Of a DNA stretch of 64,000 nucleotides, positions 1 to 64,000 are shown one piece after another. The stretch spans positions 35,240 through 99,239 of the forward strand of contig CANQOO010000003.1 in the NCBI GenBank assembly GCA_947625515.1, given 5' to 3'. Position 1 is the stretch's first letter. Each line of letters opens with the position of its first letter. The notes under the pieces were generated by a model, which was not told where the DNA came from, ran no database searches, and saw only the letters and a program-made list of their open reading frames with translations. The DNA comes from an uncultured Clostridia bacterium. GTDB lineage: Bacteria > Bacillota > Clostridia > Christensenellales > UBA1242. A program made the translations under genes and the position numbers.

Positions 1-402
1 AAAGAAAGCTTTAGATATTCCTTCTCAAAACGCCAAAAACAACTTGCAAACCTTGCCATCCGTGACAGTTATTTCAAACAAATTGAAGATATCAAAAATG
101 GCGGAGAGCAGCCAGAGCCACTTTTTAAAACTGAAAATAAGACAATTTATTTGGACTTCAAGCAGTTTGTCAATTATGTGGGCAAAAATGTTTCTTCCGC
201 CGTTTTGGATGAGGATTCGTCGAATGACGAGTCGCAAAAAAATGTGCAAGAATCGCAGAAAAAAAGTGACGGGCAGAAGAAAAAATTTTCTGAAAAAATC
301 CTTGCAAATATTGACCTAAAAAATAAAATTTTGATATATGGCTGCATCGCACTTGGCGTTATTGTCACATTCATGACCTATCTCTGGGGCGTTCTTAGAT
401 AA
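1..402 (+). CDS. Hypothetical protein with C-terminal transmembrane helix (5' end outside window)
   Basis: Frame is open from base 1 to TAA at 400-402 and ends in hydrophobic ILIYGCIALGVIVTFMTYLW. Confidence 0.7.
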   Translation, partial: KESFRYSFSKRQKQLANLAIRDSYFKQIEDIKNGGEQPEPLFKTENKTIYLDFKQFVNYVGKNVSSAVLDEDSSNDESQKNVQESQKKSDGQKKKFSEKILANIDLKNKILIYGCIALGVIVTFMTYLWGVLR

Positions 403-756
403 AAAATGTGTTAAAAATTATGAAAAAAATTATGCCAAAAATTATGTGGAACAAATTTGTTGAAAAAATTGAGAAAAATTTTAAAAAATAATGCTAAACA
501 AACGAAAAATAGCGACGCATAGTTTTGAAAAAATAATTGGAAAAAATTTAAAGTAAAATATAGAAATTTTTTTAAAAATTGCAAAAATAATTTTGAAAAA
601 AAATTAATAATAACAAAAAAAGCAAAATAAAAATGCTGAGAAATATTTGAAAATTTGTCAAAAATTTGCAGGAAATAAAATTTATTGCGGGGAAATAGGA
701 AAAAATAACAAGAATAGAGAAAAAATTCATAAGAAATTCAATTTTTGAGGGAACAA

Positions 757-1212
757 ATGAACATAAATTTGGTTTGCGTAGGAAATTTGAAAGAAAAATT
801 CACCAGAGATTGTGCTGCGGAATACATCAAGCGGCTGGGTGCTTTTTGCAAACTGAATGTTGTGGAAATTAAAGAGCAAAATGTTCTGGAAAATCCCGCA
901 CTTGTCCTGCAAAAAGAGGGTGAGGACATCATTAAAAATCTTAAAGGCTTTGTGATTTTGTGTGATATTTCCGGTGAGGAATATTCCAGTGAAATTTTTG
1001 CGGAAAAATTGGAGAAAATCTTTATGGAAAACTCTACAATAACCTTTGTTATTGGCGGCAGCTATGGCGTCAGTGAAAGCGTCCGCTCACACGCCAATGC
1101 CAGAGTCTCTTTTTCGCACATGACCTTCCCGCACAATCTTTTCCGTGTCATGCTTTTGGAGCAAATATATCGTGCCTTCACCATTCTTGCTGGAAAGGCA
1201 TATCACAAATGA
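757..1212 (+). CDS. rlmH: 23S rRNA pseudouridine-1915 N3-methyltransferase
   Basis: MNINLVCVGNLKE start; FVIGGSYG and SFSHMTFPH..FRVMLLEQIYRAF..YHK SPOUT motifs. Confidence 0.96.
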   Translation: MNINLVCVGNLKEKFTRDCAAEYIKRLGAFCKLNVVEIKEQNVLENPALVLQKEGEDIIKNLKGFVILCDISGEEYSSEIFAEKLEKIFMENSTITFVIGGSYGVSESVRSHANARVSFSHMTFPHNLFRVMLLEQIYRAFTILAGKAYHK

Positions 1213-1435
1213 TGTGCGGCGACACTTGGGAAAGATGAAAAATTTTCAAAAGCGAAAAAAATGTTCGGCATTTGATGGAACATTGTTGAAAAAAACATAT
1301 TTTGAAATAAAGCCTCTTAGTATAAAATGCCCCACAAAAATTTTTTGCAAAACTTGTTTTTAAGATATCTAAAAAAATTTTAAAAACTTGCTTAAAAAAA
1401 TAATTGAAAAATATAAATCTTCTTTGCAAAATTGC

Positions 1436-1464
1436 TTGCATTTTCTTTTATTTTGTGATATCAT
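1436..1464 (+). promoter_or_regulatory. Putative sigma-A promoter of rpsB-tsf
   Basis: TTGCAT (1436-1441), 17 nt, TATCAT (1459-1464) with extended-10 TG; followed by a ~170-nt leader containing CCACAC. Confidence 0.55.
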
Positions 1465-1644
1465 CTTCTCGTCATTGAAGACAAAAAGCACTTGAAAGCG
1501 TTTGACGTCTGTTGCCTGAACGCATGTGGATGATGGAAAATTTTTAAGTCGATGTGAATCTTTCCACACTGCAAAAGACGGTCAGTCTTGGGTTGAAGTC
1601 AACAAAACTTTCAAGGAAGGACAAAAAACGGAGGTATAAAAATT

Positions 1645-2586
1645 ATGTCAGTTATTTCAATGAAACAACTTTTGGAGGCAGGCGTTCACTTCGGCCATCA
1701 GGCAAGAAAGTGGAACCCAAAGATGAAGCAATACATTTTCACCGCTCGAAATGATATTCACATCGTCAACCTCGAAGTTACAAGTGAGCAAGTGGACAAG
1801 GCCTATTCATTTGTTCGAGACATTGTTGCAAGCGGAAAGAGCATTCTTTTTGTCGGCACAAAGAAACAGGCTCAAGAGGCAATCAAGGAAGAAGCCGAAA
1901 GATGCGGAATGTATTATGTCAACACACGTTGGCTGGGCGGCACACTCACAAACTTCAAAACAATCCGTGCAAGAATTGAACGCCTCAACAAACTTAACCA
2001 AATGGAAAAAGTGGGCGAGTTTGACCTTCTTCCAAAGAAGGAAGTTGCTCTTTTGAAGCAAGAGCGTGAAAAGTTGGAGAAAAACCTGGGCGGCATTAAA
2101 GAAATGCATGACCTTCCAGGCGTGCTGTTTGTGGTTGACCCTTCAAACGAAAAAATTTGCGTTCACGAAGCAAAAATTTTGCACATCCCTGTTGTCAGCC
2201 TTGTTGACACAAACTGCGACCCAAGCGACGTTGACGTTGTCATTCCAGGAAACGACGACGCCATCCGTTCTGTGAAACTTATCGCAAGTGCCATCGCTGA
2301 CGCTGTCATTGAGGCTCGCGAGGGCGTTTCTATGAAGAAGGACGACGAAGAGGGTGCAGGTGAAGAGGCCGTTGACCTTGAAAGTCTGCTCACTGCCGCA
2401 AAGCCAAGCGTGGAACTTGCTGAGGCAGGCGAAGAAAAAGAAACAAAACCTGCAAAGAAGCGTCCAGTGAAGAAAGAGGCTAAGCAAGAAGAGAACGCCG
2501 AAGCCGCTGAATCTGCTGAGGCTCCTAAAGCTGAAAAGCCAGCAAGAAAAGCTCCTGCAAAAAAAGCAGAGCCTAAGGCAGAATGA
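1645..2586 (+). CDS. rpsB: 30S ribosomal protein S2 with long Ala/Glu/Lys-rich C-terminal tail
   Basis: [44 protein letters not shown]; RBS GGAGG. Confidence 0.98.
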
Positions 2587-2731
2587 TTGCTTGTCCGCAT
2601 CGTGGCGAACTTGCACATTGCAACAACATTTATTTTCAAATTTAAAAATTTAAAAATTTTCACAACGAAATTTTCACAATGAAGCATTTTTCAATTTAAG
2701 AATTAATTTTCAAATTTAAGGAGAAAAAGAT

Positions 2732-3388
2732 ATGAATTTCACAGCACAAGATGTCGCAAAATTGCGTGCACAAACTGGCGTTGGGATGATGGAATGCAAA
2801 AAAGCACTCACAGATGCCAACGGAGATTTTGAAAAAGCCATCGTTCTTTTGAGAGAACGCGGACTTAAAGCGGTTGACAAAAAACAAAGCCGCATTGCCA
2901 GCGAAGGATTGGTGCAGAGTTATATCCACATGGGCGGAAAGATTGGCGTTTTGGTGGAAGTGAACTGCGAAACTGACTTCGTGGCAAAGAGCGAAGATTT
3001 CCAAATGCTTGTTAAGGACATTGCAATGCATATCGCTGCCGCAAACCCAAAATATGTTTCGGAAGCCGAAGTTGACCCTGCTGAACTGGAAAGCGAAAAA
3101 GAAATTTTGCGTGTTCAGGCGTTGAATGAAGGAAAACCTGCCGCAATCGTGGACAAAATGATTGAAGGAAGAATCAAGAAATATTATGAAGATGTCTGCC
3201 TGCTTAATCAGCATTTTGTTAAGAATCCAGACCTCACCATCAAAGACCTTCTCACTGAGGCGACGCTTAAAATTGGCGAAAAGATTTCCATTCGCCGCTT
3301 TGTGAGATATGAACTTGGCGAAGGCCTTGAAAAACGCAGCGACAACTTGGCAGAAGAAGTTGCAAAACAAATGGCAGGCAATAATTAA
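2732..3388 (+). CDS. tsf: Elongation factor Ts (short form)
   Basis: [16 protein letters not shown] and [12 protein letters not shown]; follows rpsB. Confidence 0.97.
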
Positions 3389-3418
3389 GCATAGATAACA
3401 GGGCAAACTTTAAAAATG

Positions 3419-3445
3419 TCACACCAAAACGGTGTGATTTTTTTT
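3419..3445 (+). terminator. Intrinsic terminator after tsf
   Basis: TCACACC-AAAAC-GGTGTGA hairpin followed by T8. Confidence 0.8.
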
Positions 3446-3575
3446 ATCGTTTTTTTTCTTGACGCTTTTGTTTGTTTTGATTTTCGTGTTGTTCGTTTTG
3501 ATTTTTTGTTTGTGGGTGATTTTGCTTGCAAAAGGCGGGTGCGGTGTGTTATATTTTAACATAAGGAGTTTTTTT

Positions 3576-4142
3576 ATGGACGAAATGATTGAAGAAATCT
3601 TCTCATCCCTGCATGAAGATTTGGAAAAAGCATATTTGCATCAGCAAAATGAATATCTTGTTATCAGGGCGGGAAGAGCAAATCCGCACATTTTGGACAA
3701 AGTTATGGTGGAATATTATGGCGTTCCAACCCCAATTGTGCAGATGGGAACTGTCACTGTGAGTGAGGCGAGAATCTTGAATATAAACATCTGGGATGCT
3801 TCTCAGATTAAAAATGTTGAAAAAGCAATCTCGCAGGCTGACATCGGCATCACTCCAACTGACGATGGCAAGACAATCAGGCTTGTTTTTCCGCAGTTGA
3901 CCGAAGAACGCAGACGCGAAATTGTCAAAAATGTCAAGAAACTTTGCGAAGAAACCAAGGTTGCAATGAGAAACGCTCGTCGTGACGCACTTGAAATGCT
4001 GAAAGACCTCAAAAAAGATAGTTCAATCTCTGAGGACGAGTATGCCACCTACGAGAAAAATGTGCAAAAGGAAATTGATAAATACACCGCAAATGCCGAC
4101 GCTCTTGCTGACGAGAAAGAAAAAGAAGTGATGACAGTTTAA
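3576..4142 (+). CDS. frr: Ribosome recycling factor
   Basis: IRAGRANP, EYYGVPTP, PQLTEERRREIVK; start at ATG after AAGGAG. Confidence 0.96.
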   Translation: MDEMIEEIFSSLHEDLEKAYLHQQNEYLVIRAGRANPHILDKVMVEYYGVPTPIVQMGTVTVSEARILNINIWDASQIKNVEKAISQADIGITPTDDGKTIRLVFPQLTEERRREIVKNVKKLCEETKVAMRNARRDALEMLKDLKKDSSISEDEYATYEKNVQKEIDKYTANADALADEKEKEVMTV

Positions 4143-4242
4143 ATAAAAAACTGCACTTTGTTTTCTTTTGCCGCTTGTGGGAAAAGACGTGATAAGGCTG
4201 CACTTGTTTAACAAAAGACCGACACGAATAAATTGGGTTAAT

Positions 4243-4944
4243 ATGTTTAAAAAGAAAACTGAATTGAAATTTCCGACTCATATTGCGTTCATCATGGACG
4301 GCAATCGCAGGTGGGCGACAGCACGCGGGCTGAACAAGATGTTGGGGCATAGGCAGGGGGCTGTTGCTCTGAAAAACATCATTGCAGATTTATGCGAGAT
4401 AAAAGAAATTAAATATGCATCATTTTTCGCGTTCTCGACCGAAAATTGGAAACGTGACCAGAAGGAAATTGACTATATCTTCGCTCTTATCCGCGAAATG
4501 GTGCAAGAAAATGAGGAAAAGTTCCTTAAACGAAACATCAAGTTTGTGCCGATGGGAGATATTTCACGCTTTCCGGAGGATATGCAGGCAGCAATCGTCC
4601 GCGTGCGAGAGCAGACCAAAAACAACACCGGCCTTGTGGTGAATTTGGCGATAAACTATGGCGGCAGATTGGACATTGTGCAGGCTGCAAACAAAGTGTT
4701 CAAAACTGGGCAGGTTCTGACGGAGGAAAATTTGCGTGAAAATTTGTTCGCGGGGGACATACCGGACATCGACCTTTTGGTGAGAACCAGCGGCGAAATG
4801 AGAATTTCCAATTTCATGCTGTTCCATCTGGCATACAGTGAACTTTATTTCACAAAAACCTATTGGCCGGATTTTGATAAGAAACAACTTTTCAAGGCGA
4901 TTGAAGAGTTTTCTGGACGAGAGAGAAGATTTGGAGGTAAATAA
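4243..4944 (+). CDS. uppS: Undecaprenyl diphosphate synthase
   Basis: HIAFIMDGNRRWA, FSTENWKR, RTSGEMRISNF, YWPDF. Confidence 0.96.
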   Translation: MFKKKTELKFPTHIAFIMDGNRRWATARGLNKMLGHRQGAVALKNIIADLCEIKEIKYASFFAFSTENWKRDQKEIDYIFALIREMVQENEEKFLKRNIKFVPMGDISRFPEDMQAAIVRVREQTKNNTGLVVNLAINYGGRLDIVQAANKVFKTGQVLTEENLRENLFAGDIPDIDLLVRTSGEMRISNFMLFHLAYSELYFTKTYWPDFDKKQLFKAIEEFSGRERRFGGK

Positions 4945-4952
4945 GAAAAATC

Positions 4953-5921
4953 ATGAAAAAACGAATTTATACTTCTGTGGCGATTGTGCTTTCGCTGGCA
5001 CTGTTGTTTGTGCTGAAAGTGTATGTGAGCGAATATTTCTTCGATGCATTCTTTGGCATTGTGGCATGCTTCGCCGCATATGAAATGTCGCGTATGCTGA
5101 CCAAGGCGGGCAGATTTAATTTTCACTATGTTGCGGTGCTTTTCCCGTGCTTGCTGCTGGCGGGCAATTTGATTGGCATCCACTTTTGTGCCACATCTGG
5201 CGACATATATTGGATTCTCTACACCATTTTGATTGACCTTGCCCTGATGCTTTTGGTCGCAGGCGGTCTCTTTTTGTGGGGGATTGTTTTTAGAAAGAAA
5301 ACCAAAAACGAAATTTCTGTCCGAAACCTGAGGGGGACAAGCGTGGAAAAATTTGCGTTCAGCAAGGCGTTATCCACACTTGTTTGCTTTGTTTATCCGG
5401 CATTTTTGTTCTTGTTTTTCAATTTAATCAACCACCTGCATCAACTTCCGCTTGAAAAACTTGAAGGAGTGGAAAATTTGCCTCTGGCGTCCACTTTTGT
5501 GCTGCTTGTTGCCATCCTTATCCCGATGATTACCGACACTTTTGCCATGCTGATGGGTTCCCTGATTGGCGGGAAGAAACTTTGCCCAAAAATCAGCCCC
5601 GGCAAAACCATCTCTGGGGCAGTAGGCGGCACCGTCTGGTGCTTGCTGGTGTGCATATGTGTATATTTGGTGTTTGGCTGCATGCCAGTTTTCCAATCCT
5701 TCCTTTCAGTTCTGCCAATTTGGGCGTTCTTGATTGTTGTGCTGCTTGGCTCCGTCATTTCGCAGGCAAGCGACATCCTTGAAAGCGTCATCAAAAGGCG
5801 GGCAAATGTGAAAGACAGCGGCAGAATATTGCCGGGGCATGGAGGGATGCTGGACAGAATTGACAGCTATATCTTCATTGCTCCGTTTGTGCTGCTTGCA
5901 TTTTGGATTTGTTTGCTTTGA
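4953..5921 (+). CDS. cdsA: Phosphatidate cytidylyltransferase
   Basis: Multi-TM; KISPGKT and ESVIKRRANVKDSGRILPGHGGMLDRIDS. Confidence 0.95.
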   Translation: MKKRIYTSVAIVLSLALLFVLKVYVSEYFFDAFFGIVACFAAYEMSRMLTKAGRFNFHYVAVLFPCLLLAGNLIGIHFCATSGDIYWILYTILIDLALMLLVAGGLFLWGIVFRKKTKNEISVRNLRGTSVEKFAFSKALSTLVCFVYPAFLFLFFNLINHLHQLPLEKLEGVENLPLASTFVLLVAILIPMITDTFAMLMGSLIGGKKLCPKISPGKTISGAVGGTVWCLLVCICVYLVFGCMPVFQSFLSVLPIWAFLIVVLLGSVISQASDILESVIKRRANVKDSGRILPGHGGMLDRIDSYIFIAPFVLLAFWICLL

Positions 5922-6033
5922 CGCCCATAAAAAAGACGGACATTGGCAGCATTCTGGCAAAATAATAAGGGTTGCCAACTGAAATTTTTCTGACAATTTG
6001 GCAAAAATGCCATGAGGAAGAAGGTGAAAAAAT

Positions 6034-7233
6034 ATGATTGTTCTTTACATCTTGCTCGCGGTTGTAATTCTGCTTTTTATGGTGCTTATTCACGAATTTG
6101 GGCATTATATTGTTGGCAAACTGCTCAAATTTCGCATTACAGAATTCTCCATTGGCTTCGGCTTCCCAATTTTCACTCACACAAGCAAAAAAACGGGTGA
6201 AAAATTTTCTCTTCGTATTTTTCCGCTGGGCGGATATTGCTCTTTCTATGGTGAGGACGAAGAAAAAGACGTGGCAGACGAACTTTCTTTCAACAATCAA
6301 AAACCTTGGAAGAGGATTTTGGTCTTTTTGGCAGGGGTGACGGCAAATTTCATCACCTCAATCATCTTTTCTTGGATTTTGCTCTGCTGTGCCGGATATG
6401 ACATTCCGCAGGTGAAGCAAGACACCACTTTCACCACTCAGGTTGGGGAGGTGGAATATGCCAACGACTTTGTACTTGGCGATGTCTTGACGCACATCAA
6501 CGGCGACAAAATTGACTTTGCTTTTGGCATCAACTTCAACCCAACACTCAGCGAGTTGGAAAGCGAAGCCCTGAAATTTTATGACGAAAAATATCAGGCA
6601 TATCTCGCTGCCAAAACTGAGGCAGGTGAAGAAGGCAGTTTGGAGGACTTTCTTGCAAACGCCGACTTTGAAATTAAAACTTTGCAGATGACTGCGGAAA
6701 ATGCCGGCAAAAGCGAGGACAAGACATATTACATTCTGCCAATCATTGAAGACTATCAGGAAGGCACAGGGGATGAGGCGGTCACCAAGCAAAGACTAAG
6801 CGTGAAGGTCGGGCTGGAATCGGGCGTGATTCAGGCATACAGATTCACCGCGTGGGACGGCTTTTGCCGCTCTTTTGAAATGGCTTTCGGCTTTGGCTGG
6901 GTGGTGCTTAAAGGATTGTGGCAACTTATCACTTTCCAAGTGCCAATCACTGAGATGGGAGGCACAATCACCACAATTTCGCTTATCGCAACATATGCTC
7001 AGCAAAATCTTTCTTATCTATTGTTCTTCATTCCGTTCATTGCTGCCAACCTTGCCGTGTTTAACATCTTGCCAATCCCTGCACTTGACGGTTCGCACAT
7101 CATTTTCACGCTGATTGAGTGGATTCGCGGCAAGCCAATCAACCGCAATGTGGAAAGCATGATTCATTTTGTTGGACTTTGCATTTTGTTTGGATTTGTG
7201 ATTATCATCGACATTTTGCATTTTGTGCTTTAG
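6034..7233 (+). CDS. rseP: Site-2 (M50) intramembrane metalloprotease RseP/RasP
   Basis: HEFGH, FSIGFG, PLGGY, NILPIPALDG; acidic insertion in the PDZ-equivalent region. Confidence 0.93.
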   Translation: MIVLYILLAVVILLFMVLIHEFGHYIVGKLLKFRITEFSIGFGFPIFTHTSKKTGEKFSLRIFPLGGYCSFYGEDEEKDVADELSFNNQKPWKRILVFLAGVTANFITSIIFSWILLCCAGYDIPQVKQDTTFTTQVGEVEYANDFVLGDVLTHINGDKIDFAFGINFNPTLSELESEALKFYDEKYQAYLAAKTEAGEEGSLEDFLANADFEIKTLQMTAENAGKSEDKTYYILPIIEDYQEGTGDEAVTKQRLSVKVGLESGVIQAYRFTAWDGFCRSFEMAFGFGWVVLKGLWQLITFQVPITEMGGTITTISLIATYAQQNLSYLLFFIPFIAANLAVFNILPIPALDGSHIIFTLIEWIRGKPINRNVESMIHFVGLCILFGFVIIIDILHFVL

Positions 7234-7257
7234 CGGCTTTAAATTGCATCATCTTGC

Positions 7258-7286
7258 TTGACAAAATCTCCTTTTTCGTTTAAAAT
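7258..7286 (+). promoter_or_regulatory. Sigma-A promoter, probably leaderless transcript
   Basis: TTGACA (7258-7263), 17 nt, TAAAAT (7281-7286); 6 nt between the -10 and the ATG, no RBS. Confidence 0.7.
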
Positions 7287-7292
7287 GAAAAC

Positions 7293-8897
7293 ATGAATTT
7301 TCAGCAAGAATTTCGCATGGCCTTTGATGGCAAATATGACAACCTCAGCCTGAAAAGTGTTGTGGCAAAAAAGAGGGATGGCACAGTGATTGTGACATTC
7401 CTTTATCCGTCCACTGAACCCGAACTTAGCGACGAGCAGAAAAATGAGGTGACGCACTGGCTTAGCGAAAAGCTTTCACTGGAAAAAATGACGCTTAAAG
7501 TGAAATTTATGCGTGTTTTTGTGGAAGAACGGTTGATTTTGAAGGCCATTAAAGAGTTTTTTGACGAAAAGTTTAAGCTTATCAGCACCTACACCACCGA
7601 GGACAGTTTTAAGGTTAAAATCACACCGATTGACGTTCAGGTGGAGGTGGAACTGAGCAGCAGGCTGAAAAAACTCTTTGAAGAGCATAACATTTCTGTC
7701 GAACTTGCCAAATTTTTGAAGGCTAATTTTTTGCGTGAATTTGTGGTCATTGGCGTGGAAAACCCAAATCTTATTGACGAAGTGGACATCGAAAATGCAC
7801 AGATGAAAGCGACATATAAGGTGACGCAAAGATATCAGGTGCAAGTTTTGGAGAACATTGCTGGCACGGGATTTAAAGAATTTTCCAGCAAGCAGGAAGT
7901 GTCGCAAGCGGCGGACGCTGCAAATGCGGGCGACGGAAATGATGAGATTTTGCTGGCGTTCCCTGAAAAAATCTCACATATCAAAGAGCCGAAAACAAAT
8001 GTGGTTGTGGCGGGCTTTCTTCGTGCAATCGAGCGGAAGGATTTTGTCATAAAGAAAGGCAAAAAAGTGGGACAGTCCAAGGCTTATTATCCGTTTGTGC
8101 TGCAAGATGAGCACGGCAGGATTGACGGGGTCTATTTCTGCCCAAAAGCGTACGAGCAGAAAATGGAAACGCTTGCCGAGAGCGACTATGTTGTCATGCA
8201 CGGCGATGTGCGTGTCAGCCAGGTGGGCAAACTGCAACTTGTCGCTGACAAAATTGCACGTGCAACAAAACTTGAAGAGGTGCAAAAGCAGGAAGAAGTG
8301 GAATATCAAGGTCCGGTTGTTGTGCCTGAAAAAATCACCGCACTTGAACAAAATTTCATGTTTGAACAGAAGAACAAATATAATCGCAAGATTATGGGAC
8401 GAACTATTGTTGTTTTCGACATTGAAACAACGGGGTTGGACCGCGAACGCGACCAAATCATTGAACTTGGGGCGGTGAAAATTGACGATGGGAACATTAT
8501 TGAGAGATTCTCGACCTTCGTCAAGCCAACAAAACACATTCCATATGAAGTGACAAAACTGACTGGCATTTCGGAAGATATGGTGGCGGACGCTCCGCCG
8601 ATTGGGCTTGTCATCCGCGATTTCTTTAACTTTTCCAAGGATTGCGTGCTTTGTGGGCATAACATCATTGAATTTGATATGCATTTCATCCGCCGCGAGG
8701 GTGCTGCGGAGGGGCTGGATTTTGACAATGAAATCATTGACACTTTGAACGAGGCCCGTGTTGCAAGGCTGAGAACGACCAGATTTAATCTTGGCACAGT
8801 CACCAAACTTTTGGGCATCTCTCTGGAAGGGGCTCACAGAGCTTGGAACGATGCTTATGCCACCGCACAAGTGCTTTTGAAATTGAATTTGGCATAA
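7293..8897 (+). CDS. PolC-derived protein: N-terminal domain + OB fold + DEDDh 3'-5' exonuclease, no PHP or polymerase core
   Basis: Occupies the polC position (rseP..rimP); OB-like NVVVAGFL..FVLQDEHGRIDGVYF..VVMHGDV; ExoI DIETTG, ExoII HNIIEFD, ExoIII HRAWND; stops right after Exo (534 aa). Confidence 0.8.
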   Translation: MNFQQEFRMAFDGKYDNLSLKSVVAKKRDGTVIVTFLYPSTEPELSDEQKNEVTHWLSEKLSLEKMTLKVKFMRVFVEERLILKAIKEFFDEKFKLISTYTTEDSFKVKITPIDVQVEVELSSRLKKLFEEHNISVELAKFLKANFLREFVVIGVENPNLIDEVDIENAQMKATYKVTQRYQVQVLENIAGTGFKEFSSKQEVSQAADAANAGDGNDEILLAFPEKISHIKEPKTNVVVAGFLRAIERKDFVIKKGKKVGQSKAYYPFVLQDEHGRIDGVYFCPKAYEQKMETLAESDYVVMHGDVRVSQVGKLQLVADKIARATKLEEVQKQEEVEYQGPVVVPEKITALEQNFMFEQKNKYNRKIMGRTIVVFDIETTGLDRERDQIIELGAVKIDDGNIIERFSTFVKPTKHIPYEVTKLTGISEDMVADAPPIGLVIRDFFNFSKDCVLCGHNIIEFDMHFIRREGAAEGLDFDNEIIDTLNEARVARLRTTRFNLGTVTKLLGISLEGAHRAWNDAYATAQVLLKLNLA

Positions 8898-8910
8898 AAA
8901 ATATGTGGTC

Positions 8911-8990
8911 TTTTCAAAAACGCTTGATAATTTTCAAAAACGCTTGATAATTTTAAAAAACGCTGGAAAATTTTCAAAAAATGTTGGACA
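8911..8990. repeat. 20-bp tandem repeat, ~4 decaying copies
   Basis: TTTTCAAAAACGCTTGATAA twice exactly, then two degenerate copies. Confidence 0.85.
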
Positions 8991-9016
8991 AATCTCAAAA
9001 AATTTTGCAAAAATAC

Positions 9017-9086
9017 TTGATTTTGACGGCGTTTTAGGATATAATATACTTAACTTGACAGGACGAGGGGGCAATTTGCCTCCTCG
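9017..9086 (+). promoter_or_regulatory. rimP-nusA operon promoter and leader hairpin
   Basis: TTGATT-17-TATAAT (9017-9045); hairpin CGAGGGGGC-AATTT-GCCTCCTCG (9064-9086) where rimP leaders occur. Confidence 0.6.
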
Positions 9087-9108
9087 CTTGCATTTAAAGG
9101 AGAAGCAA

Positions 9109-9567
9109 ATGTCTAAAATCAAAGAAATCTGCGAAGAAAAATTCGTGGGGATGATTGCTGAAATGGGCTATGAATTGCTGGACGTGGAATATGTAAAAGA
9201 AAATGGCGGCATGAGTCTGATTTTCACAATCGACTGCGACGATGGCGTCGGAATTGACGACTGCGAAACTGTCAGCAAGAAAATTGACCCAATTTTGGAA
9301 GAACTTAATCCAACGCAGGACAAGCCATACACGCTGGTGGTCAGCTCGCCGGGGTTGGACCGACCACTGAAAACCGACCGTGACCTTAAACGTGCGATTG
9401 GCAAAAAAGTGGAGTTGACACTTTTCGCAAAGCAGGACGGCAAAAAAGAATTTGTCGGCACGCTGGAAAGTTTCACCGAAAAACAGGTGAGCGTTGTTTG
9501 CGAAGAGAAAGAATTGTCATTCGACAGAGATAAAGTGGCAAACATCAAACTTGTGATTGAATTTTAA
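9109..9567 (+). CDS. rimP: Ribosome maturation factor RimP
   Basis: GYELLDVEY, GIDDCETVS, YTLVVSSPGLDRPL; RBS AAGGAG. Confidence 0.95.
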   Translation: MSKIKEICEEKFVGMIAEMGYELLDVEYVKENGGMSLIFTIDCDDGVGIDDCETVSKKIDPILEELNPTQDKPYTLVVSSPGLDRPLKTDRDLKRAIGKKVELTLFAKQDGKKEFVGTLESFTEKQVSVVCEEKELSFDRDKVANIKLVIEF

Positions 9568-9596
9568 TATCATTTAAACAATAAAGGAGAATGAAA

Positions 9597-10790
9597 ATGG
9601 TAAATAAAGATTTTTTTAAGGCTCTTGAAGACTTGCAGGCAGAAAAAAACATCGATGCAGACACTTTCATCCAAACGCTGGAAACTGCACTGACTTCTGC
9701 CTACAAAAAAATGTATGGCGAGGCAAAATCCGCCATGGTGAAGCTGTATCCAGAACGCAGCACAATCAGGATTTATTCCTACAAAACTGTGGTCGAAGCG
9801 GACGAGCCTGAGGACCCAGACAAGGAAATTTCCCTTAAAGCAGCACGCGAACTGAAAAAGTCCTATAAAGTTGGCGACATTGTTGCCGTTGAGGAGACCA
9901 CAAAAGACTTTGGGCGTATTGCGGCACAGACTGCCAAGCAGGTTGTGATGCAAAAACTGCGTGAAATGGAACGCCAGACCGCTCTCAGTGAACTTTCCGA
10001 GAAAGAGGACGAACTTTTGACGACCGTTGTCAAACGTATTGACGGCGACACAGTTTATGTTCAAATTCCTGGCACAAATACGGAAGGTGCAATGCTGAAA
10101 AACGACCAAATTCCGGGCGACAAGTTCAGCGTTGGCGACCGCGTGAAAGTGTATGTGAAAAAGATTAAAGACAGCTTCAAAGGCCCACAAATTCAGGTTT
10201 CCAGAAGCAACATTGGCTTTGTGAGAAAACTTTTTGAATTGGAAATTCCAGAAGTTGCAAGCGGCGAAGTGAAAATCAAAAACATCGCACGCGACCCAGG
10301 AAATCGTGCCAAAGTGGCAGTGTTCACCGATAAGCCAAACGTGGACGCCATCGGTGCGTGCGTGGGAAATCGCGGGTCCAGAATCAACACCATCATCAAC
10401 GAGCTCAATGGAGAGAAAATTGACTTGGTGGAATACAGCGACGACCCACTTGAATACATCGCAAGGGCACTCAATCCGGCAAAGGTTCTGTCGGTTGAAA
10501 CCAATGAGAGCATGAACATGTCACAAGTGATTGTGCCTGACGACAAACTTTCGCTTGCTATTGGCAAAAGCGGACAGAATGTTCGTCTTGCTGCAAAATT
10601 GACCGGCTGGAAAATTGACGTCAAGCCAGAAAGCTTCATCAAACCGGCTGAGGTTGAGCATCAGGAAACTGATTATGAACTGACCGAACTTGACGACAGT
10701 GACGCGTCGCTGGATTTGTCCGATTTGGAAGAGATTGACGGCTCGGATGAAACCAACGGACTTGACGCTCTGCACGATTTGGACGAATGA
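9597..10790 (+). CDS. nusA: Transcription factor NusA
   Basis: FGRIAAQTAKQV, ARDPGNRAKVAV, LSLAIGKSGQNVRLAAKLTGWKIDV. Confidence 0.98.
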   Translation: MVNKDFFKALEDLQAEKNIDADTFIQTLETALTSAYKKMYGEAKSAMVKLYPERSTIRIYSYKTVVEADEPEDPDKEISLKAARELKKSYKVGDIVAVEETTKDFGRIAAQTAKQVVMQKLREMERQTALSELSEKEDELLTTVVKRIDGDTVYVQIPGTNTEGAMLKNDQIPGDKFSVGDRVKVYVKKIKDSFKGPQIQVSRSNIGFVRKLFELEIPEVASGEVKIKNIARDPGNRAKVAVFTDKPNVDAIGACVGNRGSRINTIINELNGEKIDLVEYSDDPLEYIARALNPAKVLSVETNESMNMSQVIVPDDKLSLAIGKSGQNVRLAAKLTGWKIDVKPESFIKPAEVEHQETDYELTELDDSDASLDLSDLEEIDGSDETNGLDALHDLDE

Positions 10791-10828
10791 TTTTTGTGCG
10801 GCTAAACTCAAAAAAGTGAGGGCAAAAA

Positions 10829-11086
10829 ATGCAAAATAAGCCAAAAATTCGCATGTGCATCGTCTGCCGCGGGCAGAACGACAAAAAAGAATTGATGCGA
10901 ATCGTCAAAAATAAAGACGGAGAAATTTTTGTGGACAAAACTGGCAAAGCCAACGGGCGGGGTGCATATATTTGCAAAGACAAAGAGTGCTTCGCCAAAC
11001 TTTGCAAGGGCAAACATTTGAACAGGGCGTTCAAGTGCAACGTTCCGCAAGAAGTCTATGACAAAATTGGAGAGGAAATTGAGTGA
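10829..11086 (+). CDS. ylxR: YlxR family RNA-binding protein
   Basis: RMCIVCR..KKELMRIV and GKANGRGAYIC; follows nusA. Confidence 0.92.
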   Translation: MQNKPKIRMCIVCRGQNDKKELMRIVKNKDGEIFVDKTGKANGRGAYICKDKECFAKLCKGKHLNRAFKCNVPQEVYDKIGEEIE

Positions 11087-11378
11087 TTTAAAAGGATTGC
11101 TTTCACTTGCAAGAAAGGCAGGCTATGTTGTGATTGGCGTTGACAATTTGAGTGGCTATGACAAGAAACTTTTCTTGCTGCTGCATGATAAATCAGCTGG
11201 CAAAAGCCTTGTGCGAGAGATGAATTTTCTTTCGAAAAAAAAGAGCGTGCCACTTGCGGATGTTGACGGGCTGGAAGAATTGATGCACATTCCAAATTGC
11301 AAGGCAGTGGGCATAAGGAACAAAAAATTCAGCGAAATGATTTTGACCGAGATTGAAAAATTGAAAGAAAGTGAATGA
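11079..11378 (+). CDS. ylxQ: L7Ae/YlxQ-like protein
   Basis: GLLSLARKAGYVVIG; lies between ylxR and infB; TTG start after GGAGAGG. Confidence 0.75.
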   Translation: MSDLKGLLSLARKAGYVVIGVDNLSGYDKKLFLLLHDKSAGKSLVREMNFLSKKKSVPLADVDGLEELMHIPNCKAVGIRNKKFSEMILTEIEKLKESE

Positions 11379-11587
11379 GGAAAGTTGAACTAAGGGAACT
11401 GAATTATGGCTTGAAAACATTCCTTCATTCAAAATTGACAATCGCAACATTTAAAGAAAAACAAAACTTTAAAATGAACCAATTAAAAAACAAATCGTTT
11501 CAAAAAAACATCAAAATATTAAAATAATTTACAGAACATATTAAAAACAACAAAATTGTGGGAATTGACCAAGAAAAGGAGAAAGGT

Positions 11588-14188
11588 TTGGCACAAGAAC
11601 AAAATTCAATTCAAATTCTGAAAAATTTGCAAAAAGAGGGTGGCGAGTTGCAAATGCTTTTGTCGGCTCTTAAACAGGCATGCACGGATGTGGATGGTCT
11701 GTCTAAATTGCTGGCGGAAAACAAAGCAAAACTGGCTGCCAAGAAAGCGGACGAAGAGCAAAAAGCGAAAAAACTTCAACAAGCAGAGTTGGAGGCTCAG
11801 AAGCAGGAACCTTTGCAGGCTGAGGCACAAGAGACTCCTGCACAGAAGCAAACTCCGGCGGCTAACGAAAGACCGCAAAAACCTCAAAAACCTCAAATTT
11901 TTTCGCAGGGTGCGAACGGACAAAACAATTTCCGCAAGTTTGATGGGCAAACGGACAGATATAATCGGGAAGGCAGACCATCCAGAAATTTCCAAAATGC
12001 TGCCCGCGATGGCGGAAGATTTGGCGGGCAGGGCGGCTTCCAGAATCGAAACAATGGACAAAATGGTCAAAATCGACCATTCGGGGCACGCGGTCCACAA
12101 AATGGTTCACGTCCGTTTGGGCAAAATGGTCAGGCGGGGCAAAATCGCGGGTCGTTCATTTCCAATCGCTCCAACAATTTCAGGTCGTTTGGTCAGCCGA
12201 CGGAGGATAGTTCTGTTTTGGCCGTTCCGGAACGCAGTTTTGGAAACAAAAACAAGCAGCGTCGCAATTTGGATGAAAACAAGAAAACCACTGCAAAGGC
12301 GAAGTCAAGTTTTGGCGGAAAACAGAACAACATTCTTGTCATGGATGAGGACGGCTTTGAAGAAACCACAATGGGCTCTCGCAAGCTGATTAAAAAGAAG
12401 CGTGAAATGACTGTGGCAGTTGCTCCGCAGGTGACGCACGCAGTTTTGACATCTCGCGAAGTGACTGTGAAGGAACTTTCCGAGAAAATCGGCAAACCTG
12501 TTGCTGAAATTGTGAAAAAACTTATGATGCTTGGCATCATGGCAACCATCAACAGTGCCATTGATTTTGACACTGCTGACCTTGTTTCCGGCGAATTTGG
12601 CGTGACGCTGGAACTTAAACTTGACAAAACATTTGAAGAAAAACTGATGGATTTCTCCAGTGAGGCGGATGACGAGAAAGATTTGCAGAAGAGACCGCCA
12701 GTTGTGACTGTGATGGGTCACGTTGACCACGGCAAGACCTCACTTTTGGATGCTTTCCGAAAGACAAATGTCGTTTCGGGCGAGGCGGGAGGTATCACTC
12801 AGAAAATTGGTGCTTATCAAATTGCCTTCAACGGCGAAAAAATCACTTTCATCGATACCCCTGGTCATGCGGCGTTCACAGCAATGCGTGCACGCGGGGC
12901 AGAGGTGACAGACATTGCCATTTTGGTGGTGGCAGCGGATGACGGCATCATGCCGCAAACCGTTGAGGCGATTGACCACATCAAAGCTGCCAAAGTGCCA
13001 ATGATTGTGGCAATCAACAAAATGGATAAGCCGGAGGCAAACCCGGACCGCGTCAAACAACAACTGACTGAACACGGCATTTTGCCGGAAGAATGGGGCG
13101 GCGATGCAATATGCGTTCCAATTTCCGCAAAGACTGGAATGGGGCTGGACGAACTGAAAAAAATGATTCTGCTCGTCGCTGAAATGGCAGAATTGAAGGC
13201 TAATCCAAACAAAATGGCAACTGGCACGGTGATTGAGGCAGAACTTGACAAGTCCCGCGGACCTGTGGCAACTGTGCTTGTGCAAAACGGCACGCTTAAA
13301 GTGGGCGACAGCATCATGTCGGGCATCACGTTCGGCAAAGTGAAAGCCATGTTTGACGAGAACGGCAAGCCGGTCAAGAAGGCTCCGCCATCCACTCCGG
13401 TGGCTGTTATGGGCTTTAACGAAGTTCCAAATGCGGGCGACGCAGTGTATGCTGTTGAGGAAAGTTTGTCCAAGCAGGTTATCAACGAACGCATCAACAA
13501 GATTAAGGAAGAGCGGGCTCGCCACACGTCCGGCGTGAGTGCAGACGACTTCATGAGCAGAATTCATGAGGGCAACTTGAAGAGCCTTAACATCATCATC
13601 AAGGCGGACACACAGGGCTCGGTGGAGGCGTTGAAGGCCTCGCTTGAAGCAGTCAGAAATGACGAGGTAAAAGTTGTTTGCTTGCACAGCGGAGCGGGAG
13701 CAATCACAGAAAGCGACGTGCTGCTTGCTCAGACCACAGGTGCAACACTTATCGCATTCAATCTTCGCACGCCAAACAAAATTTCGTCCATGATGGACAG
13801 CCTGAAAGTGCAGTGGATTGAAAGCAAAATCATCTATGAGGTTGTTGACCAAATCACAAGACTTTCCAAGGGCATGATGGCAATCAAATATGAAGAAAAA
13901 TACATCGGCAGTGCGGAAATTCGCGTGCTGTTCAAGCTTTCCACCGCCGGAAAAGTTGCCGGAAGTTATGTTCTTGACGGCAAAATTCAACGCAACGCCA
14001 TTGCAAAAGTTAAGCGTGGCAAGGATGTTATTGGTGAAACAACTGTTGAGAGTTTGAAGATTGTTAAGGACGAAAAGAGTGAAGTCGCCAAGGGCTTCGA
14101 ATGCGGCATCAAGTTGAAAGATAACATTGATTTTGCCGAGGGCGACATCATTGAATGTTATGTCAAACAAGAAATTAAAAACGACTAA
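11588..14188 (+). CDS. infB: Translation initiation factor IF-2
   Basis: RPPVVTVMGHVDHGKTSLLD, DTPGHAAF, NKMD; TTG start chosen after AAGGAG; atypical coiled-coil and G/Q/N/R-rich N-terminus. Confidence 0.97.
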   Translation: MAQEQNSIQILKNLQKEGGELQMLLSALKQACTDVDGLSKLLAENKAKLAAKKADEEQKAKKLQQAELEAQKQEPLQAEAQETPAQKQTPAANERPQKPQKPQIFSQGANGQNNFRKFDGQTDRYNREGRPSRNFQNAARDGGRFGGQGGFQNRNNGQNGQNRPFGARGPQNGSRPFGQNGQAGQNRGSFISNRSNNFRSFGQPTEDSSVLAVPERSFGNKNKQRRNLDENKKTTAKAKSSFGGKQNNILVMDEDGFEETTMGSRKLIKKKREMTVAVAPQVTHAVLTSREVTVKELSEKIGKPVAEIVKKLMMLGIMATINSAIDFDTADLVSGEFGVTLELKLDKTFEEKLMDFSSEADDEKDLQKRPPVVTVMGHVDHGKTSLLDAFRKTNVVSGEAGGITQKIGAYQIAFNGEKITFIDTPGHAAFTAMRARGAEVTDIAILVVAADDGIMPQTVEAIDHIKAAKVPMIVAINKMDKPEANPDRVKQQLTEHGILPEEWGGDAICVPISAKTGMGLDELKKMILLVAEMAELKANPNKMATGTVIEAELDKSRGPVATVLVQNGTLKVGDSIMSGITFGKVKAMFDENGKPVKKAPPSTPVAVMGFNEVPNAGDAVYAVEESLSKQVINERINKIKEERARHTSGVSADDFMSRIHEGNLKSLNIIIKADTQGSVEALKASLEAVRNDEVKVVCLHSGAGAITESDVLLAQTTGATLIAFNLRTPNKISSMMDSLKVQWIESKIIYEVVDQITRLSKGMMAIKYEEKYIGSAEIRVLFKLSTAGKVAGSYVLDGKIQRNAIAKVKRGKDVIGETTVESLKIVKDEKSEVAKGFECGIKLKDNIDFAEGDIIECYVKQEIKND

Positions 14189-14277
14189 GCAAGTTGGATG
14201 TATTTGAAACAAACAAATTATGTGTTAAATTTCCATTGAAATTTGGGCAAAAACCTGGACAAGATGAATCGTTGTTA

Positions 14278-14367
14278 AGTCAACATATTGTGGTGGTATG
14301 CAGCATATCGAATTGCATAATACACCATATTTTGTAGGTGTTATGCAAATTTGTGTTATGCAAATTT
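14278..14367. repeat. Dispersed palindromic element copy 1 (paired NrdR-box-like 16-mers)
   Basis: AGTCAACATATTGTGG (14278-14293) and ACACCATATTTTGTAG (14322-14337) with TATGCA/TGCATA arms; 15-bp duplication GTGTTATGCAAATTT at the end. Confidence 0.8.
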
Positions 14368-14503
14368 GAAATTTTCAAAACGCAAAATGTCACACTTTAT
14401 TATTTTGTCAACTACGTCATACAATTTTGCGATTGTTGAGGATGTGCAATTCAAGAAAGTGATTGTGGGTTATATGTAAACCAGAAAGAGGGAGGATTTT
14501 TTT

Positions 14504-14866
14504 ATGGCAAACAGAATGGAAAGAGCCAACAGTGAAATTCAAAAGGCTCTGACGCAGATTGTTCAGACAAAAATGAACGACCCGCGACTTAATCAAATTG
14601 TCAGTTTCACAGAGGTTGACACCACGCCTGATTTTAAATATTGCAAGGTGAAGGTGAGTGTTTTGAATTTGGGAGAAATTTCAAATGTCACAAAAATCTT
14701 GCAAAAGAGCGAAGGGTTTATCAAACGCGAGCTTGCCAATATGGTGAAGATGCCGCAGGTGCCGAAAATCAACTTCGTTGTTGACAAAAGCACGCTCAGT
14801 GCAATCAGGGTGGAGGAAATTTTGCGGAACCTGAACATCCCAAAGGAGGACGGCGATGACCAGTGA
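14504..14866 (+). CDS. rbfA: Ribosome-binding factor A
   Basis: RMERANSEI, DPRL, TPDFKYCKV, VPKINFVVD. Confidence 0.93.
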   Translation: MANRMERANSEIQKALTQIVQTKMNDPRLNQIVSFTEVDTTPDFKYCKVKVSVLNLGEISNVTKILQKSEGFIKRELANMVKMPQVPKINFVVDKSTLSAIRVEEILRNLNIPKEDGDDQ

Positions 14867-16022
14867 AAAGTCCCTCAATTCAGTGAGACCGTCCAAAACA
14901 AGCAAAGCGAGAGTTTCGAGCGGCAAAACGGCAACTTCCAAACCTAAAAGAGAGAAAAAAGTAAAAAGTGCGGCTGCTTCCAAAAAAGTAGCAGCAAAAC
15001 TTGCTCTGGCAGGCAAGGCTCAAACTAGCAAGATGCAGAAAGACAGCAAGGCTCAAACAAAAAGCGAAAGGCTTTTTGACATTATCAAAAACGCCAAAAA
15101 AATTGCAATTTTCACCCATATCAATCCCGACCCAGACGCCTATGGCTCGGCGTTTGCGTTGCGTGATGCGTGCCGAAACATGGGAAAATTGGCAGATGTT
15201 TTTGCGGTGAAATGTGCTGACAGTTATTTGGACAAAATTTTTCCGCTGACGGAACTGAGAACAGATTTTCGTGCGGACGAATTTGATTTGGTGGCGATGG
15301 TTGACATCGGCGAGTTTTCGCGAGTGCATCAATCTTTCCAGGACGAAATTTCAAGGGCAAAAAAAATCATCATTTTTGACCATCATGTCCAGACGGAGCC
15401 TGTCGGAGAATTTCAACTTGTGGACGCAGGTCAGGCGGCATGTGCACAAGTTTTGACACATTTTTTTCTGGATAACAAAATTGAAATCACGCCAAAAATT
15501 GCCACCTATCTATGGACGGGGCTGATTGGCGACACGGGTAGATTTTTGTATGGAAATCTTTCGCATGATGTGCTGGATGTTGCACTGAAATTGTTTGACC
15601 ACGGGGCAGACACTCAGTTTGTGTATGACCAAATGTATCGCACAAATTCCTTGAAAGATATTGTCTTGCAGCAAAAATTTTTGGACAATACATATTTCAA
15701 CCAAGATAAGACTGCTGGGGTCACAATTTTCACCGCCAAGGATATGAAAAAATGGGGTGTTGACCACGATTTGATTAAGAAATATACCAACCTCATCATC
15801 AACATTGACGGCATCAAGGCCTCTTTCGTCGCCATTGAGCAAAGTCCAAACTTTTTCTCTATCAGCATCCGCACCTCTGGCAGAAATGCTCAAAAATTTG
15901 CCGTCATGCACGGCGGCGGTGGGCATGTTTGTGCATCAGGATTTAATTTTGAAGGCTCGAAAAGAAAACTTCGCAGGGTGGCACAAACTTGGTGCGATGA
16001 GCTTTTGCAAATTTACGTTTGA
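14856..16022 (+). CDS. DHH/DHHA1 phosphoesterase (NrnA-like) with Lys/Ser/Ala-rich N-terminal extension
   Basis: HINPDPDAYGS, FDHH, GLIGDTGRF, GGGGHVCASG. Confidence 0.9.
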   Translation: MTSEKSLNSVRPSKTSKARVSSGKTATSKPKREKKVKSAAASKKVAAKLALAGKAQTSKMQKDSKAQTKSERLFDIIKNAKKIAIFTHINPDPDAYGSAFALRDACRNMGKLADVFAVKCADSYLDKIFPLTELRTDFRADEFDLVAMVDIGEFSRVHQSFQDEISRAKKIIIFDHHVQTEPVGEFQLVDAGQAACAQVLTHFFLDNKIEITPKIATYLWTGLIGDTGRFLYGNLSHDVLDVALKLFDHGADTQFVYDQMYRTNSLKDIVLQQKFLDNTYFNQDKTAGVTIFTAKDMKKWGVDHDLIKKYTNLIINIDGIKASFVAIEQSPNFFSISIRTSGRNAQKFAVMHGGGGHVCASGFNFEGSKRKLRRVAQTWCDELLQIYV

Positions 16023-16166
16023 GTTTTGAGCTTTGTTTTTCAAAAATTCCTGAATGTCACTTCCCATGTGACGCTTTTTGAGGATTTTTTTAAACTTTTG
16101 GATGACATTCGCCGATAATTTGTATTGTAATGTGGGCGTAATTCGTGTAAAAACTTTTGGAGAAAA

Positions 16167-17048
16167 ATGGAAAAAACATATACGCAAAGTGGAATTGTTT
16201 TGGTGCATAAGCCGGTGGGCGTTTCGTCAAACACCGCCGTCAACATTGTCAAGCGTGCCGTGGGGGCAAAAAAGGCGGGGCATCTTGGCACTCTTGATTT
16301 GGAGGGCGAAGGGCTTTTGCCGGTGACGCTTAATGGGGCGACAAAGTTGTTTGACATGTTTTTGCACAAAAACAAAACTTACATCAGCGAATTTGTGTTT
16401 GGCTTTGAAACCGACACGCTGGACATGGCTGGAAAAGTGGTGAAAGAAAGTCCGTGCGACATAAGCATTGAAGACGTGACGAAGGCGTGCGGGCAGATGA
16501 TTGGCAAAATGTCGCAAATGCCGCCAATTTATTCCGCAAAAAAAGTGGGCGGGAAGGTGGCATATAAAGAGGCCCTCAAAGGCAATGATGTTCCGCTACG
16601 TCCGAAAGAAATTGAGATTTTTGACTTGAATGTGCTTGAAAAGACTGCCAAAAACACTTTCAAGTTTGAAATTTCTTGTTCCAGCGGCACATACATTCGC
16701 AGTCTTGCCCGCGACTTGGCAGTCAAACTCGGCACGCTTGGCACCATGAAAAACATCCTCCGCACTCGCTGCGGCAGTTTCAGCCTTGATGATGCGTTCA
16801 CGCTGGACGAAATCAGACAGGGCAATTTCAAAATTCTGCCTTGCGAAAGCGTGCTGGAATTTGAGAGGATTGATTTGCCAAAAGTGCTTGGGGAGAAATT
16901 GCTTAATGGCGTCATTCTTGAAGCGGCAGCCGTGGCCGAAGTTGCCACCAAGGCGGACGGGCGATATAAGATTTTTTCTGACCAACAATTTCTTGGCATT
17001 GGCGAAAAGTGTGGCGGGAAATTGAAACTTAGTTTGAGATTGATTTAA
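16167..17048 (+). CDS. truB: tRNA pseudouridine-55 synthase
   Basis: KAGHLGTLD, QMPPIYSAKK, CSSGTYIRSLARD. Confidence 0.95.
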   Translation: MEKTYTQSGIVLVHKPVGVSSNTAVNIVKRAVGAKKAGHLGTLDLEGEGLLPVTLNGATKLFDMFLHKNKTYISEFVFGFETDTLDMAGKVVKESPCDISIEDVTKACGQMIGKMSQMPPIYSAKKVGGKVAYKEALKGNDVPLRPKEIEIFDLNVLEKTAKNTFKFEISCSSGTYIRSLARDLAVKLGTLGTMKNILRTRCGSFSLDDAFTLDEIRQGNFKILPCESVLEFERIDLPKVLGEKLLNGVILEAAAVAEVATKADGRYKIFSDQQFLGIGEKCGGKLKLSLRLI

Positions 17049-17181
17049 TTTTTCTTGAATTTGTCTGAGATTGATTTGATTTCGCTTGATTTTGTTCTTA
17101 AATTCTAACTTGCATAACTGGAAAATTTTGTGATTGTCATTTTTCAGGCAGAAAAGACGAGAAAAGAAAAGTCTTATAATG

Positions 17182-17226
17182 AAAAGTGACATTAAATTAT
17201 TCTTAACGAAAAAGTGACATTAAATT
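17182..17226. repeat. 17-bp direct repeat upstream of the endonuclease IV-like gene
   Basis: AAAAGTGACATTAAATT at 17182-17198 and 17210-17226. Confidence 0.75.
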
Positions 17227-17247
17227 TTGTAGTGAAAAGGAGGACGT

Positions 17248-18132
17248 ATGGGAAAAGTTTTGTTTGGGCCGGCGGGAAACAGCGAAAGTTTTTATGCTCA
17301 GGGGCATAAGTCCACAATGGACGCCCCAGAATGGTTGTCCAAGCAGGGCAGTGGCTTGTTTGACGGCGGGCTGGAATTATTTGAATATTCCTTCGGGCAA
17401 GGATATCGCATGAACATGTCCTCGGCGGAGCAGCTTGGGAAGGCGTTTGCTGAACATGGCATCGAACTTTCCATTCACGCACCATATTTCATCAATTTTG
17501 CAAATCCTGACCCGGAGATGTATGAAAAATCGCTGGGCTACATCCGCACGGGCATCAGATTTATGCATGCGTTTGGCTCCAAGCGGCTCACTTTTCACGC
17601 CGGCTCTTGTGGCAAGGAAACCCGCCAGAACGCAATCGCATTGATGACGGAGCGTTTCAAACAGTTTATGCCGCTTTTTGAACAAGAACTTGATGACGGC
17701 TTGTTCCTCAACCCGGAGACCATGGGCAAGCAGATGCAGATTGGCACCTGGAAGGAAATTGTTGACCTATGCACGATATCCGAAAAACTGATGCCGACCT
17801 TCGATTTTGGACATATCAACGCACTCACTCAGGGTTCCTTGAAGAAGAAGGAAGATTTTCAGCGCATTTTTGACTATGCGTTTGAGAAGTTGGGCGAAGA
17901 ACGCACTCGCAACGCTCATATTCATTTTTCCAAAATCCAGTTTGGTGACAAGGGGGAGATTAGGCATCTTACTTTTGATGACAATGTTTTTGGGCCGGAA
18001 TTTGAGCCGCTTTGCGACTGTCTGATTGACAACAACATGAACTGCCACATCATTTGCGAAAGCAACGGAACGATGGCGGAGGACAGCGTCAAGATGAAGC
18101 AAATATATTTGCAAAAACTCGCTGAAAGATAA
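17248..18132 (+). CDS. Endonuclease IV-like TIM-barrel protein (AP endonuclease family 2)
   Basis: FGPAG, HAPYFINF, ETMGK, DFGH, HIHFS, HIICES metal-ligand motifs. Confidence 0.85.
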   Translation: MGKVLFGPAGNSESFYAQGHKSTMDAPEWLSKQGSGLFDGGLELFEYSFGQGYRMNMSSAEQLGKAFAEHGIELSIHAPYFINFANPDPEMYEKSLGYIRTGIRFMHAFGSKRLTFHAGSCGKETRQNAIALMTERFKQFMPLFEQELDDGLFLNPETMGKQMQIGTWKEIVDLCTISEKLMPTFDFGHINALTQGSLKKKEDFQRIFDYAFEKLGEERTRNAHIHFSKIQFGDKGEIRHLTFDDNVFGPEFEPLCDCLIDNNMNCHIICESNGTMAEDSVKMKQIYLQKLAER

Positions 18133-18457
18133 GATTGTTAGGCTTAAAAAATATGTTTCATGCTCAGTAGGACGTTTTGAAGAATCTGGGAAAGACTTGG
18201 ACTGTTCCGCGAATAAGTTCTGCTCTTTTGGAAAAGAGATTTTAGAATTTCAAGAAGGATATTTTGGCATCATATTGGCATCTAGAATGATATTTCGCGT
18301 GCCGCATCAAAATTTGACAACTTTTTTTCAAAAAACACTTGCTCTTTGGGGTGCAAATGTGATATCATATAGCGATTGAATGTGGCTTGCTCAAATTTGC
18401 CTCTTGTGGCAAGTGTGGCGGCCGACATCGTGAAAAATAATAATTTGGGAGAAAAAT

Positions 18458-19021
18458 ATGGTTACAGCAGGAGATTTCAGAAAAGGAACAACATTTGAAA
18501 TGGAGGGTGCGGTTTACACCGTCACAGAATTTATGCACGTTAAGCCGGGCAAAGGCTCTCCATTTGTGCGTGCAACAATCAAAAACGTCATGACCGGTCA
18601 AGTGAAGGAAACAACTTTCAATCCTGGCGATAAATATCAAGAAGCGGTCATCGAAAAGAAAGAAATGCTTTATCTTTATAACGACGGCGACTTGTATTAT
18701 TTTATGGACAATGAAACTTATGAGCAAATGCCACTCAACCGCGAAGTTGTGGCAGATGCACTCAATTTTGTGACGGAAAACATGCCAACCACAATGTATA
18801 TCTATAAGGGCGTGCCATTTGCAGTTTATCCGCCAACATTTGTTGAACTGGAAGTTGCCGACACAGAGCCGGGCATCCAGGGCGACACCTCAAAAGCGTC
18901 CAAAAAGCCAGCCAAACTTGTGACGGGCTACACAATCAACGTGCCTCTTTTCGTGAACATCGGCGATGTCATTCGCGTGGACACTCGCGACGGCTCTTAC
19001 ATGGAAAAAGTGAACAAATAA
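18458..19021 (+). CDS. efp: Elongation factor P
   Basis: [32 protein letters not shown]. Confidence 0.97.
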
Positions 19022-19056
19022 TTGCACAGGCGTGAAACAATCAATTATTCATAAAT

Positions 19057-19086
19057 AAAAAGTTGTCTGACCTGACAACTTTTTTT
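19057..19086. terminator. Bidirectional terminator between efp and the XRE gene
   Basis: AAAA-AGTTGTC-TGACCT-GACAACT-TTTTTT. Confidence 0.8.
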
Positions 19087-19100
19087 ATATACCAAACATT

Positions 19101-19316
19101 TTAATCTTCCAAGCCAATCAAAAAATCTGACGAAACATTAAAATATTCCGCAATTTTCTTTAAACTTTCAATGGGAGGGTCAGCCAAATTGTTTTCCCAG
19201 CGGCTGATTGTTGCGTCACTAAATCCAATTTTTTCGCCCATCTTCTTTGTGGAAAGTTTTTCTTCTTGACGAAGTTCTCGCAATCTCTCTGCAAAAATTT
19301 TCATGATGTTTTCCAA
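19101..19316 (-). CDS. XRE-family helix-turn-helix regulator
   Basis: FAERLRELR..TISRWEN..LKKIAEYFNVSSDFLIG; upstream TTGACA-18-TATTAT promoter with extended-10 TG (19433-19404). Confidence 0.9.
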   Translation of the reverse strand: MENIMKIFAERLRELRQEEKLSTKKMGEKIGFSDATISRWENNLADPPIESLKKIAEYFNVSSDFLIGLED

Positions 19317-19330
19317 ATTATTTTTATATT

Positions 19331-19363
19331 TTAATCTTCCAATCCAATCAAAAAATCCGCCGA
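19331..19363 (-). pseudogene. 3'-end remnant of a second XRE gene
   Basis: Encodes SADFLIGLED*, nearly identical to the end of 19101-19316 (SSDFLIGLED*). Confidence 0.6.
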
Positions 19364-19478
19364 ATATTTTTATGTTTCAAAGCAACTTGATATGGTTTAA
19401 AAAATAATATCACTACTTATAGTTAGTTGTCAATAATTTAGCGAAACAATCTTGTATAATAAAAAAGTGGAGGCTACT

Positions 19479-19715
19479 ATGGAAGATAATTTTGATTTAA
19501 GAAAATTTTTGCTCGATACTTTTTTCGCAAGAAAAGATGTTATTACTTTAAGTGAGAAGGGGGAGATTTTCACAAAAGCGATGGTGGATTTTGAAGAATC
19601 ACTTTCCGAAACGCAAAAGCGGGAACTTGACGAGGCGATGACTTTGCAGTTTTTTGTCCACAGAGAAGAAATGGAAAAATTGGTGGACTGGTGCGTAAAG
19701 ATTTTAAGAAAATAA
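19479..19715 (+). CDS. Small hypothetical protein divergent from the XRE gene
   Basis: GGAGG RBS before ATG, TATAAT upstream, 78 aa. Confidence 0.6.
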   Translation: MEDNFDLRKFLLDTFFARKDVITLSEKGEIFTKAMVDFEESLSETQKRELDEAMTLQFFVHREEMEKLVDWCVKILRK

Positions 19716-19736
19716 AGAACAGGAATGCCTGTTCTT
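19715..19736. terminator. Hairpin between convergent genes
   Basis: AAGAACAGG-AATG-CCTGTTCTT. Confidence 0.65.
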
Positions 19737-19738
19737 GA

Positions 19739-20683
19739 TTATTTCTCGTCAACGCACTTTTTGATTTGTCGCAGCCATTTGGTCAGGGTGCCGTCCTCTA
19801 TGAGCAGTTTCAAAAGTCCTGGCTTGGATTTTTCGAGTTTAAGTACAAATGAAATGAGCTGCAACATATAGTCAAAATCTTTGTCCTTCATGACAATTTT
19901 TTTCAGGGAGTCGATGCTGCCGTCTGACTCAATGTTTTTTTCGGGCGACTTGACTTGAAATTCCTTGAAATCGTCAATGAAATTTTGCACATCTTCATCA
20001 TAAATCACGTGCGGGGTGTGAAGCACAATGTTGTCGATGGCGGTGTCGCCAGACCACTGTCCGGCACTGTCCATATCTTTGAAAATTTTGAGATATTTGA
20101 TGATTTTGTCATATATTTTTGCCCGCTCTTGCTCTTTTTTGAAACAGGACCAGCACAGGGCACGATATTTTTCGTCGCCGCCAATTTCAATTTCGCCGCC
20201 ATCCGTCACCAAAACGCCTTTCACGAAGCGGCCGTTCATGATGGCTTTTTTGCCGCATTCGCACACGCTCTTTATCTCCTGAATGCTGTCGGCAACTTCC
20301 AGAAGGCGTTTGCTGCCCTCAAAAAGTTCGCCCTTGAAATTGGTTTTCAGGCCGTAGCACAAAACAGGAACTTCCTCCGCAATTTCGCGAAGTTGGTCGA
20401 CCTGCTTTTTCGTGCAAAATTGGCACTCGTCCACAATGACGACCTGCACTTTGTCGGCTTGCTCAGTGTAAATATCCAGCAAATTTTCATTTTCCGCAAA
20501 AGCAAGGCACGGGGCAGACAGTCCGATGCGAGAAACCACCTCATTTTCCTTGAAACGGTTGTCGATTTTCGGCTTCATAAGCAGCACATTGATGTTTTTT
20601 TGAAGATAATTGAATCGGCACATCAGAGCGGATGCCGTTTTGGATGAACCCATCGCACCAAATTTATAATACAATTTTGCCAT
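19739..20683 (-). CDS. tdk: Thymidine kinase with extra C-terminal domain
   Basis: FGAMGSSKT, VDECQF, YGLKTNF..LFEGS, CECGKKA, IGGDEKYRALC, plus ~125 aa extension. Confidence 0.93.
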   Translation of the reverse strand: MAKLYYKFGAMGSSKTASALMCRFNYLQKNINVLLMKPKIDNRFKENEVVSRIGLSAPCLAFAENENLLDIYTEQADKVQVVIVDECQFCTKKQVDQLREIAEEVPVLCYGLKTNFKGELFEGSKRLLEVADSIQEIKSVCECGKKAIMNGRFVKGVLVTDGGEIEIGGDEKYRALCWSCFKKEQERAKIYDKIIKYLKIFKDMDSAGQWSGDTAIDNIVLHTPHVIYDEDVQNFIDDFKEFQVKSPEKNIESDGSIDSLKKIVMKDKDFDYMLQLISFVLKLEKSKPGLLKLLIEDGTLTKWLRQIKKCVDEK

Positions 20684-20934
20684 ATGACCTCTCCTTCTGC
20701 TTTTTGCGTTGTTGACACGTCTGTGCTTATGATATCAAATTCTTCCCAAAAATCAAAATGATTTATTCAAAGAAACAAAATGATTTTTTTTAAATTTTCT
20801 TCATGCGAAACTTCATGAAAAATCGGCAAACTGTTCGTGAGTGCGTAAAATCGCGAAAATTCTTTGCAAAAGAGAGAATTTTAGTGTAAAATATTTTCAA
20901 ACTATTTCGTTGCAGCTTTGTATTGGAGAAAAAA

Positions 20935-22746
20935 TTGAAAGACCTATCACATATCAGAAATTTTTGTATTATTGCACACATAGACCACGGCAAAAGCACG
21001 CTGGCAGACCGTTTGATTGAACTGACGGGGACCGTTTCCAAACGCGACATGCAGGACCAAATTCTGGACAGCATGGAATTGGAGAGGGAGAAGGGCATCA
21101 CCATCAAACTTGCTCCAACGCGGCTGGTGTATGAGCAGGACGGAAAGGAATATGTCCTCAACCTCATCGACACGCCGGGGCATGTTGACTTCACTTATGA
21201 AGTGTCGCGAAGTCTCGCTGCATGCGAGGGGGCACTGTTATTAGTGGACGCCTCTCAGGGGGTGGAGGCTCAGACGCTTGCAAACACATATCTTGCTTTG
21301 GACAACAATCTGGAAACCGTGCCGGTCATCAACAAAATTGACCTTCCTTCGGCTCGCGTTGACGAGGTGAAAGCGGAAATTGAAGAGGTGATTGGGCTGG
21401 ACGCCCACGATTGCCCGTGCATTTCCGCCAAGGACGGCACAAATGTTGAGGACGTTTTGAAGGCCATAATAGAAAAAATTCCTTCACCAAAAGGCGACGA
21501 CCAAAAGCCGCTTAAAGGGCTGATTTTCGACAGCCACTACGACAATTTTAAGGGGGCAATTTGCCTCATCCGCGTGTTTGATGGCACTGTGAAAGCCGGC
21601 GACAAAATTTTGATGATGCAAACAGGCAAACAGTTTGAGGTGACCGAGGTGGGCATTTTTGTGCCAAACACCAAACAGGTGGCACAGCTTTCTGCGGGAG
21701 ATGTGGGCTATATCGCCGCGTCAATCAAAACCATCGCGGACGTCAAGGTTGGCGACACAGTGACGTCGGCAGCCTGCCCGACAGAGAAGGCTCTGGAAGG
21801 ATATAAAGAGGTGCAGCCCGTGGTCTTTTGCGGCATTTTCACTGTGGACGGGGCAAAATATAATGACCTCAAAGACGCACTTGAAAAGTTGAAACTCAAT
21901 GACGCCAGTTTGAAATTTTCGCCGGAAGCTTCTGCGGCGTTGGGCTTTGGCTTTCGCTGCGGATTTTTGGGGCTGCTGCACCTTGAAATCATCACGGAAA
22001 GGCTGGAAAGAGAGTTTGATTTGGAAATCATCACCACCGCTCCAAGCGTGTCCTATCATGTTTTCAAGACAAACGGAGACATGCTGGAAATTTCCAATCC
22101 ATCCAATTTGCCTGCCCAGGTTGAAATTGACCGCATTGAAGAGCCGATTGTGCGGACAAGTATCTTCACTCCACCGGAATATGTCGGCTCAATCATGGAG
22201 TTGTGCCAAGACAAACGCGGGGTGTATAAAGACATGCAATATTTGGACAAGCAACGCGTGCAGTTGACATATATTTTGCCGCTGGGGGAAATTATTTATG
22301 ACTTTTTTGACAGCCTTAAATCCCGCACAAAGGGCTACGCAAGTTTTGACTATGAATTTGTTGGCTTTCAGCGAGCCGACCTTGTGAAAGTGGACCTGCT
22401 GCTTAATGGCGACAAGTGTGATGCACTTTCACTTATTGTGCATAAAGACAAAGCCTACACTCGCGGCAGAGAACTGACCGAACGCTTGAAAAAAATCATT
22501 CCGCATCAACTTTTTGAAGTGCCAATTCAGGCGTGCATCGGCAGTAAAATCATCGCCCGCGAAACAATTTCTGCCCTGAGAAAGGACGTGCTTGCGAAAT
22601 GCTATGGAGGCGACATAACAAGAAAACGCAAACTTTTGGAAAAGCAAAAAGAGGGCAAAAAGCGTATGCGAAAAATTGGCTCAGTGGAGATTCCGTCCGA
22701 GGCGTTTATGAGTATTTTGCGACTTGATGACGACAGCAACAAGTGA
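20935..22746 (+). CDS. lepA: Elongation factor 4
   Basis: [55 protein letters not shown]; TTG start after GGAG. Confidence 0.98.
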
Positions 22747-22754
22747 TGCTTTTG

Positions 22755-22819
22755 TGCATAACACCGCAATATGCATGGTGTTATGCATGCATAATACACC
22801 ATATTTTGTGTATTATGCA
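22755..22819. repeat. Dispersed palindromic element copy 2
   Basis: TGCATAACACC-N11-GGTGTTATGCA directly followed by TGCATAATACAC-CATATTTT-GTGTATTATGCA (perfect 11- and 12-bp arms). Confidence 0.9.
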
Positions 22820-22922
22820 AATAAAAAGTTTTTGGCCAAATATTTGGATTAGTTCATATTTGATGTTTGGAAGACAAAATTTTTGAGGCTATGAATTTTG
22901 GATGCTATTAAATTTGGAGGCT

Positions 22923-24026
22923 ATGAAAAAAGACATTTCAATTTATGTTCACATTCCTTTTTGCGAGAGAAAGTGCAAATATTGTGCTTTCAATTCTTTT
23001 TGTGCGACCGAGCATGAGAAGGAAGAATATATCGGCCTTTTATGCAGAGAGATTGAATCGCGTGCGAAAGATGTTTCACAAGAATATGCTGTGCGAACCA
23101 TCTATTTTGGCGGAGGAACGCCGAGCGTTTTAAGCCCTCAGCAATTTGAGCGGGTGACTTCCACAATTTTTGAGTGTTTTGATGTCTATGACAATGCGGA
23201 GTTCACTGTTGAGGCCAATCCCAGCAGCATCACTCCGGAAAAACTTGAAAAATGGAAGCAGTTGAGGGTGAATCGGCTCAGCATTGGCATTCAAACTTTA
23301 AAAGATAAATCGTTGGCACAAATTGGGCGTCTGCACTCTCGTGAAATGGCACTGGAAAAATTGAAATTGGCAAGAAAACTTTTTGACAATGTCTCTTGCG
23401 ACTTGATTGTTGGGCTGGAAGGACAAAGCGGCAAGCAAATCTGCGGCGAGGCGAAAGAACTTTTGTCGCTTGGCGTGAAACATATATCTTGCTATTTGCT
23501 GGAAGTTTATCCAAACACGCCGCTTTTTCATATGATTTCAAACGGGCAGTTTTCGCCTCTTTCGGACGAAGATGTTGTTGCGACATTCAACAAATTGGCG
23601 ACCTATTTGCAAGATGCCGGCATGCAAAGATATGAAATTTCCAATTTCGCTTTCCCGGGCTATGAAAGTCGCCATAATCTCAATTATTGGTCGCGAGGGG
23701 AATATCTGGGCTTTGGGATTTCCGCCCACTCTTTCTTGCATGGCAAGCGGACGGAAAATGCCGCAACGGTGGCAGATTATCGTGACGGCAAAGTGACGGC
23801 AGAAACGCTTTCGCCTCGCGAAGAAGACGAGGAAAAAATTATGCTGGGCTTGCGTTGCAACCTTGGTTTTCGTCTTTCAGATTTAAAAGCGATTGACCTT
23901 GAAAAAAATCCGTATTTTGCTGACTATCTTGGTCAGGGGATTTTGCGTCGCTCAGGCGGCGTAGTGACGCTTAATCCGCTTTTTTATCACCTCTCAAACA
24001 CTATAATTTCCAATTTGTTTGGGTGA
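22923..24026 (+). CDS. hemW: Radical SAM heme chaperone HemW (HemN-like)
   Basis: YVHIPFCERKCKYCAF, YFGGGTPS, YEISNF, HNLNYW; follows lepA. Confidence 0.9.
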   Translation: MKKDISIYVHIPFCERKCKYCAFNSFCATEHEKEEYIGLLCREIESRAKDVSQEYAVRTIYFGGGTPSVLSPQQFERVTSTIFECFDVYDNAEFTVEANPSSITPEKLEKWKQLRVNRLSIGIQTLKDKSLAQIGRLHSREMALEKLKLARKLFDNVSCDLIVGLEGQSGKQICGEAKELLSLGVKHISCYLLEVYPNTPLFHMISNGQFSPLSDEDVVATFNKLATYLQDAGMQRYEISNFAFPGYESRHNLNYWSRGEYLGFGISAHSFLHGKRTENAATVADYRDGKVTAETLSPREEDEEKIMLGLRCNLGFRLSDLKAIDLEKNPYFADYLGQGILRRSGGVVTLNPLFYHLSNTIISNLFG

Positions 24027-24282
24027 GTTTTTTGATTTAATTCATTATTCATGAGCAAGTAATTATTCATGAGCGAGATTTTGTTTTATTGATAATGTTT
24101 TTAAAAATACTGCATATGAACGGTGTGTTTTTTAAAATTTTTATTGCATTTGAATAAAATTTTCAATTTGCCAATTTTATTTTGCAAAATTGCTTGCTTT
24201 TTTAAATTTGATGTGATATAATCAGGTTTGTAAAGCGAAAATGCTTGACATTTATCTGCCGCATGGCTTAAAATGGTGGGCG

Positions 24283-24669
24283 ATGGCAAAGTTTCAACTG
24301 CAAGATTTTGTGCAATATGGTCAGATGTTTGAGGCTTATCGCTCTCTTTTGAGTGACGATAGACAGGCCATCATGGCGGATTATTTTGAGTTTAACGCAA
24401 CTCTGGCGGAAATTGCGGAAGAGCGAAAAATTTCCCGTCAAGCGGTGCTTGATGCCATCGAAAAGTCGTGTGAAAAGCTGCAAGGTTACGAAAACGCGTT
24501 GCATCTTGTGGCAAATCGCAGCAGGATTACGAAAGAGCTGAAAGACATCCATAAAATTTCAAGTGACGCCCTTGCGAAGGGTCACAGCACTGAAAATGCC
24601 TTGCCCGCACTTGAAACTACACTTGAAAAAATCTCTGAAAAAGTCGAAAACATTCTGAAAGAAATTTAA
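24283..24669 (+). CDS. ylxM: YlxM family SRP-associated HTH protein
   Basis: YRSLLSDDRQ..TLAEIAEERKISRQAVLD; directly upstream of ffh. Confidence 0.85.
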   Translation: MAKFQLQDFVQYGQMFEAYRSLLSDDRQAIMADYFEFNATLAEIAEERKISRQAVLDAIEKSCEKLQGYENALHLVANRSRITKELKDIHKISSDALAKGHSTENALPALETTLEKISEKVENILKEI

Positions 24670-24685
24670 ATCAGGAGGCTGAAAA

Positions 24686-25999
24686 GTGGCGATATTTTCT
24701 TCCTTATCCGAAAAATTTAATCACATCTTTTCAAAACTGACCAAACGTGGCAAGCTGACTGAATTGGAAATTAAAGAAGCAATGCGTGAAGTGCGAATTG
24801 CCCTTTTGGAGGCTGACGTCAACTATTTGGTTGCGAAAAAGTTTGTTGCGGATGTTTCAGAGAAGGCCATGGGCGAGGACGTTATGAAAAGTCTTACGCC
24901 GGGGCAAATGGTCATCAAAATTGTGCGTGACGAGCTGACAAAACTTATTTCGTCCGACAATCAAAAACTTGCCGTTTCGTCCAATCCTCCAACCGTCATC
25001 ATGATGTGCGGGTTGCAAGGTGCGGGCAAGACCACAATGTGCGGAAAACTTGCATATCATCTTAAAAAATCCGGCAAAAAACCTTTGCTCGTGGCGTGCG
25101 ACATATATCGACCTGCGGCAATCAACCAACTTCAAGTTGTGGGCAAAACGGCAAATGCCGAGGTGTTTGAACGCGGCACGCAAAACCCTGTTAAGACTGC
25201 AAAACAAGCCATTGAACATGCCAAGAAACAGGGCTTCGACACGGTGATTATCGACACCGCCGGGCGACTTCACATCAATCAAGAGTTGATGGAAGAGTTG
25301 AAAGAAATCAAAAAAGAAGTTCATCCGACCGAAATTTTGCTTGTTGTGGACTCAATGACTGGTCAGGACGCCGTCACCATCGCAGAAAGTTTCAACAACG
25401 ACCTCGACATTTCCGGCGTTGTGCTGACAAAACTGGACGGCGACACTCGCGGCGGTGCAGCACTTTCGATTAAGGCCATCACCGGCAAGCCAATCAAATT
25501 TTCTGGCGTTGGCGAAAAAATTGGCGACCTTGAACCGTTCTATCCAGACCGCATCGCCAGCCGAATTTTGGGGATGGGCGACGTATTATCGCTTATCGAG
25601 CGTGCCGAAGAGGTTGTCACCGAAGAACAAGCCAAAGAGATGCAGCAAAAACTTCGCGAAAATTCATTCACTTTTGAGGACTATCTTGTTCAAATGGAAA
25701 GTTTGAAGAAGATGGGCGGCATAAAGGATGTTTTGGGCATGATTCCGGGGCTTTCCGGCAAAATGAAAAACATCCAAATTGACGAAAAGCAACTGGAAGT
25801 GAACAAGGCAATCATCCAAAGCATGACGCGGGAAGAGCGGCTGAATCCGGACATCATTAAGGCAAGCCGCAGGAAAAGAATTGCGGACGGCAGCGGCACA
25901 AGCATTCAGCAAGTGAACTCGCTTTTGAAGCAGTTTGAGCAGAGCAAGGAAATGATGAAAATGCTTAAAGGTAAACGCGGCATGCGGGGAATGTTTTAA
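24686..25999 (+). CDS. ffh: Signal recognition particle protein
   Basis: GLQGAGKTT, DTAGRL, TKLDGDTRGGAALS, SRRKRIADGSG. Confidence 0.98.
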   Translation: MAIFSSLSEKFNHIFSKLTKRGKLTELEIKEAMREVRIALLEADVNYLVAKKFVADVSEKAMGEDVMKSLTPGQMVIKIVRDELTKLISSDNQKLAVSSNPPTVIMMCGLQGAGKTTMCGKLAYHLKKSGKKPLLVACDIYRPAAINQLQVVGKTANAEVFERGTQNPVKTAKQAIEHAKKQGFDTVIIDTAGRLHINQELMEELKEIKKEVHPTEILLVVDSMTGQDAVTIAESFNNDLDISGVVLTKLDGDTRGGAALSIKAITGKPIKFSGVGEKIGDLEPFYPDRIASRILGMGDVLSLIERAEEVVTEEQAKEMQQKLRENSFTFEDYLVQMESLKKMGGIKDVLGMIPGLSGKMKNIQIDEKQLEVNKAIIQSMTREERLNPDIIKASRRKRIADGSGTSIQQVNSLLKQFEQSKEMMKMLKGKRGMRGMF

Positions 26000-26240
26000 G
26001 AAAATATTGAAAAATTCGTGCAAACAAAGCGGAAAATTCGAATAAACAAATGCGAACATTTTCGAATGACGAAACATCCAAATCATAACATTCAAAACAA
26101 CTATGGGCGTTTGAAAATTTCATGACTAAATACATCACTGATATATCTCAAAACGCAAGTTTTGTTATATATACGAAAGAGACATCTTTGACATTTTCAA
26201 AAGACAAATCTTTCAAAAATCTAAAAAAGGAGAAAAGAAA

Positions 26241-26498
26241 ATGGCAGTCAAAATCAGACTTACAAGAATGGGAGACAAAAAAGCACCTTTCTATCGCGTT
26301 GTTGTCGCTGACAGCAGAAGCCCAAGAGATGGAAAATATATTGACCTTCTCGGGACATATAACCCTCTTACAAATCCTGCTGAAATCAAGATTGACAACG
26401 AAAAAGCAGCACAATGGCTTAAAAATGGTGCAACTCCAACAGAAACAGCAAAATCTGTGCTTGTAAAAAGCGGTGCAATCAAAACTGAGAACAAATAA
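26241..26498 (+). CDS. rpsP: 30S ribosomal protein S16
   Basis: [31 protein letters not shown]. Confidence 0.98.
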
Positions 26499-26556
26499 AG
26501 TCTTATTTGTTTTGCGTGTTGCACGGAAAATTATATCTTGAAAACAGGAGAAAATA

Positions 26557-26787
26557 ATGGAACAACTTCTGAAATTCCTTGTGGAAAGTTTGGTGGACGA
26601 CAAAAATGCCGTTCAAATTTCCAGAGAGGATGACGAAAGGTCGGTCACATTTCGCGTGAAGGTCGCTGAAAACGACATCGGCAAAGTGATTGGCAAAAAT
26701 GGCAAGACGGCAAACAGCATTCGCACAATACTCAAATCCGTCAGTGCCAGAGAACACAAAAAAATCTTTGTCAAATTTGAGGATTGA
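26557..26787 (+). CDS. khpA: KH-domain RNA-binding protein
   Basis: DIGKVIGKNGKTANSIRT; between rpsP and rimM. Confidence 0.9.
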   Translation: MEQLLKFLVESLVDDKNAVQISREDDERSVTFRVKVAENDIGKVIGKNGKTANSIRTILKSVSAREHKKIFVKFED

Positions 26788-26788
26788 C

Positions 26789-27304
26789 ATGACGCAAAAC
26801 GTGACGGATAATTTTGTTTACGTTGGAAAAATCATCAAACCGCAGGGCATCAAGGGCGAAGTTAAAATTTTGCCCGCAGTCGATATCCCTGCGATTTTTA
26901 ATGGCAAACATCCGCTTTTTGTGGAAAAAGTGGAGATGAAAATTCAGCATGCAAGTTTTCGCCTTGGATATGGCTATGTGAAGTTTGCAGAAATTGCTGA
27001 CCGAAATGCTGCGGAAAAATTTCGTGCGAAAAAAGTGTATATCACCCGCGACGAATTTAAAAAAGTGGCGTCCGACGACTTTCTGATTGACGAGCTTGTT
27101 GGCAGCGTGCTTTGCGATGAGAAAGGCGAGATGGTGGGGCAAATTATGGGCGTGACTGACTATGGCTTTGATGACATTCTCATCATCAAAGAGGACGGGA
27201 TTTTGTATGAAGTGCCGTTCCGCAAGGCGATTTTTCAGGTGCAAGATGGCACGCTCTCGGTCATCCGTGCGGAATATGAGGGTGCCAAGGTGGTGCAGGA
27301 ATGA
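26789..27304 (+). CDS. rimM: 16S rRNA processing protein RimM
   Basis: VGKIIKPQGIKGEVKI, DRNAAE, LVGSVL. Confidence 0.9.
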   Translation: MTQNVTDNFVYVGKIIKPQGIKGEVKILPAVDIPAIFNGKHPLFVEKVEMKIQHASFRLGYGYVKFAEIADRNAAEKFRAKKVYITRDEFKKVASDDFLIDELVGSVLCDEKGEMVGQIMGVTDYGFDDILIIKEDGILYEVPFRKAIFQVQDGTLSVIRAEYEGAKVVQE

Positions 27305-28224
27305 GGAAGGAGGAGCAAACTGGCATCACGGCGGGCGTGACTGATGCCGCTGACTCAAATGGAATGGTCGGCACCACGGGCATCACTGAAATGAGCGGCA
27401 GGTGTGGCACAATCGGCACAGGCAATGTGGCGGACACATGCGATATGGCTGGGGCAGTTGGAGTAGAAGTGACTGAAAAAACGCCGATGAGGATTGACAT
27501 TCTCACACTTTTTCCGGAAAGTTTCGCCCCACTGCAAACAAGCATTATTGGGCGAGCGGTGGAAAGAGGAACACTGAAAATAAACATTGTCAATATCCGA
27601 GATTTTTCCAAGGATAGACACAAAAAATGTGATGACACGCCATTTGGCGGTGGTGCTGGAATGCTTATGACAGTCCAGCCGATTTTTGACGCCATAAATT
27701 CGCTGCTCAGCGACGAGGAAAAAGACTTGCTGAAAAAAGAAGCGGAAAGGGGCGTGAAAAATAGAAAAAACAAGGATTCTTCCGTCAGAATAATCTTCCC
27801 TTCTCCGATTGGGCAGGTGCTGTCTGCAAAGAAAGCTGAGGCACTTTCAACATTCAAACACCTCATTTTTGTCTGCGGTCACTATGAAGGTGTGGACGAG
27901 CGGCTGTTTCAACTTTTTCCGATTGAGCAAATTTCAATCGGCGACTATGTTCTGACCGGCGGCGAATTGCCGACAATGGTGATTGCTGACTGTTTGTCCC
28001 GTTTTGTGGATGGAGTCATTTCACCGGAAAGTTTGGAGAGCGAAAGTTTCTCCAATGGGCTTTTGGAATATCCGCAATACACCAAGCCACGTGTTTTTCA
28101 AGGGCTGTCTGTGCCGGATGTTTTGCTGTCTGGCAATCACCAGGAGATTGACAAATGGAGAGAGGCCCAAAGCCTTAAACGCACGCAGGTGTTGCGTAAA
28201 GATTTGCTTAGGAAGAAGAAATAG
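27301..28224 (+). CDS. trmD: tRNA (guanine-37-N1)-methyltransferase; canonical start at 27487, possible 62-aa N-terminal extension
   Basis: MRIDILTLFPE, DDTPFGGGAGM, CGHYEGVDER, SIGDYVLTGGE, LLEYPQYT. Confidence 0.96.
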   Translation: MRKEEQTGITAGVTDAADSNGMVGTTGITEMSGRCGTIGTGNVADTCDMAGAVGVEVTEKTPMRIDILTLFPESFAPLQTSIIGRAVERGTLKINIVNIRDFSKDRHKKCDDTPFGGGAGMLMTVQPIFDAINSLLSDEEKDLLKKEAERGVKNRKNKDSSVRIIFPSPIGQVLSAKKAEALSTFKHLIFVCGHYEGVDERLFQLFPIEQISIGDYVLTGGELPTMVIADCLSRFVDGVISPESLESESFSNGLLEYPQYTKPRVFQGLSVPDVLLSGNHQEIDKWREAQSLKRTQVLRKDLLRKKK

Positions 28225-28246
28225 AAAGAGGCAACAAAATTTTAAT

Positions 28247-28304
28247 TGCACAATATGTGGTGTATTATGCACTGCATACTACGCTTTATATGGTGTATTA
28301 TGCA
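28247..28304. repeat. Dispersed palindromic element copy 3
   Basis: GCACAATATGTGGTGT-ATTATGCA-C-TGCATACT-ACGCTTTATATGGTGT-ATTATGCA; boxes 33 bp apart. Confidence 0.85.
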
Positions 28305-28468
28305 TTAAATTCTGCTTGTTCTTCTTGCATTTCGGACTTGGCAATGAATTTGAAAACATGCATTAAGAAAAGAGAAGTCTGGATGTGATAATTTAAAAAC
28401 GTGGCAAAATAAAATGAAAAAAATTCGGATTTGAGAAATTTAAAAAATGAAGAAAAAAGGAAAGAAAG

Positions 28469-29359
28469 ATGAAAATTAACTGGTTTCCAGGACATATGAA
28501 TAAGGCGTTGAAGGACATTGGAGAAGAATTGAAAAAAGTTGATGTGGTCACCTATGTTCTTGACGCACGCATTCCAATTTCGTCCTTCAATCCAAGTCTG
28601 GACAAACTTACCGAAAACAAGCCAGTTTTGTATGTTCTTAATAAGATTGACATGGCAGACGAAGCGAAAGTCAAAAAGTTTTTGCCGAGTTTTTCTGGAA
28701 AATCACGCGATTTTGTGCTTTACAACAGCACTCTTTCTGGCAAAAGTGACGCAATTTTGGCGAAAATTAAGAAACTGGCGAGCGAAAAAATTGAGAAATA
28801 CCGTGCCAAAGGCGTGAAAGCGACCGTTCGCACTATGGTTGTCGGCATCCCGAACTGTGGCAAAAGCACCCTCGTCAACAATTTGTGTCGGAAGGCCAAG
28901 ACCATGACAGGTGACCGTGCGGGCGTAACAAAACGCGGGCAGTGGGTGAGTGTTGGCGACTGCATTGAGGTGTATGACACGCCGGGAACGCTGTATCCAA
29001 ACATCGCCAATCAGGACATTGCGAAAAAACTGGCATATGTAGGCAGCGTGCGGGACGAGATTTTGGATTTTGTGGAACTTGGTGCAGAATTTGTGGGTTG
29101 CATAAACAAAACCTATCCAAATGTTTTGGAAAAACGCTACGGAATTGACCTTTCAAAAGCGGATAATTTAAATCCTCAGCTTGATGAAATTGAAAATTCG
29201 ATTGAAGAAATTGAAAATCCGAACTTTCAAACTTTGGCTAAAATTGCAAAAATAAGAAAGTTTGTTTCAAACGGTGGCGAATTTGACATCGAACGTGCGG
29301 GCAGAAGTTTGATTGACGATTTTCGCAAAGGTCGTCTTGGCAGGTTGACTTTGGATTAA
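28469..29359 (+). CDS. rbgA: Ribosome biogenesis GTPase RbgA/YlqF
   Basis: INWFPGHM, DARIP, NKID, GIPNCGKST, DTPG, DFRKGRLG. Confidence 0.96.
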   Translation: MKINWFPGHMNKALKDIGEELKKVDVVTYVLDARIPISSFNPSLDKLTENKPVLYVLNKIDMADEAKVKKFLPSFSGKSRDFVLYNSTLSGKSDAILAKIKKLASEKIEKYRAKGVKATVRTMVVGIPNCGKSTLVNNLCRKAKTMTGDRAGVTKRGQWVSVGDCIEVYDTPGTLYPNIANQDIAKKLAYVGSVRDEILDFVELGAEFVGCINKTYPNVLEKRYGIDLSKADNLNPQLDEIENSIEEIENPNFQTLAKIAKIRKFVSNGGEFDIERAGRSLIDDFRKGRLGRLTLD

Positions 29360-29553
29360 AATGCGGCTGAAACTTTTCAAAGCATGTTCAAAATGGGCAT
29401 ATTCAAGGTGGGCAGGCTTATTAGAAAGCAAAAAATTTATGCAGTAAATATTCGAACAACAATGTTTAAAATTTAATTAAATTTTGCGTTTAATTTCTTA
29501 TTTTGCAATGCGGAATTTCGTTCGTTTATATAACAAATTCATGGGGGATTGAG

Positions 29554-29925
29554 ATGGATAATCCTTACACAAAAGATCTGGCTAAAATGCGGAACAAAAT
29601 TGAGGGCGACATGGGTGAAACGCGTGCCGTCCAATTTTTGCGTGGGAAGGGTTATCGCATTTTGCAGACAAACTATAAGACCAAATTTGGCGAGATTGAT
29701 ATCATTGCCCAGGACGGCAAGGTGATTGTTTTTGTGGAGGTTAAAGAGCGGGCGACGCTTGCGTATGGGCGGCCGATTGAGGCGGTGAACTTTCAAAAAC
29801 AGCAGAAAATCAGGCGGGTGGCAGAGTTTTATCTTATGATGAAGCACAGCCCCTACGCGGACTGCCGCTTCGACGTTATTGAAATTCTTGGCGACAGCAT
29901 TAATCACGAAACCAACGCTTTCTGA
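29554..29925 (+). CDS. YraN family (UPF0102) nuclease-like protein
   Basis: GEIDIIA..VFVEVKER and RFDVIEI. Confidence 0.9.
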   Translation: MDNPYTKDLAKMRNKIEGDMGETRAVQFLRGKGYRILQTNYKTKFGEIDIIAQDGKVIVFVEVKERATLAYGRPIEAVNFQKQQKIRRVAEFYLMMKHSPYADCRFDVIEILGDSINHETNAF

Positions 29926-30131
29926 GAAGATGCGTCCTCAAATTTTATGTTAACATTTCAAAAATTCATATTTTTATGTCCTGAGCTACATATTTTTTCA
30001 CTGATTTTCAAATTCGTATCATATTTTCTTTTGTTTGAGAATTTACAAGCCAATTTTTTAAGGATGTTTCTGGAGATAAATTTGTTTTTATCTTTTTTTA
30101 ATAAATTTCTTAAAAAACTTTGCAAAAAGTC

Positions 30132-30329
30132 TTGCTTTTCCAATTTCGAGTGTGCTATAATGATGAGGACTTCGGGTGTTCCGCTGGGTTGTTCGCGAAA
30201 TTTTTTGCAGATATTGCCTCTTGGGGCGTCTGAAATTCGCAAAGTCCAATGGATGCAACTTTTGGATTCAACTTTGAAAATCCATGGTCAAATAATTTTG
30301 GACAGAAACCTTATGAGCATCATGTCGAA
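30132..30329 (+). promoter_or_regulatory. rplS promoter and L19-leader-like RNA with expanded interior
   Basis: TTGCTT-18-TATAAT with extended-10 TG; GGTGTTCCGCTG (30175-30186) can pair with GAGCATC (30315-30321). Confidence 0.6.
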
Positions 30330-30353
30330 AATCTGAAAAAAGGAGATAAGTCA

Positions 30354-30701
30354 ATGGCAAATTTAATCGACCAACTTGAACGCGAAGGCATGAAAGAAAC
30401 AATTCCTTCATTCGCAATCGGTGACACTGTGAAAGTGACAGTTCGCATCAAAGAAGGCGACAAAGAAAGATTGCAGGCTTTTGAAGGCGTTGTCATTTCA
30501 AGAAAGAACGGCGGAATTCGCGAAACCTTCACCGTAAGAAAAATTTCCTACGGCGTTGGCGTGGAAAAAACTTTCCCAATTCATTCACCAAAAATCGCTT
30601 CAATTGAAGTGGTGAGAAAAGGTCGTCCAAGAAGAGCAAAACTCTATTATGTTCGTGACCTCACCGGAAAGGCTGCAAAAGTTAAATCCGCTGAAAACTA
30701 A
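30354..30701 (+). CDS. rplS: 50S ribosomal protein L19
   Basis: [42 protein letters not shown]. Confidence 0.98.
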
Positions 30702-30723
30702 TTCGCACAGTTTAAGAAAAGAT

Positions 30724-30751
30724 AAGAGAGCGTTTTCGCTTTCTTTTTTTT
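30724..30751 (+). terminator. Intrinsic terminator after rplS
   Basis: AAGAGAGCG-TTTT-CGCTTTCTT followed by a T-run. Confidence 0.7.
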
Positions 30752-30832
30752 GTTTTAATTTTTAACGAATTTTCTTGTTAAAAATTTTAAATTTCTTGAC
30801 AAATTTGACCTTAAATGTGATATTATATGAAT

Positions 30833-31741
30833 ATGAAAAAAAGTTTTGACATTTTGATTATCGGCGGCGGGGTGGCTGGCATGAGTGCGGCGATTTATGC
30901 CAAACGAAGGGGAAAGAATGTCTGCATCATCGAAAAATTTACGCTGGGCGGGCAGGTGAACACCATTCCAAAAATTGAGAATTTTCCGTCAGAGGTTTCC
31001 ATTGACGGCATCAGTCTTGTGCAGAATTTTGCTATGCAAATTGAGCGTCTGGGCGTGGAAGTGATTTATGACGACGTCCAAAAAGTGGACTATTCCGGCG
31101 AGACAAAGCGAGTTTTTGGGCGTGAGGATGAATATGAGGCAAAAAGCGTCATCCTTGCGACAGGGCTGACATATGTGGAATTGGGCAAAAATGAGAATGA
31201 CTTTTTGGGTCGCGGCGTCAGTTATTGTGCCGTGTGCGACGCCAATTTTTTCCGTGGGAAAGATGTTTGCGTGGCAAGTGCAAGGGGCAGCGGCTTGAAG
31301 GAAGCACTTGTGCTGGCAGAGGTGTGCAGCCACGTGACGGTGCTTGACAGCGGGGATATGTCTGCTTATGCGAGTGCCAACAAAAACAAGAAAATTGATG
31401 TGCTTTCCAATGTCCAAATTGAAAAAGTTGTTGGAAAAGACGCGGTAGAGGGCGTTGAAATTTCAATTTTGAAAGCTCAAAAAGTGGGAAATGGCAAAAC
31501 GAAAACAGAACATGAAAAAAGAATTTTGAAAACCACCGCTCTTTTTGTGGCACTTGGGAAAAAACCGGATAACACCGTTTTTGGCGGGGTGAAGGTGGAC
31601 GCAAAGGGATTTGTCATCACCAACGAAAAAATGCAAACATCCATAGATGGCGTGTTTGCCGTGGGCGATGTGAGAAGCAAAGAACTTAAACAAATTGTCA
31701 CCGCTTGCAGCGATGGTGCCATTGCAGGACAGTTTGCATAA
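30833..31741 (+). CDS. trxB: Thioredoxin-disulfide reductase
   Basis: IIGGGVAG, GRGVSYCAVCD, GVFAVGDV, QIVTACSDGAIA. Confidence 0.9.
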   Translation: MKKSFDILIIGGGVAGMSAAIYAKRRGKNVCIIEKFTLGGQVNTIPKIENFPSEVSIDGISLVQNFAMQIERLGVEVIYDDVQKVDYSGETKRVFGREDEYEAKSVILATGLTYVELGKNENDFLGRGVSYCAVCDANFFRGKDVCVASARGSGLKEALVLAEVCSHVTVLDSGDMSAYASANKNKKIDVLSNVQIEKVVGKDAVEGVEISILKAQKVGNGKTKTEHEKRILKTTALFVALGKKPDNTVFGGVKVDAKGFVITNEKMQTSIDGVFAVGDVRSKELKQIVTACSDGAIAGQFA

Positions 31742-31815
31742 CACCACAATATATGGTGTATTATGCAATGCATAATACACTCTATGTTGATTATCGATAT
31801 ATTTTGTGCTATGCA
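31735..31815. repeat. Dispersed palindromic element copy 4 (overlaps the trxB stop)
   Basis: TGCATAACACCACAATATATGGTGTATTATGCA-A-TGCATAATACACTCTATGTTGATT...TATGCA; boxes at 31744 and 31777. Confidence 0.9.
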
Positions 31816-32121
31816 AAGAGAACGTGCACTGCGTCCATTTCAGGACAATTCTGTTTCAAAATTGGGCGGAACGCATAATCAAAAATTGGGAAAGACTTAT
31901 TTTAAAAGTTAACTCCCATTTGATAAAAAGAACAAAAGGCTTTCAGTTGTCTTTTGTTTCTTTTTTGTTAAACATTTTCAGAAATGGCACCGCCCATTTT
32001 GGTGCTTTTACGCAGATGATTTTGATTTGATTGTTTGTTTTCTTTTCATTTTCCATATCATTTTTGTATGCGGAAGATGGAAAGAGTGTGAAAAATCCAA
32101 ATCAATCGACATGACCAGAGG

Positions 32122-32148
32122 AGAATCCTTCGCTCCCTCAGGATGACA
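32122..32148 (-). repeat. Single copy of a GTCATCCTGAG...GCGAAGGAT REP-like motif
   Basis: Minus strand TGTCATCCTGAGGGAGCGAAGGATTCT resembles a widespread short intergenic repeat; recognised from memory only. Confidence 0.45.
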
Positions 32149-32296
32149 AAGAAGTAAATTTTTTATGGACAAATGTAAAATTCGTTTTTTTTGTAGGAAT
32201 GTTTTTCTATATGAAATCAATTTAAATCAAAGATGTAAGAACTTTTTTCCAAAAAAAACAAAATAAATTAAATATGTTTAATGAGAAATTAAACAT

Positions 32297-33013
32297 TCAT
32301 TCCAAAATCAGTCCGCCGTCCACATAAAGTGTCTGACCGGTTATGAACGAAGCGTTTTCGCTGCACAGGAAACTGATGGCGTTTGCCACGTCTTCTGTTG
32401 TGCCAAGGCGTTGCAGCGGGGTCATTTCCGCCACATCATCTTTTTCTTCTTTGCCAAGATTGTTGTTCATTTTGGTGTCAATAAAGCCCGGGGCGACAAC
32501 ATTGATGCGATAGCCAAGATTGCCCAGTTCGCTTGCAAGAGATTTGCCCAGTCCCGTCATGGCGGCTTTGGTGGCAGCATACACGCTCTCGCACGAGCAG
32601 CCCACTTTTTCCGCAAAAGAGCCGACAAGCAAAATGTTTGCCGGGGTTTTTGCAATTTTCACAAATTCGCGAATTGCCTTGATGGCACTTTTGATGTTCA
32701 CATCAAATAAAGCGTCGATTTCCTCATTTTTAACATCAAAAATCAGCGTCCTTTTTTGGGCTATGCCGGCACAGAACACAAGGGTGTCAATGTATTCAAA
32801 ATCTTTGCCAACTTCGGCAAAAAATTTTTCAATCTCGCCGCTTCCTACAAGGTTGAGGTGATATGTTTTCACGTTCTCTTTGCTTGGCGTCAAATTGATG
32901 GGGCTTTTATTGTATGTCAGTGCCAGATTGTAGCCATCTTTTTGCAGTTTTTTTGCCGCCGCTGCACCAATTTCGCCGGATGCACCAATTATGATTGCAG
33001 TTTTTTTAATCAT
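32297..33013 (-). CDS. Short-chain dehydrogenase/reductase (FabG-like)
   Basis: IGASGEIG, YAATK, NVVAPGFIDT, FITGQTLYVDGG. Confidence 0.9.
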   Translation of the reverse strand: MIKKTAIIIGASGEIGAAAAKKLQKDGYNLALTYNKSPINLTPSKENVKTYHLNLVGSGEIEKFFAEVGKDFEYIDTLVFCAGIAQKRTLIFDVKNEEIDALFDVNIKSAIKAIREFVKIAKTPANILLVGSFAEKVGCSCESVYAATKAAMTGLGKSLASELGNLGYRINVVAPGFIDTKMNNNLGKEEKDDVAEMTPLQRLGTTEDVANAISFLCSENASFITGQTLYVDGGLILE

Positions 33014-33104
33014 TTTTCTCTCCTGATTTTTTTATTAAATTTTTAATGAATTTTTCGCTTAATCTTTTTTATTTTAGCATTTTTTCGCCCTACATCCAAG
33101 CGAT

Positions 33105-33146
33105 TTTGACAAATCAACTTCACAATTTGATAAATCAACTTCACAA
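33105..33146. repeat. 21-bp tandem duplication between the SDR gene and lysS
   Basis: TTTGA(C/T)AAATCAACTTCACAA twice. Confidence 0.8.
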
Positions 33147-33258
33147 AATGTTCTTTTTGATTGACTTGCAGGAATTTTTGTGATATATTTGTTTCGATTC
33201 TATATTGAAATTATAGACTGAAATTAATGAGAAAAATATTTTTTAAAAGGTGAGAAAC

Positions 33259-34719
33259 ATGGAAGAAAATTTGTCTAATGAAGTTGATATCAGACGTGCA
33301 AAAATTGAACAACTTAAAGCGGAAGGGGAAATTCCGTATAAAGAAAAATTTGAACGCACTTGCACTATCTTGCAGGCTCGCGAGAAGCTTGGCGAGCATG
33401 TGAAAATTGCCGGCCGAATTGTGTTTCGCCGTATTATGGGCAAGTTTGGTTTTTGCCAAATTCGTGACATCTATGCCGCCATTCAAATTTCTGTCGGCAG
33501 AAATGAGTTTTCGGAAGAGGACTATAATTTCTACAAAAAAATGATTGACATCGGCGATTTTATTGGTGTGGAAGGCGAAGTCTATCAGACGCAAACTGGC
33601 GAGGTGACTGTGCGGGCGGAAAAAATCACTTTGCTTTCCAAAACTCTGCGACCGCTGCCAGAGAAATTTCACGGCATTGCCGACACGGAAATTAGATATC
33701 GCCAGCGCTATCTCGACCTCATCACAAACGAGGACAGCCGAAAGATTTTCTTGACTCGCAGCAAGGTGGAGTCTTTCATTCGCAGATATCTTGAGGACAA
33801 CGGCTTCATTGAAGTTGAGACGCCAATCCTGCAAACAAGCGTTTCGGGGGCAAGTGCCAAGCCGTTTTTCACCCATCACAACGCTCTTGACATGCAGTGC
33901 AACCTGCGAATTGCCACCGAATGTGCGTTGAAGGAATGCATCGCGGCTGGCATCGACCGCGTGTTTGAACTTGGCAAGGATTTCCGCAACGAGGGCATGG
34001 ACCCGGCACACTTGCAGGAGTTTACACAGGTTGAGTGGTATGCCTCCTATTGGAATTTTGAGGACAACATCGCTTTCTTTAAGAAGATGATTGTGGAACT
34101 TTTCAAAACCTGCTTTGGCACAACAAAAGTGAACTATCAGGGGCAGGAAATTGACTTTGACGGGGCTTGGCCGCGGGTGGACTATGTGGCACGCATGCGA
34201 GAACTTTTGGGCTGCGACTTTTTGTCTGTTGACGATGTGGACGAACTGAAAAAGATTGCAGTTGAAAAGCAAAAACTGTTCTCTTATGCCGAACTTGAAG
34301 AATGCAAGACCGTCCGCACGCTGATTGACTATATCTACAAACGCAAAATCCGTGCTGACATTGTGGAGCCGACAATTTTGTTTAACTATCCTGCATCGCT
34401 CATTCCGCTTGCACGTCGCAACGACAAAGATGACAGAATTATTGACGTTTTCCAAGTTGTCGCTGGCGGGCAAGAACTTGTGAAGGCATACAGCGAACTT
34501 GTTGACCCAATCACACAAAGAAAAACCTTGGAGGACCAACTGAAAGAAAAAGCGGCGGGCGACGAGGAAACAATGGATGTCGATGAGGACTTCTTGCTGG
34601 CAATGGAGCATGGCATGCCTCCAATTTCTGGGCTGGGCTTTGGCATTGACCGCTTCTTGATGTTTGCGTTCGACTGCCCGAACATCCGCGATGTCGTGCT
34701 TTTCCCTACAATGAAGTGA
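33259..34719 (+). CDS. lysS: Lysine--tRNA ligase (class II)
   Basis: RYRQRYLDL, GASAKPF, FRNEG, GMPPISGLGFGIDR, IRDVVLFP. Confidence 0.97.
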   Translation: MEENLSNEVDIRRAKIEQLKAEGEIPYKEKFERTCTILQAREKLGEHVKIAGRIVFRRIMGKFGFCQIRDIYAAIQISVGRNEFSEEDYNFYKKMIDIGDFIGVEGEVYQTQTGEVTVRAEKITLLSKTLRPLPEKFHGIADTEIRYRQRYLDLITNEDSRKIFLTRSKVESFIRRYLEDNGFIEVETPILQTSVSGASAKPFFTHHNALDMQCNLRIATECALKECIAAGIDRVFELGKDFRNEGMDPAHLQEFTQVEWYASYWNFEDNIAFFKKMIVELFKTCFGTTKVNYQGQEIDFDGAWPRVDYVARMRELLGCDFLSVDDVDELKKIAVEKQKLFSYAELEECKTVRTLIDYIYKRKIRADIVEPTILFNYPASLIPLARRNDKDDRIIDVFQVVAGGQELVKAYSELVDPITQRKTLEDQLKEKAAGDEETMDVDEDFLLAMEHGMPPISGLGFGIDRFLMFAFDCPNIRDVVLFPTMK

Positions 34720-34908
34720 CATTTTGACTATTTTAACACAAGGACTTTATTGCTTAGATAAAATTGTGTAATTTTACTCATAAATTTGTGCAATACTCTT
34801 GAAAAATTGAGCAATACTCAAATAAATCGGACAGAATAAAGAATATGGCGAAATTTTGAAAAGTGGATTTGAAAAAAGAGAAAGAAATATCGCGAGAAGG
34901 GGCGTAAG

Positions 34909-35538
34909 GTGAAAAGAAAATTGACGGCGGAATTTGTCATGAAGGGGTTGGACATCATGGTGCCAGACCCAAAGTGTGAACTTGAACACAACAATCCGTT
35001 TGAACTTCTGGTGGCGGTGATTCTTTCCGCACAATGCACCGACAAGCGTGTCAATCAGGTGACGCGAGAACTTTTTAAAACGCACAACACGCCGGACGCT
35101 TTCCTGAAAATTTCGCAAGGAGAACTTGAACAGAAAATTCATTCCTGCGGCTTCTATCACAACAAGGCAAAGGCCATCAAGGCAATGAGTGCGGACATCT
35201 TGACGCGTTTCGGCGGGCAAGTGCCAGCAAATTTCGACGACTTGTTGACGCTTGCCGGCGTGGGGCGAAAGACGGCGAATGTGGTCATGGCGGTGGCGTT
35301 TGGCGGGGACAATTTTGCAGTGGACACGCACGTGCTTCGCGTTTCCAATCGGCTGGGGCTGGTTTTGACCAAAGACCCAAACAAATGCGAAGAGGAACTT
35401 TGCAAAATCTTTCCAAAGAAAAACTGGTCGCGGCTGCACTATCAAATGGTGCTTTTTGGCAGATACACTTGCAAGGCGATGAAGCCGGAGTGCGAAAAAT
35501 GTGTTTTCAATCGCGAATGCCCGCACTCACGCGTGTGA
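34909..35538 (+). CDS. nth: Endonuclease III
   Basis: LSAQCTD, LAGVGRKTANVV, VDTHV, C-x6-C-x2-C-x5-C Fe-S motif. Confidence 0.96.
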   Translation: MKRKLTAEFVMKGLDIMVPDPKCELEHNNPFELLVAVILSAQCTDKRVNQVTRELFKTHNTPDAFLKISQGELEQKIHSCGFYHNKAKAIKAMSADILTRFGGQVPANFDDLLTLAGVGRKTANVVMAVAFGGDNFAVDTHVLRVSNRLGLVLTKDPNKCEEELCKIFPKKNWSRLHYQMVLFGRYTCKAMKPECEKCVFNRECPHSRV

Positions 35539-35598
35539 AATGTGAAAAATTGAGATGCATTTGCATGTTTTGAAAATGTGATGATTTGAAGGTGGAAT

Positions 35599-36870
35599 AT
35601 GTTTCTTGATAGAGTGAAAATTTCGATAAAAGCAGGCAATGGTGGCAAGGGGTCAACATCTTTTTTGCGAACAAAGTTGAATGCCAATGGTGGCCCCGAT
35701 GGCGGCGATGGCGGCAAGGGCGGCGACATTGTTTTTGTTGCGACCAACGATTTAAACACGCTCTATCCGTTCCGCTTTAAAAAGAAATTTGTTGCCGAAA
35801 ATGGCGAGGACGGGCATCAGAAGAATCAAACAGGCAAAAGCGGAAAAGACGAAATTATTGAGGTGCCAACCGGCACAGTGCTTGTCAATCCAAAAACGGA
35901 CAAGATTATCGCCGACCTGAGCGAGGATGGGTCGCGATTTGTGGCACTCAAAGGCGGGGCGGGCGGCCACGGGAACGCATATTATCGCTCGTCAATCAAG
36001 CAGGCCCCATCTTTTTCGCAGACGGGCGAGGTCACCGAGCTTCGGGAAGTGATTTTGGAACTTAAAACCATCGCTGATGTCGGGCTGGTGGGCTTTCCAA
36101 ATGTCGGCAAGTCCACGCTTTTGTCGGTGATTTCAAACGCGAATCCTAAAATTGCGAACTACCCATTCACGACCATTTATCCTAATTTGGGCGTGTGCGA
36201 AGTGCTGGGCGAAACATTTGTGGTGGCTGACATTCCGGGGCTGATTGAGGGTGCCAGCGAGGGCTTGGGGCTTGGGCATTACTTCTTGAAACACGTGGAG
36301 CGGGTGCGTCTTATTGTGCATCTTGTGGACATTTCCGAGAGCGAAGGCCGCCATGCCGAGGATGATTTTCGCATAATCAATGAAGAACTTGCAAAATATG
36401 ACGCGGACCTTGCCAAAACAAAACAAATTGTGGTGCTTTCCAAATGCGACTTGCTGGAAAAAGAGCAGCTGGAAAAGCGAGTTGAGGACTTTTGCAAAGC
36501 GACCAAAGTGAAAGATGTGCTGATGATTTCTTCATATTCGCGTGATGGCATCGAAGAGCTTAAACGCAAAATATTGGAGAATTTGAAGAAAATTCCAAAG
36601 AAAGCACCACTTGCCGTGCAGGAGTTTGATTTTGATAAGAAGGATGTGTCCAGCATTGAAGTTTCCCGCCGCAGCGATGGCAGTTTTGAGATTTCAGGCG
36701 GAAGAATTGAAAGTTTAATTCGCGGCGTTGTGCTTTCCGACCAAACTTCTTTTGCATATTTTCAGACGAGACTGAAAGAAATGGGCGTTATTGACCTATT
36801 GAAAGAAAAAGGGCTGAAAGAGGGTGACACTGTTGTCATCAAAGACATCAGTTTTGAATATATGGAATGA
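35599..36870 (+). CDS. obgE: GTPase Obg
   Basis: Gly-rich Obg fold, GFPNVGKST, YPFTT, DIPGLIEGA, C-terminal domain. Confidence 0.97.
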   Translation: MFLDRVKISIKAGNGGKGSTSFLRTKLNANGGPDGGDGGKGGDIVFVATNDLNTLYPFRFKKKFVAENGEDGHQKNQTGKSGKDEIIEVPTGTVLVNPKTDKIIADLSEDGSRFVALKGGAGGHGNAYYRSSIKQAPSFSQTGEVTELREVILELKTIADVGLVGFPNVGKSTLLSVISNANPKIANYPFTTIYPNLGVCEVLGETFVVADIPGLIEGASEGLGLGHYFLKHVERVRLIVHLVDISESEGRHAEDDFRIINEELAKYDADLAKTKQIVVLSKCDLLEKEQLEKRVEDFCKATKVKDVLMISSYSRDGIEELKRKILENLKKIPKKAPLAVQEFDFDKKDVSSIEVSRRSDGSFEISGGRIESLIRGVVLSDQTSFAYFQTRLKEMGVIDLLKEKGLKEGDTVVIKDISFEYME

Positions 36871-36978
36871 AGATTTTAAGAAAGACGCATCAAATGTGCT
36901 ATAAAAATGTATAAGAATGTTTGAATAAGAATGTTCTATAAAATGCATTCAAAACATTGCTTAAAATTATAGAAAAAT

Positions 36979-37036
36979 TACATATCACCACAATATAAGG
37001 TGTATTATGCATGCATACCACCGCAACATGTGGAAT
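36979..37036. repeat. Dispersed palindromic element copy 5
   Basis: CCACAATATAAGGTGT-ATTATGCA-TGCATACCA-CCGCAACATGTGGAAT; boxes 33 bp apart. Confidence 0.85.
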
Positions 37037-37250
37037 TTTTAAAAATAATAAAAATCATGCAATTTAAAAATAATCGGAAAAATTAAGAAAAAAAATAACA
37101 AAAAATGCAGTCAAAAACTTGGAAATAAAATTGGCAAAAAATACAAAATTGAAAACAAAATCGAAATGAAATAAGAAAATTTGATAAATCAATAATGAAT
37201 GGGGAAAATCAAAATAAATTGGACAAAATATTAGGAATAAAGGAGCGAGA

Positions 37251-37547
37251 ATGATTACAACAAAACAACGTGCGTTTTTGCGAGGGCTTGGAAATGCTCT
37301 TGACCCGCTGATGCAGATTGGCAAGGAGGGCGTGACGGAAAATGTGCTGGAAAGTGCCAACCTGCTTTTGGAAGCACGGGAACTTGTGAAAATTAGGGTG
37401 CTGAAAAATGCGGACGAATCGACGCGAACCGTCGCCGAAGAGGTTGCCGGCCGACTTGGTGCGGAGGTTGTGCAGGTTATTGGCAACAATTTCATTCTTT
37501 ATAAAGTTTCCACACGCAAAAACTTCAAACATATCGAGTTGCCATAA
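37251..37547 (+). CDS. yhbY: YhbY (CRM domain) RNA-binding protein
   Basis: TTKQRAFLRG, QIGKEG, RELVKIRVL, VVQVIG. Confidence 0.93.
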   Translation: MITTKQRAFLRGLGNALDPLMQIGKEGVTENVLESANLLLEARELVKIRVLKNADESTRTVAEEVAGRLGAEVVQVIGNNFILYKVSTRKNFKHIELP

Positions 37548-37665
37548 ATGCAAATTTTTTATTATTTTCGCAGCATCACTTTTTTGTTGCATCTTTTTTT
37601 TGAGAAATTTAATTTCAACTAGATTTCAAGAATAAATTTTTAAAATCTTGTTAGTATCGAATTTT

Positions 37666-38523
37666 TCACAACACTTGGGGGCTTTGTTTCGCGTTGTAGA
37701 TTGTGTTGAACTGCGAAAAAAGTGCGAATGTCACCAAAATTGAGGCGACAAAGCAATAATAGATGCTCACGCGGACAAATAGCCCGCTTAAAATCAGCAC
37801 AATGGCGGAGAAGAGATAGCCTCTTGTCCTTTTTTTGTTGAAGGAATATGCCACAAAATCTCGCCACGTCATTTTGCTGCCGCTAAGTTTGTGCGTGATG
37901 TCCGGAAAACAATCATAGGCCTTGTAGAGTTGTTGATAGGTGGCAAACTCATCCAAGAACAGGAACTTTTCGCTGAAATTTCGCACAAGCGAAAAAAGTT
38001 GTTTGTCGGCGACAAATTTGCAGCAGATGACAATTTTGGTCGCCTTTTCTTTTTTCACCTTGCCATAAAGTTGCATAAATTTTGTCACGGTCAGCCCGTC
38101 AAAAGTCAGGTCGGCACACAGCACTGTGCAGACATTTTCATCGGGATGACGTATCAGCACATAGTCCTTTCTTTTCGTCACGTCGGGATGTTTTTTGCGG
38201 GCAAGTTTGGCAAAAAATTCCATTGGTTTGTCGGCACATGACAGCGAGAAAAACATGTTTTCTGCGTCCTCTTTCTCTTTCATTTTCAGCCCCAGTTTGT
38301 CCTGCCTGCGTTTGCTCAGGAAAAACAGAATGGCATAAATCACGCCGCTCAGCAAAGTCGTCGCCAGCAAAACAAGCCAAAGTGGGCGAAGAAAGTATCT
38401 CAGCCAGACAAAGCACAGTAAAAAGATTAGGCTGAACCGCAGAATTTCTTGAAAAATGATTCTTGCTTTTCTCACGCCACAATTTTTGCCACGATGGACA
38501 TTTTTTAAACTTATTTGCGGCAT
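37666..38523 (-). CDS. Hypothetical membrane protein (N- and C-terminal TM pairs)
   Basis: Long ORF with hydrophobic ends and a soluble centre; no family recognised. Confidence 0.75.
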   Translation of the reverse strand: MPQISLKNVHRGKNCGVRKARIIFQEILRFSLIFLLCFVWLRYFLRPLWLVLLATTLLSGVIYAILFFLSKRRQDKLGLKMKEKEDAENMFFSLSCADKPMEFFAKLARKKHPDVTKRKDYVLIRHPDENVCTVLCADLTFDGLTVTKFMQLYGKVKKEKATKIVICCKFVADKQLFSLVRNFSEKFLFLDEFATYQQLYKAYDCFPDITHKLSGSKMTWRDFVAYSFNKKRTRGYLFSAIVLILSGLFVRVSIYYCFVASILVTFALFSQFNTIYNAKQSPQVL

Positions 38524-38643
38524 TTGAATTATGTTATGGACGGGAAGATATTGTTGTGTCACATAAGGCAAATATTTTCCACAAAAAACAAAAAGAATTT
38601 CAAAATGTTTGACAAACGCTCAAAAAGTTGATAATATATAATT

Positions 38644-38958
38644 ATGATGAACATCAAACAGTTTGTCGATTTGCTTGTGGAAAACAAAATGAAAAACATC
38701 TCGGTCTATGACCTCACGGAAGGCGACCAAGAAAAATTTATCATTCTTTGCACGTCCAGCAAGCCGCTCGACAGCAAAAAAGCCGCAGATGTGATTGCGG
38801 AAAAATATGGCTATACGGACAAAATTGAGGGCTATTTCAAGGGCGAGTGGATTGTGTTTGACTTTCAAAATTTGACCCTCCACATCTTCCTGCCACGCGT
38901 GAGAGAAAAATATAATCTAGACAAACTTTACAAGCCTCGCAAAATCACAATAAAATAA
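38644..38958 (+). CDS. rsfS: Ribosome silencing factor (divergent)
   Basis: NISVYDL, FIILCTS, EG..GEWIVFDF..LHIF..REKYNLDKLY; TTGACA-17-TAATAT promoter ending 6 nt before the ATG. Confidence 0.8.
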   Translation: MMNIKQFVDLLVENKMKNISVYDLTEGDQEKFIILCTSSKPLDSKKAADVIAEKYGYTDKIEGYFKGEWIVFDFQNLTLHIFLPRVREKYNLDKLYKPRKITIK

Positions 38959-39051
38959 TTGCAACAAACAATGTGAAAATGTTGCAAAAAAAAGAAAGAA
39001 GCACAAAAAAGAATTGAGTAATTGAAAAAATAAATATGCTTTACAAAGAAC

Positions 39052-39076
39052 AAAATCGGGGAGACCTGATTTTTTT
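39052..39076. terminator. Terminator after rsfS
   Basis: AAAATCGGG-GAGA-CCTGATTTT followed by a T-run. Confidence 0.65.
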
Positions 39077-39369
39077 GTTGTTTATTATATTTTTCTGTTT
39101 TATATATTGCTTCTGTGTGAGTTTCTTATTAATTTCATACTGAATTTTAGATAATTTTGTGTTATGTCGAATTTTTTATATAATTTTTTGGCATTTTTTT
39201 ATAATTGTTTGTTTTTGTTTTTATAAATGCTTGTCAAAATTTTTATATAATTTTTGTTATTTTTTTATAATTACAGCTTTTTACAATAATTGCTAAATAA
39301 TTGCTAATCGAATTTTTATTATAATTGCTAAACGAATTTTTACTATAATTGCTTGACAAATTTTTGATA

Positions 39370-40062
39370 TTATTTTTGCGTGTGTTTTAAAGGATTGTCT
39401 TTGCACTTAATTTGTGTTTTTCGTGCAAGAAGCACGTCTTCCAACGTTTCAAATTGTTTTTGTTGACTTGGAAATTTAATTCCGCTGCGTTGGGCAACAC
39501 TTTTGAACGTTTCAAAATTGTTGTTTTTGATGCAATTAAATCTTTCCATACTTTCCGCAAGCAGGCAAATGTCTTTCAGTCCTCGCCAGGCGGCATAGTG
39601 CAGTGGAGTGTTGCCTTCGTCGTCCTGAATTTCCATCGCTTTTGGATTCACGTCCAACGCCAACAGGCAAACCTTGCTCATTCCACGATTCGCGGCAAGG
39701 TGCAAAAATGTCGCTCCGTCCACATTCTGAATTTCCGCAAGACTAGGCTCCGCTTCCAGTGCGAGCAAACAGGCGTTTTCAAAGCCAGCTTGTGCCGCGT
39801 GATGCAGGCAGGTGTTTTTGTTGCTGTCCTGCAATCGGTTTAGGTGCGGAAAGTGCTGCATTATGCCGCAAAGCAACTCTTCCCGCGTCTGCTGAAATTC
39901 CTGCAAAAGCGTCTTGCCGCAACTGGATTTTTTGAGGAATAAATCGGCATCTTCTGTCTCTTGAATATATTTCTTCATTTGCTCATCAAACGCGTGCGGC
40001 GGCATGTGCTGCATGATTTCAAGCAACGCGTCAATTTCGTTTGTCATCACCACCTCTTGCAT
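39370..40062 (-). CDS. Ankyrin-repeat protein
   Basis: QDSNKNTCLHHAA, QNVDGATFLHLAA, QDDEGNTPLHYAA at ~35-aa spacing. Confidence 0.88.
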   Translation of the reverse strand: MQEVVMTNEIDALLEIMQHMPPHAFDEQMKKYIQETEDADLFLKKSSCGKTLLQEFQQTREELLCGIMQHFPHLNRLQDSNKNTCLHHAAQAGFENACLLALEAEPSLAEIQNVDGATFLHLAANRGMSKVCLLALDVNPKAMEIQDDEGNTPLHYAAWRGLKDICLLAESMERFNCIKNNNFETFKSVAQRSGIKFPSQQKQFETLEDVLLARKTQIKCKDNPLKHTQK

Positions 40063-40315
40063 ATTATTTATGCAAGCAGCCCGGATACTGCAAAAATTTT
40101 TCTAAGAAAATAGCAAAAATTAGGAATGCAAAATAAAAAGCCGCCAAATATTGGCGACAAATTTGCAAAAAAATTTATGTATTTAATCTGACGATGTTCC
40201 TTATAATTTTTAAGTTAAAATTTTCCTTTTAAGGCGATGTTGATTTCCTTAGGTTGATATTTTTCCTTATAATGCGATATTTATTAAACTGATGATTTTC
40301 TTATAAAGCGGAGAG

Positions 40316-41320
40316 CTATTTTATTTTCTCCAAGAATGGATTCTTCCAGCCCTGAGAGATGTCCGGGCTGGCAGGGACGGTGATGGTTGGCAATGTTTTT
40401 TGGGTCATGCGGTTGCCACTCGCCAAAATGCTGTGATATGTTTCTTTGAAGCGATTTGGCACATCCTCCACTTGTCCATTTGCGGCATTGCAAAGCTCAT
40501 TGTTGCCAGCAAATGCCGCCATGTGCAAAAATGTGTCTCCGTTGTTGTTCTGAATGTTTGCAAGCCCTGGCACACTCAATGCCTTGATGCACACTTCATT
40601 CAGTTGAGGCAAAGCGGCGGCATAGTGCAAAAAAGTGTTTCCATGCTCATCTTGCAAGAAGGGCAGAATTGGATCTTTTAAGGCTTCAAGATAGACGGCC
40701 TTGCGGCGGGCTATTTCTTCATCCGACAATTTTAATATGCTGCAGGCGTCATAGTGCAAAAATGTGCCACCATGCTCGTCCTGAATGCTGGCACACTCGG
40801 GGTGTTGCTGCAAAATTTGAAGCCAAGAATCGACATATTCTGTCTTGCCAGCGGAAAAGTGCAAATATGTCTGGCCTTTTGCGTTGCAAACATATGTTTC
40901 AGGATTATCTTTCACCATATCAAACACTTTCAGCAGCCCATTTGCAACGGCAACGTGAAGAAATGTGTTGCCAAATTCATCTTGCACCTTGCATAGTTCT
41001 GGCCTTTTTTGAATTGCATATATGCACACATCTTCCATTTTGCATTTTGCAACGTTGACCATGAAATCTCGCCCGTCGCTTAGGGTAACAGCGTTTGGCA
41101 TGCGGTCTATGATTGCACATAAAAGTTCTTTCTTTTGCTTCTTCAAAAACAGGTCAATCACCGACATGCCATTTTTAGCCCGCTCACGGAAGAGATTGGA
41201 CATCTTTTCTTCATTGGCTTTTTTTATGTGTTGAAGCATCAACTCGTCAAAGTCTGCAAGGCTTTGCTCCGAAATCATGATAAAATCGGCATAATTGCCA
41301 GCCGCAACATTTCCCATCAT
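40316..41320 (-). CDS. Ankyrin-repeat protein
   Basis: QDEFGNTFLHVAV, QDEHGGTFLHY, QDEHGNTFLHYAA, QNNNGDTFLHMAA; TTGACA-18-TACAAT promoter and GGAGGG RBS. Confidence 0.88.
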   Translation of the reverse strand: MMGNVAAGNYADFIMISEQSLADFDELMLQHIKKANEEKMSNLFRERAKNGMSVIDLFLKKQKKELLCAIIDRMPNAVTLSDGRDFMVNVAKCKMEDVCIYAIQKRPELCKVQDEFGNTFLHVAVANGLLKVFDMVKDNPETYVCNAKGQTYLHFSAGKTEYVDSWLQILQQHPECASIQDEHGGTFLHYDACSILKLSDEEIARRKAVYLEALKDPILPFLQDEHGNTFLHYAAALPQLNEVCIKALSVPGLANIQNNNGDTFLHMAAFAGNNELCNAANGQVEDVPNRFKETYHSILASGNRMTQKTLPTITVPASPDISQGWKNPFLEKIK

Positions 41321-41513
41321 CCCTCCAATTTCTTTCATTGTAGCAAACTGCCGCTGTGTTTGTCAAGAGCAAATGTGCAAAGTGTCAAATTTTAGTTTTT
41401 TAAAATGGTGGCTGAGATTTTGGATATTATGCCGCTTTTGCCAAAAATTTTGCAAAATTGTTTTGAAATTTTTTCTTTTTAGTTTACAATGTGTTTGATA
41501 GGGCAAAAATCAT

Positions 41514-41942
41514 ATGATTGAAATTTGTTTTGTTTGCACGGGCAACACTTGCCGGTCGGTGATGGCGGAACGCATCGCAAAAAAAATGGCGAAAGCCCGC
41601 AAGATGAAAAATGTCAAATTTTCATCGGCAGGACTGTGTGCAACTGGCGAAAACATTTCCGAAAACGCCGCCAAAACGCTTAAACTTTTGGGCTATGATG
41701 GGCGAAATCGCAAAAGCGTAAAACTGAAAAAAGTCAAGCCGGATGTGCTGTATGTTGCGGTGACGGACGACCACAAACACCGAATTGGCTCCAAAAAATG
41801 CCTCAGTTTTGAGGACCTTGCAGGCAGCGTGGGCGACCCATATGGCCAGGACATGCAAGTTTATGAAAAATCGGCAAAACAAATTGAAAAAAACGTGTCA
41901 ATATTGTTGGACAAAATCGAAAATTTGAGAGGTGCAAAATGA
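41514..41942 (+). CDS. Low-molecular-weight protein Tyr/Arg phosphatase (YwlE-like)
   Basis: FVCTGNTCRS and DPYG; upstream of rpiB. Confidence 0.88.
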   Translation: MIEICFVCTGNTCRSVMAERIAKKMAKARKMKNVKFSSAGLCATGENISENAAKTLKLLGYDGRNRKSVKLKKVKPDVLYVAVTDDHKHRIGSKKCLSFEDLAGSVGDPYGQDMQVYEKSAKQIEKNVSILLDKIENLRGAK

Positions 41943-42370
41943 TTGTTATGGCAAGCGACCACCGCGGATATCTTTTGAAGGAAACGTTAAAGACTTTTTT
42001 CAATCAGCAGAACATCATCACGATTGACGTTGGGTCATATTCCAAAGAGCCGGTGGACTATCCGGATTTTGCCAAACTTGGCATTGAAAAGGTATTGGAG
42101 GACAAAAACAATGTCGGCATTTTCATTTGCGGCTCTGGCATCGGCATGAGCATGGTGGCAAATCGCAATCCAAAAATCCGTGCGGGACTTTGCATGAACA
42201 CCAAAATGGCAATGCTTTCTCGCAAAGATAACGACGCCAATGTGCTGTGCATGCCGGGGAATTTGCGAAAGAAAAAAGCAATCGCCATCGTCAAAACTTT
42301 CCTCACAACCTCGTTTGAGGGCGGCCGCCACGCAAGGCGTCTGAAAAAATTTTCGGGGGTGAGCAAGTGA
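41939..42370 (+). CDS. rpiB: Ribose-5-phosphate isomerase B
   Basis: SDHRG, VDYPD, CGSGIGMS..AN, FEGGRHARR. Confidence 0.93.
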   Translation: MIVMASDHRGYLLKETLKTFFNQQNIITIDVGSYSKEPVDYPDFAKLGIEKVLEDKNNVGIFICGSGIGMSMVANRNPKIRAGLCMNTKMAMLSRKDNDANVLCMPGNLRKKKAIAIVKTFLTTSFEGGRHARRLKKFSGVSK

Positions 42371-43203
42371 TAAATCTCATATTGCCCATTGTGGACGACC
42401 CGGACAAATATCTTCCATTCCTAGGCAGCCTTGCAGGCAAGGATGCTAAGGTTTTTGTCGGCATCCGCAAAGGGCTGACGCTCAATCTTGCTCAAAACGA
42501 CCAAAAGAATGAAAAATCCGGCAAACGCGGGCGAAAATCTGCCAAGTTTGAAAATGACAAGAAAGTTTTGGACATTGAAATTCACACTTTTTCCGAAACG
42601 GCAAAAATGGAAGAAATCATAAACTCGCTGCACAGCGTGAATATGCAGCGGGGCAAGGTGCTTGTCTGCCGCCGTCCGCTGACCGATGCGGAGTTTGAAA
42701 AACTGGCGTCATCCAGCAAAGACATTGTGGCGTTGAAGGCGAAACACTCAAAATTTGTTTCGTTCATGAAAAAAGCTGCCGAAAAAATTGTAAAGAGGTT
42801 CTTTGCGTTCACATTTTTTGAAGACATCTCCGCCATATGCTTTGGCGAAAATATGTTTGAGCTTATGTCCACCATCCGCGACCTTTCAATGGCAAGCCGC
42901 ATCAATCGTTTTGTTGGGCTGGACATAGAAGAGGTGGAAACGGCAGAAAGGCAGGTGAAAAAAGATTATTCTCGCTGGGGAAACATCTCTTTGTTTTTGT
43001 TGTGGACTTTTGTGCTTCTTGCAAGCGTGGCGGGCGGAGTGCTTGTGTGCGTGTTCACGCCGCTGCACGTGCTGACTGTGATTTTGGTAATTTTTTGGAT
43101 TTTCTTGGCACTGTTTTTGTGGTTTGTCGGGCTTGTCAACTTCACGCGGACTCTTGCCGTTGGAAATTTGAGATATGGCAGGGCGGAAGAAATGACTGCG
43201 TGA
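42367..43203 (+). CDS. Hypothetical protein with two C-terminal TM helices (possibly degenerate GT2-like)
   Basis: Overlaps the rpiB stop; starts INLILP; C-terminal hydrophobic hairpin. Confidence 0.65.
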   Translation: MINLILPIVDDPDKYLPFLGSLAGKDAKVFVGIRKGLTLNLAQNDQKNEKSGKRGRKSAKFENDKKVLDIEIHTFSETAKMEEIINSLHSVNMQRGKVLVCRRPLTDAEFEKLASSSKDIVALKAKHSKFVSFMKKAAEKIVKRFFAFTFFEDISAICFGENMFELMSTIRDLSMASRINRFVGLDIEEVETAERQVKKDYSRWGNISLFLLWTFVLLASVAGGVLVCVFTPLHVLTVILVIFWIFLALFLWFVGLVNFTRTLAVGNLRYGRAEEMTA

Positions 43204-43341
43204 AACAAATAGATTTGAGATAGATTTTCTTGGCACAAAATTTTTCAGGAAATTATCAAAAATTTAAGAAATTTTTAAAAAATGAATCAAAAAAAATCTA
43301 GAAAAAACGTGAAAAAATCATTAGAAACTTAGAAAAAATAG

Positions 43342-44424
<1,083 letters not shown>

Positions 44425-44465
44425 AAGCAAATTTTTGTGCGAAACAAAAAATCAAAGGATAAAAA

Positions 44466-45419
44466 ATGAAAAGTGAACTTAACCGTGCATTGGTTGAAAG
44501 TTTGAATGAAAGCAGCAATCAAACCTTTATTGAAAACGTGAAAAACACTGTTTTCAGTCTTGTTTCGTCTGCTGTGGAGAGTGTTTCGCAAAAAACTCCG
44601 TTTGTGTTGCCCGAAAAATGCGTGCTTATTCCCGTGAACGAGATTTGCACGGGGGCGGTCACACAACTTTCAGAGTTCAGTTTCTTTCTGGGCATTGAAA
44701 ACCCACAAATTGAAATGAACACCAAAACCGTGAAAAACTTTTGGAAATTTGCTTGGCGGGAGTTTCGTGCTTCGTGGCGGCTGGGAAGGAAGAAATATAA
44801 AAAAAGAAGAAAGGAGAATCCTCAGCCGGCACCGCAGACGATTGAAAAATATCAACTCTCAAATTTTCGGCACGACCTTGTTTTATGCATTGCGGATATG
44901 CTGTCACAAACGTCGCTCATCTATGAATATGACCGCCATTTTTCCATTGTAGGGCGGGAGGATTTTGGCACAAATGTGAAAATCAACATCTATGTCACTG
45001 CGTTCGACTCGCTTGAAAGCACTTTCAAACTCTACACTGCACGCCGCAACAAATTTTGCGACATCTCGTTCGGTTCGCGTTATGAAAATTTGGAATACAA
45101 GCAATCCGCATGCGGCACAATCTTCAACGACATGATTAAAATCTTCAACACGCTGTTCTGCAAGCGTTACAACGCCGTGTCAAACCAAATTTTGGTGGAA
45201 AGTTTGCTCTTCAACTGCCCAAATGTGCTTTTTGACGGCTCGGATGTGTTCAAGACGTTTGTCAATGTGGCGAACTATATCCGAATTGCTGCCCCAACAT
45301 CATTTGCATCAATCGCAAACACCGAAAACACTGTCTTTCAGGACAAATTGGTCGTTTCCACCGGTCAGCAGACGGAATACAGCAAAATCATTCGCATGCT
45401 GGACGAATTTAAGTTCTAA
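44466..45419 (+). CDS. Hypothetical protein, possibly degenerate nucleotidyltransferase (CD-NTase-like) fold
   Basis: 317-aa ORF; LVESLLFNCPNVLF segment resembles the CdnE-type C-terminal lobe. Confidence 0.6.
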   Translation: MKSELNRALVESLNESSNQTFIENVKNTVFSLVSSAVESVSQKTPFVLPEKCVLIPVNEICTGAVTQLSEFSFFLGIENPQIEMNTKTVKNFWKFAWREFRASWRLGRKKYKKRRKENPQPAPQTIEKYQLSNFRHDLVLCIADMLSQTSLIYEYDRHFSIVGREDFGTNVKINIYVTAFDSLESTFKLYTARRNKFCDISFGSRYENLEYKQSACGTIFNDMIKIFNTLFCKRYNAVSNQILVESLLFNCPNVLFDGSDVFKTFVNVANYIRIAAPTSFASIANTENTVFQDKLVVSTGQQTEYSKIIRMLDEFKF

Positions 45420-45489
45420 AATCTCGAAAATTATCCTATTCATTGCATATTTTCTCTCTTTCTGCCCAACCTAAGCATAGGAGGGGCAA

Positions 45490-45693
45490 ATGAAAGAAGT
45501 TTGGATGATTATGGGCTTTGGAGCAGGGCTTGTTGCTGGTGCACTTCTTTACAAACATTGCGACGACGCAAAAAAGCTTGTAAACAAGGGCGAAAAGGCG
45601 GTTAAGCAAGAGGTTGAAAACTTGAAAGAAACCGTAAAAGCACCACAAAAGGCAAAAAAGCAAGCGAAAAAGGCTCAACCAAAAACGAAATAA
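45490..45693 (+). CDS. Small protein with N-terminal hydrophobic helix and basic tail (YtxH-like)
   Basis: GGAGG RBS; MGFGAGLVAGALLY. Confidence 0.7.
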   Translation: MKEVWMIMGFGAGLVAGALLYKHCDDAKKLVNKGEKAVKQEVENLKETVKAPQKAKKQAKKAQPKTK

Positions 45694-45700
45694 ACAATCG

Positions 45701-45729
45701 AAAAAACACCAAGCAATTTGGTGTTTTTT
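45701..45729. terminator. Bidirectional terminator
   Basis: AAAAAACACCAA-GCAAT-TTGGTGTTTTTT between convergent genes. Confidence 0.85.
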
Positions 45730-45864
45730 ATTTTAAATTAATTTTTTTATTTTAATTTATTTTTCTAATATTTTTAATTTATTTTTCTAATATTTTTGTT
45801 ATATTTTTTTTATTCTATATTATTTTTAGTAATTAATTTTTTTGATTTATTTATTGTTTAAAAT

Positions 45865-47634
45865 TTATGCTGCCAAACTTTTTGCAACTGCTGTGAGGTT
45901 GAGGTGAAGGGCAGGGCGGACGGCACGAGAAAGGCTCACATGAGATTCATGCCATAATCCGCCGGACGCTCCCAGATCGCAGGCACCGAGAGAATCGTCC
46001 CAGTAGGCAGAGCGGAGCCAGGAATAGTTGAATGTAACGGAGTCATTATTTGAGCCAAACTTGCCTAAAACACTCTGATCCATATTCATAAGTTTTCTTT
46101 GATTGGTTGTTGTTTCCCAGATACCTATGTGGCTATTGTCATATCCTGTTTCGGTTAGGGATGGCAGCCAAAGATAATCATCTTTCCAAGCGTCATTGCC
46201 TTCTTGGCCAGCATAGTTGTATTTTCCATAAAAGCCATTTACAGTCGTTTCATTCCACCAGTTCTCATTTGCTAAGTCGTATTCATATGAAAGTTGATTT
46301 TTTGCACTTTGGCCATCTTTTTGCCATGAAACATGCTCTGGCGTCACAAAGAATTCTGTCAAGCCAGATTGTTCCATTGTGAAAAGTGCAAAGACATTAT
46401 TTTTGCTCTGTTCGGCTGTCGCTGTCTCAGTTCCAGATGTGGCATAGACTCCGCCGTTGTTAAGCATAACTGCTCTGATATAAGATGTTCCATACATATT
46501 GGTTGGATATTTCTCCATTTCGTGATCGGCAAGCCAGTTTGCTGACCAGTCGCTGTAAAGCGCACCATTTAAGAAACCATAATATTCGCCTTCATCTCTT
46601 TTTCTGCTTGACCAAACGTCTTGTTGGTTGTCCGCAAGCCAGAGGGTGAGGATGTCGTTTTCTTGGTCGTCTTGGGAAAGATAGACTGGCGTCCAAAAAA
46701 GTCCGCCCAGTTCAATGAGTATTTCCGCGTCATAACTATCTGCTAAGACGGAATAATCAATGTTAGAATAATCGGAGTTTTTCAATGCAGAATAATTTGC
46801 ATTTGCAGATGAATAGTTGCTTGCACTTGCGGCGTTCACTTTGTTGTAGTTTGCAATCATGTCCGTAGAGGTGGCTTTATTTTTTGCCAAGGTGTCAATT
46901 GCGGTCATGTTGGAAACATTGACATTCGCATCGCCAGAAATTTGTTGCAGAATTTTGTTCATGCTGTATGCATCAAAAGTTTTGGAAGATTCTTCAAACA
47001 GTTCCCCGATAGGTCTTTCCGCCAAACTGTCGAGGAAAATTGTGCATTCGCCGGTGCCTGTGGCGTTCTTGATTGGATTGGCAAGGGAGATTCGGATGCC
47101 AATGTCGAGGACAGATTTAACATTGCCTTGCGGGGTGACATAAAGATTTTTTAGGGACGACCTTGTGCAAAGGTATTGTGCCGTTGTCCCGTCCGTTGTG
47201 GTGCGGGTGGAGGAAGAATATTTGACTTGCAAGTTGGATGCAGTGTCAAACCCAGTCAGTTGCAATTTGACGCCAAAGCCGTCAGTGTCGCTGAGGTTTT
47301 GGATTGTGTAGTGAAATTCAACATATGCGTCCGGAGTTTTGAGGGTGATATCTGGCGTTTCCTTAAACTTCTGCTCTGTGCCGGTCGGTTCTCCGCCAGA
47401 AAATGTTAGGTCTTGCCCAAGGCTTGTTGCGTTTCCAGTGGCAGGGCCATCTCCACTGCCAGTCACATATTCGCCTGAGATAATTGCATGCACATTTCTT
47501 GCGGTGTAGGTGACATTGAACGATGCGTTCACATTTCCGCTAAGAGCCGCCCATGTTATTCCAACCGAGGCACCAACCACCACCAAGACCATGGCAAGGC
47601 TGCCAATGATTTTCCAAAATCTTTTCTTTTTCAT
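45865..47634 (-). CDS. Secreted/surface protein with C-terminal WLRS...VRPAL (C-type-lectin-like, DUF6273-like) domain
   Basis: Signal peptide MKKKRFWKIIGSLAMVLVVVGASVGITWAA; RBS GGAGGG; YLWLPS, SWLRSA and AVRPALHLNL motifs. Confidence 0.8.
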   Translation of the reverse strand: MKKKRFWKIIGSLAMVLVVVGASVGITWAALSGNVNASFNVTYTARNVHAIISGEYVTGSGDGPATGNATSLGQDLTFSGGEPTGTEQKFKETPDITLKTPDAYVEFHYTIQNLSDTDGFGVKLQLTGFDTASNLQVKYSSSTRTTTDGTTAQYLCTRSSLKNLYVTPQGNVKSVLDIGIRISLANPIKNATGTGECTIFLDSLAERPIGELFEESSKTFDAYSMNKILQQISGDANVNVSNMTAIDTLAKNKATSTDMIANYNKVNAASASNYSSANANYSALKNSDYSNIDYSVLADSYDAEILIELGGLFWTPVYLSQDDQENDILTLWLADNQQDVWSSRKRDEGEYYGFLNGALYSDWSANWLADHEMEKYPTNMYGTSYIRAVMLNNGGVYATSGTETATAEQSKNNVFALFTMEQSGLTEFFVTPEHVSWQKDGQSAKNQLSYEYDLANENWWNETTVNGFYGKYNYAGQEGNDAWKDDYLWLPSLTETGYDNSHIGIWETTTNQRKLMNMDQSVLGKFGSNNDSVTFNYSWLRSAYWDDSLGACDLGASGGLWHESHVSLSRAVRPALHLNLTAVAKSLAA

Positions 47635-47738
47635 GTTCCCTCCAAGTGCGTTTAAGGTTATCCACAATAGTATGAGAAAGTTTCTTCAAAAACAAAAAGA
47701 AATATCTCATATATATACTATGGCACATTATATTAAGC

Positions 47739-47770
47739 AGTATAGTTCGGGGGGGGGGGCTTTTTGTCAA
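47739..47770 (-). promoter_or_regulatory. Sigma-A promoter with a C11 homopolymer in the spacer (candidate phase-variable)
   Basis: Minus strand TTGACA-AAAAG-C11-GAAC-TATACT; spacer is currently 20 nt. Confidence 0.7.
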
Positions 47771-48039
47771 GCATTTTTTAAAAGTTTTTAAAAAAATTTA
47801 AAATTTTCCACATTTTTAAACCAAATTCTTTAAACTTATAGGTCAATCTTTCATTTTAGAGCCAAATTTTTCAACTATTAAGCCAATCTTTCATTTTTGA
47901 GTTACCAAAAATTTTATGCCTGACTTTCAACTCTAATCTTTTTGCCAAGTTTTCTAACTTTTCATTTTCTCAAGTTTTCTAACTTTTCTTTTTCTGCCAA
48001 GTTTTTCAATTTCTATGCCGCAGGTTCTTTTTTTTCAAC

Positions 48040-48062
48040 AAAAAAACAAGGGGCGACCTTGC
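48040..48062 (-). terminator. Terminator after the SRP RNA
   Basis: Minus strand CAAGG-TCGCC-CCTTG followed by a T-run. Confidence 0.6.
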
Positions 48063-48071
48063 TTTTCTGAT

Positions 48072-48338
48072 GCTGGGCGGATGCTTTGTTGCAAAATGAC
48101 CGACTGCCTTGAAAGTGCCAAACTCCACCAAAGCTTCCTTATGGCACATCAACTGGTTCCCTTAGTGATGCTTCCGTCAGGACCTGACACGATTCGGAAA
48201 GGCCGATTGCACAAGACCTTGATTTCATCGCCTGGAACTTTCACACATATTCAACCAAATTGCACCGAGGCAACTGTTCGACCCTGCTGTAGCGGATTGC
48301 AGGTGACAGGGCACCGCTATCTCCCCGTCTAGCCCAGT
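48072..48338 (-). ncRNA. ffs: Large bacterial SRP RNA (scRNA, with Alu domain)
   Basis: 5' CTGGGCTAGACGGGGAGATAGCGGTGCCCTGTCACCTGCAATCCGCTA; domain IV GTCAGGTCCTGACGGAAGCA; 3' GCCCAG pairs with the 5' end. Confidence 0.92.
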
Positions 48339-48344
48339 GTGAAT

Positions 48345-48373
48345 ATTATAAACAAATCCCATCCTTTTGTCAA
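48345..48373 (-). promoter_or_regulatory. Consensus sigma-A promoter of the SRP RNA
   Basis: Minus strand TTGACA-17-TATAAT. Confidence 0.85.
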
Positions 48374-48513
48374 GCAAATTCACCAAAAAACCTTGGCAAC
48401 ATGGCGACATGGCTTCTTGCCAGGCGGCTTCGACAAAAACGGCAAATTTGTGACAGATTTTCCTTCGCTTTGGGGCAAGGCGGTGCATAGATTTACATTG
48501 CAAGGAGTGCAAT

Positions 48514-49422
48514 ATGTTGGAGAAAATTTTGCCGGACAAGATGCATCGGATTTTGATGGAAAAGGTCAACATGAAGGCTGTCAACGAAATTCGCCTGCGT
48601 GCGGACAAGCCCGTTGGGGTGAACGTGAGCGGAAAGATGTTTTTCTTGTGCGAAAATGGCGTGACAAGCAACTTGAAACAGGCCCTCTATGCCAGCAAAA
48701 TAATGATTGAGGACGTGATTTTCCGTGCCAGTGAATGCTCCATCTATTCCGTGAACGAGCAAATTAAGAAGGGCTTCATTGTCACTGACGAGGGTGTGCG
48801 AATTGGCATAGGCGGAAATTTGGTGGACGAGAACGGGCATATCAAAACCATGACAAATTTCTGCTCTTGCAACATTCGCGTGCCACATGTGGTGAGAAAT
48901 TGCAGCCTGAGTGCATATCCGTTTTTGGTGGACGAGGACGGCGTGCAGAACACCCTGATTGTCAGTCCGCCCGGCTGCGGAAAAACCACTTTTTTGAGAG
49001 ATTTTGTTTCGCAACTTTCGCAAAGAGGGCTGCCATACAACATTCTTCTTTTGGACGAGCGTGGCGAACTGGACTGCGGCATCGACTCGGCTTTCACCGA
49101 CAAAATCGCTTTTTCCAGCAAGAAAATTGGCTTTGAAAATGGCATACGGTCACTCAGCCCCGACATCATCGTGACTGACGAATTGGGGCAGGAGGACGAC
49201 ATTGCCGCGGTGAGATATGCCTGCACGTGCGGCGTGCGACTGCTTGCATCCACTCACGCCGAAAGCATGGAAGTTTTCTGCAAAAAACCACTTTTTGAAC
49301 AAGTCTTGAAGGAAAAAATTTTCAAGCGATTTGTCCTTCTTTCCAAACGCAACGGACCCGGCACACTTGAAGGAATTTACAACGAAAATCTGTCTCGCGT
49401 ATATTTCCCAAACGGCAGATAA
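48514..49422 (+). CDS. spoIIIAA: Stage III sporulation ATPase AA
   Basis: EIRLR, GVRIGIGG, SPPGCGKTTFLRD, DERGE, RSLSPDIIVTDELG. Confidence 0.93.
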   Translation: MLEKILPDKMHRILMEKVNMKAVNEIRLRADKPVGVNVSGKMFFLCENGVTSNLKQALYASKIMIEDVIFRASECSIYSVNEQIKKGFIVTDEGVRIGIGGNLVDENGHIKTMTNFCSCNIRVPHVVRNCSLSAYPFLVDEDGVQNTLIVSPPGCGKTTFLRDFVSQLSQRGLPYNILLLDERGELDCGIDSAFTDKIAFSSKKIGFENGIRSLSPDIIVTDELGQEDDIAAVRYACTCGVRLLASTHAESMEVFCKKPLFEQVLKEKIFKRFVLLSKRNGPGTLEGIYNENLSRVYFPNGR

Positions 49423-49463
49423 ACACGCTAAAATAATTGCTTTTAATTAAAAAAATATTCAAC

Positions 49464-49625
49464 TTTAATTAACAAAAAATATTGAGATAAATTGACGAAA
49501 AAAAATTGCATCAAACTAGCAGAATTATTGACTTAAATTAACAAAAAAATAGAGATAAGTTGATAAAAATTTTGCATAAAACTAGCAAAAATTTTGACTT
49601 AAATTAACAAAAAAATATTGACTTA
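49464..49625. repeat. ~66-bp imperfect tandem repeat between spoIIIAA and AB
   Basis: TTAAATTAACAAAAAAAT..GAGATAA.TTGA..TTGCAT.AAACTAGCA unit about 2.3 times. Confidence 0.7.
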
Positions 49626-49761
49626 AAAATTAGCGAAAAAATTATTACATCAAATAAACAAAAAAAACAACTTTAAATTTTCGATAATTTTTAAAAAATT
49701 TTTACATTTAGTTAATAGCTTTAAGTTATCATTTAAAAAATTCTTAGTCTTGGAGGTGGCA

Positions 49762-50256
49762 GTGAAATATCTTTTAATTCTCTTTGTTTTTGTGATTTGT
49801 GTGGGCGTGGGCTATTTCTTTTCGACAAAATATATGAAGAGAAAAAAGTTTTTTGCTTCGCTTATTTCGCTGGCGGACAAACTGTCGCTGGAAATAAATT
49901 TCTCACGCGAGCGGCTGAAAGTTCTGCTGGAAAATTTTGATGCAAACTCCAAAAAACATTTGCTTGGCATTGATGAAAATTTCGTGCGATATCTTGACAG
50001 GAATTGCGAGTTGACCAACGACGAAATTTTCAAGAATGTCAATTGTCTTAAACCCGATGAGCGAGATTTGATTTTGCTTTTTTTCAAAACGTTGGGACGA
50101 AGCGACGTTGAAAATCAGACAAAAGAAATTCAGACGTTTGTCTCTCGCTTTGGTGAGATTAAGAAGAAGTGTGACGAAGAGCAAAAGAAATATGGCTCTC
50201 TCTCCATCAAACTGGGTGTCGTGGCGGGGCTTTTCTTTGCCATTGTGATGATTTGA
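49762..50256 (+). CDS. spoIIIAB: Stage III sporulation protein AB
   Basis: Operon position; LGRSDVENQ and KYGSLSIKLGVVAG. Confidence 0.85.
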   Translation: MKYLLILFVFVICVGVGYFFSTKYMKRKKFFASLISLADKLSLEINFSRERLKVLLENFDANSKKHLLGIDENFVRYLDRNCELTNDEIFKNVNCLKPDERDLILLFFKTLGRSDVENQTKEIQTFVSRFGEIKKKCDEEQKKYGSLSIKLGVVAGLFFAIVMI

Positions 50257-50426
50257 TTAAAAAAATTTTCCCGGCATTTTTCAAGAAATTTTTGCCATAT
50301 TTTTGTCGTAATTTTTACTAAATTTTTTAGATATTTTTGTCATAATTTTTACTGTAATCTTAGCCATATTTTTCAATATTTTTTTCTAAATTTTCAATTA
50401 TTTTGCATGAAGGGAGGTGATGCAAA

Positions 50427-50636
50427 TTGGAAGTTGAAATTATTTTCAAGATTGCTGCGATTGGCATCTTGACCGCGGTGGTTGGGCAAATTTTGCGGAA
50501 CAGCGGCAAGGAAGACATCTCCACGCTGGCGACACTTGCGGGCGTGGTGATTGTGCTGTTTATGGTGCTTTCCATGATTGGGGATTTGTTCTCTTCCATT
50601 CGCACCATGTTCAACTTTGCCGTTTCGTTCAGATAG
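50427..50636 (+). CDS. spoIIIAC: Stage III sporulation protein AC
   Basis: IIFKIAAIGILTAV..LRNSGKED..TLAG. Confidence 0.92.
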   Translation: MEVEIIFKIAAIGILTAVVGQILRNSGKEDISTLATLAGVVIVLFMVLSMIGDLFSSIRTMFNFAVSFR

Positions 50637-50852
50637 GTTGATGTAGATGAAGAATTGTTGCGAAAGTTGACGGTTGCCGAAATATTTTGCGTTAAAATTG
50701 CAAGAAAATTTTTGCATTTTATTTTCGCGAAACCTCGTCTTGAAAGGCTAGAAAATTTCTGAAAACGAACTGAAAAAGTTAAAAATTTTCTGAAAAACAA
50801 ACTCAAAAAGTTAGAAAATTTTTGAAAAACAAATTGAAAAAGGAGGGCGGAT

Positions 50853-51245
50853 GTGGACACTCTATACAAAATTTTGGCTATTGCCGTTGTGACGTGTGTG
50901 GCGTGTCTGATTGTCAAGCCCGTCAGAGCGGATTTCGCGGTCATCATTTCCATTGTGGGCGGGATTTTGATTGTCATTTTCATGCTCTCATACATTTGCG
51001 ATGTGTTTGAAGTTTTTCAGGGGATTTTTAAGACTTCGGGCATCAATTCTTCTCTCTATGCCATCATCTTCAAAATTATTGGTGTGGGATATTTGACGGA
51101 GTTCACCGCCAGCCTTTGCAATGACACTGGCAATCAAAGTTTGGGCGACAAGGTTTTGCTGGGCGGAAAAATCATCATTCTGGTCATGGCTCTTCCAATC
51201 GTGACCAGCATTTTGGACATCGTCATGCAGTTATTGCCAAAATGA
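50853..51245 (+). CDS. spoIIIAD: Stage III sporulation protein AD
   Basis: KIIGVGYLTEFTASLCNDTG and GKIIILVMALP. Confidence 0.92.
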   Translation: MDTLYKILAIAVVTCVACLIVKPVRADFAVIISIVGGILIVIFMLSYICDVFEVFQGIFKTSGINSSLYAIIFKIIGVGYLTEFTASLCNDTGNQSLGDKVLLGGKIIILVMALPIVTSILDIVMQLLPK

Positions 51246-52513
51246 TGCCAGGTTGTTTTCGCAAGCGGGAGTCCTCCAAAAAGAAGAGCCTTTGGAGGCG
51301 AGTTTGCCCGATTGTTGTCATATTTTTCATCTTTCTGTCCTGTTTTTACGGCAGATTTGACATCACCCAGGGTTTTGTGCCAAATGTTGCCTACGCTGAC
51401 AGCGGGCAGATGCAGGATTTGGAGCAAGAACTGGAAGATGAAGTGCAAAATCAAATTTCCAATCTCGATTTTTCGGACGTTGAGGCGGTGATTGAAAAAC
51501 TTTCCACTTCGGCGAAAAAACTTTTTGACTCCGGCTCGTTTGGGGCGAAACTTGAAAGTGTCATTTCGGGCGAATATGCCGAAAATTCCACTTCATTTTT
51601 TTCGGCAGTGATGTCCATTTTTGTGGAAGGATTTAAATCCTTTTTGCCAATCATCGCCAGCATAATTTCCATTGCCATTCTTGGTGGCATGGTGTCAAAT
51701 TTAAAGCCCGCCACAAACGGAAAGTCAATCGGAAACATCGTCCATTTTGTCACATATGGAGTGGTGATTATTTTCCTTGGGGCAACGCTGGTGCAACTGA
51801 TTGGTGTCACCACCTCAACACTGACAAATGTCAAGTCTATGTTTGACGCCATCTTTCCCATTCTTCTCACACTTCTCACGGCGGTGGGCGGCTCCGTTTC
51901 GGTGGGCATCTATCAGCCCGCGATTGCACTTTTGTCAAACGTTTTTATTCTTCTCATCACCTATGTTCTGCTGCCGCTTTTCATCTTCTCAATCGTCTTT
52001 TCCATTGTTGGGAATCTCTCAAACAATGTCCGCCTAGACAAATTTGTTGCTTTTCTTCAATCTGCTTTCAAGTGGACAATCGGGCTGTGTTTCACCATTT
52101 TTCTGGGCTTTGTTTCCATTCAGGGCGTGATGGCAGGGGCGGTGGATGGGCTTTCCATTCGCACGGCAAAATATGCCATCAAAAGTTATGTCCCGATTGT
52201 GGGCGGATATGTGTCTGACGGGCTTTCCATTGTCATGGCAAGCAGCATGCTCATCAAAAACGCTGTGGGCGGAGTGGGGCTGTTCCTGTTGCTTGTCACC
52301 ATTCTTTCGCCGGTGATTAACCTTGTGCTTTTCATGCTCTCGCTCAAATTTATGGCAGGCATAATCGAGCCAATCGGCGACCACAAAATCGCCAATTTTG
52401 TGGGGGACATCTCAAAAAGCATGAGCCTTTTGGTGGCACTTCTTGTTGCGGTGGCGTTTATGTATCTTGTGCTGACCGGGCTGATTATGTGTTCCGCAAA
52501 TTTGGTGATTTAA
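51242..52513 (+). CDS. spoIIIAE: Stage III sporulation protein AE
   Basis: Multi-TM; DGLSIRTAKY..VPIVGG..LIKNAVG. Confidence 0.92.
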   Translation: MMPGCFRKRESSKKKSLWRRVCPIVVIFFIFLSCFYGRFDITQGFVPNVAYADSGQMQDLEQELEDEVQNQISNLDFSDVEAVIEKLSTSAKKLFDSGSFGAKLESVISGEYAENSTSFFSAVMSIFVEGFKSFLPIIASIISIAILGGMVSNLKPATNGKSIGNIVHFVTYGVVIIFLGATLVQLIGVTTSTLTNVKSMFDAIFPILLTLLTAVGGSVSVGIYQPAIALLSNVFILLITYVLLPLFIFSIVFSIVGNLSNNVRLDKFVAFLQSAFKWTIGLCFTIFLGFVSIQGVMAGAVDGLSIRTAKYAIKSYVPIVGGYVSDGLSIVMASSMLIKNAVGGVGLFLLLVTILSPVINLVLFMLSLKFMAGIIEPIGDHKIANFVGDISKSMSLLVALLVAVAFMYLVLTGLIMCSANLVI

Positions 52514-52680
52514 CTTCCCGCAATCTTAATGAAGTTTCACGATAAAGTTTTTATGAAGTTAACGATAAAGTTTTTGAAATTTGCCAAGCGTCGTGAAACA
52601 GTTTGGAAAATTTGCCAGCGGAAAATTTTTGAGAATTTAAGCGGCGGAAAAAGTGTGAAAGCATTAAAAGGAGGGGGAAG

Positions 52681-53178
52681 ATGTCTGGAATTTCTGCATG
52701 GCTTTTGTCGATTGCCTGCGTGGTGATTTTAAGCGTGCTTGCCGAGTTTGTTTTGCCTGAGGGGCAGATTAACAAATACACAAAAGTCATCTTTTCGTTT
52801 GTCATCCTGCTGGTGATAATCATGCCGCTTCCTTCCCTTTTTGGCAAAGAGTTTAAGTTTGAAAACTTCCTTGGCACGGGCGACGCGTCCATTCAGGAAA
52901 ATTATTTATATCAGCTGAACATCAACAAAATTTCCGCCGTGACGGAGGACATTTCCGAGCAGATTGAAAAGGTGGGCATCCGAGGTGTGAAAATTTCCAT
53001 CAACGCCGATGTGCTGACCGACAAAATGGAAATTTTTGCCGTGCAGGTGGATGTGCGGGAAATTGAATATGCCGAAAATTGCGAGAGTAAAGATATTGTG
53101 AAGGCGAAAATGAAAATCTGCGACATAATCTCTGGCTTCGACCTTCTTAAAACAACGCCGGTGCATTTTAAAGAATGA
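52681..53178 (+). CDS. spoIIIAF: Stage III sporulation protein AF
   Basis: WLLSI..LPEGQINKYTK..IIMP; operon position. Confidence 0.85.
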   Translation: MSGISAWLLSIACVVILSVLAEFVLPEGQINKYTKVIFSFVILLVIIMPLPSLFGKEFKFENFLGTGDASIQENYLYQLNINKISAVTEDISEQIEKVGIRGVKISINADVLTDKMEIFAVQVDVREIEYAENCESKDIVKAKMKICDIISGFDLLKTTPVHFKE

Positions 53179-53339
53179 ACAGCAGCGGATGAAAAATTGA
53201 ACATTAAATGAAATGGGGCAAATTTTAACAAAAATTTGTGATGTGAAAATTATGAAGAAGAATTGTTGTAAAAAAACTCAAAAAAATTATAAAAAGATTG
53301 ATAAATTTGTGAAGAAAATTGTCGAAAAGGGGGTTTGAA

Positions 53340-53852
53340 ATGTCCAAAATTAAAGAGATGTGGCAAAAACTAAGAAAAATCAAGCACATCCACATCATTG
53401 TGGCGATGGTTGCGGCACTACTGCTCTGCGTCATCTATTTTTCTTTTCTTTCTTCGCCAAAAACTGACAAAAAAGAGGAGAATACGAGTGTCACTTTTTC
53501 CTCTTCGGAAGAATATGTAGGCTGGCTGGAAAATAAACTTAATAATGTCTTGTCCCAAATTTCTGGTGCGGGCAAGGTGAGCACAATCGTCACTTTGGAG
53601 AGCGGCTTCACCTATGACTACGCCAAAGAGGTTGAGACGCGTTCCAGCACTGCCGGGGATGTGGTCATCACGTCCGAAACTGTCATCTTAGTGAATGGCG
53701 AGCCGGTGGTGGTGAAAGAGTGGTTCCCGGTGATTCGGGGCGTAGTGATTGTTTCCAGCGGGGCGAACGATTTTGGGGTGAAGATGAAAATGCTGGATGC
53801 GGTCATGACTGTGCTGGAAATTGAGCAGGAGAGCATCACCATTCTTTCGTGA
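53340..53852 (+). CDS. spoIIIAG: Stage III sporulation protein AG
   Basis: LENKLNNVLSQISGAGKV and PVIRGVVIVSSGA. Confidence 0.88.
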   Translation: MSKIKEMWQKLRKIKHIHIIVAMVAALLLCVIYFSFLSSPKTDKKEENTSVTFSSSEEYVGWLENKLNNVLSQISGAGKVSTIVTLESGFTYDYAKEVETRSSTAGDVVITSETVILVNGEPVVVKEWFPVIRGVVIVSSGANDFGVKMKMLDAVMTVLEIEQESITILS

Positions 53853-53870
53853 CAAAACATATGAAAAAGC

Positions 53871-53945
53871 GGCACAACTCACTTCTTGCGTAGCGAACTA
53901 TGGCAAGTGTGGCACAACTCACTTTTTTTCGCATCGAAATGGCAA
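53871..53945. repeat. ~40-bp tandem duplication between spoIIIAG and AH
   Basis: GGCACAACTCACTT at 53871 and 53911, each followed by ATGGCAA. Confidence 0.7.
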
Positions 53946-54085
53946 ATGCAGGCAGGGAGGCCGCAGAACAGAACGCGATGAAAAAGCGGGATGTTTCAAA
54001 GTTTCACTTTTTAAGAACGCAAAAAGAAGTGGCAAAAAATTCCACTCACGCACACTTTTCGACAAAATTCATTTGGCAAAACACT

Positions 54086-54113
54086 TCTATACATTCAAAA
54101 GTTGACATAGTTT
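54086..54113 (+). promoter_or_regulatory. Candidate sigma-E promoter upstream of spoIIIAH
   Basis: TCTATA-14 nt-CATAGTTT matches the sigma-E ATA-N14-CATAnnnT pattern. Confidence 0.4.
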
Positions 54114-54428
54114 AATCTGGACAAGCACATAAGAAGTGACGCGAAAAAAAGCGAGCAGCTCCAAAGAAAAAATCGAAAAAATTGCTTAGAAATTTGCTCC
54201 GCAGGATAAAGAGCGAAACAATTTACTCTAATCAGACCAAATTCAAAGCGAACAAGAGAAACTAAGGATGGAAAAACTTCTTCGCATAAGAAGTGCAATA
54301 CGGAAATGAAGAACTTCTTCTCAAAAGAGATGGAAGAAAGGTAAGAGACACCTCTTCGCAAACAAAAACACAAGACGATGGCAGAAGTTTGTCAAAAATT
54401 TTGGCGGGATGCCGCAAAGGAGTAAACC

Positions 54429-54896
54429 ATGAAAAAAAGAACAAAAATCATCATTCTCACACTTATGATTGTGCTGCTTGGCGTGACGGGCTATCTTAAC
54501 ATTGCACTCAACAACAACATTCAGCAAACAAACACCACTGTGACAGCCGGAACATATTTCTCCACCTATCGCACCAGCCGCGAAAGCACTCGCAACCAGC
54601 AAAAACTTTATTATGACAGCATCATTGAAAGCGGCGACCCAAACGATGCAGCTGTTGTCAACGCCATTCAGGCTCGTCAAGAGTTGATTGAACGCATGGA
54701 CAAAGAAGTGACCTGCGAAGGGCTGATTAAACTGCTTGGATTTTCTGACTGCGTCATCGCACTTTCGGACAACAAGGTGAACGTTGTTGTACAGGCGGAG
54801 GATTTGACCGACCTTGAAGTTGCAAACATCTGCTCCACCGTGATTGACCAACTTGGCGTGCAACTGAGAAATATTGTCATAATTTATGCCGACTAA
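54429..54896 (+). CDS. spoIIIAH: Stage III sporulation protein AH
   Basis: N-terminal TM ending GYLN; YFSTYRTSRESTR; EGLIKLLGFSDCV..VNVVV. Confidence 0.88.
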   Translation: MKKRTKIIILTLMIVLLGVTGYLNIALNNNIQQTNTTVTAGTYFSTYRTSRESTRNQQKLYYDSIIESGDPNDAAVVNAIQARQELIERMDKEVTCEGLIKLLGFSDCVIALSDNKVNVVVQAEDLTDLEVANICSTVIDQLGVQLRNIVIIYAD

Positions 54897-55122
54897 GTTT
54901 TCGCATATTTTATGCCACTCAGTTTGCAATAATAATGCGATGAAAATGTGCTGATGAATTTCAACTTAATGCCGAATCATATTTATTAAGATTAGTTTGT
55001 GAATTTGTGCCGATTAATTTGCAAAATGTGTTTTGAATGTGCTAAAATGAAATTGCTTATGAAAAGTTTTGGCAATTTCCCGCAAAAATTGGGAGCCGAA
55101 ACCAAAGCACAAGGAGAAATTT

Positions 55123-55488
55123 ATGGCAGTAAAAAATCAAGAGGGAAGCGGAAAAATCACGCTGGACAGAAAGATTCTGACGTCAATCATCAACTTGGCT
55201 GCAAAAGAGATAAACGGCGTGCAAAGCGTGACAAACACCGAGCGTCCTTGGTGGAAAAAACTTGTCAGCAGATATGATGACGGCGTGGAAATTAAATTTG
55301 AAAAAAACGGAGCCTTGACGGTGGATGTGTATATCAACATCCTTGCGGGGTTCAGCGTGCCAGACATTGCTTATCGCGTGCAAGAAAATGTGCGAAATTC
55401 GCTTGCCACAATGGTGGCACTCAAACCTTTGAAAATCAACATTCACGTCATCAATGTGGACTGCGACAGCGAGGTTGAGAATGCGTAA
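55123..55488 (+). CDS. Asp23/Gls24 family protein
   Basis: GKITLD..AAKEINGV and VPDIAYRVQENV..INIHV; upstream of nusB. Confidence 0.88.
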   Translation: MAVKNQEGSGKITLDRKILTSIINLAAKEINGVQSVTNTERPWWKKLVSRYDDGVEIKFEKNGALTVDVYINILAGFSVPDIAYRVQENVRNSLATMVALKPLKINIHVINVDCDSEVENA

Positions 55489-55861
55489 TACTGCAAGAGA
55501 AAACGCTTTCAAACTTGTTTTTGAAAGCTTGTTTCATCAGCCGGACCCACTGCTTTCCAGTGAGAATCTGCAGGAACTCAAAAAAGAGGACGACCAGAAG
55601 TTTTTTGATGACATAATGGCGGCATTTGAACAGCACAAGGCGTTGCTGCAAGAAAAAATTGAGGCAAACCTGAAAAACTTTTCATATGACCGACTTTTCA
55701 AAATCGACCTCGCGATTGTGTATGTTGCACTTTCTGAAATTCTTTACTGCGGCACGCCGGAAGCGGTTGCCATCAACGAGGCGTTGGAACTTGCAAAAAA
55801 ATACAGCACTCCAAAGTCGCACAAGTTTATCAACGGGCTTATTTCGGCAATAATCAAATGA
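55481..55861 (+). CDS. nusB: Transcription antitermination factor NusB
   Basis: ARENAFK, IDLAI, VAINEALELAKKY, FINGLI. Confidence 0.93.
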   Translation: MRNTARENAFKLVFESLFHQPDPLLSSENLQELKKEDDQKFFDDIMAAFEQHKALLQEKIEANLKNFSYDRLFKIDLAIVYVALSEILYCGTPEAVAINEALELAKKYSTPKSHKFINGLISAIIK

Positions 55862-55862
55862 T

Positions 55863-57038
55863 ATGAACACCATCACGGTCACAAAATTTAACAACTATGT
55901 CAAAAACATATTCAATGCGGAAGAACTTCTCCACAACATCAACATTGTTGGAGAAGTTTTTGGCGTTTCATTCAGTAAATCTGCCACATATTTTTCCATA
56001 AAAGACGAAGAAAGCTCTCTGCCGTGCGTCTGCTTTTATGCAGAACTTTCTGGGCAGTTTCAAGAGGGTGAGCAGGTTGTGGTGACCGGCTCGCCAAATT
56101 TTTATACAAAATCTGGCCGCTTCAATTTTGTGGTGTCAAAGGTGGAAAAGGCTGGGCAGGGTCTTTTGTTTCAAAAGTTTGTGGAACTGAAAGAAAAACT
56201 CTCACGCGAAGGACTTTTTGACGAGGCCCACAAAAAAAAGATGCCCGAAAGCATAAAACGCATTGGCGTTGTCACATCCAAAGAGGGGGCGGTGATTCAG
56301 GACATCAAAAATGTCACATGGCGAAGAAATCCGTCCATCGACATCGTGCTTTATGACACAAAAGTGCAAGGCAATGGGGCGGAATTTGAAATTGCGGACG
56401 GCATCAGATTTTTCTCCGAATATGACGGCGTTGACGCGGTGATTGTGGCACGCGGCGGCGGCAGTTTGGACGATTTGTGGGCATACAACACCGAAACGGT
56501 GGCTCGGGCAGCATATGAATGCAAAAAGCCGCTTGTTTCTGCGGTGGGACATGAGGTTGATTTCACCATTATCGATTTTGTCTGTGACCTTCGGGCTCCG
56601 ACGCCAAGTGCTGCGGCAGAGCTTCTCACAAAAGACACCAAAAATTTGGGTGCGGCATTAAAGCGTGAGGCAAGCCGACTTTCGCGACTGTTGGAAGGCT
56701 ACCTTGCGGACAAAACAATGCTGTTCAGCGGGACGAAAAACATCCTTATTTCCCAAATGGACGACATTGTGCAGCAGCGGCGGCTTAGGCTGCACAAACT
56801 TGCACAGCAGGCGTCTGTCAAACTGGAATCTCTGCTTGTGCAAAGTGATTATGCTCTCAAATTGAAATTAGCGACGCTCAACAAACTCAATCCGCTTGAC
56901 ATCTTGGCACTGGGATATGCTAAAATAGAGCAGCAGGGCAGGAACGTTGGCAGGCTGAAAGAACTTGACCTAAACAAACCGATTGAAATCAATTTTGTGG
57001 ATGGGCAAATTGCCATCCCAACAGGAGAGAAGAGATGA
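55863..57038 (+). CDS. xseA: Exodeoxyribonuclease VII large subunit
   Basis: ARGGGSLDDLWAYN, SAVGHEVD, RAPTPSAAAE. Confidence 0.96.
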   Translation: MNTITVTKFNNYVKNIFNAEELLHNINIVGEVFGVSFSKSATYFSIKDEESSLPCVCFYAELSGQFQEGEQVVVTGSPNFYTKSGRFNFVVSKVEKAGQGLLFQKFVELKEKLSREGLFDEAHKKKMPESIKRIGVVTSKEGAVIQDIKNVTWRRNPSIDIVLYDTKVQGNGAEFEIADGIRFFSEYDGVDAVIVARGGGSLDDLWAYNTETVARAAYECKKPLVSAVGHEVDFTIIDFVCDLRAPTPSAAAELLTKDTKNLGAALKREASRLSRLLEGYLADKTMLFSGTKNILISQMDDIVQQRRLRLHKLAQQASVKLESLLVQSDYALKLKLATLNKLNPLDILALGYAKIEQQGRNVGRLKELDLNKPIEINFVDGQIAIPTGEKR

Positions 57039-57250
57039 ATGAAAATTTGACATATGAAGATGCCATCAAAGAAATGGAAGAAATCATTCAGAAGTTGGAA
57101 TCTGAAAACCTGCCTTTAAGGCATGCCCAAGAACTTTTTGAACGGGCAGCAGTGCTGGCGAAATTTTCGCAAGAAGAACTGGCAAAAACTTCTGGAAAGC
57201 TGTTTGAAATCAAAAAAACTCTTGACGGCGTCTCGGAAGAAGAAGTTTAA
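57035..57250 (+). CDS. xseB: Exodeoxyribonuclease VII small subunit
   Basis: TYEDAIKEMEEIIQKLE; follows xseA. Confidence 0.88.
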   Translation: MNENLTYEDAIKEMEEIIQKLESENLPLRHAQELFERAAVLAKFSQEELAKTSGKLFEIKKTLDGVSEEEV

Positions 57251-57264
57251 AAACGGAGAAGAAA

Positions 57265-58986
57265 ATGAGAATATCTAAACTTGTTGGAGAAAGAATTAAA
57301 GAAGTCCCAAACGGAGCGACACTGAAAAGCCACATCCTGCTTTTGCGTGCGGGATACATAAAGCAGGTCAGCACAGGCACATTCACATTGATGCCACCTG
57401 CGATGCGGGTCAATCAAAAAATTCAAAACATCATCCGCGAGGAGATGGATGCTCTTGGCGGGCAAGAGGTGCTTTTCCCTGTGGTTATGCCACGTGAGCT
57501 TTGGGAAATGAGCGGAAGATATTCCTCCATCAAGGAGGAGATGGTCAGGCTGAAAGACCGCACGGGGCATGACATGGTGCTGGGCATGACACACGAGGAG
57601 GCCGCTGTGCATATGGCACTTAACACCGTGAAAAGTTATGACCAACTGCCGTTTATGGTGTATCAAATTCAGACAAAATATCGCGACGAGGCACGTCCTC
57701 GCGGCGGCCTTATCCGTGCACGCGAGTTCACAATGAAGGACGCCTATTCTTTCCACGCCACGCAGGAGGACTTGGAAAATTATTATAAAAAGGTGTATGA
57801 AGCATATTTTCGCATATTCAAGCGGATTGGCTTCAAAAAATTTACGGCTGTGAAAAGTGACACCGGCATGATGGGCGGCAAGGTTGCGGACGAATTTATG
57901 GCAGTGACGGACGTCGGCGAAGATAGACTTGTCATCTGCCCACACTGCGGCTATGCCAGCAACATGGAGGTGGCAGTTTCCGTAAAAGACGAAAATGACC
58001 ACACCGTTTCGGGGGAAATGGAAGAAGTTTTCACCGGAAACGCTCACACCATTGAGGAAGTTTGTGCGTTTCTGGAAGTTGACGCCAAGCACACGGCGAA
58101 GGCGGTTTGCTATCAAACATCCGACCATCGTCTTGTGGTGGTTTTCCTGCGAGGGGATTGCGACGTGAACGAAGTGAAGCTGCAAAAAATTGCAAAAAGC
58201 GAACTTCTGCCAGTTGAGGTGGAAGAATTTGGGCTTTGTGCAGGCAACATTGGCTGCGTGAACTTGCATGTGCCAGCGGAAAGCGTGGTTGTGTATGACG
58301 CCACACTGCAAGGGCTGGAAAACTTTGTGACGGGTGCCAACAAAAAGGATTTTCACCTCAAAAACGTCAGTGCCTCGCGTGACTTAAATGGCGTGGAATT
58401 TGTGGACGTTTCGCTTGTCAAAGAGAGCGAAAAGTGTGTCAAGTGCGGCCATGAATTGACGCTGACTCGCGGCATTGAAATTGGCAACATCTTCCAACTT
58501 GGCACCAAATACACCGCGAGCATGGGCATGAAGGTGACTATGCCGGACGGAACAGCAAAAGAGCCAGTCATGGGCTGCTATGGCATCGGCGTGGGACGCA
58601 GCCTTGCCAGCATAATTGAGGAAAAGGCGGACGACAAAGGGCTTGTTTGGCCAATGACAATCGCACCTTGGCACGTCCATCTTTGCCCGCTTCGCATGGA
58701 TGACGAAAATGTCAGTGCTCTTGCCGAAGAACTTTATCGCAACATGCAAAGTGCGGGCATCGAGGTGCTGTATGATGACCGCAACGTGTCCGCGGGTGTG
58801 AAGTTGACCGACAGCGAACTGATGGGCTTGCCAATCCGCGTGCTTATCAGCCCAAAAACCATTGCCAACTCTCAGGCTGAGGTGACGATGCGTGAAAGTG
58901 GCGAAAAACTTTTCATCAATTTCGGCGACCTTATCTCCGAACTTCGAGAGATGATTCGCGGTGAAATTGAAGAGATTGAAAAGTAA
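57265..58986 (+). CDS. proS: Proline--tRNA ligase (with insertion domain)
   Basis: LGMTHEE, YRDEARPRGGLIRAREFTMKDAYSF, GIEIGNIFQLGTKY, MGCYGIGVGR. Confidence 0.97.
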   Translation: MRISKLVGERIKEVPNGATLKSHILLLRAGYIKQVSTGTFTLMPPAMRVNQKIQNIIREEMDALGGQEVLFPVVMPRELWEMSGRYSSIKEEMVRLKDRTGHDMVLGMTHEEAAVHMALNTVKSYDQLPFMVYQIQTKYRDEARPRGGLIRAREFTMKDAYSFHATQEDLENYYKKVYEAYFRIFKRIGFKKFTAVKSDTGMMGGKVADEFMAVTDVGEDRLVICPHCGYASNMEVAVSVKDENDHTVSGEMEEVFTGNAHTIEEVCAFLEVDAKHTAKAVCYQTSDHRLVVVFLRGDCDVNEVKLQKIAKSELLPVEVEEFGLCAGNIGCVNLHVPAESVVVYDATLQGLENFVTGANKKDFHLKNVSASRDLNGVEFVDVSLVKESEKCVKCGHELTLTRGIEIGNIFQLGTKYTASMGMKVTMPDGTAKEPVMGCYGIGVGRSLASIIEEKADDKGLVWPMTIAPWHVHLCPLRMDDENVSALAEELYRNMQSAGIEVLYDDRNVSAGVKLTDSELMGLPIRVLISPKTIANSQAEVTMRESGEKLFINFGDLISELREMIRGEIEEIEK

Positions 58987-59166
58987 AACTGTGTTGAAAA
59001 AGACTGCTTGAAATAAAAACTTCTTAAAATTATATGAAAAAATACAAAGCTTATCACTCAAACGAGGCGACAAGACCTTATTAAGAAGTTGAAAAATTAA
59101 ACACGCGTATTTTACGAAAATGCACTCTAAATTGGAATAGAAAAACAATAATCACTTCACAAATCT

Positions 59167-59230
59167 TGCATACTACACTATAAGTGGTGTAGTATGCTGC
59201 ATAATAGGCACAATATATGGGATTTTATGT
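59167..59230. repeat. Dispersed palindromic element copy 6
   Basis: GCATACTACAC-TATAAGTG-GTGTAGTATGC (perfect 11-bp arms) then TGCATAATAGGCACAATATATGGGAT; boxes 33 bp apart. Confidence 0.85.
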
Positions 59231-59433
59231 GATTGTGTTTTTTTTGTTTTGTTTCATTTTTGTATCGTTTTTTTGTTTCATTGAAATGTGGTTTGATAAG
59301 TTAAAGATAAAAATTTCTCACACAAATTTTTATTAAACTGCTTCTTTGTTTCATTTATCAAATTAATTTTGGTCTAGCGGAATTTGTCTTATTAATATGT
59401 CCTATTTTTTGTGATGGAAAAATATAATATGAT

Positions 59434-60078
59434 ATGAAAATTCGAAATTTAAACTGGGCGGTGCGGACTTTTGTGCTTTCAATCTTTTTGTCCATTTTTT
59501 TCAGTGTCGTATCGCAAAGTTTGTTTCCAACTCTGCCGGCGTTTCTTTCGCTTTTTGTCATCATTTTTTTTATGGTTTTTGCCTCAATTTTCGACATGAT
59601 TGGCGTGGCTGTCACAAGCACGTCGCTTGAAAATTTGGAAAAATATTCTTCCTCCAAGGGCTTTGCCACGGCAAAAAAGCTCTGTCAAAGTCGGGAAAAA
59701 GTCTCTTCGTTCTGCGGGGACGTTGTGGGGGACATCTGCGGCATCCTCAGCGGTGCTGGGGGTGTGAGTTTGGTGCTTGCCATGCACATTCAAGAGGCGG
59801 GGCTATATTTTCTCGCCACCTGTTTTGTCAGTTCTCTGATTGCGGGCCTGACAATTTTTGACAAGGCGGTGCTGAAAGGCTACGCGGTGGAAAACTGCGA
59901 GAAAGTTGTGCTTGCCACTGGAAAAGTGATTGAGTTTTCGTTTGCAGATTTTGTTAAATCGCTTATAAAAAATAGGAAAAAGAAAAAGCAGGATAAGAAT
60001 AATACAGCGAAATCTGCCCACAACAAAAAAGTTTTGAAGAAAGAATCTGACCTTAATAATCGCACAAAAAATGTGTGA
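59434..60078 (+). CDS. Hypothetical membrane protein
   Basis: Four hydrophobic segments; FDMIGVAVT and VSSFCGDVVGDICGILSG. Confidence 0.75.
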   Translation: MKIRNLNWAVRTFVLSIFLSIFFSVVSQSLFPTLPAFLSLFVIIFFMVFASIFDMIGVAVTSTSLENLEKYSSSKGFATAKKLCQSREKVSSFCGDVVGDICGILSGAGGVSLVLAMHIQEAGLYFLATCFVSSLIAGLTIFDKAVLKGYAVENCEKVVLATGKVIEFSFADFVKSLIKNRKKKKQDKNNTAKSAHNKKVLKKESDLNNRTKNV

Positions 60079-60133
60079 GGTATTTAAAATTTCCCTTTTT
60101 TTTAAAAAAATTTGAAAAAAAGTGGGAAAACAG

Positions 60134-60303
60134 TTGACATGCAATGTTTTTTGTGATAAGATATTGCACGTAAGAAAGCAGAAGATTCCCTTCTCACCCA
60201 TCGAATTTTGTTTTGATGTGGTCACACAAATTGAATGTAAAACTTTTGCCTGAGTGTTTTCACAATGGCAAGCAAATTTAATTTGATTTCGGGGAATTCT
60301 GCA
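60134..60303 (+). promoter_or_regulatory. infC operon promoter and L20-leader RNA
   Basis: TTGACA-17-TAAGAT with extended-10 TG; AAGCAGAAGATTCCCTTCTCACC ... GGGGAATTCTGC leader pattern. Confidence 0.7.
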
Positions 60304-60337
60304 ATTTTGCAGAATTTTTTTAAAGGAGATTACGACA

Positions 60338-60850
60338 ATTTTTAAAGAACTTCAAATCAACAACCAAATTTATGCAAAAGAAGTGCGTCTTATTGGTGAG
60401 GATGGCGAGCAACTTGGCGTGCTTTCACGGGCAGAGGCACAAGCAAAAGCCGACCAGGCTGGTCTGGACCTTGTGTTGATGTCGCCACAAGCAAATCCGC
60501 CGGTGTGCAAACTTATGGACTATGGAAAATATAAGTTTGACGCCATCAAAAAAGAGAAAGAACTTCGCAAAAATCAAAAAATCAGCGAAATTAAAGAGAT
60601 TCAACTTTCCATGAGAATTGATGAATATCACGTCAATTTCAAACTGAAAAGTGCTCAGAAAATTTTGCAAGACGGCGACAAGGTGAAAGTTTCGCTTCGC
60701 ATGCGTGGACGTGAACAAGCCTATGTCAAAAATGCGGTTGAAGATGTCAAGAAGTTTGTGGCACAACTTTCCGAGTTTGGCACGGTGGACAAAGAGCCAG
60801 CCGTAATGGGGAAGAATGTGTCTGTTGTAATCAGTCCGAAAAAAGCGTAA
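60338..60850 (+). CDS. infC: Translation initiation factor IF-3 (ATT start)
   Basis: In-frame ATT 9 nt after AAGGAG; VRLIGEDGEQLG, PPVCKLMDYGKYKF, GDKVKV. Confidence 0.96.
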   Translation: MFKELQINNQIYAKEVRLIGEDGEQLGVLSRAEAQAKADQAGLDLVLMSPQANPPVCKLMDYGKYKFDAIKKEKELRKNQKISEIKEIQLSMRIDEYHVNFKLKSAQKILQDGDKVKVSLRMRGREQAYVKNAVEDVKKFVAQLSEFGTVDKEPAVMGKNVSVVISPKKA

Positions 60851-60865
60851 AAGGAGAAAAAGAAA

Positions 60866-61060
60866 ATGCCTAAACAAAAAACACACAGCGGCGTAAAGAA
60901 AAGATTTTCACTCACCGCAACAGGGAAAGTCAAGTATGCAAGACCAGGCAAGGGTCATTTCTTGACAGCCAAAAACAAAAGTCGTAAAAGAAAGCTTCGC
61001 AAGGGCTCTTACATCAATGGGAAGAACACCCAAAACATCAAGACCTTGCTTGCAAAGTAA
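60866..61060 (+). CDS. rpmI: 50S ribosomal protein L35
   Basis: MPKQKTHSGVKKRF. Confidence 0.96.
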   Translation: MPKQKTHSGVKKRFSLTATGKVKYARPGKGHFLTAKNKSRKRKLRKGSYINGKNTQNIKTLLAK

Positions 61061-61079
61061 GTGAATAGGAGAGTGCAAC

Positions 61080-61427
61080 ATGAGAATTAAAAGAGGCGTA
61101 AACGCAGTTAAAAAACGCAGAAAAATTTTAAAGCAAGCCAAAGGATACTTTGGTGCAAAGAGCAAACTCTATCGCACCGCACGCGAACAGGTGATGAAGA
61201 GTGGGCAATATGCTTACATCGGCAGAAAACAAAAGAAAAGAAACTTCCGTGCACTTTGGATCACCCGCATCAATGCAGGTTGCCACGCCAACGACATTTC
61301 TTATTCACGTTTCATCAGCGGCTTGAAAAAAGCAAATGTCAACCTCAACCGCAAAGTTTTGGCTGATATGGCTGTTCGTGAGCCAGCAGCGTTTGCAGAG
61401 CTTGTTGCAGTTGCAAAAAAGGCATAA
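61080..61427 (+). CDS. rplT: 50S ribosomal protein L20
   Basis: [27 protein letters not shown]. Confidence 0.97.
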
Positions 61428-61658
61428 CTTTTGCCTATGGCTTCGGGGGAAATTTTTCTCAAAAGATTTCTATGATTTTCTATACAAGAAGTTCTTTCAT
61501 AGATTATTCAAAACATTTTCCCGTCACAACTTTGCCTGATGCGTTGATATTTGTCAGCGTCACTTTGCAAAAAAACGTCATGTTTCAAAATTATGACAGG
61601 CTGCGAAAAGCTTTTGCATAGATTATGATTGGCTCATGCATACATGAGGAGTAGAATT

Positions 61659-62648
61659 TTGGAAAAAGCAAGCAAAAATTTCATATCCAACCTGAAAAAG
61701 CAAAAACGAGAAAACAAGTCTTTGCTTTTTTTGGATAACATCAAAATCATCAAGGACGCACTTTCAAACAAAACAATTTTGCCAAAATGCATCCTGACAA
61801 GCCTGGACGAAGAGGCGTTTGATGCACTTGAAATTCTGCCAAACACTTTCAGACGTGCAGCTTTTGGCAATGCGTCAGGACAAGCAAATGGACAAAGTGA
61901 CGGCACAAAAGCGGGGCGAATGAAAAGCGTCGTTTCAGAAGCCGTGCATTCAAAAAATGTTGACCCAAAAACTGAGCAGACTTGCAAGGCTCAAAACATT
62001 TCGTTTACAAAGCAAAGGGGTGAGCCTCAGAGCCTTTCGCAGGGACTTTCGTTTGAGGAGCAAATTCGTCTGATTGAACAGAGCGACGACTTGCCAATTT
62101 TTCGCGTTGACGAAAAAACAATCGAGCAACTTGCAGACACAAAAACACCACAGAAAGTATTATGCATTGCATACTACACACAACATCTTGTGGATATTCC
62201 AAAACACAACTTTCTTGTGCTGGATGGCTTGCAAGACCCGGGAAATGTTGGCACGCTCATCCGAACCGCGAAGGCAAGCGGCTTTGAGGATGTCATTCTG
62301 GTGGAGTGCGTTCGCAAAAACAACGAAAAGCTTATTCGAAGTTCGGTTGGGGCAGTGCTTTCCAGCAATGTTATGGAGATGAGGCGACAAGAATTTGTCG
62401 AATTCGCCACCAAGAATGCTCTCAATCTTATCTGCTGCGACATGGATGGGCAAAGCATTTTTTCCTTTCAGCCGCAGGGGCGAGTTGGCGTTGTTGTTGG
62501 CAGCGAAGGACAGGGCGTCAGCAAGGAAATCCGCTCGCTTTGCCGTCACATGGTGAAAATTCCAATGTGCGAGGGGATTGAAAGTTTAAACGCTGGCGTC
62601 AGCGGCAGCATAATTATGTATGAAATAAACAAGAACAAATTTAATTAA
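61659..62648 (+). CDS. TrmH/SpoU family RNA methyltransferase with ~80-aa insertion
   Basis: LDGLQDPGNVGTLIRTA, GSEGQG, IPM..ESLNAGVS; TTG start after GAGGAG. Confidence 0.9.
   Translation: MEKASKNFISNLKKQKRENKSLLFLDNIKIIKDALSNKTILPKCILTSLDEEAFDALEILPNTFRRAAFGNASGQANGQSDGTKAGRMKSVVSEAVHSKNVDPKTEQTCKAQNISFTKQRGEPQSLSQGLSFEEQIRLIEQSDDLPIFRVDEKTIEQLADTKTPQKVLCIAYYTQHLVDIPKHNFLVLDGLQDPGNVGTLIRTAKASGFEDVILVECVRKNNEKLIRSSVGAVLSSNVMEMRRQEFVEFATKNALNLICCDMDGQSIFSFQPQGRVGVVVGSEGQGVSKEIRSLCRHMVKIPMCEGIESLNAGVSGSIIMYEINKNKFN
62145..62197. repeat. Dispersed palindromic element copy 7 (inside the TrmH CDS)
   Basis: ACACCACAGAAAGTAT-TATGCA-T-TGCATACTAC-ACACAACATCTTGTGG; boxes 33 bp apart. Confidence 0.7.
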
Positions 62649-62780
62649 ATTTAAAAACCATTCATGGCAATTTGTTTTGAAAAATTGTTGCCATGTGATA
62701 TAATTAAATTATAAGTGAAATTTTCAGAAATAAGTTTGATACAATTTCGAAGAATTGCTTAAAACAAAAAGGAGAAAACT

Positions 62781-63512
62781 ATGTCCGGACATTCAAAATG
62801 GCATAACATTCAGGCTAAAAAAGGTAAAACTGATGCCGCAAGAGGCAAAATTTTCACAAAAATCGGCCGCGAAATCGCCGTGTGCGTTAAGCAGGGCGGC
62901 AGCGACCCGAATGTTAACAGTAAACTTAAAGACATAATCGCAAAGGCCAAGCAGAACAATATGCCAAGCGACAACATTGAACGCTCCATCAAAAAAGCGG
63001 CGGGCGAACTTGGCGGCGTGAACTATGAGGCCATCACATATGAGGGCTACGGCGTGGGCGGCTCCGCTGTGATTGTGGAATGTTTGACTGACAACAAAAA
63101 TCGCACCGCGGGCGATGTGCGTCACTCTTTTGATAAACATGGCGGCAGTTTGGGAAGCAACGGCTGCGTTTCCTATCTTTTCAAACGCCAGGGCATTGTG
63201 GTTGTTGTGGATGTGAAGGACGCCGAGGCACTTATGCTTGACGCCATTGAACTTGGTGCGACAGACGTTCAGGAAGATGAGGACAGCGTGGAGATTATCA
63301 CTCCGGCAAACGAACATGGCAAAATGCACGAAGAGTTGGAAAAGAAGGGCTATCATGTTGTTTCCAGCGAAACCGCTCTTGTGCCAGACATGTATGTTGA
63401 CCTGAGTGAAGACCAGCAAGCAAAATTCCAACGCATGCTTGACGCATTGGAAGATTTGGACGACGTTCAGGAGGTCTATCACAACGTAAATCTTCCGGAC
63501 GAGGAAGAATAA
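62781..63512 (+). CDS. YebC/PmpR family protein
   Basis: MSGHSKWHNI, YEGYG, TDNKNRT, LEDLDDVQEVYHN. Confidence 0.96.
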   Translation: MSGHSKWHNIQAKKGKTDAARGKIFTKIGREIAVCVKQGGSDPNVNSKLKDIIAKAKQNNMPSDNIERSIKKAAGELGGVNYEAITYEGYGVGGSAVIVECLTDNKNRTAGDVRHSFDKHGGSLGSNGCVSYLFKRQGIVVVVDVKDAEALMLDAIELGATDVQEDEDSVEIITPANEHGKMHEELEKKGYHVVSSETALVPDMYVDLSEDQQAKFQRMLDALEDLDDVQEVYHNVNLPDEEE

Positions 63513-63590
63513 TCCAAGGCTTTGAGAACATTTTTTCATACACTCCGTTTTTATTTGACAAGGCGGGGTGTTTTTTATTAAAATGATATC

Positions 63591-64000
63591 ATGAGAATTT
63601 TAGGAATTGACCCAGGATATGGCATTGTGGGCTTTGGCATCATCGACACGCACAGAGATAACGCCGTCGTGGACTATGGGGTGATTGAGACGCCTAAGGA
63701 AGAAAGCTTTCCAGTTCGACTGCAACGAATTGAGGAGAGTTTACGAGTGCTTTTCGAAAGATACAGGCCGGACGAGGTGGCGATTGAAGAGCTTTTCTAT
63801 TTCCGCAATCAAACCACCGTCATTCCAGTTGCGGAAGCCCGCGGGGTGATTGTGCTGACCGCCACGAAGCATTGCGAACGCATTTTTGAATACACTCCAA
63901 TGCAAATCAAGCAGGCCTTGACAGGCAACGGCCGCGCGGACAAGAAACAGATGCAATTTATGGTCAAGGCGGTGCTGGGGCTGGAAAAAATTCCAAAGCC
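63591..64000 (+). CDS. ruvC: Holliday junction resolvase (3' end outside window)
   Basis: MRILGIDPG, AIEELF, EARGVI, EYTPMQIKQALTGNGRADKKQ; missing from the ORF track because it is truncated. Confidence 0.95.
   Translation, partial: MRILGIDPGYGIVGFGIIDTHRDNAVVDYGVIETPKEESFPVRLQRIEESLRVLFERYRPDEVAIEELFYFRNQTTVIPVAEARGVIVLTATKHCERIFEYTPMQIKQALTGNGRADKKQMQFMVKAVLGLEKIPK

Follow-up and report, generated by a model that had tools for sequence, protein, structure and literature searches.

Copies of a short paired DNA element are confined to roughly ±100–150 kb around the replication terminus and its dif site in a genus of small-genome gut Clostridia, whose species keep the array at corresponding positions. 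The clustering of the copies at the end point of replication suggests a new way of marking the terminus region. The element has a definite sequence anatomy, its two halves are held in helical phase, and the host genome encodes the regulator NrdR, whose operator boxes the halves resemble. We place about even weight on the reading that the array consists of double-stranded protein-binding sites that mark the terminus domain and are most likely bound by NrdR. To our knowledge there is no terminus-domain site array on record in Clostridia, and none was found in the literature searched.

The window is a stretch of 64,000 nucleotides on contig C3 of the source genome (G000; assembly of 1.11 Mb, 80.67% complete), and window coordinates are C3 coordinates minus 35239.

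Anatomy and phasing of the element

Each element comprises two 16-bp NrdR-type boxes around a palindromic linker, GTATTATGCA-(0–2 nt)-TGCATAMTAC. An nhmmer profile, used to map copies in the window and in the G000 assembly, recovered the same seven copies that a preliminary description of the window had listed, with starts agreeing to 1–2 nt and no additional copy in the window (Table 1). With at most one mismatch allowed, the 12-mer TGCATAMTACAC has 13 matches in the window where 0.20 would be expected, a count that 0 of 100 shuffles reached; 12 of these matches fall inside the seven copies, and the match at 43507 stands alone. The outer arms are absent from about half of the copies, and the copy at 22754..22822 has both. 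The linker palindrome is conserved better than the boxes, with invariant columns in GT-TA-G..CATA-A. That the linker and not the boxes is best conserved speaks against NrdR as the binder, and reading of the linker sequence by NrdR is not known.

Table 1. Element copies in the window, with profile E-values and box pairs scored with the NrdR matrix
Coordinates	Strand	Context	nhmmer E	Box-pair start	Offset (bp)	Box scores (bits)
14280..14350	.	92 nt downstream of infB, upstream of rbfA; centre 11 nt longer	9.9e-6	14278 (second box 14322)	44	12.5 + 14.9 (sum 27.3)
22754..22822	.	8 nt past lepA stop codon, 80 nt before hemW	3.4e-14	22764	32	3.9 + 16.9
28245..28305	.	21 nt past trmD stop codon, upstream of ylqF	1.7e-15	28248	33	15.2 + 10.7
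31734..31794	.	overlaps stop codon of trxB-like gene	1.1e-13	31744	33	18.5 + 6.7
36980..37039	.	110 nt past obgE, between convergent genes	3.3e-13	36988	33	13.5 + 7.1
59166..59232	.	180 nt past proS	6.9e-12	59175	33	11.5 + 13.6
62146..62203	.	within RlmB-like methyltransferase coding sequence, aa 173–192, between two domains	1e-8	62145	33	5.3 + 16.6

The spacings first described for the window (33 bp in five copies, about 32 in one and 44 in another) were reproduced by box pairs called with the matrix, the offset of 32 belonging to the pair at 22764 and that of 44 to the pair at 14278. Among the 22 copies of G000 the offset is 33 in 13, 32 in four, 31 in one, 44 in one and odd in three. Over five terminus contigs the pairs are likewise phased, at 31 (20 pairs), 32 (11), 33 (29) and 43–44 bp (13), with no other offset seen more than three times, and the 43–44 bp offset goes with a centre that is one helical turn longer.

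The copies are mostly intergenic, often 0–25 nt past stop codons, and where the flanking genes run in tandem, 60–200 nt usually separate the element from the start codon of the gene that follows. The genes upstream of six window copies are those originally named, encoding IF-2, LepA, TrmD, a thioredoxin-reductase-like protein, ObgE and ProS; only the trxB call is softened to trxB-like (254 bits, under the cut-off of 343). The intragenic site was placed by protein alignment with the ortholog in the congener G003, and the RlmB-like ortholog in G002 also contains an element.

The claim that the arms co-vary while staying complementary did not hold. We compared a one-hairpin and a two-hairpin covariation model, and in neither did pairing or covariation exceed column shuffles: pairing was 72.7% versus 74.9% in shuffles (481 of 500 at least as high) and, for the second model, 68.2% versus 69.7% (457 of 500). 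An A/C position is paired in only 5 of 21 copies, and the element had no match in Rfam. An intrinsic-terminator scan of window positions 22000–37500 flagged one of four elements, its total of 16 lying under the shuffle mean of 20.3. A sigma-70 scan of four elements flagged no promoter formed by the hexamers of the element; two weak minus-strand matches (9 of 12) adjoin two of these four, and the total for the region is 23 versus 23.5 in shuffles.

Confinement around dif and conservation across the genus

The preliminary description envisaged a genome-wide array, and here the mapped copies disagree. Contig C3 is 14% of the G000 assembly, yet it holds 18 of the 22 copies, all between 22 and 144 kb (a 122-kb span by nhmmer). 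The cumulative GC-skew maximum falls at C3:109825, and one copy occupies C3 109746–109811. A search for the dif-like sequence TTCGCAAAAGACAGGTTTTACGCA, with at most three mismatches, found it in 37 of 61 genus genomes, 36 of which carry just one copy; the controls gave 0 hits. The distance from this site to the skew maximum is 27–135 bp in five genomes, and the dif contig, with a 0.14–0.25 share of the assembly, carries 18/22, 18/19, 20/22, 18/19 and 13/16 of the copies (binomial P 1e-7 to 2e-12). A dif-adjacent copy is present in 9 of 9 congeners examined, 5–29 nt from dif; G000 and four congeners share a collinear dif flank, and the first box begins 5 nt past the 24-nt dif core in G000, G003, G067 and G008.

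An XerS-like recombinase is present, and the dif-like site is a difSL-like palindrome with a 6-bp centre, single-copy and separate from the element. The element itself was considered as the Xer core site and rejected: its CATAA/TTATG arms either abut in the wrong order or stand 18 bp apart, and the separate site fills the dif role. What survives of the tyrosine-recombinase likeness noted at the outset is that one copy sits 5 nt from an XerS-type site in fixed register; the element is no recombination site.

Positional conservation extends well beyond dif. On contig C1 of G003, 14 of the 17 element-bearing gaps have an element-bearing ortholog in G000, despite proteins that are only about 55–95% identical between the two, and G003 has orthologous copies for 28245..28305, 31734..31794, 36980..37039 and 59166..59232. 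One such gap is occupied in three distant congeners too, and two copies are kept inside coding sequences across species. Copy number varies by species from 0 to about 22, with gaps gained and lost. Similarity between orthologous copies is only a little higher than between non-orthologous ones (0.775 versus 0.732). Each genome has its own consensus, and that of the linker is clade-specific at orthologous sites, a pattern that needs either concerted evolution or another factor evolving along with the sites.

NrdR as the candidate binder

The presence of nrdR, on which the original suggestion of NrdR sites depended, is established: G000 has a single, canonical gene (TIGR00244, 199.5 bits) whose product reads MKCIYCGHEESKVLDSR...IRRRRECLNCGRRF and keeps CxxC, D15, R17 and RRRR, residues whose roles (zinc ribbon, D15/R17, RRRR) are named in PMC9110341, which also describes NrdR–DNA contacts at the boxes. 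The gene was found in 60 of 61 genus genomes. In G000 the only genes with an ATP-cone are nrdR (contig C9) and nrdD (contig C6), and the nrdD operator has two boxes 32 bp apart.

The resemblance to NrdR boxes was upheld by an independent matrix, trained on nrdD upstream regions from 30 genomes of other families, on which the best pairs score up to 42 bits and shuffles at most 13. The boxes of G000's own nrdD operator score 16.0 and 14.0 bits, the top element box 19.5; the best element pairs reach 31.8 and 30.6 bits, and that operator 30.0; 17 of 22 elements score at least 19 bits, and 19 of the 34 G000 boxes of at least 14 bits fall in elements. On contig C1 of G067, 18 of 18 matches of at least 19 bits at offsets 31–33 lie inside elements. 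The fit to a whole operator is looser. Offset 33 is commonest in elements, while nrdD operators of other families prefer 31 (8/30) and 32 (16/30), with 33 in 4/30, and a model of boxes plus linker built from 25 operators found 1 of 22 G000 elements at E ≤ 0.01; in the window this model ranks the seven elements at the top, but at 8.9–13.7 bits and mostly as single-box local matches.

Element copies do not stand at nrd or nrdR promoters, lying instead after infB, lepA, trmD, the trxB-like gene, obgE and proS or within coding sequences. NrdR-type pairs do occur upstream of nrdR and in the dnaA–dnaN gap, the latter site being a pair in three of five congeners and a single box in one of five. In E. 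coli and P. aeruginosa, paired NrdR boxes are reported only at RNR operons (bioRxiv 10.1101/2025.03.28.645925).

We would view the element as a double-stranded-DNA site, neither an RNA hairpin nor a recently mobile repeat, in which two boxes 31–33 bp apart, or 43–44 bp with the one-turn-longer centre, would be read together. Some 15–22 such predicted sites per genome surround dif, one in fixed register beside its core, and their most likely binder would be the genome's single canonical NrdR. A dATP/ATP-loaded NrdR tetramer clamps two boxes three helical turns apart and kinks the DNA at each. When dATP rises, as replication slows or is finished, NrdR may load onto the terminus domain and the flank of dif and fold them, which might organise the domain, gate dimer resolution of the XerS type, or both. 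As a titrating sink, the array could in addition draw NrdR away from its sites at nrdD, nrdR and dnaA–dnaN.

We offer only tentatively the fuller proposal that this genus has turned NrdR into a terminus-domain protein gated by nucleotides. Through about 20 phased, dif-centred double operators, one of them in register with the dif core, and sites at dnaA–dnaN, the cell's dATP/ATP state would fold or bridge the domain, license XerS-type resolution and, by titration, time nrd expression to the replication cycle. It would be a MatP-like system made from a metabolic repressor. If NrdR does bind, a sensor of the dATP/ATP ratio would be coupled physically to the terminus, its dif site and the origin region, and dNTP supply would be linked, directly and testably, to the completion of replication and to chromosome segregation in a gut bacterium with a minimal genome. 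Should the binder be another protein, the array is a new terminus-domain motif that can serve as bait for it; with either binder, the element can be used at once to recognise the terminus by sequence in fragmented assemblies of this lineage.

Other readings and known systems

It is worth considering other ways in which such an array could arise. The best placed of them, which we hold to be possible but a minority view, is that a different terminus-specific protein, an analogue of MatP/matS or of an Xer accessory factor, reads the central palindrome GTATTATG..CATAATAC, the NrdR-like boxes being either incidental or a further layer that some members of the genus added. The conservation of the linker and its shift by clade at orthologous sites point this way, as do several GTATTATG-type octamers flanking dif and the dif-adjacent copies of the distant congeners G006, G011, G047 and G055, which consist only of GGGGTATTATG-N-CATAATACCC, with no NrdR-like box and pair scores of -3.0 to 6.7, which also tells against NrdR as the binder. 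GTAKTATG octamers outside elements, moreover, number 24 and 4 against 57 and 42 expected, by a crude base-composition estimate. This reading has no candidate protein, however: models for MatP (PF06303) and RTP had no match in the 80.67%-complete G000, and a small RHH ORF beside dif is G000-specific. It also leaves unexplained why the flanks match the NrdR matrix at operator level and are phased at 31–33 and 43–44 bp.

A repeat of the REP or MITE kind, selfish or neutral, that arose from an nrd operator-promoter, spread locally near the terminus and persists without function, is in our view unlikely. The element is indeed a short, imperfect, mostly intergenic palindrome, often right after stop codons, with a copy number, gap turnover and genome-specific consensus that a repeat family could produce, and by eye its half-site, with TATAAT/TATTAT after a box, is like the promoter-operator of nrdD. 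The REP-like alternative raised in the preliminary description keeps that much, but it is weakened because no Y1/RAYT transposase gene was found in G000 (PF01797; 80.67% complete), hairpin covariation and an Rfam match are lacking, the copies are not dispersed but held in one chromosomal domain in five genomes, and gaps are shared as orthologs between species with diverged proteins. Such a repeat would further have to keep a fixed register beside dif, helical phase when the centre lengthens, and two copies within coding sequences across species.

A conventional but enlarged NrdR regulon, each site repressing a neighbouring promoter or blocking read-through of its housekeeping operon, seems distinctly improbable to us. 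It would share the box evidence given for NrdR above, and the distances to the next start codon and the pairs near nrdR and dnaA–dnaN are what it would predict; many copies, however, lie within known operons (infB–rbfA) or between convergent genes and two in coding sequence, no promoter was flagged on the hexamers of the four scanned elements, and regulation of unrelated genes does not explain terminus confinement or the copy by dif. Least probable is action in RNA, as 3′-UTR hairpins that terminate transcription or stabilise mRNA, for which palindromic sequences just past stop codons would be suited but which is opposed by the missing compensatory covariation, by stems without the G+C-rich/T-run form and few terminator calls, by the loss of the outer arms that two hairpins need, and by restriction to the vicinity of dif of hairpins that would be required genome-wide.

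Among known systems, the array is like REP/BIME sequences in that its imperfect palindromes are short, lie mainly between genes, and often come in pairs and behind stop codons, and it differs in having no RAYT gene found, no dispersal, no stem covariation and positions conserved across species. With NrdR operators it shares 16-bp palindromic boxes with a conserved C and G 9 bp apart, pairing of the boxes at about three helical turns, and matrix scores equal to those of the genome's own nrdD operator. It departs from them in lying away from nrd genes and within the terminus domain, in having about 20 copies instead of 1–3, in an offset mostly of 33 rather than 31–32 with a weak match to the whole-operator model, and in a conserved palindromic linker that true operators lack.

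In E. coli, matS sites and MatP mark the Ter macrodomain. MatP is described as a Ter-specific factor in PMC8669397. As there, a few tens of short palindromes occupy a terminus-centred domain of roughly 15–20% of the chromosome, some of them near dif; unlike matS, a 13-bp single palindrome, the element is a double site of 50–70 bp, of unrelated sequence and in another phylum. The plasmid Xer sites cer and psi, of about 180 bp, use the accessory proteins ArgR, PepA and ArcA. Like their accessory sequences, the dif-adjacent element would place a site for a DNA-bending multimeric regulator, here a predicted one, at a fixed short distance from an Xer core; unlike them, it is chromosomal, has a difSL-like palindrome as its neighbour and an XerS-like recombinase in the same genome, and is repeated about 20 times over the domain.

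Organization and distribution of the element

As judged by reading of the sequence, all seven places in the window carry one element family, with the core [ACACAAAATATGGTGT]ATTATGCA-(0-2 nt)-TGCATAMT[ACACCATATTTTGTGT]; outer arms (TGCATAAY.../...RTTATGCAAA) often extend the core to a total palindrome of 50-70 bp and are absent from about half of the copies. With at most one mismatch allowed, the 12-mer TGCATAMTACAC is present at 13 places in the window, where 0.20 are expected; 0 of 100 shuffles reached this number, and 12 of the 13 occurrences are inside the seven copies. Scored with the NrdR matrix described below, the copies have the offsets (distances between the starts of paired boxes) that the preliminary description reported, namely 33 in five copies, 32 in one and 44 in one, and the genes it placed upstream of six copies were confirmed as those for IF-2, LepA, TrmD, a thioredoxin-reductase-like protein, ObgE and ProS. 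The seventh copy lies within an RlmB-like coding sequence. Likewise, a copy on contig C1 lies within a gene for a PBP5-like D-Ala-D-Ala carboxypeptidase, where it codes for a portion of the hydrophobic signal-peptide region, and the ortholog of this gene in the congener G067 also holds a copy. Outside the elements, the octamers GTATTATG (24 observed, 57 expected) and GTAGTATG (4 observed, 42 expected) are rare in the source genome, G000, by a crude mononucleotide expectation; this rarity may mean that the motif is avoided elsewhere in the genome.

The window corresponds to C3:35240-99239 of the G000 assembly (1.11 Mb, 11 contigs, 43% G+C, 80.67% completeness), in which an nhmmer profile finds 22 copies: 18 on C3 at 22-144 kb, three within the final 54 kb of C1 and one on C5, with none on the remaining eight contigs. 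This speaks against the genome-wide array that had first been proposed as one reading. The contig that carries the dif-like site holds 18 of 22 copies in G000, 18 of 19 in G003, 20 of 22 in G067, 18 of 19 in G070 and 13 of 16 in G008; these contigs make up 14-25% of each genome, and the binomial P for enrichment is 1e-7 to 2e-12 across the five genomes. Measured from dif, the copies span -87 to +34 kb (G000), -57 to +77 kb (G003), -84 to +98 kb (G067), -110 to +144 kb (G070) and -117 to +31 kb (G008), and in each genome the contig reaches beyond the outermost copies on at least one side. Synteny between G003 and G000 points to the end of C1 and the start of C3 being neighbours in G000, and the three C1 copies therefore probably belong to the same terminus domain.

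Coordinates of the element copies, NrdR-type boxes and neighbouring features discussed in the text (contigs of G000 unless stated)
Feature	Position	Strand	Remarks
Element copy at skew switch	C3:109746-109811
Dif-like palindrome TTCGCAAAA-GACAGG-TTTTACGCA	C3:109724-109747 (would be window 74485-74508, outside the window)		directly beside an element copy
RHH-like ORF, 48 aa	C3:109534-109680		directly upstream of dif
Tyrosine recombinase, only full-length one in G000	C3:127473-128567	+	364 aa; best match XerS, 177 bits (cut-off 267)
Element copy after XerS-like gene	C3:128687
Element copy in PBP5-like gene	C1:302256-302321
Element copy in ortholog of PBP5-like gene	G067:C1:13850-13913
NrdR-type pair upstream of nrdR	C9:19669-19716		23.5 bits, offset 32
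NrdR-type pair in dnaA-dnaN gap	C7:22869-22917		24.8 bits, offset 32
Single NrdR-type boxes ACACAATATCTTGTGA, three identical	C1:299044; C1:300782; C9:11142		17.9 bits each
Best single NrdR-type box of G000	C5:79719		20.2 bits, within an ORF
Outer arm GTGTTATGCAAATTT, tandemly doubled	window 14338-14368		right side of infB-proximal copy
Doubled TATTATGCAAA, similar	C3:109797-109830		right side of dif-adjacent copy
Bacterial large SRP RNA (Rfam RF01854)	window 48073-48337	-	147.8 bits

Likeness to NrdR operators

The boxes had been likened to the sites of NrdR, a repressor that senses dATP/ATP, and G000 has the nrdR gene in a single copy on C9 (199.5 bits). Its product retains the cysteines of the zinc ribbon together with D15, R17 and the RRRR motif that a published study links to DNA contact (PMC9110341). 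Upstream of nrdD, the one ribonucleotide reductase (RNR) gene, on C6, is ACACCATATGTTGTGA-16 nt-ACACTATACATGGTGT, overlapping TTGACT-18-TATAAT. The NrdR matrix (consensus ACACAATATATTGTGT) was derived from the regions upstream of nrdD in 30 genomes belonging to other families; the two G000 nrdD boxes served only as its seed, and the final matrix comprises foreign sites alone. Offsets in the 30 foreign regions are 31 in 8, 32 in 16, 33 in 4 and 30 in 2, and the best pairs reach up to 42 bits, compared with at most 13 in shuffles.

Applied to G000, this matrix bears out the resemblance: the two top pairs of the genome are elements, at 31.8 and 30.6 bits, followed by the nrdD operator at 30.0. 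Moreover, 17 of 22 elements score at least 19 bits, and 19 of the 34 boxes of at least 14 bits lie inside elements. When both boxes of a pair must have at least 6 bits, offsets 31, 32 and 33 hold 5, 7 and 14 pairs, and the other offsets from 16 to 59 hold 0-4 each. Over the five terminus contigs, the offsets are 31 (20 pairs), 32 (11), 33 (29), 34 (3) and 43-44 (13), with at most 3 pairs at any other. The second class, at 43-44, indicates that copies with a longer centre keep helical phase, and the offset geometry fits a phased double site.

NrdR-type pairs also occur at two other loci. One, about 90-140 nt upstream of nrdR, probably reflects autoregulation. The other lies between dnaA and dnaN, next to TTATCCACA DnaA boxes; three congeners (G006, G070 and G008) have a pair at the corresponding site, G003 has one perfect box of 21.8 bits there, and in G067 the contig stops after 598 nt. 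In this genus, the origin region or the dnaN promoter may be a further target of NrdR.

The dif-like site and the terminus domain

On C3, the GC skew turns from + to - near 110 kb (cumulative maximum 109825), and an element copy sits at this switch, beside a dif-like 24-mer that in G000 is embedded in a longer palindrome. With at most 3 mismatches, the 24-mer is found in 37 of 61 genus genomes, in single copy in 36 and twice in G052; a reversed control gave 0 hits. It lies 90 bp (G000), 27 bp (G003), 135 bp (G067), 39 bp (G070) and 94 bp (G008) from the cumulative skew maximum and, like difSL, is of the AAAA-N6-TTTT type. From its form, its single copy and its position, we read the 24-mer as a putative difSL-type dif. 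The XerS-like gene is 18 kb away and is followed by a further element copy. FtsK with a gamma domain is present, and neither RTP nor MatP has a match in the 80.67% complete G000.

In all nine genomes of the genus examined (G000, G003, G067, G070, G008, G006, G011, G047 and G055), a model match or box pair lies no more than 30 nt from dif. Four congeners share a collinear dif flank with G000, and the first box begins 5 nt past the 24-nt dif core in G000, G003, G067 and G008. The RHH-like ORF upstream of dif was considered as the source of a binder and rejected, as it lacks conservation in both G003:C1 and G067:C1. A polar fork trap was also rejected: the orientation of the A/C variant does not switch at dif in G000, G067 or G008, and in G003 one orientation predominates, on one side only.

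The most likely reading, to which we give an even chance, is that the copies form a terminus-domain array of double sites to which NrdR would bind when dATP is high. Such binding would offer a means of folding the terminus domain or of controlling dif/XerS, and the array could also titrate NrdR.

Other explanations and known systems

Some properties of the element point beyond NrdR alone. Specifically, linker columns GT.TA.G...CATA..A are invariant, unlike the linker of nrdD operators, which is without conservation. Distant congeners have a shorter linker, TATTATG-N-CATAATA, and the linker form is common to all copies of one genome, even at orthologous gaps. In G006, G011, G047 and G055, the dif-adjacent copies have the central palindrome and no box (pair scores -3.0 to 6.7); the dispersed copies have at least one strong box, and four have two at offsets 31-33. 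A whole-operator model built from nrdD operators (R2) is insensitive to the elements, recovering 1 of 22 in G000, and when the window is searched without filtering, the seven elements rank first among its matches, at 8.9-13.7 bits and mostly by a single box. In 40 other genomes of the order, R2 gives mostly 1-6 matches per genome, with outliers in G035 (11) and in the 1.6 Mb G031, of another family (17; all counts on both strands); in the latter, NrdR-type paired sites may have expanded independently. Taken together, the invariant linker, the box-less copies at dif and the weak R2 matches imply either that a second factor reads the linker, or that gene conversion homogenises it, or that it has a role in DNA shape. 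The second most likely reading, on the unlikely side, is that some other protein specific to the terminus recognises the central palindrome; it would suit the box-less copies.

A REP-like relic is doubtful. A covariance model built on the G000 copies, using sequence only, has matches in 58 of 61 genus genomes (E <= 0.01), with 0 to about 45 per genome (both strands counted), and none (E <= 0.001) in 59 genomes that represent 41 other families of the order; the exact core is found mostly in records of gut MAGs that bear the titles uncultured Clostridia, Candidatus Caccovivens or Catabacter. G003:C1 is syntenic with C3 of G000, with proteins roughly 55-95% identical, and 14 of its 17 element-bearing gaps match element-bearing gaps of G000. 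A copy occupies the gap that separates the orthologs of C1:252476-252844 and C1:253068-253814 not only in G000 but also in the distant congeners G055, G047 and G002, and the intragenic rlmB-like copy is found again in G002. There is also turnover, in that some element-bearing gaps of G000 are only 19-26 nt in G003. Identity is 0.775 between orthologous and 0.732 between paralogous copies, a contrast too weak to show vertical descent, so that this argument rests on positional orthology. A RAYT-type (Y1) transposase gene, suggested as a possible companion, was not found in G000 (80.67% complete). The conserved gaps, the recurrence in distant congeners and the lack of Y1/RAYT favour long-standing sites that have stayed in place over ones that are currently mobile.

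A classical enlarged regulon, with the copies as operators of nearby genes, is improbable. A promoter TTGCAT-18-TATTAT around each box, modelled on analogy with the nrdD promoter, was rejected: a sigma-70 scan of window 22000-37500 contained no such promoter, and two weak 9-of-12 minus-strand matches adjoin two of four elements in a count equal to that of shuffles. Least credible are RNA hairpins, as the arm co-variation with retained complementarity first claimed exceeds column shuffles in neither model of the 21-copy alignment (single long hairpin, 72.7% of cells paired versus 74.9%, with 481 of 500 shuffles at least as high; right-hand hairpin of a two-hairpin model, 68.2% versus 69.7%, 457 of 500), and the arms are paired at their A/C position in 5 of 21 copies. 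The palindromy thus reflects the fit of each half to a consensus, as expected of a symmetric site for a protein, and not selection for base pairing. A terminator scan of window 22000-37500 gave nothing above shuffles, and the elements match no Rfam family.

It is informative to set the element beside known systems. A search of openly accessible literature brought up no account of a terminus with NrdR-type sites or of such a repeat in this lineage. According to a 2025 preprint, paired NrdR boxes of E. coli and P. aeruginosa are at RNR operons only (bioRxiv 10.1101/2025.03.28.645925). The element lacks the promoter context that defines RNR operators and is therefore outside that class; it is like the NrdR operator in sequence and like matS in distribution.

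Follow-up and report, generated by a model that had tools for sequence, protein, structure and literature searches.

We have analysed a gene on the minus strand of a 64,000-nucleotide stretch of DNA (the window) whose 3' end encodes, according to a structural model, the C-terminal hypervariable tip of a divergent DUF6273, C-type-lectin-like domain. We lean towards the view that this tip is an orphaned and probably former DGR target, the diversity of which is now held in a family of paralogues. DGR targets are usually recognised only when an RT and a template lie adjacent to them; here a variable-region-like tip could be read from composition alone, and whether it is still active must be judged from the framework letters of its paralogues and from congeneric genomes.

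The surface protein and its C-terminal tip

The features on which this analysis rests are as follows.

47739..47770, minus strand: promoter-like TTGACA, a 20-nt spacer with an 11-C run (47759-47749), and TATACT, as read from the sequence
45865..47634, minus strand: coding sequence of a surface protein, 589 aa from the ATG at 47634
45898..46716, minus strand: predicted divergent DUF6273, C-type-lectin-like domain (AF2 model and structure alignment)
45913..46020, minus strand: variable-region-equivalent tip, W..P, WLRSAYWDDSLGACDLGASGGLWHESHVSLSRAVRP, the hypervariable segment of the paralogue family
45910..45924, minus strand: G+C-rich run GCCGTCCGCCCTGCC (A-V-R-P-A), IMH-like by position only
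45865..45912, minus strand: conserved tail ALHLNLTAVAKSLAA and stop codon, shared with a paralogue end
45700..45725, minus strand: likely intrinsic terminator, a hairpin followed by a T-run, ACACCAAattgcTTGGTGTtttttt (by-eye reading)

The ATG at 47634 follows GGAGGG and is the likely start, although the ORF list begins this frame at a TTG at 47667 (600 aa). The protein appears to consist of an N-terminal hydrophobic signal or anchor (a by-eye reading of MKKKRFWKIIGSLAMVLVVVGASVGITWA), an N-terminal beta-rich region, a linker rich in Ala, Ser and Asn, and a C-terminal lectin-like domain. On the coding strand, the 123 nt of 46023-45901 (minus strand) comprise 13 A, 43 C, 33 G and 34 T; this is 10.6% A and 61.8% G+C, compared with 31% A in the whole gene and 42.6% G+C in the window. 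A sliding scan of the gene in steps of 3 found no other 123-nt stretch as low in A (mean 38.3, sd 6.8, minimum 13). Across the window, sampled every 10 nt, 13 or fewer A occur in 9 of 6,388 stretches of this length and 13 or fewer T in 21 of 6,388, and the stretch at 45900 is the only one above a G+C of 0.54 among the low-A and low-T stretches listed. The framework codons (TCC TGG CTC CGC TCT GCC and CTT TCT CGT GCC GTC CGC CCT GCC CTT) are free of A, and of the 26 non-framework codons between the W and HL, 18 have C or T at the third position. All of this bears out the original prediction, which had counted 13 A (about 11%) in a gene otherwise rich in A, A-free framework codons and many intervening NNC or NNT codons. 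The segment 46020-45910 (11% A, 62% G+C) resembles the active variable regions of a congeneric genome, G017, which have 11-14% A. The run GCCGTCCGCCCTGCC is placed where homology between template and variable region ends in G017 and in a second congener, G092, and it varies at synonymous sites among the paralogues. The final 54 nt of the gene (45918-45865) are repeated in one paralogue, C3:232-2037 (97% identity over 60 nt).

An AF2 model of the domain built from 21 paralogues has a pLDDT of 76.5 and a pTM of 0.82. Its best structural match by VIA-align is to residues 32-308 of 9qa6_A (Z 11.6, rmsd 3.8, 195 residues aligned, 16% identity), the N-terminal DUF6273 domain of the Thomasclavelia ramosa IgA peptidase; the available part of the published description gives the name DUF6273 to residues 31-322 of this protein (PMC12402451). 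Weaker matches were to the C-terminal domain of Lcl (the next entry, Z 6.1), TvpA (2y3c, Z 5.1) and Mtd (Z 3.9), and many C-type lectins align to the model at Z about 4. The BFVD matches are DUF6273 phage proteins. Foldseek against the PDB gave no match at E<=0.001 and a sequence profile none against PDB chains. The window protein matches no Pfam family at E<=1 and nothing in PHROGs or NCBIfam, while 7 of the 17 homologues that were found with the family profile and scanned match PF19789, 6 of the 17 above the 23.5-bit cut-off. Since some homologues pass and the window protein does not, we regard it as a divergent relative of DUF6273 and not as a member at the level of the Pfam model. The C-type-lectin-like fold that had been proposed for the C-terminus is thus supported by the model. 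According to the available portions of two published accounts of phage DGRs (PMC11792537, PMC10743442), the DGR variable regions of these phages also lie at the C-terminus of DUF6273.

A family of paralogues with heterogeneous tips

The assembly that contains the window (G000) is a metagenome bin of 1,114,438 bases and 80.67% completeness. Of 26 matching frames in it, 24 end in W-L-R-[ST], followed by 27-33 variable residues and VRPA[LF]HLNLT; five of the paralogues lie at contig ends or within about 400 nt of them. This genome and those of the congeners with a DGR described below are about 1 Mb in size, and at that size 24 copies represent a large investment. Among the 276 pairs of tips the mean framework identity is 0.66 and the mean third-position identity is 0.40, and none of the 276 combines identical frameworks with scrambled first and second codon positions. 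The tips vary both at synonymous sites of the framework and by indels, so that rewriting of the 24 from a shared template cannot be going on now. The divergence of the paralogues spans about 300 nt before the tail, beyond the tip of roughly 100 nt, and mosaic blocks of identity are seen among them. Close pairs of tips (C5:20498 with C1:125622, and C1:298165 with C9:10278) differ by single-residue changes and indels. With 1 A in 14 framework codons the window tip is the lowest of the 24 (range 1-6). When the tips are compared with the G017 template at its non-A positions it is also the most similar, with 47/71 identical, although it differs at the other 24 of these 71.

Runs of 8-11 G or C occur near the 5' end of 20 of the 26 family frames. 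Sixteen short paralogues carry G8-G10 near the 5' end, and three other long paralogues have upstream tracts of C9, C10 and C10 comparable to the C11 of the window gene. The 11-C spacer tract is a candidate slipped-strand expression switch.

Population variation was examined in four runs (X1-X4) from one sample, as contigs, at a depth of about 2-8. The contigs that cover the tip (X1 record 2 and X3 record 18) contain no other letters in it, and no variant letters in 45865-46100 were found among the rows listed. Contig cover is thinner or absent over 45906-46133 in X1, X2 and X4. This dip is no evidence of heterogeneity. The breaks are explained by the 54-nt repeat: at 45918 and 45855 the loose contig ends join the paralogue C3:232-2037, and contigs of X1 and X3 cross-join it with the window gene through the shared tail. 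These joins may represent graph ambiguity or real recombination.

The tips have a distinct codon and amino acid composition. K, E, Q and M make up 4.7% of residues in the variable tip columns compared with 23% in other variable columns, and C and H 7.6% compared with 2.5%. Codons for four-fold and six-fold amino acids end in C or T in 72% of cases in the tip, against 51%. Four-fold sites of the tip framework codons have A in 13% of cases (n=261); upstream the figure is 30% (n=814, Fisher 2e-8) and downstream it is 27% (n=157, 6e-4). Taken one amino acid at a time, A is avoided in the tips for Ala, Gly, Thr, Val, Ser and Pro alike. Before the A-V-R-P-A point synonymous A is rare, and after it common; GCA encodes the Ala before VRP in 3 of 24 paralogues and the Ala of RPA in 18 of 24. 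In K/E/Q-rich variable loops, four-fold A stands at 41%, compared with 30% in conserved columns. Similar figures are obtained outside this genome: four-fold A is 16% (n=424) versus 42% upstream (n=1,952) in 20 homologous domains of 11 congeners, of which 9 have no RT match, and K/E/Q/M amount to 5.2% in 156 tip-equivalent segments versus 13.0% in whole proteins (124 of the 150 family representatives listed). The same make-up is found in copies inside frames of 3,080 and 3,549 codons. These results support the original prediction where it likened the framework and codons of the segment to those of a DGR variable region. However, an A-poor, NNY-rich signature is common to many DUF6273 tips of genomes that have no DGR and is not in itself proof of DGR writing.

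Finer traces of a template were less clear. In the variable columns pairwise identity is 0.40 at third positions, where about 0.33 is expected, and 0.34 at positions 1-2, where about 0.27 is expected (both expectations are hand estimates from composition). As the excess is similar, there is no clean pattern of fixed third and scrambled first two positions. C/T third bases agree with a G017-like template at 172 of 294 sites, compared with about 48.5% by chance (a hand estimate); we set aside a third-base memory of such a template, as the signal is weak and the paralogues are not independent. The column-specific preference for C or T is equal in conserved two-fold columns outside the tip, and so there is nothing tip-specific about it.

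DGRs in the genus and the search for one in this genome

The RVT_1 profile has no match in the 80.67%-complete G000 assembly at E<=1, no RT homologue was found in it at E<=1e-10, and tblastn with the Avd and RT of G017 gave no match. Blastn of the tip against G000 recovered paralogue ends only, an A-tolerant gapless scan with all 24 tips returned only self matches, and none of the six reading frames of the assembly contains an Asn-rich W-x-R-S..V-R-P frame. The positive controls for template detection (G002, G017 and G092) worked. For the genes that flank the G017 cassette, type-I proS among them, G000 has no close counterparts. Exact-pattern scans of metagenome, genome and viral contigs with the tail pattern found no loci, and with gapped tip-framework patterns again none, either as template or as orthologue. 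As the assembly is incomplete and a metagenome bin, these results do not amount to proof that the organism has no cassette.

DGR-type RTs are present in 13 of 81 genomes of the genus. G017 and G092 each carry a chromosomal Avd-TR-RT cassette together with 6 and 7 remote variable regions, respectively, most of which lie at contig ends. The G017 cassette adjoins proS (563.7 bits on TIGR00408). Its Avd matches NF033474 at E 2e-12, its template encodes WLRSPNPNNSNNAFNVNNNGDWNNNNVDNNNAVRP and its RT carries IGNQTSQ; the G017/G092 template encodes WLRSPNPNN...AVRP. In the four of the six G017 variable regions that were examined, 19/19, 19/21, 22/22 and 22/24 mismatches fall at template adenines, and in the seven of G092 the counts are 22/22, 22/24, 21/23, 17/24, 22/24, 23/25 and 22/30, the five best-preserved tips differing from the template almost only at adenines. 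In a full-length G092 target, an N-terminal hydrophobic stretch is followed by an N-terminal region similar to that of the family (27% identity over 132 aa by blastp, E 4e-6) and then by the tip, with AVRPAFNLEF as the extreme end. These two DGRs are active-looking, and the two of their targets that were read at full length have the N- and C-terminal motifs of the G000 protein.

The DGR of G002 has 19/19 mismatches at template adenines, and its template matches only its own target; a TR/VR finder gave nothing convincing near RT loci other than this one. The W-x-R-S ... V-R-P framework is present in the templates of G002, G017, G081 and G092, and none of the genus templates (the G017/G092, G002/G043/G056 and G081 types) is of the WLRSG..AVRPALHLNL subfamily. 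Close family members were taken from 11 congeners; of these genomes G002 and G076 alone give an RT match, and that of G076 is a 98-codon piece with two stops.

The original prediction held that the segment was a remote (trans) or fossil DGR target, that its setting was chromosomal and not that of a phage, and that the window contained neither an RT nor a template repeat. The setting is supported, and RT and template are missing both from the window and from the remainder of the assembly. Of the checks that it had named, the count of paralogues came to 24 in G000, all with the WLR[ST] and VRPA motifs but no two with a template-like framework in common; BLASTN of the tip against the genome gave no template repeat and the searches for RT and Avd no match, and the covering contigs of the one sample, at the depth given above, showed no other letters in the tip. 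Remote targeting as such gains from the chromosomal multi-target DGRs of G017 and G092, although none was found in G000. The fossil half of the proposal is the better reading, the active remote half being weakened by the missing RT, Avd and template and by the heterogeneous frameworks.

Origin of the tip and comparison with known systems

In the reading that we favour, the tip would be the ligand-binding end of the C-terminal DUF6273 domain, of C-type-lectin fold, in an exported surface protein. By its position, its framework and its codon composition it is homologous to DGR-written variable regions, but in G000 it does not appear to be rewritten by a retroelement at present. The 24 paralogous tips would most likely have descended from DGR-written variable regions and drifted since, their diversity being stored in the germ line as a paralogue library. 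Recombination among the paralogues would produce the mosaics, and the poly-C promoter tracts or 5' poly-G tracts probably switch most copies on or off singly. The low framework A of the window tip and its identity to the G017 template speak for this reading. Against it stand the wide spread of the make-up, the lack of a clean third-position pattern, the fact that no template seen in the genus is of the WLRSG..AVRPALHLNL subfamily, the divergence of the paralogues over about 300 nt, and the incompleteness of the assembly.

It is possible, though rather unlikely, that the tip was never a DGR target but is an exposed, indel-tolerant DUF6273 binding hairpin under diversifying selection through point mutation, indels and recombination. 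Its Tyr/Ser/Asn/Gly-rich and Lys/Glu/Gln-poor make-up would then be functional, and the C/T-ending, A-poor codons would follow from this repertoire, as third positions may hitch-hike on the Tyr, Asn, Asp, His, Cys and Ser codons of the tips. The make-up is indeed family-wide, in the very long frames and in species without an RT match alike, and being so widespread it may reflect selection on a binding site and is not necessarily a relic. The ordinary changes between closely related tips and the mosaic blocks, which point to recombination, agree with this explanation, as does the opposite bias of the K/E/Q-rich loops, which hitch-hiking predicts. Selection with codon hitch-hiking could therefore give a similar make-up, and for this reason we speak of a fossil target only conditionally. 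On the other hand, A is also avoided at four-fold sites of conserved framework codons, where there is no turnover, and amino acid by amino acid; the avoidance ceases close to where the homology of template and variable region ends in the DGRs of the congeners; Cys and His are enriched about threefold; and the equivalent segment is demonstrably DGR-written in two congeners, in proteins with the same terminal motifs.

We consider it quite improbable that the tip is an active remote target, rewritten in trans, perhaps with a few other genes, by a cassette that lies in the part of the genome absent from the assembly (roughly 19%) or on a phage or plasmid that was not binned. The window tip looks the freshest of the 24 in its A and G+C content and its single framework A, DGR loci and their targets assemble badly (as do the G017/G092 regions and the five G000 paralogues near contig ends), RTs of this type do occur in the genus, and contig cover over the tip is thin or absent in three runs. 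But the framework letters of the window tip are found in no other G000 tip, whereas multi-target DGRs give identical frameworks; the covering contigs show no other letters and the breaks have their explanation in the 54-nt repeat; the pattern scans were empty; and the two RT matches among the 11 congeners are a template confined to its own target and a fragment.

If the tip is a relic, as we favour, two strategies for varying a surface lectin, retroelement hypermutation and a phase-variable paralogue library, can be compared in nature within this genus. A more speculative extension, which we think quite unlikely, is that one type of tip is diversified within one genus of gut Clostridia with small genomes in two interchangeable ways, by DGR hypermutation of 6-7 genes in G017 and G092 and, after loss of the DGR, as 24 frozen tips, most with a homopolymer switch, in G000. 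In a bolder form, the persistence of synonymous A-avoidance in at least 11 species, of which 9 give no RT match, could mean that the tips are still occasionally rewritten in trans by strain-variable or phage-borne DGRs. The DGRs of those two congeners are among the closest known systems. The two of their targets that were read at full length have, by eye, a hydrophobic N-terminal stretch, a W-x-R-S tip and a VRPA tail, and blastp similarity to the G000 protein is found at both ends; the tips nearly agree in framework and in length (27 versus 28 residues between WLRS and AVRP). They differ in having the Avd-TR-RT cassette and 6-7 tips of identical framework, where G000 has none of the three parts and 24 heterogeneous tips, and the protein subfamilies are about 27-43% identical where they can be aligned. 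The opa genes of Neisseria, a phase-variable multigene adhesin family, resemble the G000 family in that many paralogues have variable binding ends, recombine into mosaics and carry homopolymer tracts in the promoter or at the 5' end, but they belong to an unrelated fold and organism, and switching in the G000 family is putative.

In Treponema denticola, 'leftover' target genes are described from isolates without RT and TR (PMC4891356). Going by the available portion of that account, these are likewise variable-region surface-protein genes without a core DGR, with relatives that have remote-target DGRs; most of their differences from a known template are still at adenines, whereas no matching template is known for G000; the leftover genes are of the FGE/CLec (TvpA) fold class and not DUF6273, and that portion mentions neither a 24-copy expansion nor repeat-tract switches. 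The T. ramosa IgA peptidase (PDB 9qa6; PMC12402451) is also a secreted protein of a gut Firmicute with the DUF6273 fold, here fused to an M64 peptidase, and the part of its description at hand reports no variable family or DGR. DUF6273 targets of DGRs are known from the available parts of reports on the Faecalibacterium prophages Lelie, CP11, Roos and Pioen (PMC11792537) and on the tentaclins and target-2 proteins of phages nd4/nd12 (PMC10743442). As far as these portions go, they are phage proteins with RT and template adjacent, whereas the G000 gene is chromosomal, belongs to a 24-copy family with neither in the assembly and encodes a protein that as a whole misses the Pfam model; these gut Firmicutes phage proteins and the G000 protein have in common a C-lec-like domain with its variable region at the C-terminus.

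An adenine-poor tip in a large paralogous family

The surface protein gene and the element upstream of it are located as follows.

47667 (TTG) or 47634 (ATG) to 45865, minus strand: surface protein gene of the window
47739-47770, minus strand: promoter-like TTGACA, 20-nt spacer and TATACT upstream of this gene, the spacer containing C11 (47759-47749)

Near the end of the gene, the coding strand of 46023-45901 contains 13 A in 123 nt (10.6% A, 61.8% G+C), against 31% A for the whole gene and 42.6% G+C for the window. No other 123-nt stretch of the gene has so little A (gene mean 38.3 A, sd 6.8). The original prediction had described an A-poor segment here with framework codons free of A; both observations were borne out, and the codons it named contain no A at all.

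Paralogues were sought by tblastn with the last 260 residues of the protein against its own assembly (G000; 1,114,438 bases, 11 contigs, 80.67% complete). This search matched 26 frames; the next highest number of domain matches among 81 genomes of the genus is 9. Twenty-four of the frames terminate as W-L-R-[ST], 27-33 unalignable residues, [AST]-V-R-P-A-[LF]-H-L-N-L-T and then a brief tail. Of the two that do not, one is truncated at a contig end and one is a copy within a 9,408-codon open frame (G000:C6:22488-50711, plus strand). This long frame, with its weakly matching internal domain copy and C-terminal membrane anchor, looks like a giant surface protein. The segment from W to P, here called the tip (46020-45913 in the window gene), has the highest and most sustained entropy of the family alignment and contains indels, and the framework codons vary synonymously among paralogues (CTC/CTA/CTT/TTG; CGC/CGT/CGG/CGA/AGG). 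The window tip is the most extreme of the 24, its 14 framework codons containing a single A (range 1-6). In pairwise comparisons the paralogues are mosaics of 90-100% and 30-60% identical blocks, and divergence is greatest in the roughly 300 nt that precede the tail.

A run of 8-11 G or C is found at the 5' end of 20 of the 26 frames. Four are poly-C promoters (the C11 of the window gene, and C9, C10 and C10 in three other long paralogues); the other 16 are G8-G10 runs near the start of shorter frames (one cut by a contig end) on contigs C1, C2, C3, C5, C6, C8 and C9. Judged by its sequence, the 20-nt spacer in the C11 state would exceed the length that suits a good promoter of the sigma-70 type.

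Fold and domain family

An AlphaFold2 model was built from an alignment of 21 of the 24 paralogues (pLDDT 76.5, pTM 0.82). Foldseek found no match to it in the PDB at E<=0.001. By VIA-align, its best structural match is the DUF6273 N-terminal domain of the Thomasclavelia ramosa IgA peptidase (9qa6_A residues 32-308; Z 11.6, rmsd 3.8, 195 residues aligned). Lower-ranked matches include the C-terminal domain of Legionella Lcl (Z 6.1), then CarF, TvpA, a variable protein of a DGR (2y3c, Z 5.1), PvdO, C-type lectins by the dozen at Z about 4, and Mtd at Z 3.9. The predicted C-terminal domain is thus C-type-lectin-like, the fold that the prediction had supposed, and DUF6273-like. The window protein matched no Pfam model at E<=1. 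The family profile matched 902 cluster representatives at E<=0.001; of 17 scanned, 7 matched PF19789, 6 of them passing the cut-off. Matches in BFVD are weak and mostly to phage "DUF6273 domain-containing" proteins. PMC12402451 names residues 31-322 of the T. ramosa IgA peptidase DUF6273. Two further papers describe DUF6273 as C-lec-like, with DGR variable regions at its C-terminus (PMC10743442, PMC11792537), and by that description the tip occupies the exact site of DGR writing.

DGRs in the genus

In a first draw of 24 genomes of the genus, RVT_1 was matched in 8. When 81 genomes of the genus were searched for a homologue of the RT of one congener, G017, it was found in 13, and G000 is not one of these. 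The congener G002 has a classical cis DGR (bAvd-like ORF, template, RT and variable region) whose variable region sits in the DUF6273-like N-terminus of a 975-aa protein and differs from the template at 19 positions, all template adenines. The cassette of G017 is located as follows.

L044 (G017:C50), 490-2590: Avd-template-RT cassette directly beside proS (TIGR00408, 563.7 bits)

It comprises Avd (NF033474, E 2e-12), a template whose translation is WLRSPNPNNSNNAFNVNNNGDWNNNNVDNNNAVRP, and an RT with IGNQTSQ, a motif class typical of DGR RTs. Since it directly adjoins proS, the cassette is chromosomal. The template is matched by six remote sites (contigs C73, C57, C84, C68, C1 and C63), all or nearly all near contig ends, so that this DGR fragments its own assembly. 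In the four variable regions cut out, 19/19, 19/21, 22/22 and 22/24 mismatches fall at template adenines. Another congener, G092, has the same cassette, its RT being 86% identical to that of G017. Its variable regions number seven, with 22/22, 22/24, 21/23, 17/24, 22/24, 23/25 and 22/30 mismatches at template adenines. Two of these, L090 and L093 (G092:C7 and G092:C14; 17/24 and 22/30), have 7-8 mismatches at non-adenine positions and, from their sequences, look like targets that are already drifting and breaking away from the DGR.

These systems resemble the family in G000. A full-length G092 target is a 453-codon frame with an N-terminal hydrophobic stretch and a W-x-R-S tip followed by AVRPAFNLEF at its end; its N-terminal part is similar to that of members of the G000 family (27% over 132 aa, E 4e-6). 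In the G017 template, the framework residues (S, A, G, W, V and A-V-R-P, each in a fixed position) align with conserved columns of the G000 tips, and the AAY codons fall on their variable columns. The window tip (11% A, 62% G+C) is comparable to active G017 variable regions, at 11-14% A.

Some further loci were observed. A cis DGR in G081 (L083, G081:C68, about 623-1330; template WTRSPNTNNNNNWNNVNNNGNINNNNVNNTNNVRP, variable region WTRSPYTNYSINWNNVYNYGNINNNNVYNTYYVRP) likewise has a W-x-R-S..V-R-P tip. DGR-type RT frames are broken by one TGA in G005 (L045/L037, G005:C9) and by one TGA and one TAA in G076 (L085, G076:C25), possibly decaying cassettes. A 586-codon frame at about 57373-58983 of the window (G000:C3:92612-94222) weakly matches proS family I (91.7 and 67.2 bits, below cut-off) and is probably a bacterial-type ProRS; G017 has type-I proS beside its DGR.

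Origin and present state of the window tip

No RT was found in the G000 assembly by RVT_1 or G017-RT homologue searches, nor any match to G017 Avd and RT used as queries. Blastn of the tip, run for the template repeat, matched only paralogue ends there; scanning the assembly with each of the 24 tips, gaplessly and with mismatches at genomic A forgiven, recovered only the tips themselves, and an Asn-rich W-x-R-S..V-R-P frame is absent from every reading frame. The five best-preserved G092 tips differ from their own template almost solely at template adenines. Over 276 pairs of G000 tips, framework identity averages 0.66, and no pair combines an identical framework with scrambled variable codons. 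The locus is present in four runs of a single sample, in contigs of depth about 2-8, and those covering the tip have no other letters. Exact-pattern scans for the tail or tip framework found none in metagenome, genome or viral contigs. An active DGR on the window gene is therefore unsupported; as the assembly is 80.67% complete, a cassette in the missing part that still writes this gene is improbable rather than refuted. A near-identical tail of 54-60 nt is common to 45865-45918 and G000:C3:232-291, and contig breaks at 45884 and 45918, with two loose ends, are joins through its 54 nt to the paralogue C3:232-2037. In runs X1 and X3, contigs link the tip of each gene with the downstream flank of the other, reflecting either assembly-graph ambiguity or real tip exchange, so the pairing of the window tip with its locus is not fully secure.

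The make-up of the tips is what a DGR would leave. Across the 24 paralogues, variable columns inside the tip have 4.7% K/E/Q/M and 7.6% C+H, against 23% and 2.5% in variable columns elsewhere in these genes, and codons of 4/6-fold amino acids end in C/T in 72% against 51% (Fisher 5e-10). A occupies 13% of the four-fold sites of framework codons inside W..P (n=261); its share is 30% at sites upstream (n=814, p 2e-8) and 27% at sites downstream (n=157, p 6e-4). GCA encodes the Ala preceding V-R-P in 3 of 24 paralogues and that following R-P in 18 of 24. A serious alternative explanation is that selection acts on the repertoire of the binding site and codon choice hitch-hikes with it. The signature extends beyond G000, to 156 tip-equivalent segments in 124 of 150 listed representatives (K/E/Q/M 5.2% vs 13.0%) and to 20 homologous domains in 11 congeners, only two with any RT match (four-fold A 16% vs 42%, p 3e-25). 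The column-specific C/T preference is equally strong outside and inside the tip, and third-position identity of tip pairs (0.40) is no further above compositional expectation, itself estimated by hand, than that of positions 1-2 (0.34). A DGR relic is consistent with these numbers if transitions exceed transversions about four-fold, by a hand estimate. Of the predicted "remote (trans) or fossil DGR target", the position at a DGR site and the DGR-like make-up stand; active remote writing is not supported, no RT or template having been found in the assembly, and the fossil is the likelier of the two.

For gut phages, DUF6273 has already been published as a DGR target. Treponema denticola is described as having remote targets and, where genomes lack RT and template, "leftover" targets (PMC4891356), and Roux et al. 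state that contig-based surveys miss remote DGR targets (PMC8144416). A literature search for DGR-type families with phase variation or orphan regions yielded the T. denticola paper and a general review, and nothing else. The lectin-like surface protein of the window ends in an orphan tip of DGR type, ordinary in kind and unusual in arrangement: the genome, of about 1.1-1.4 Mb, has 24 copies, most with a homopolymer tract, and in sister species of the genus a chromosomal DGR with several targets is still at work on tips of this kind.
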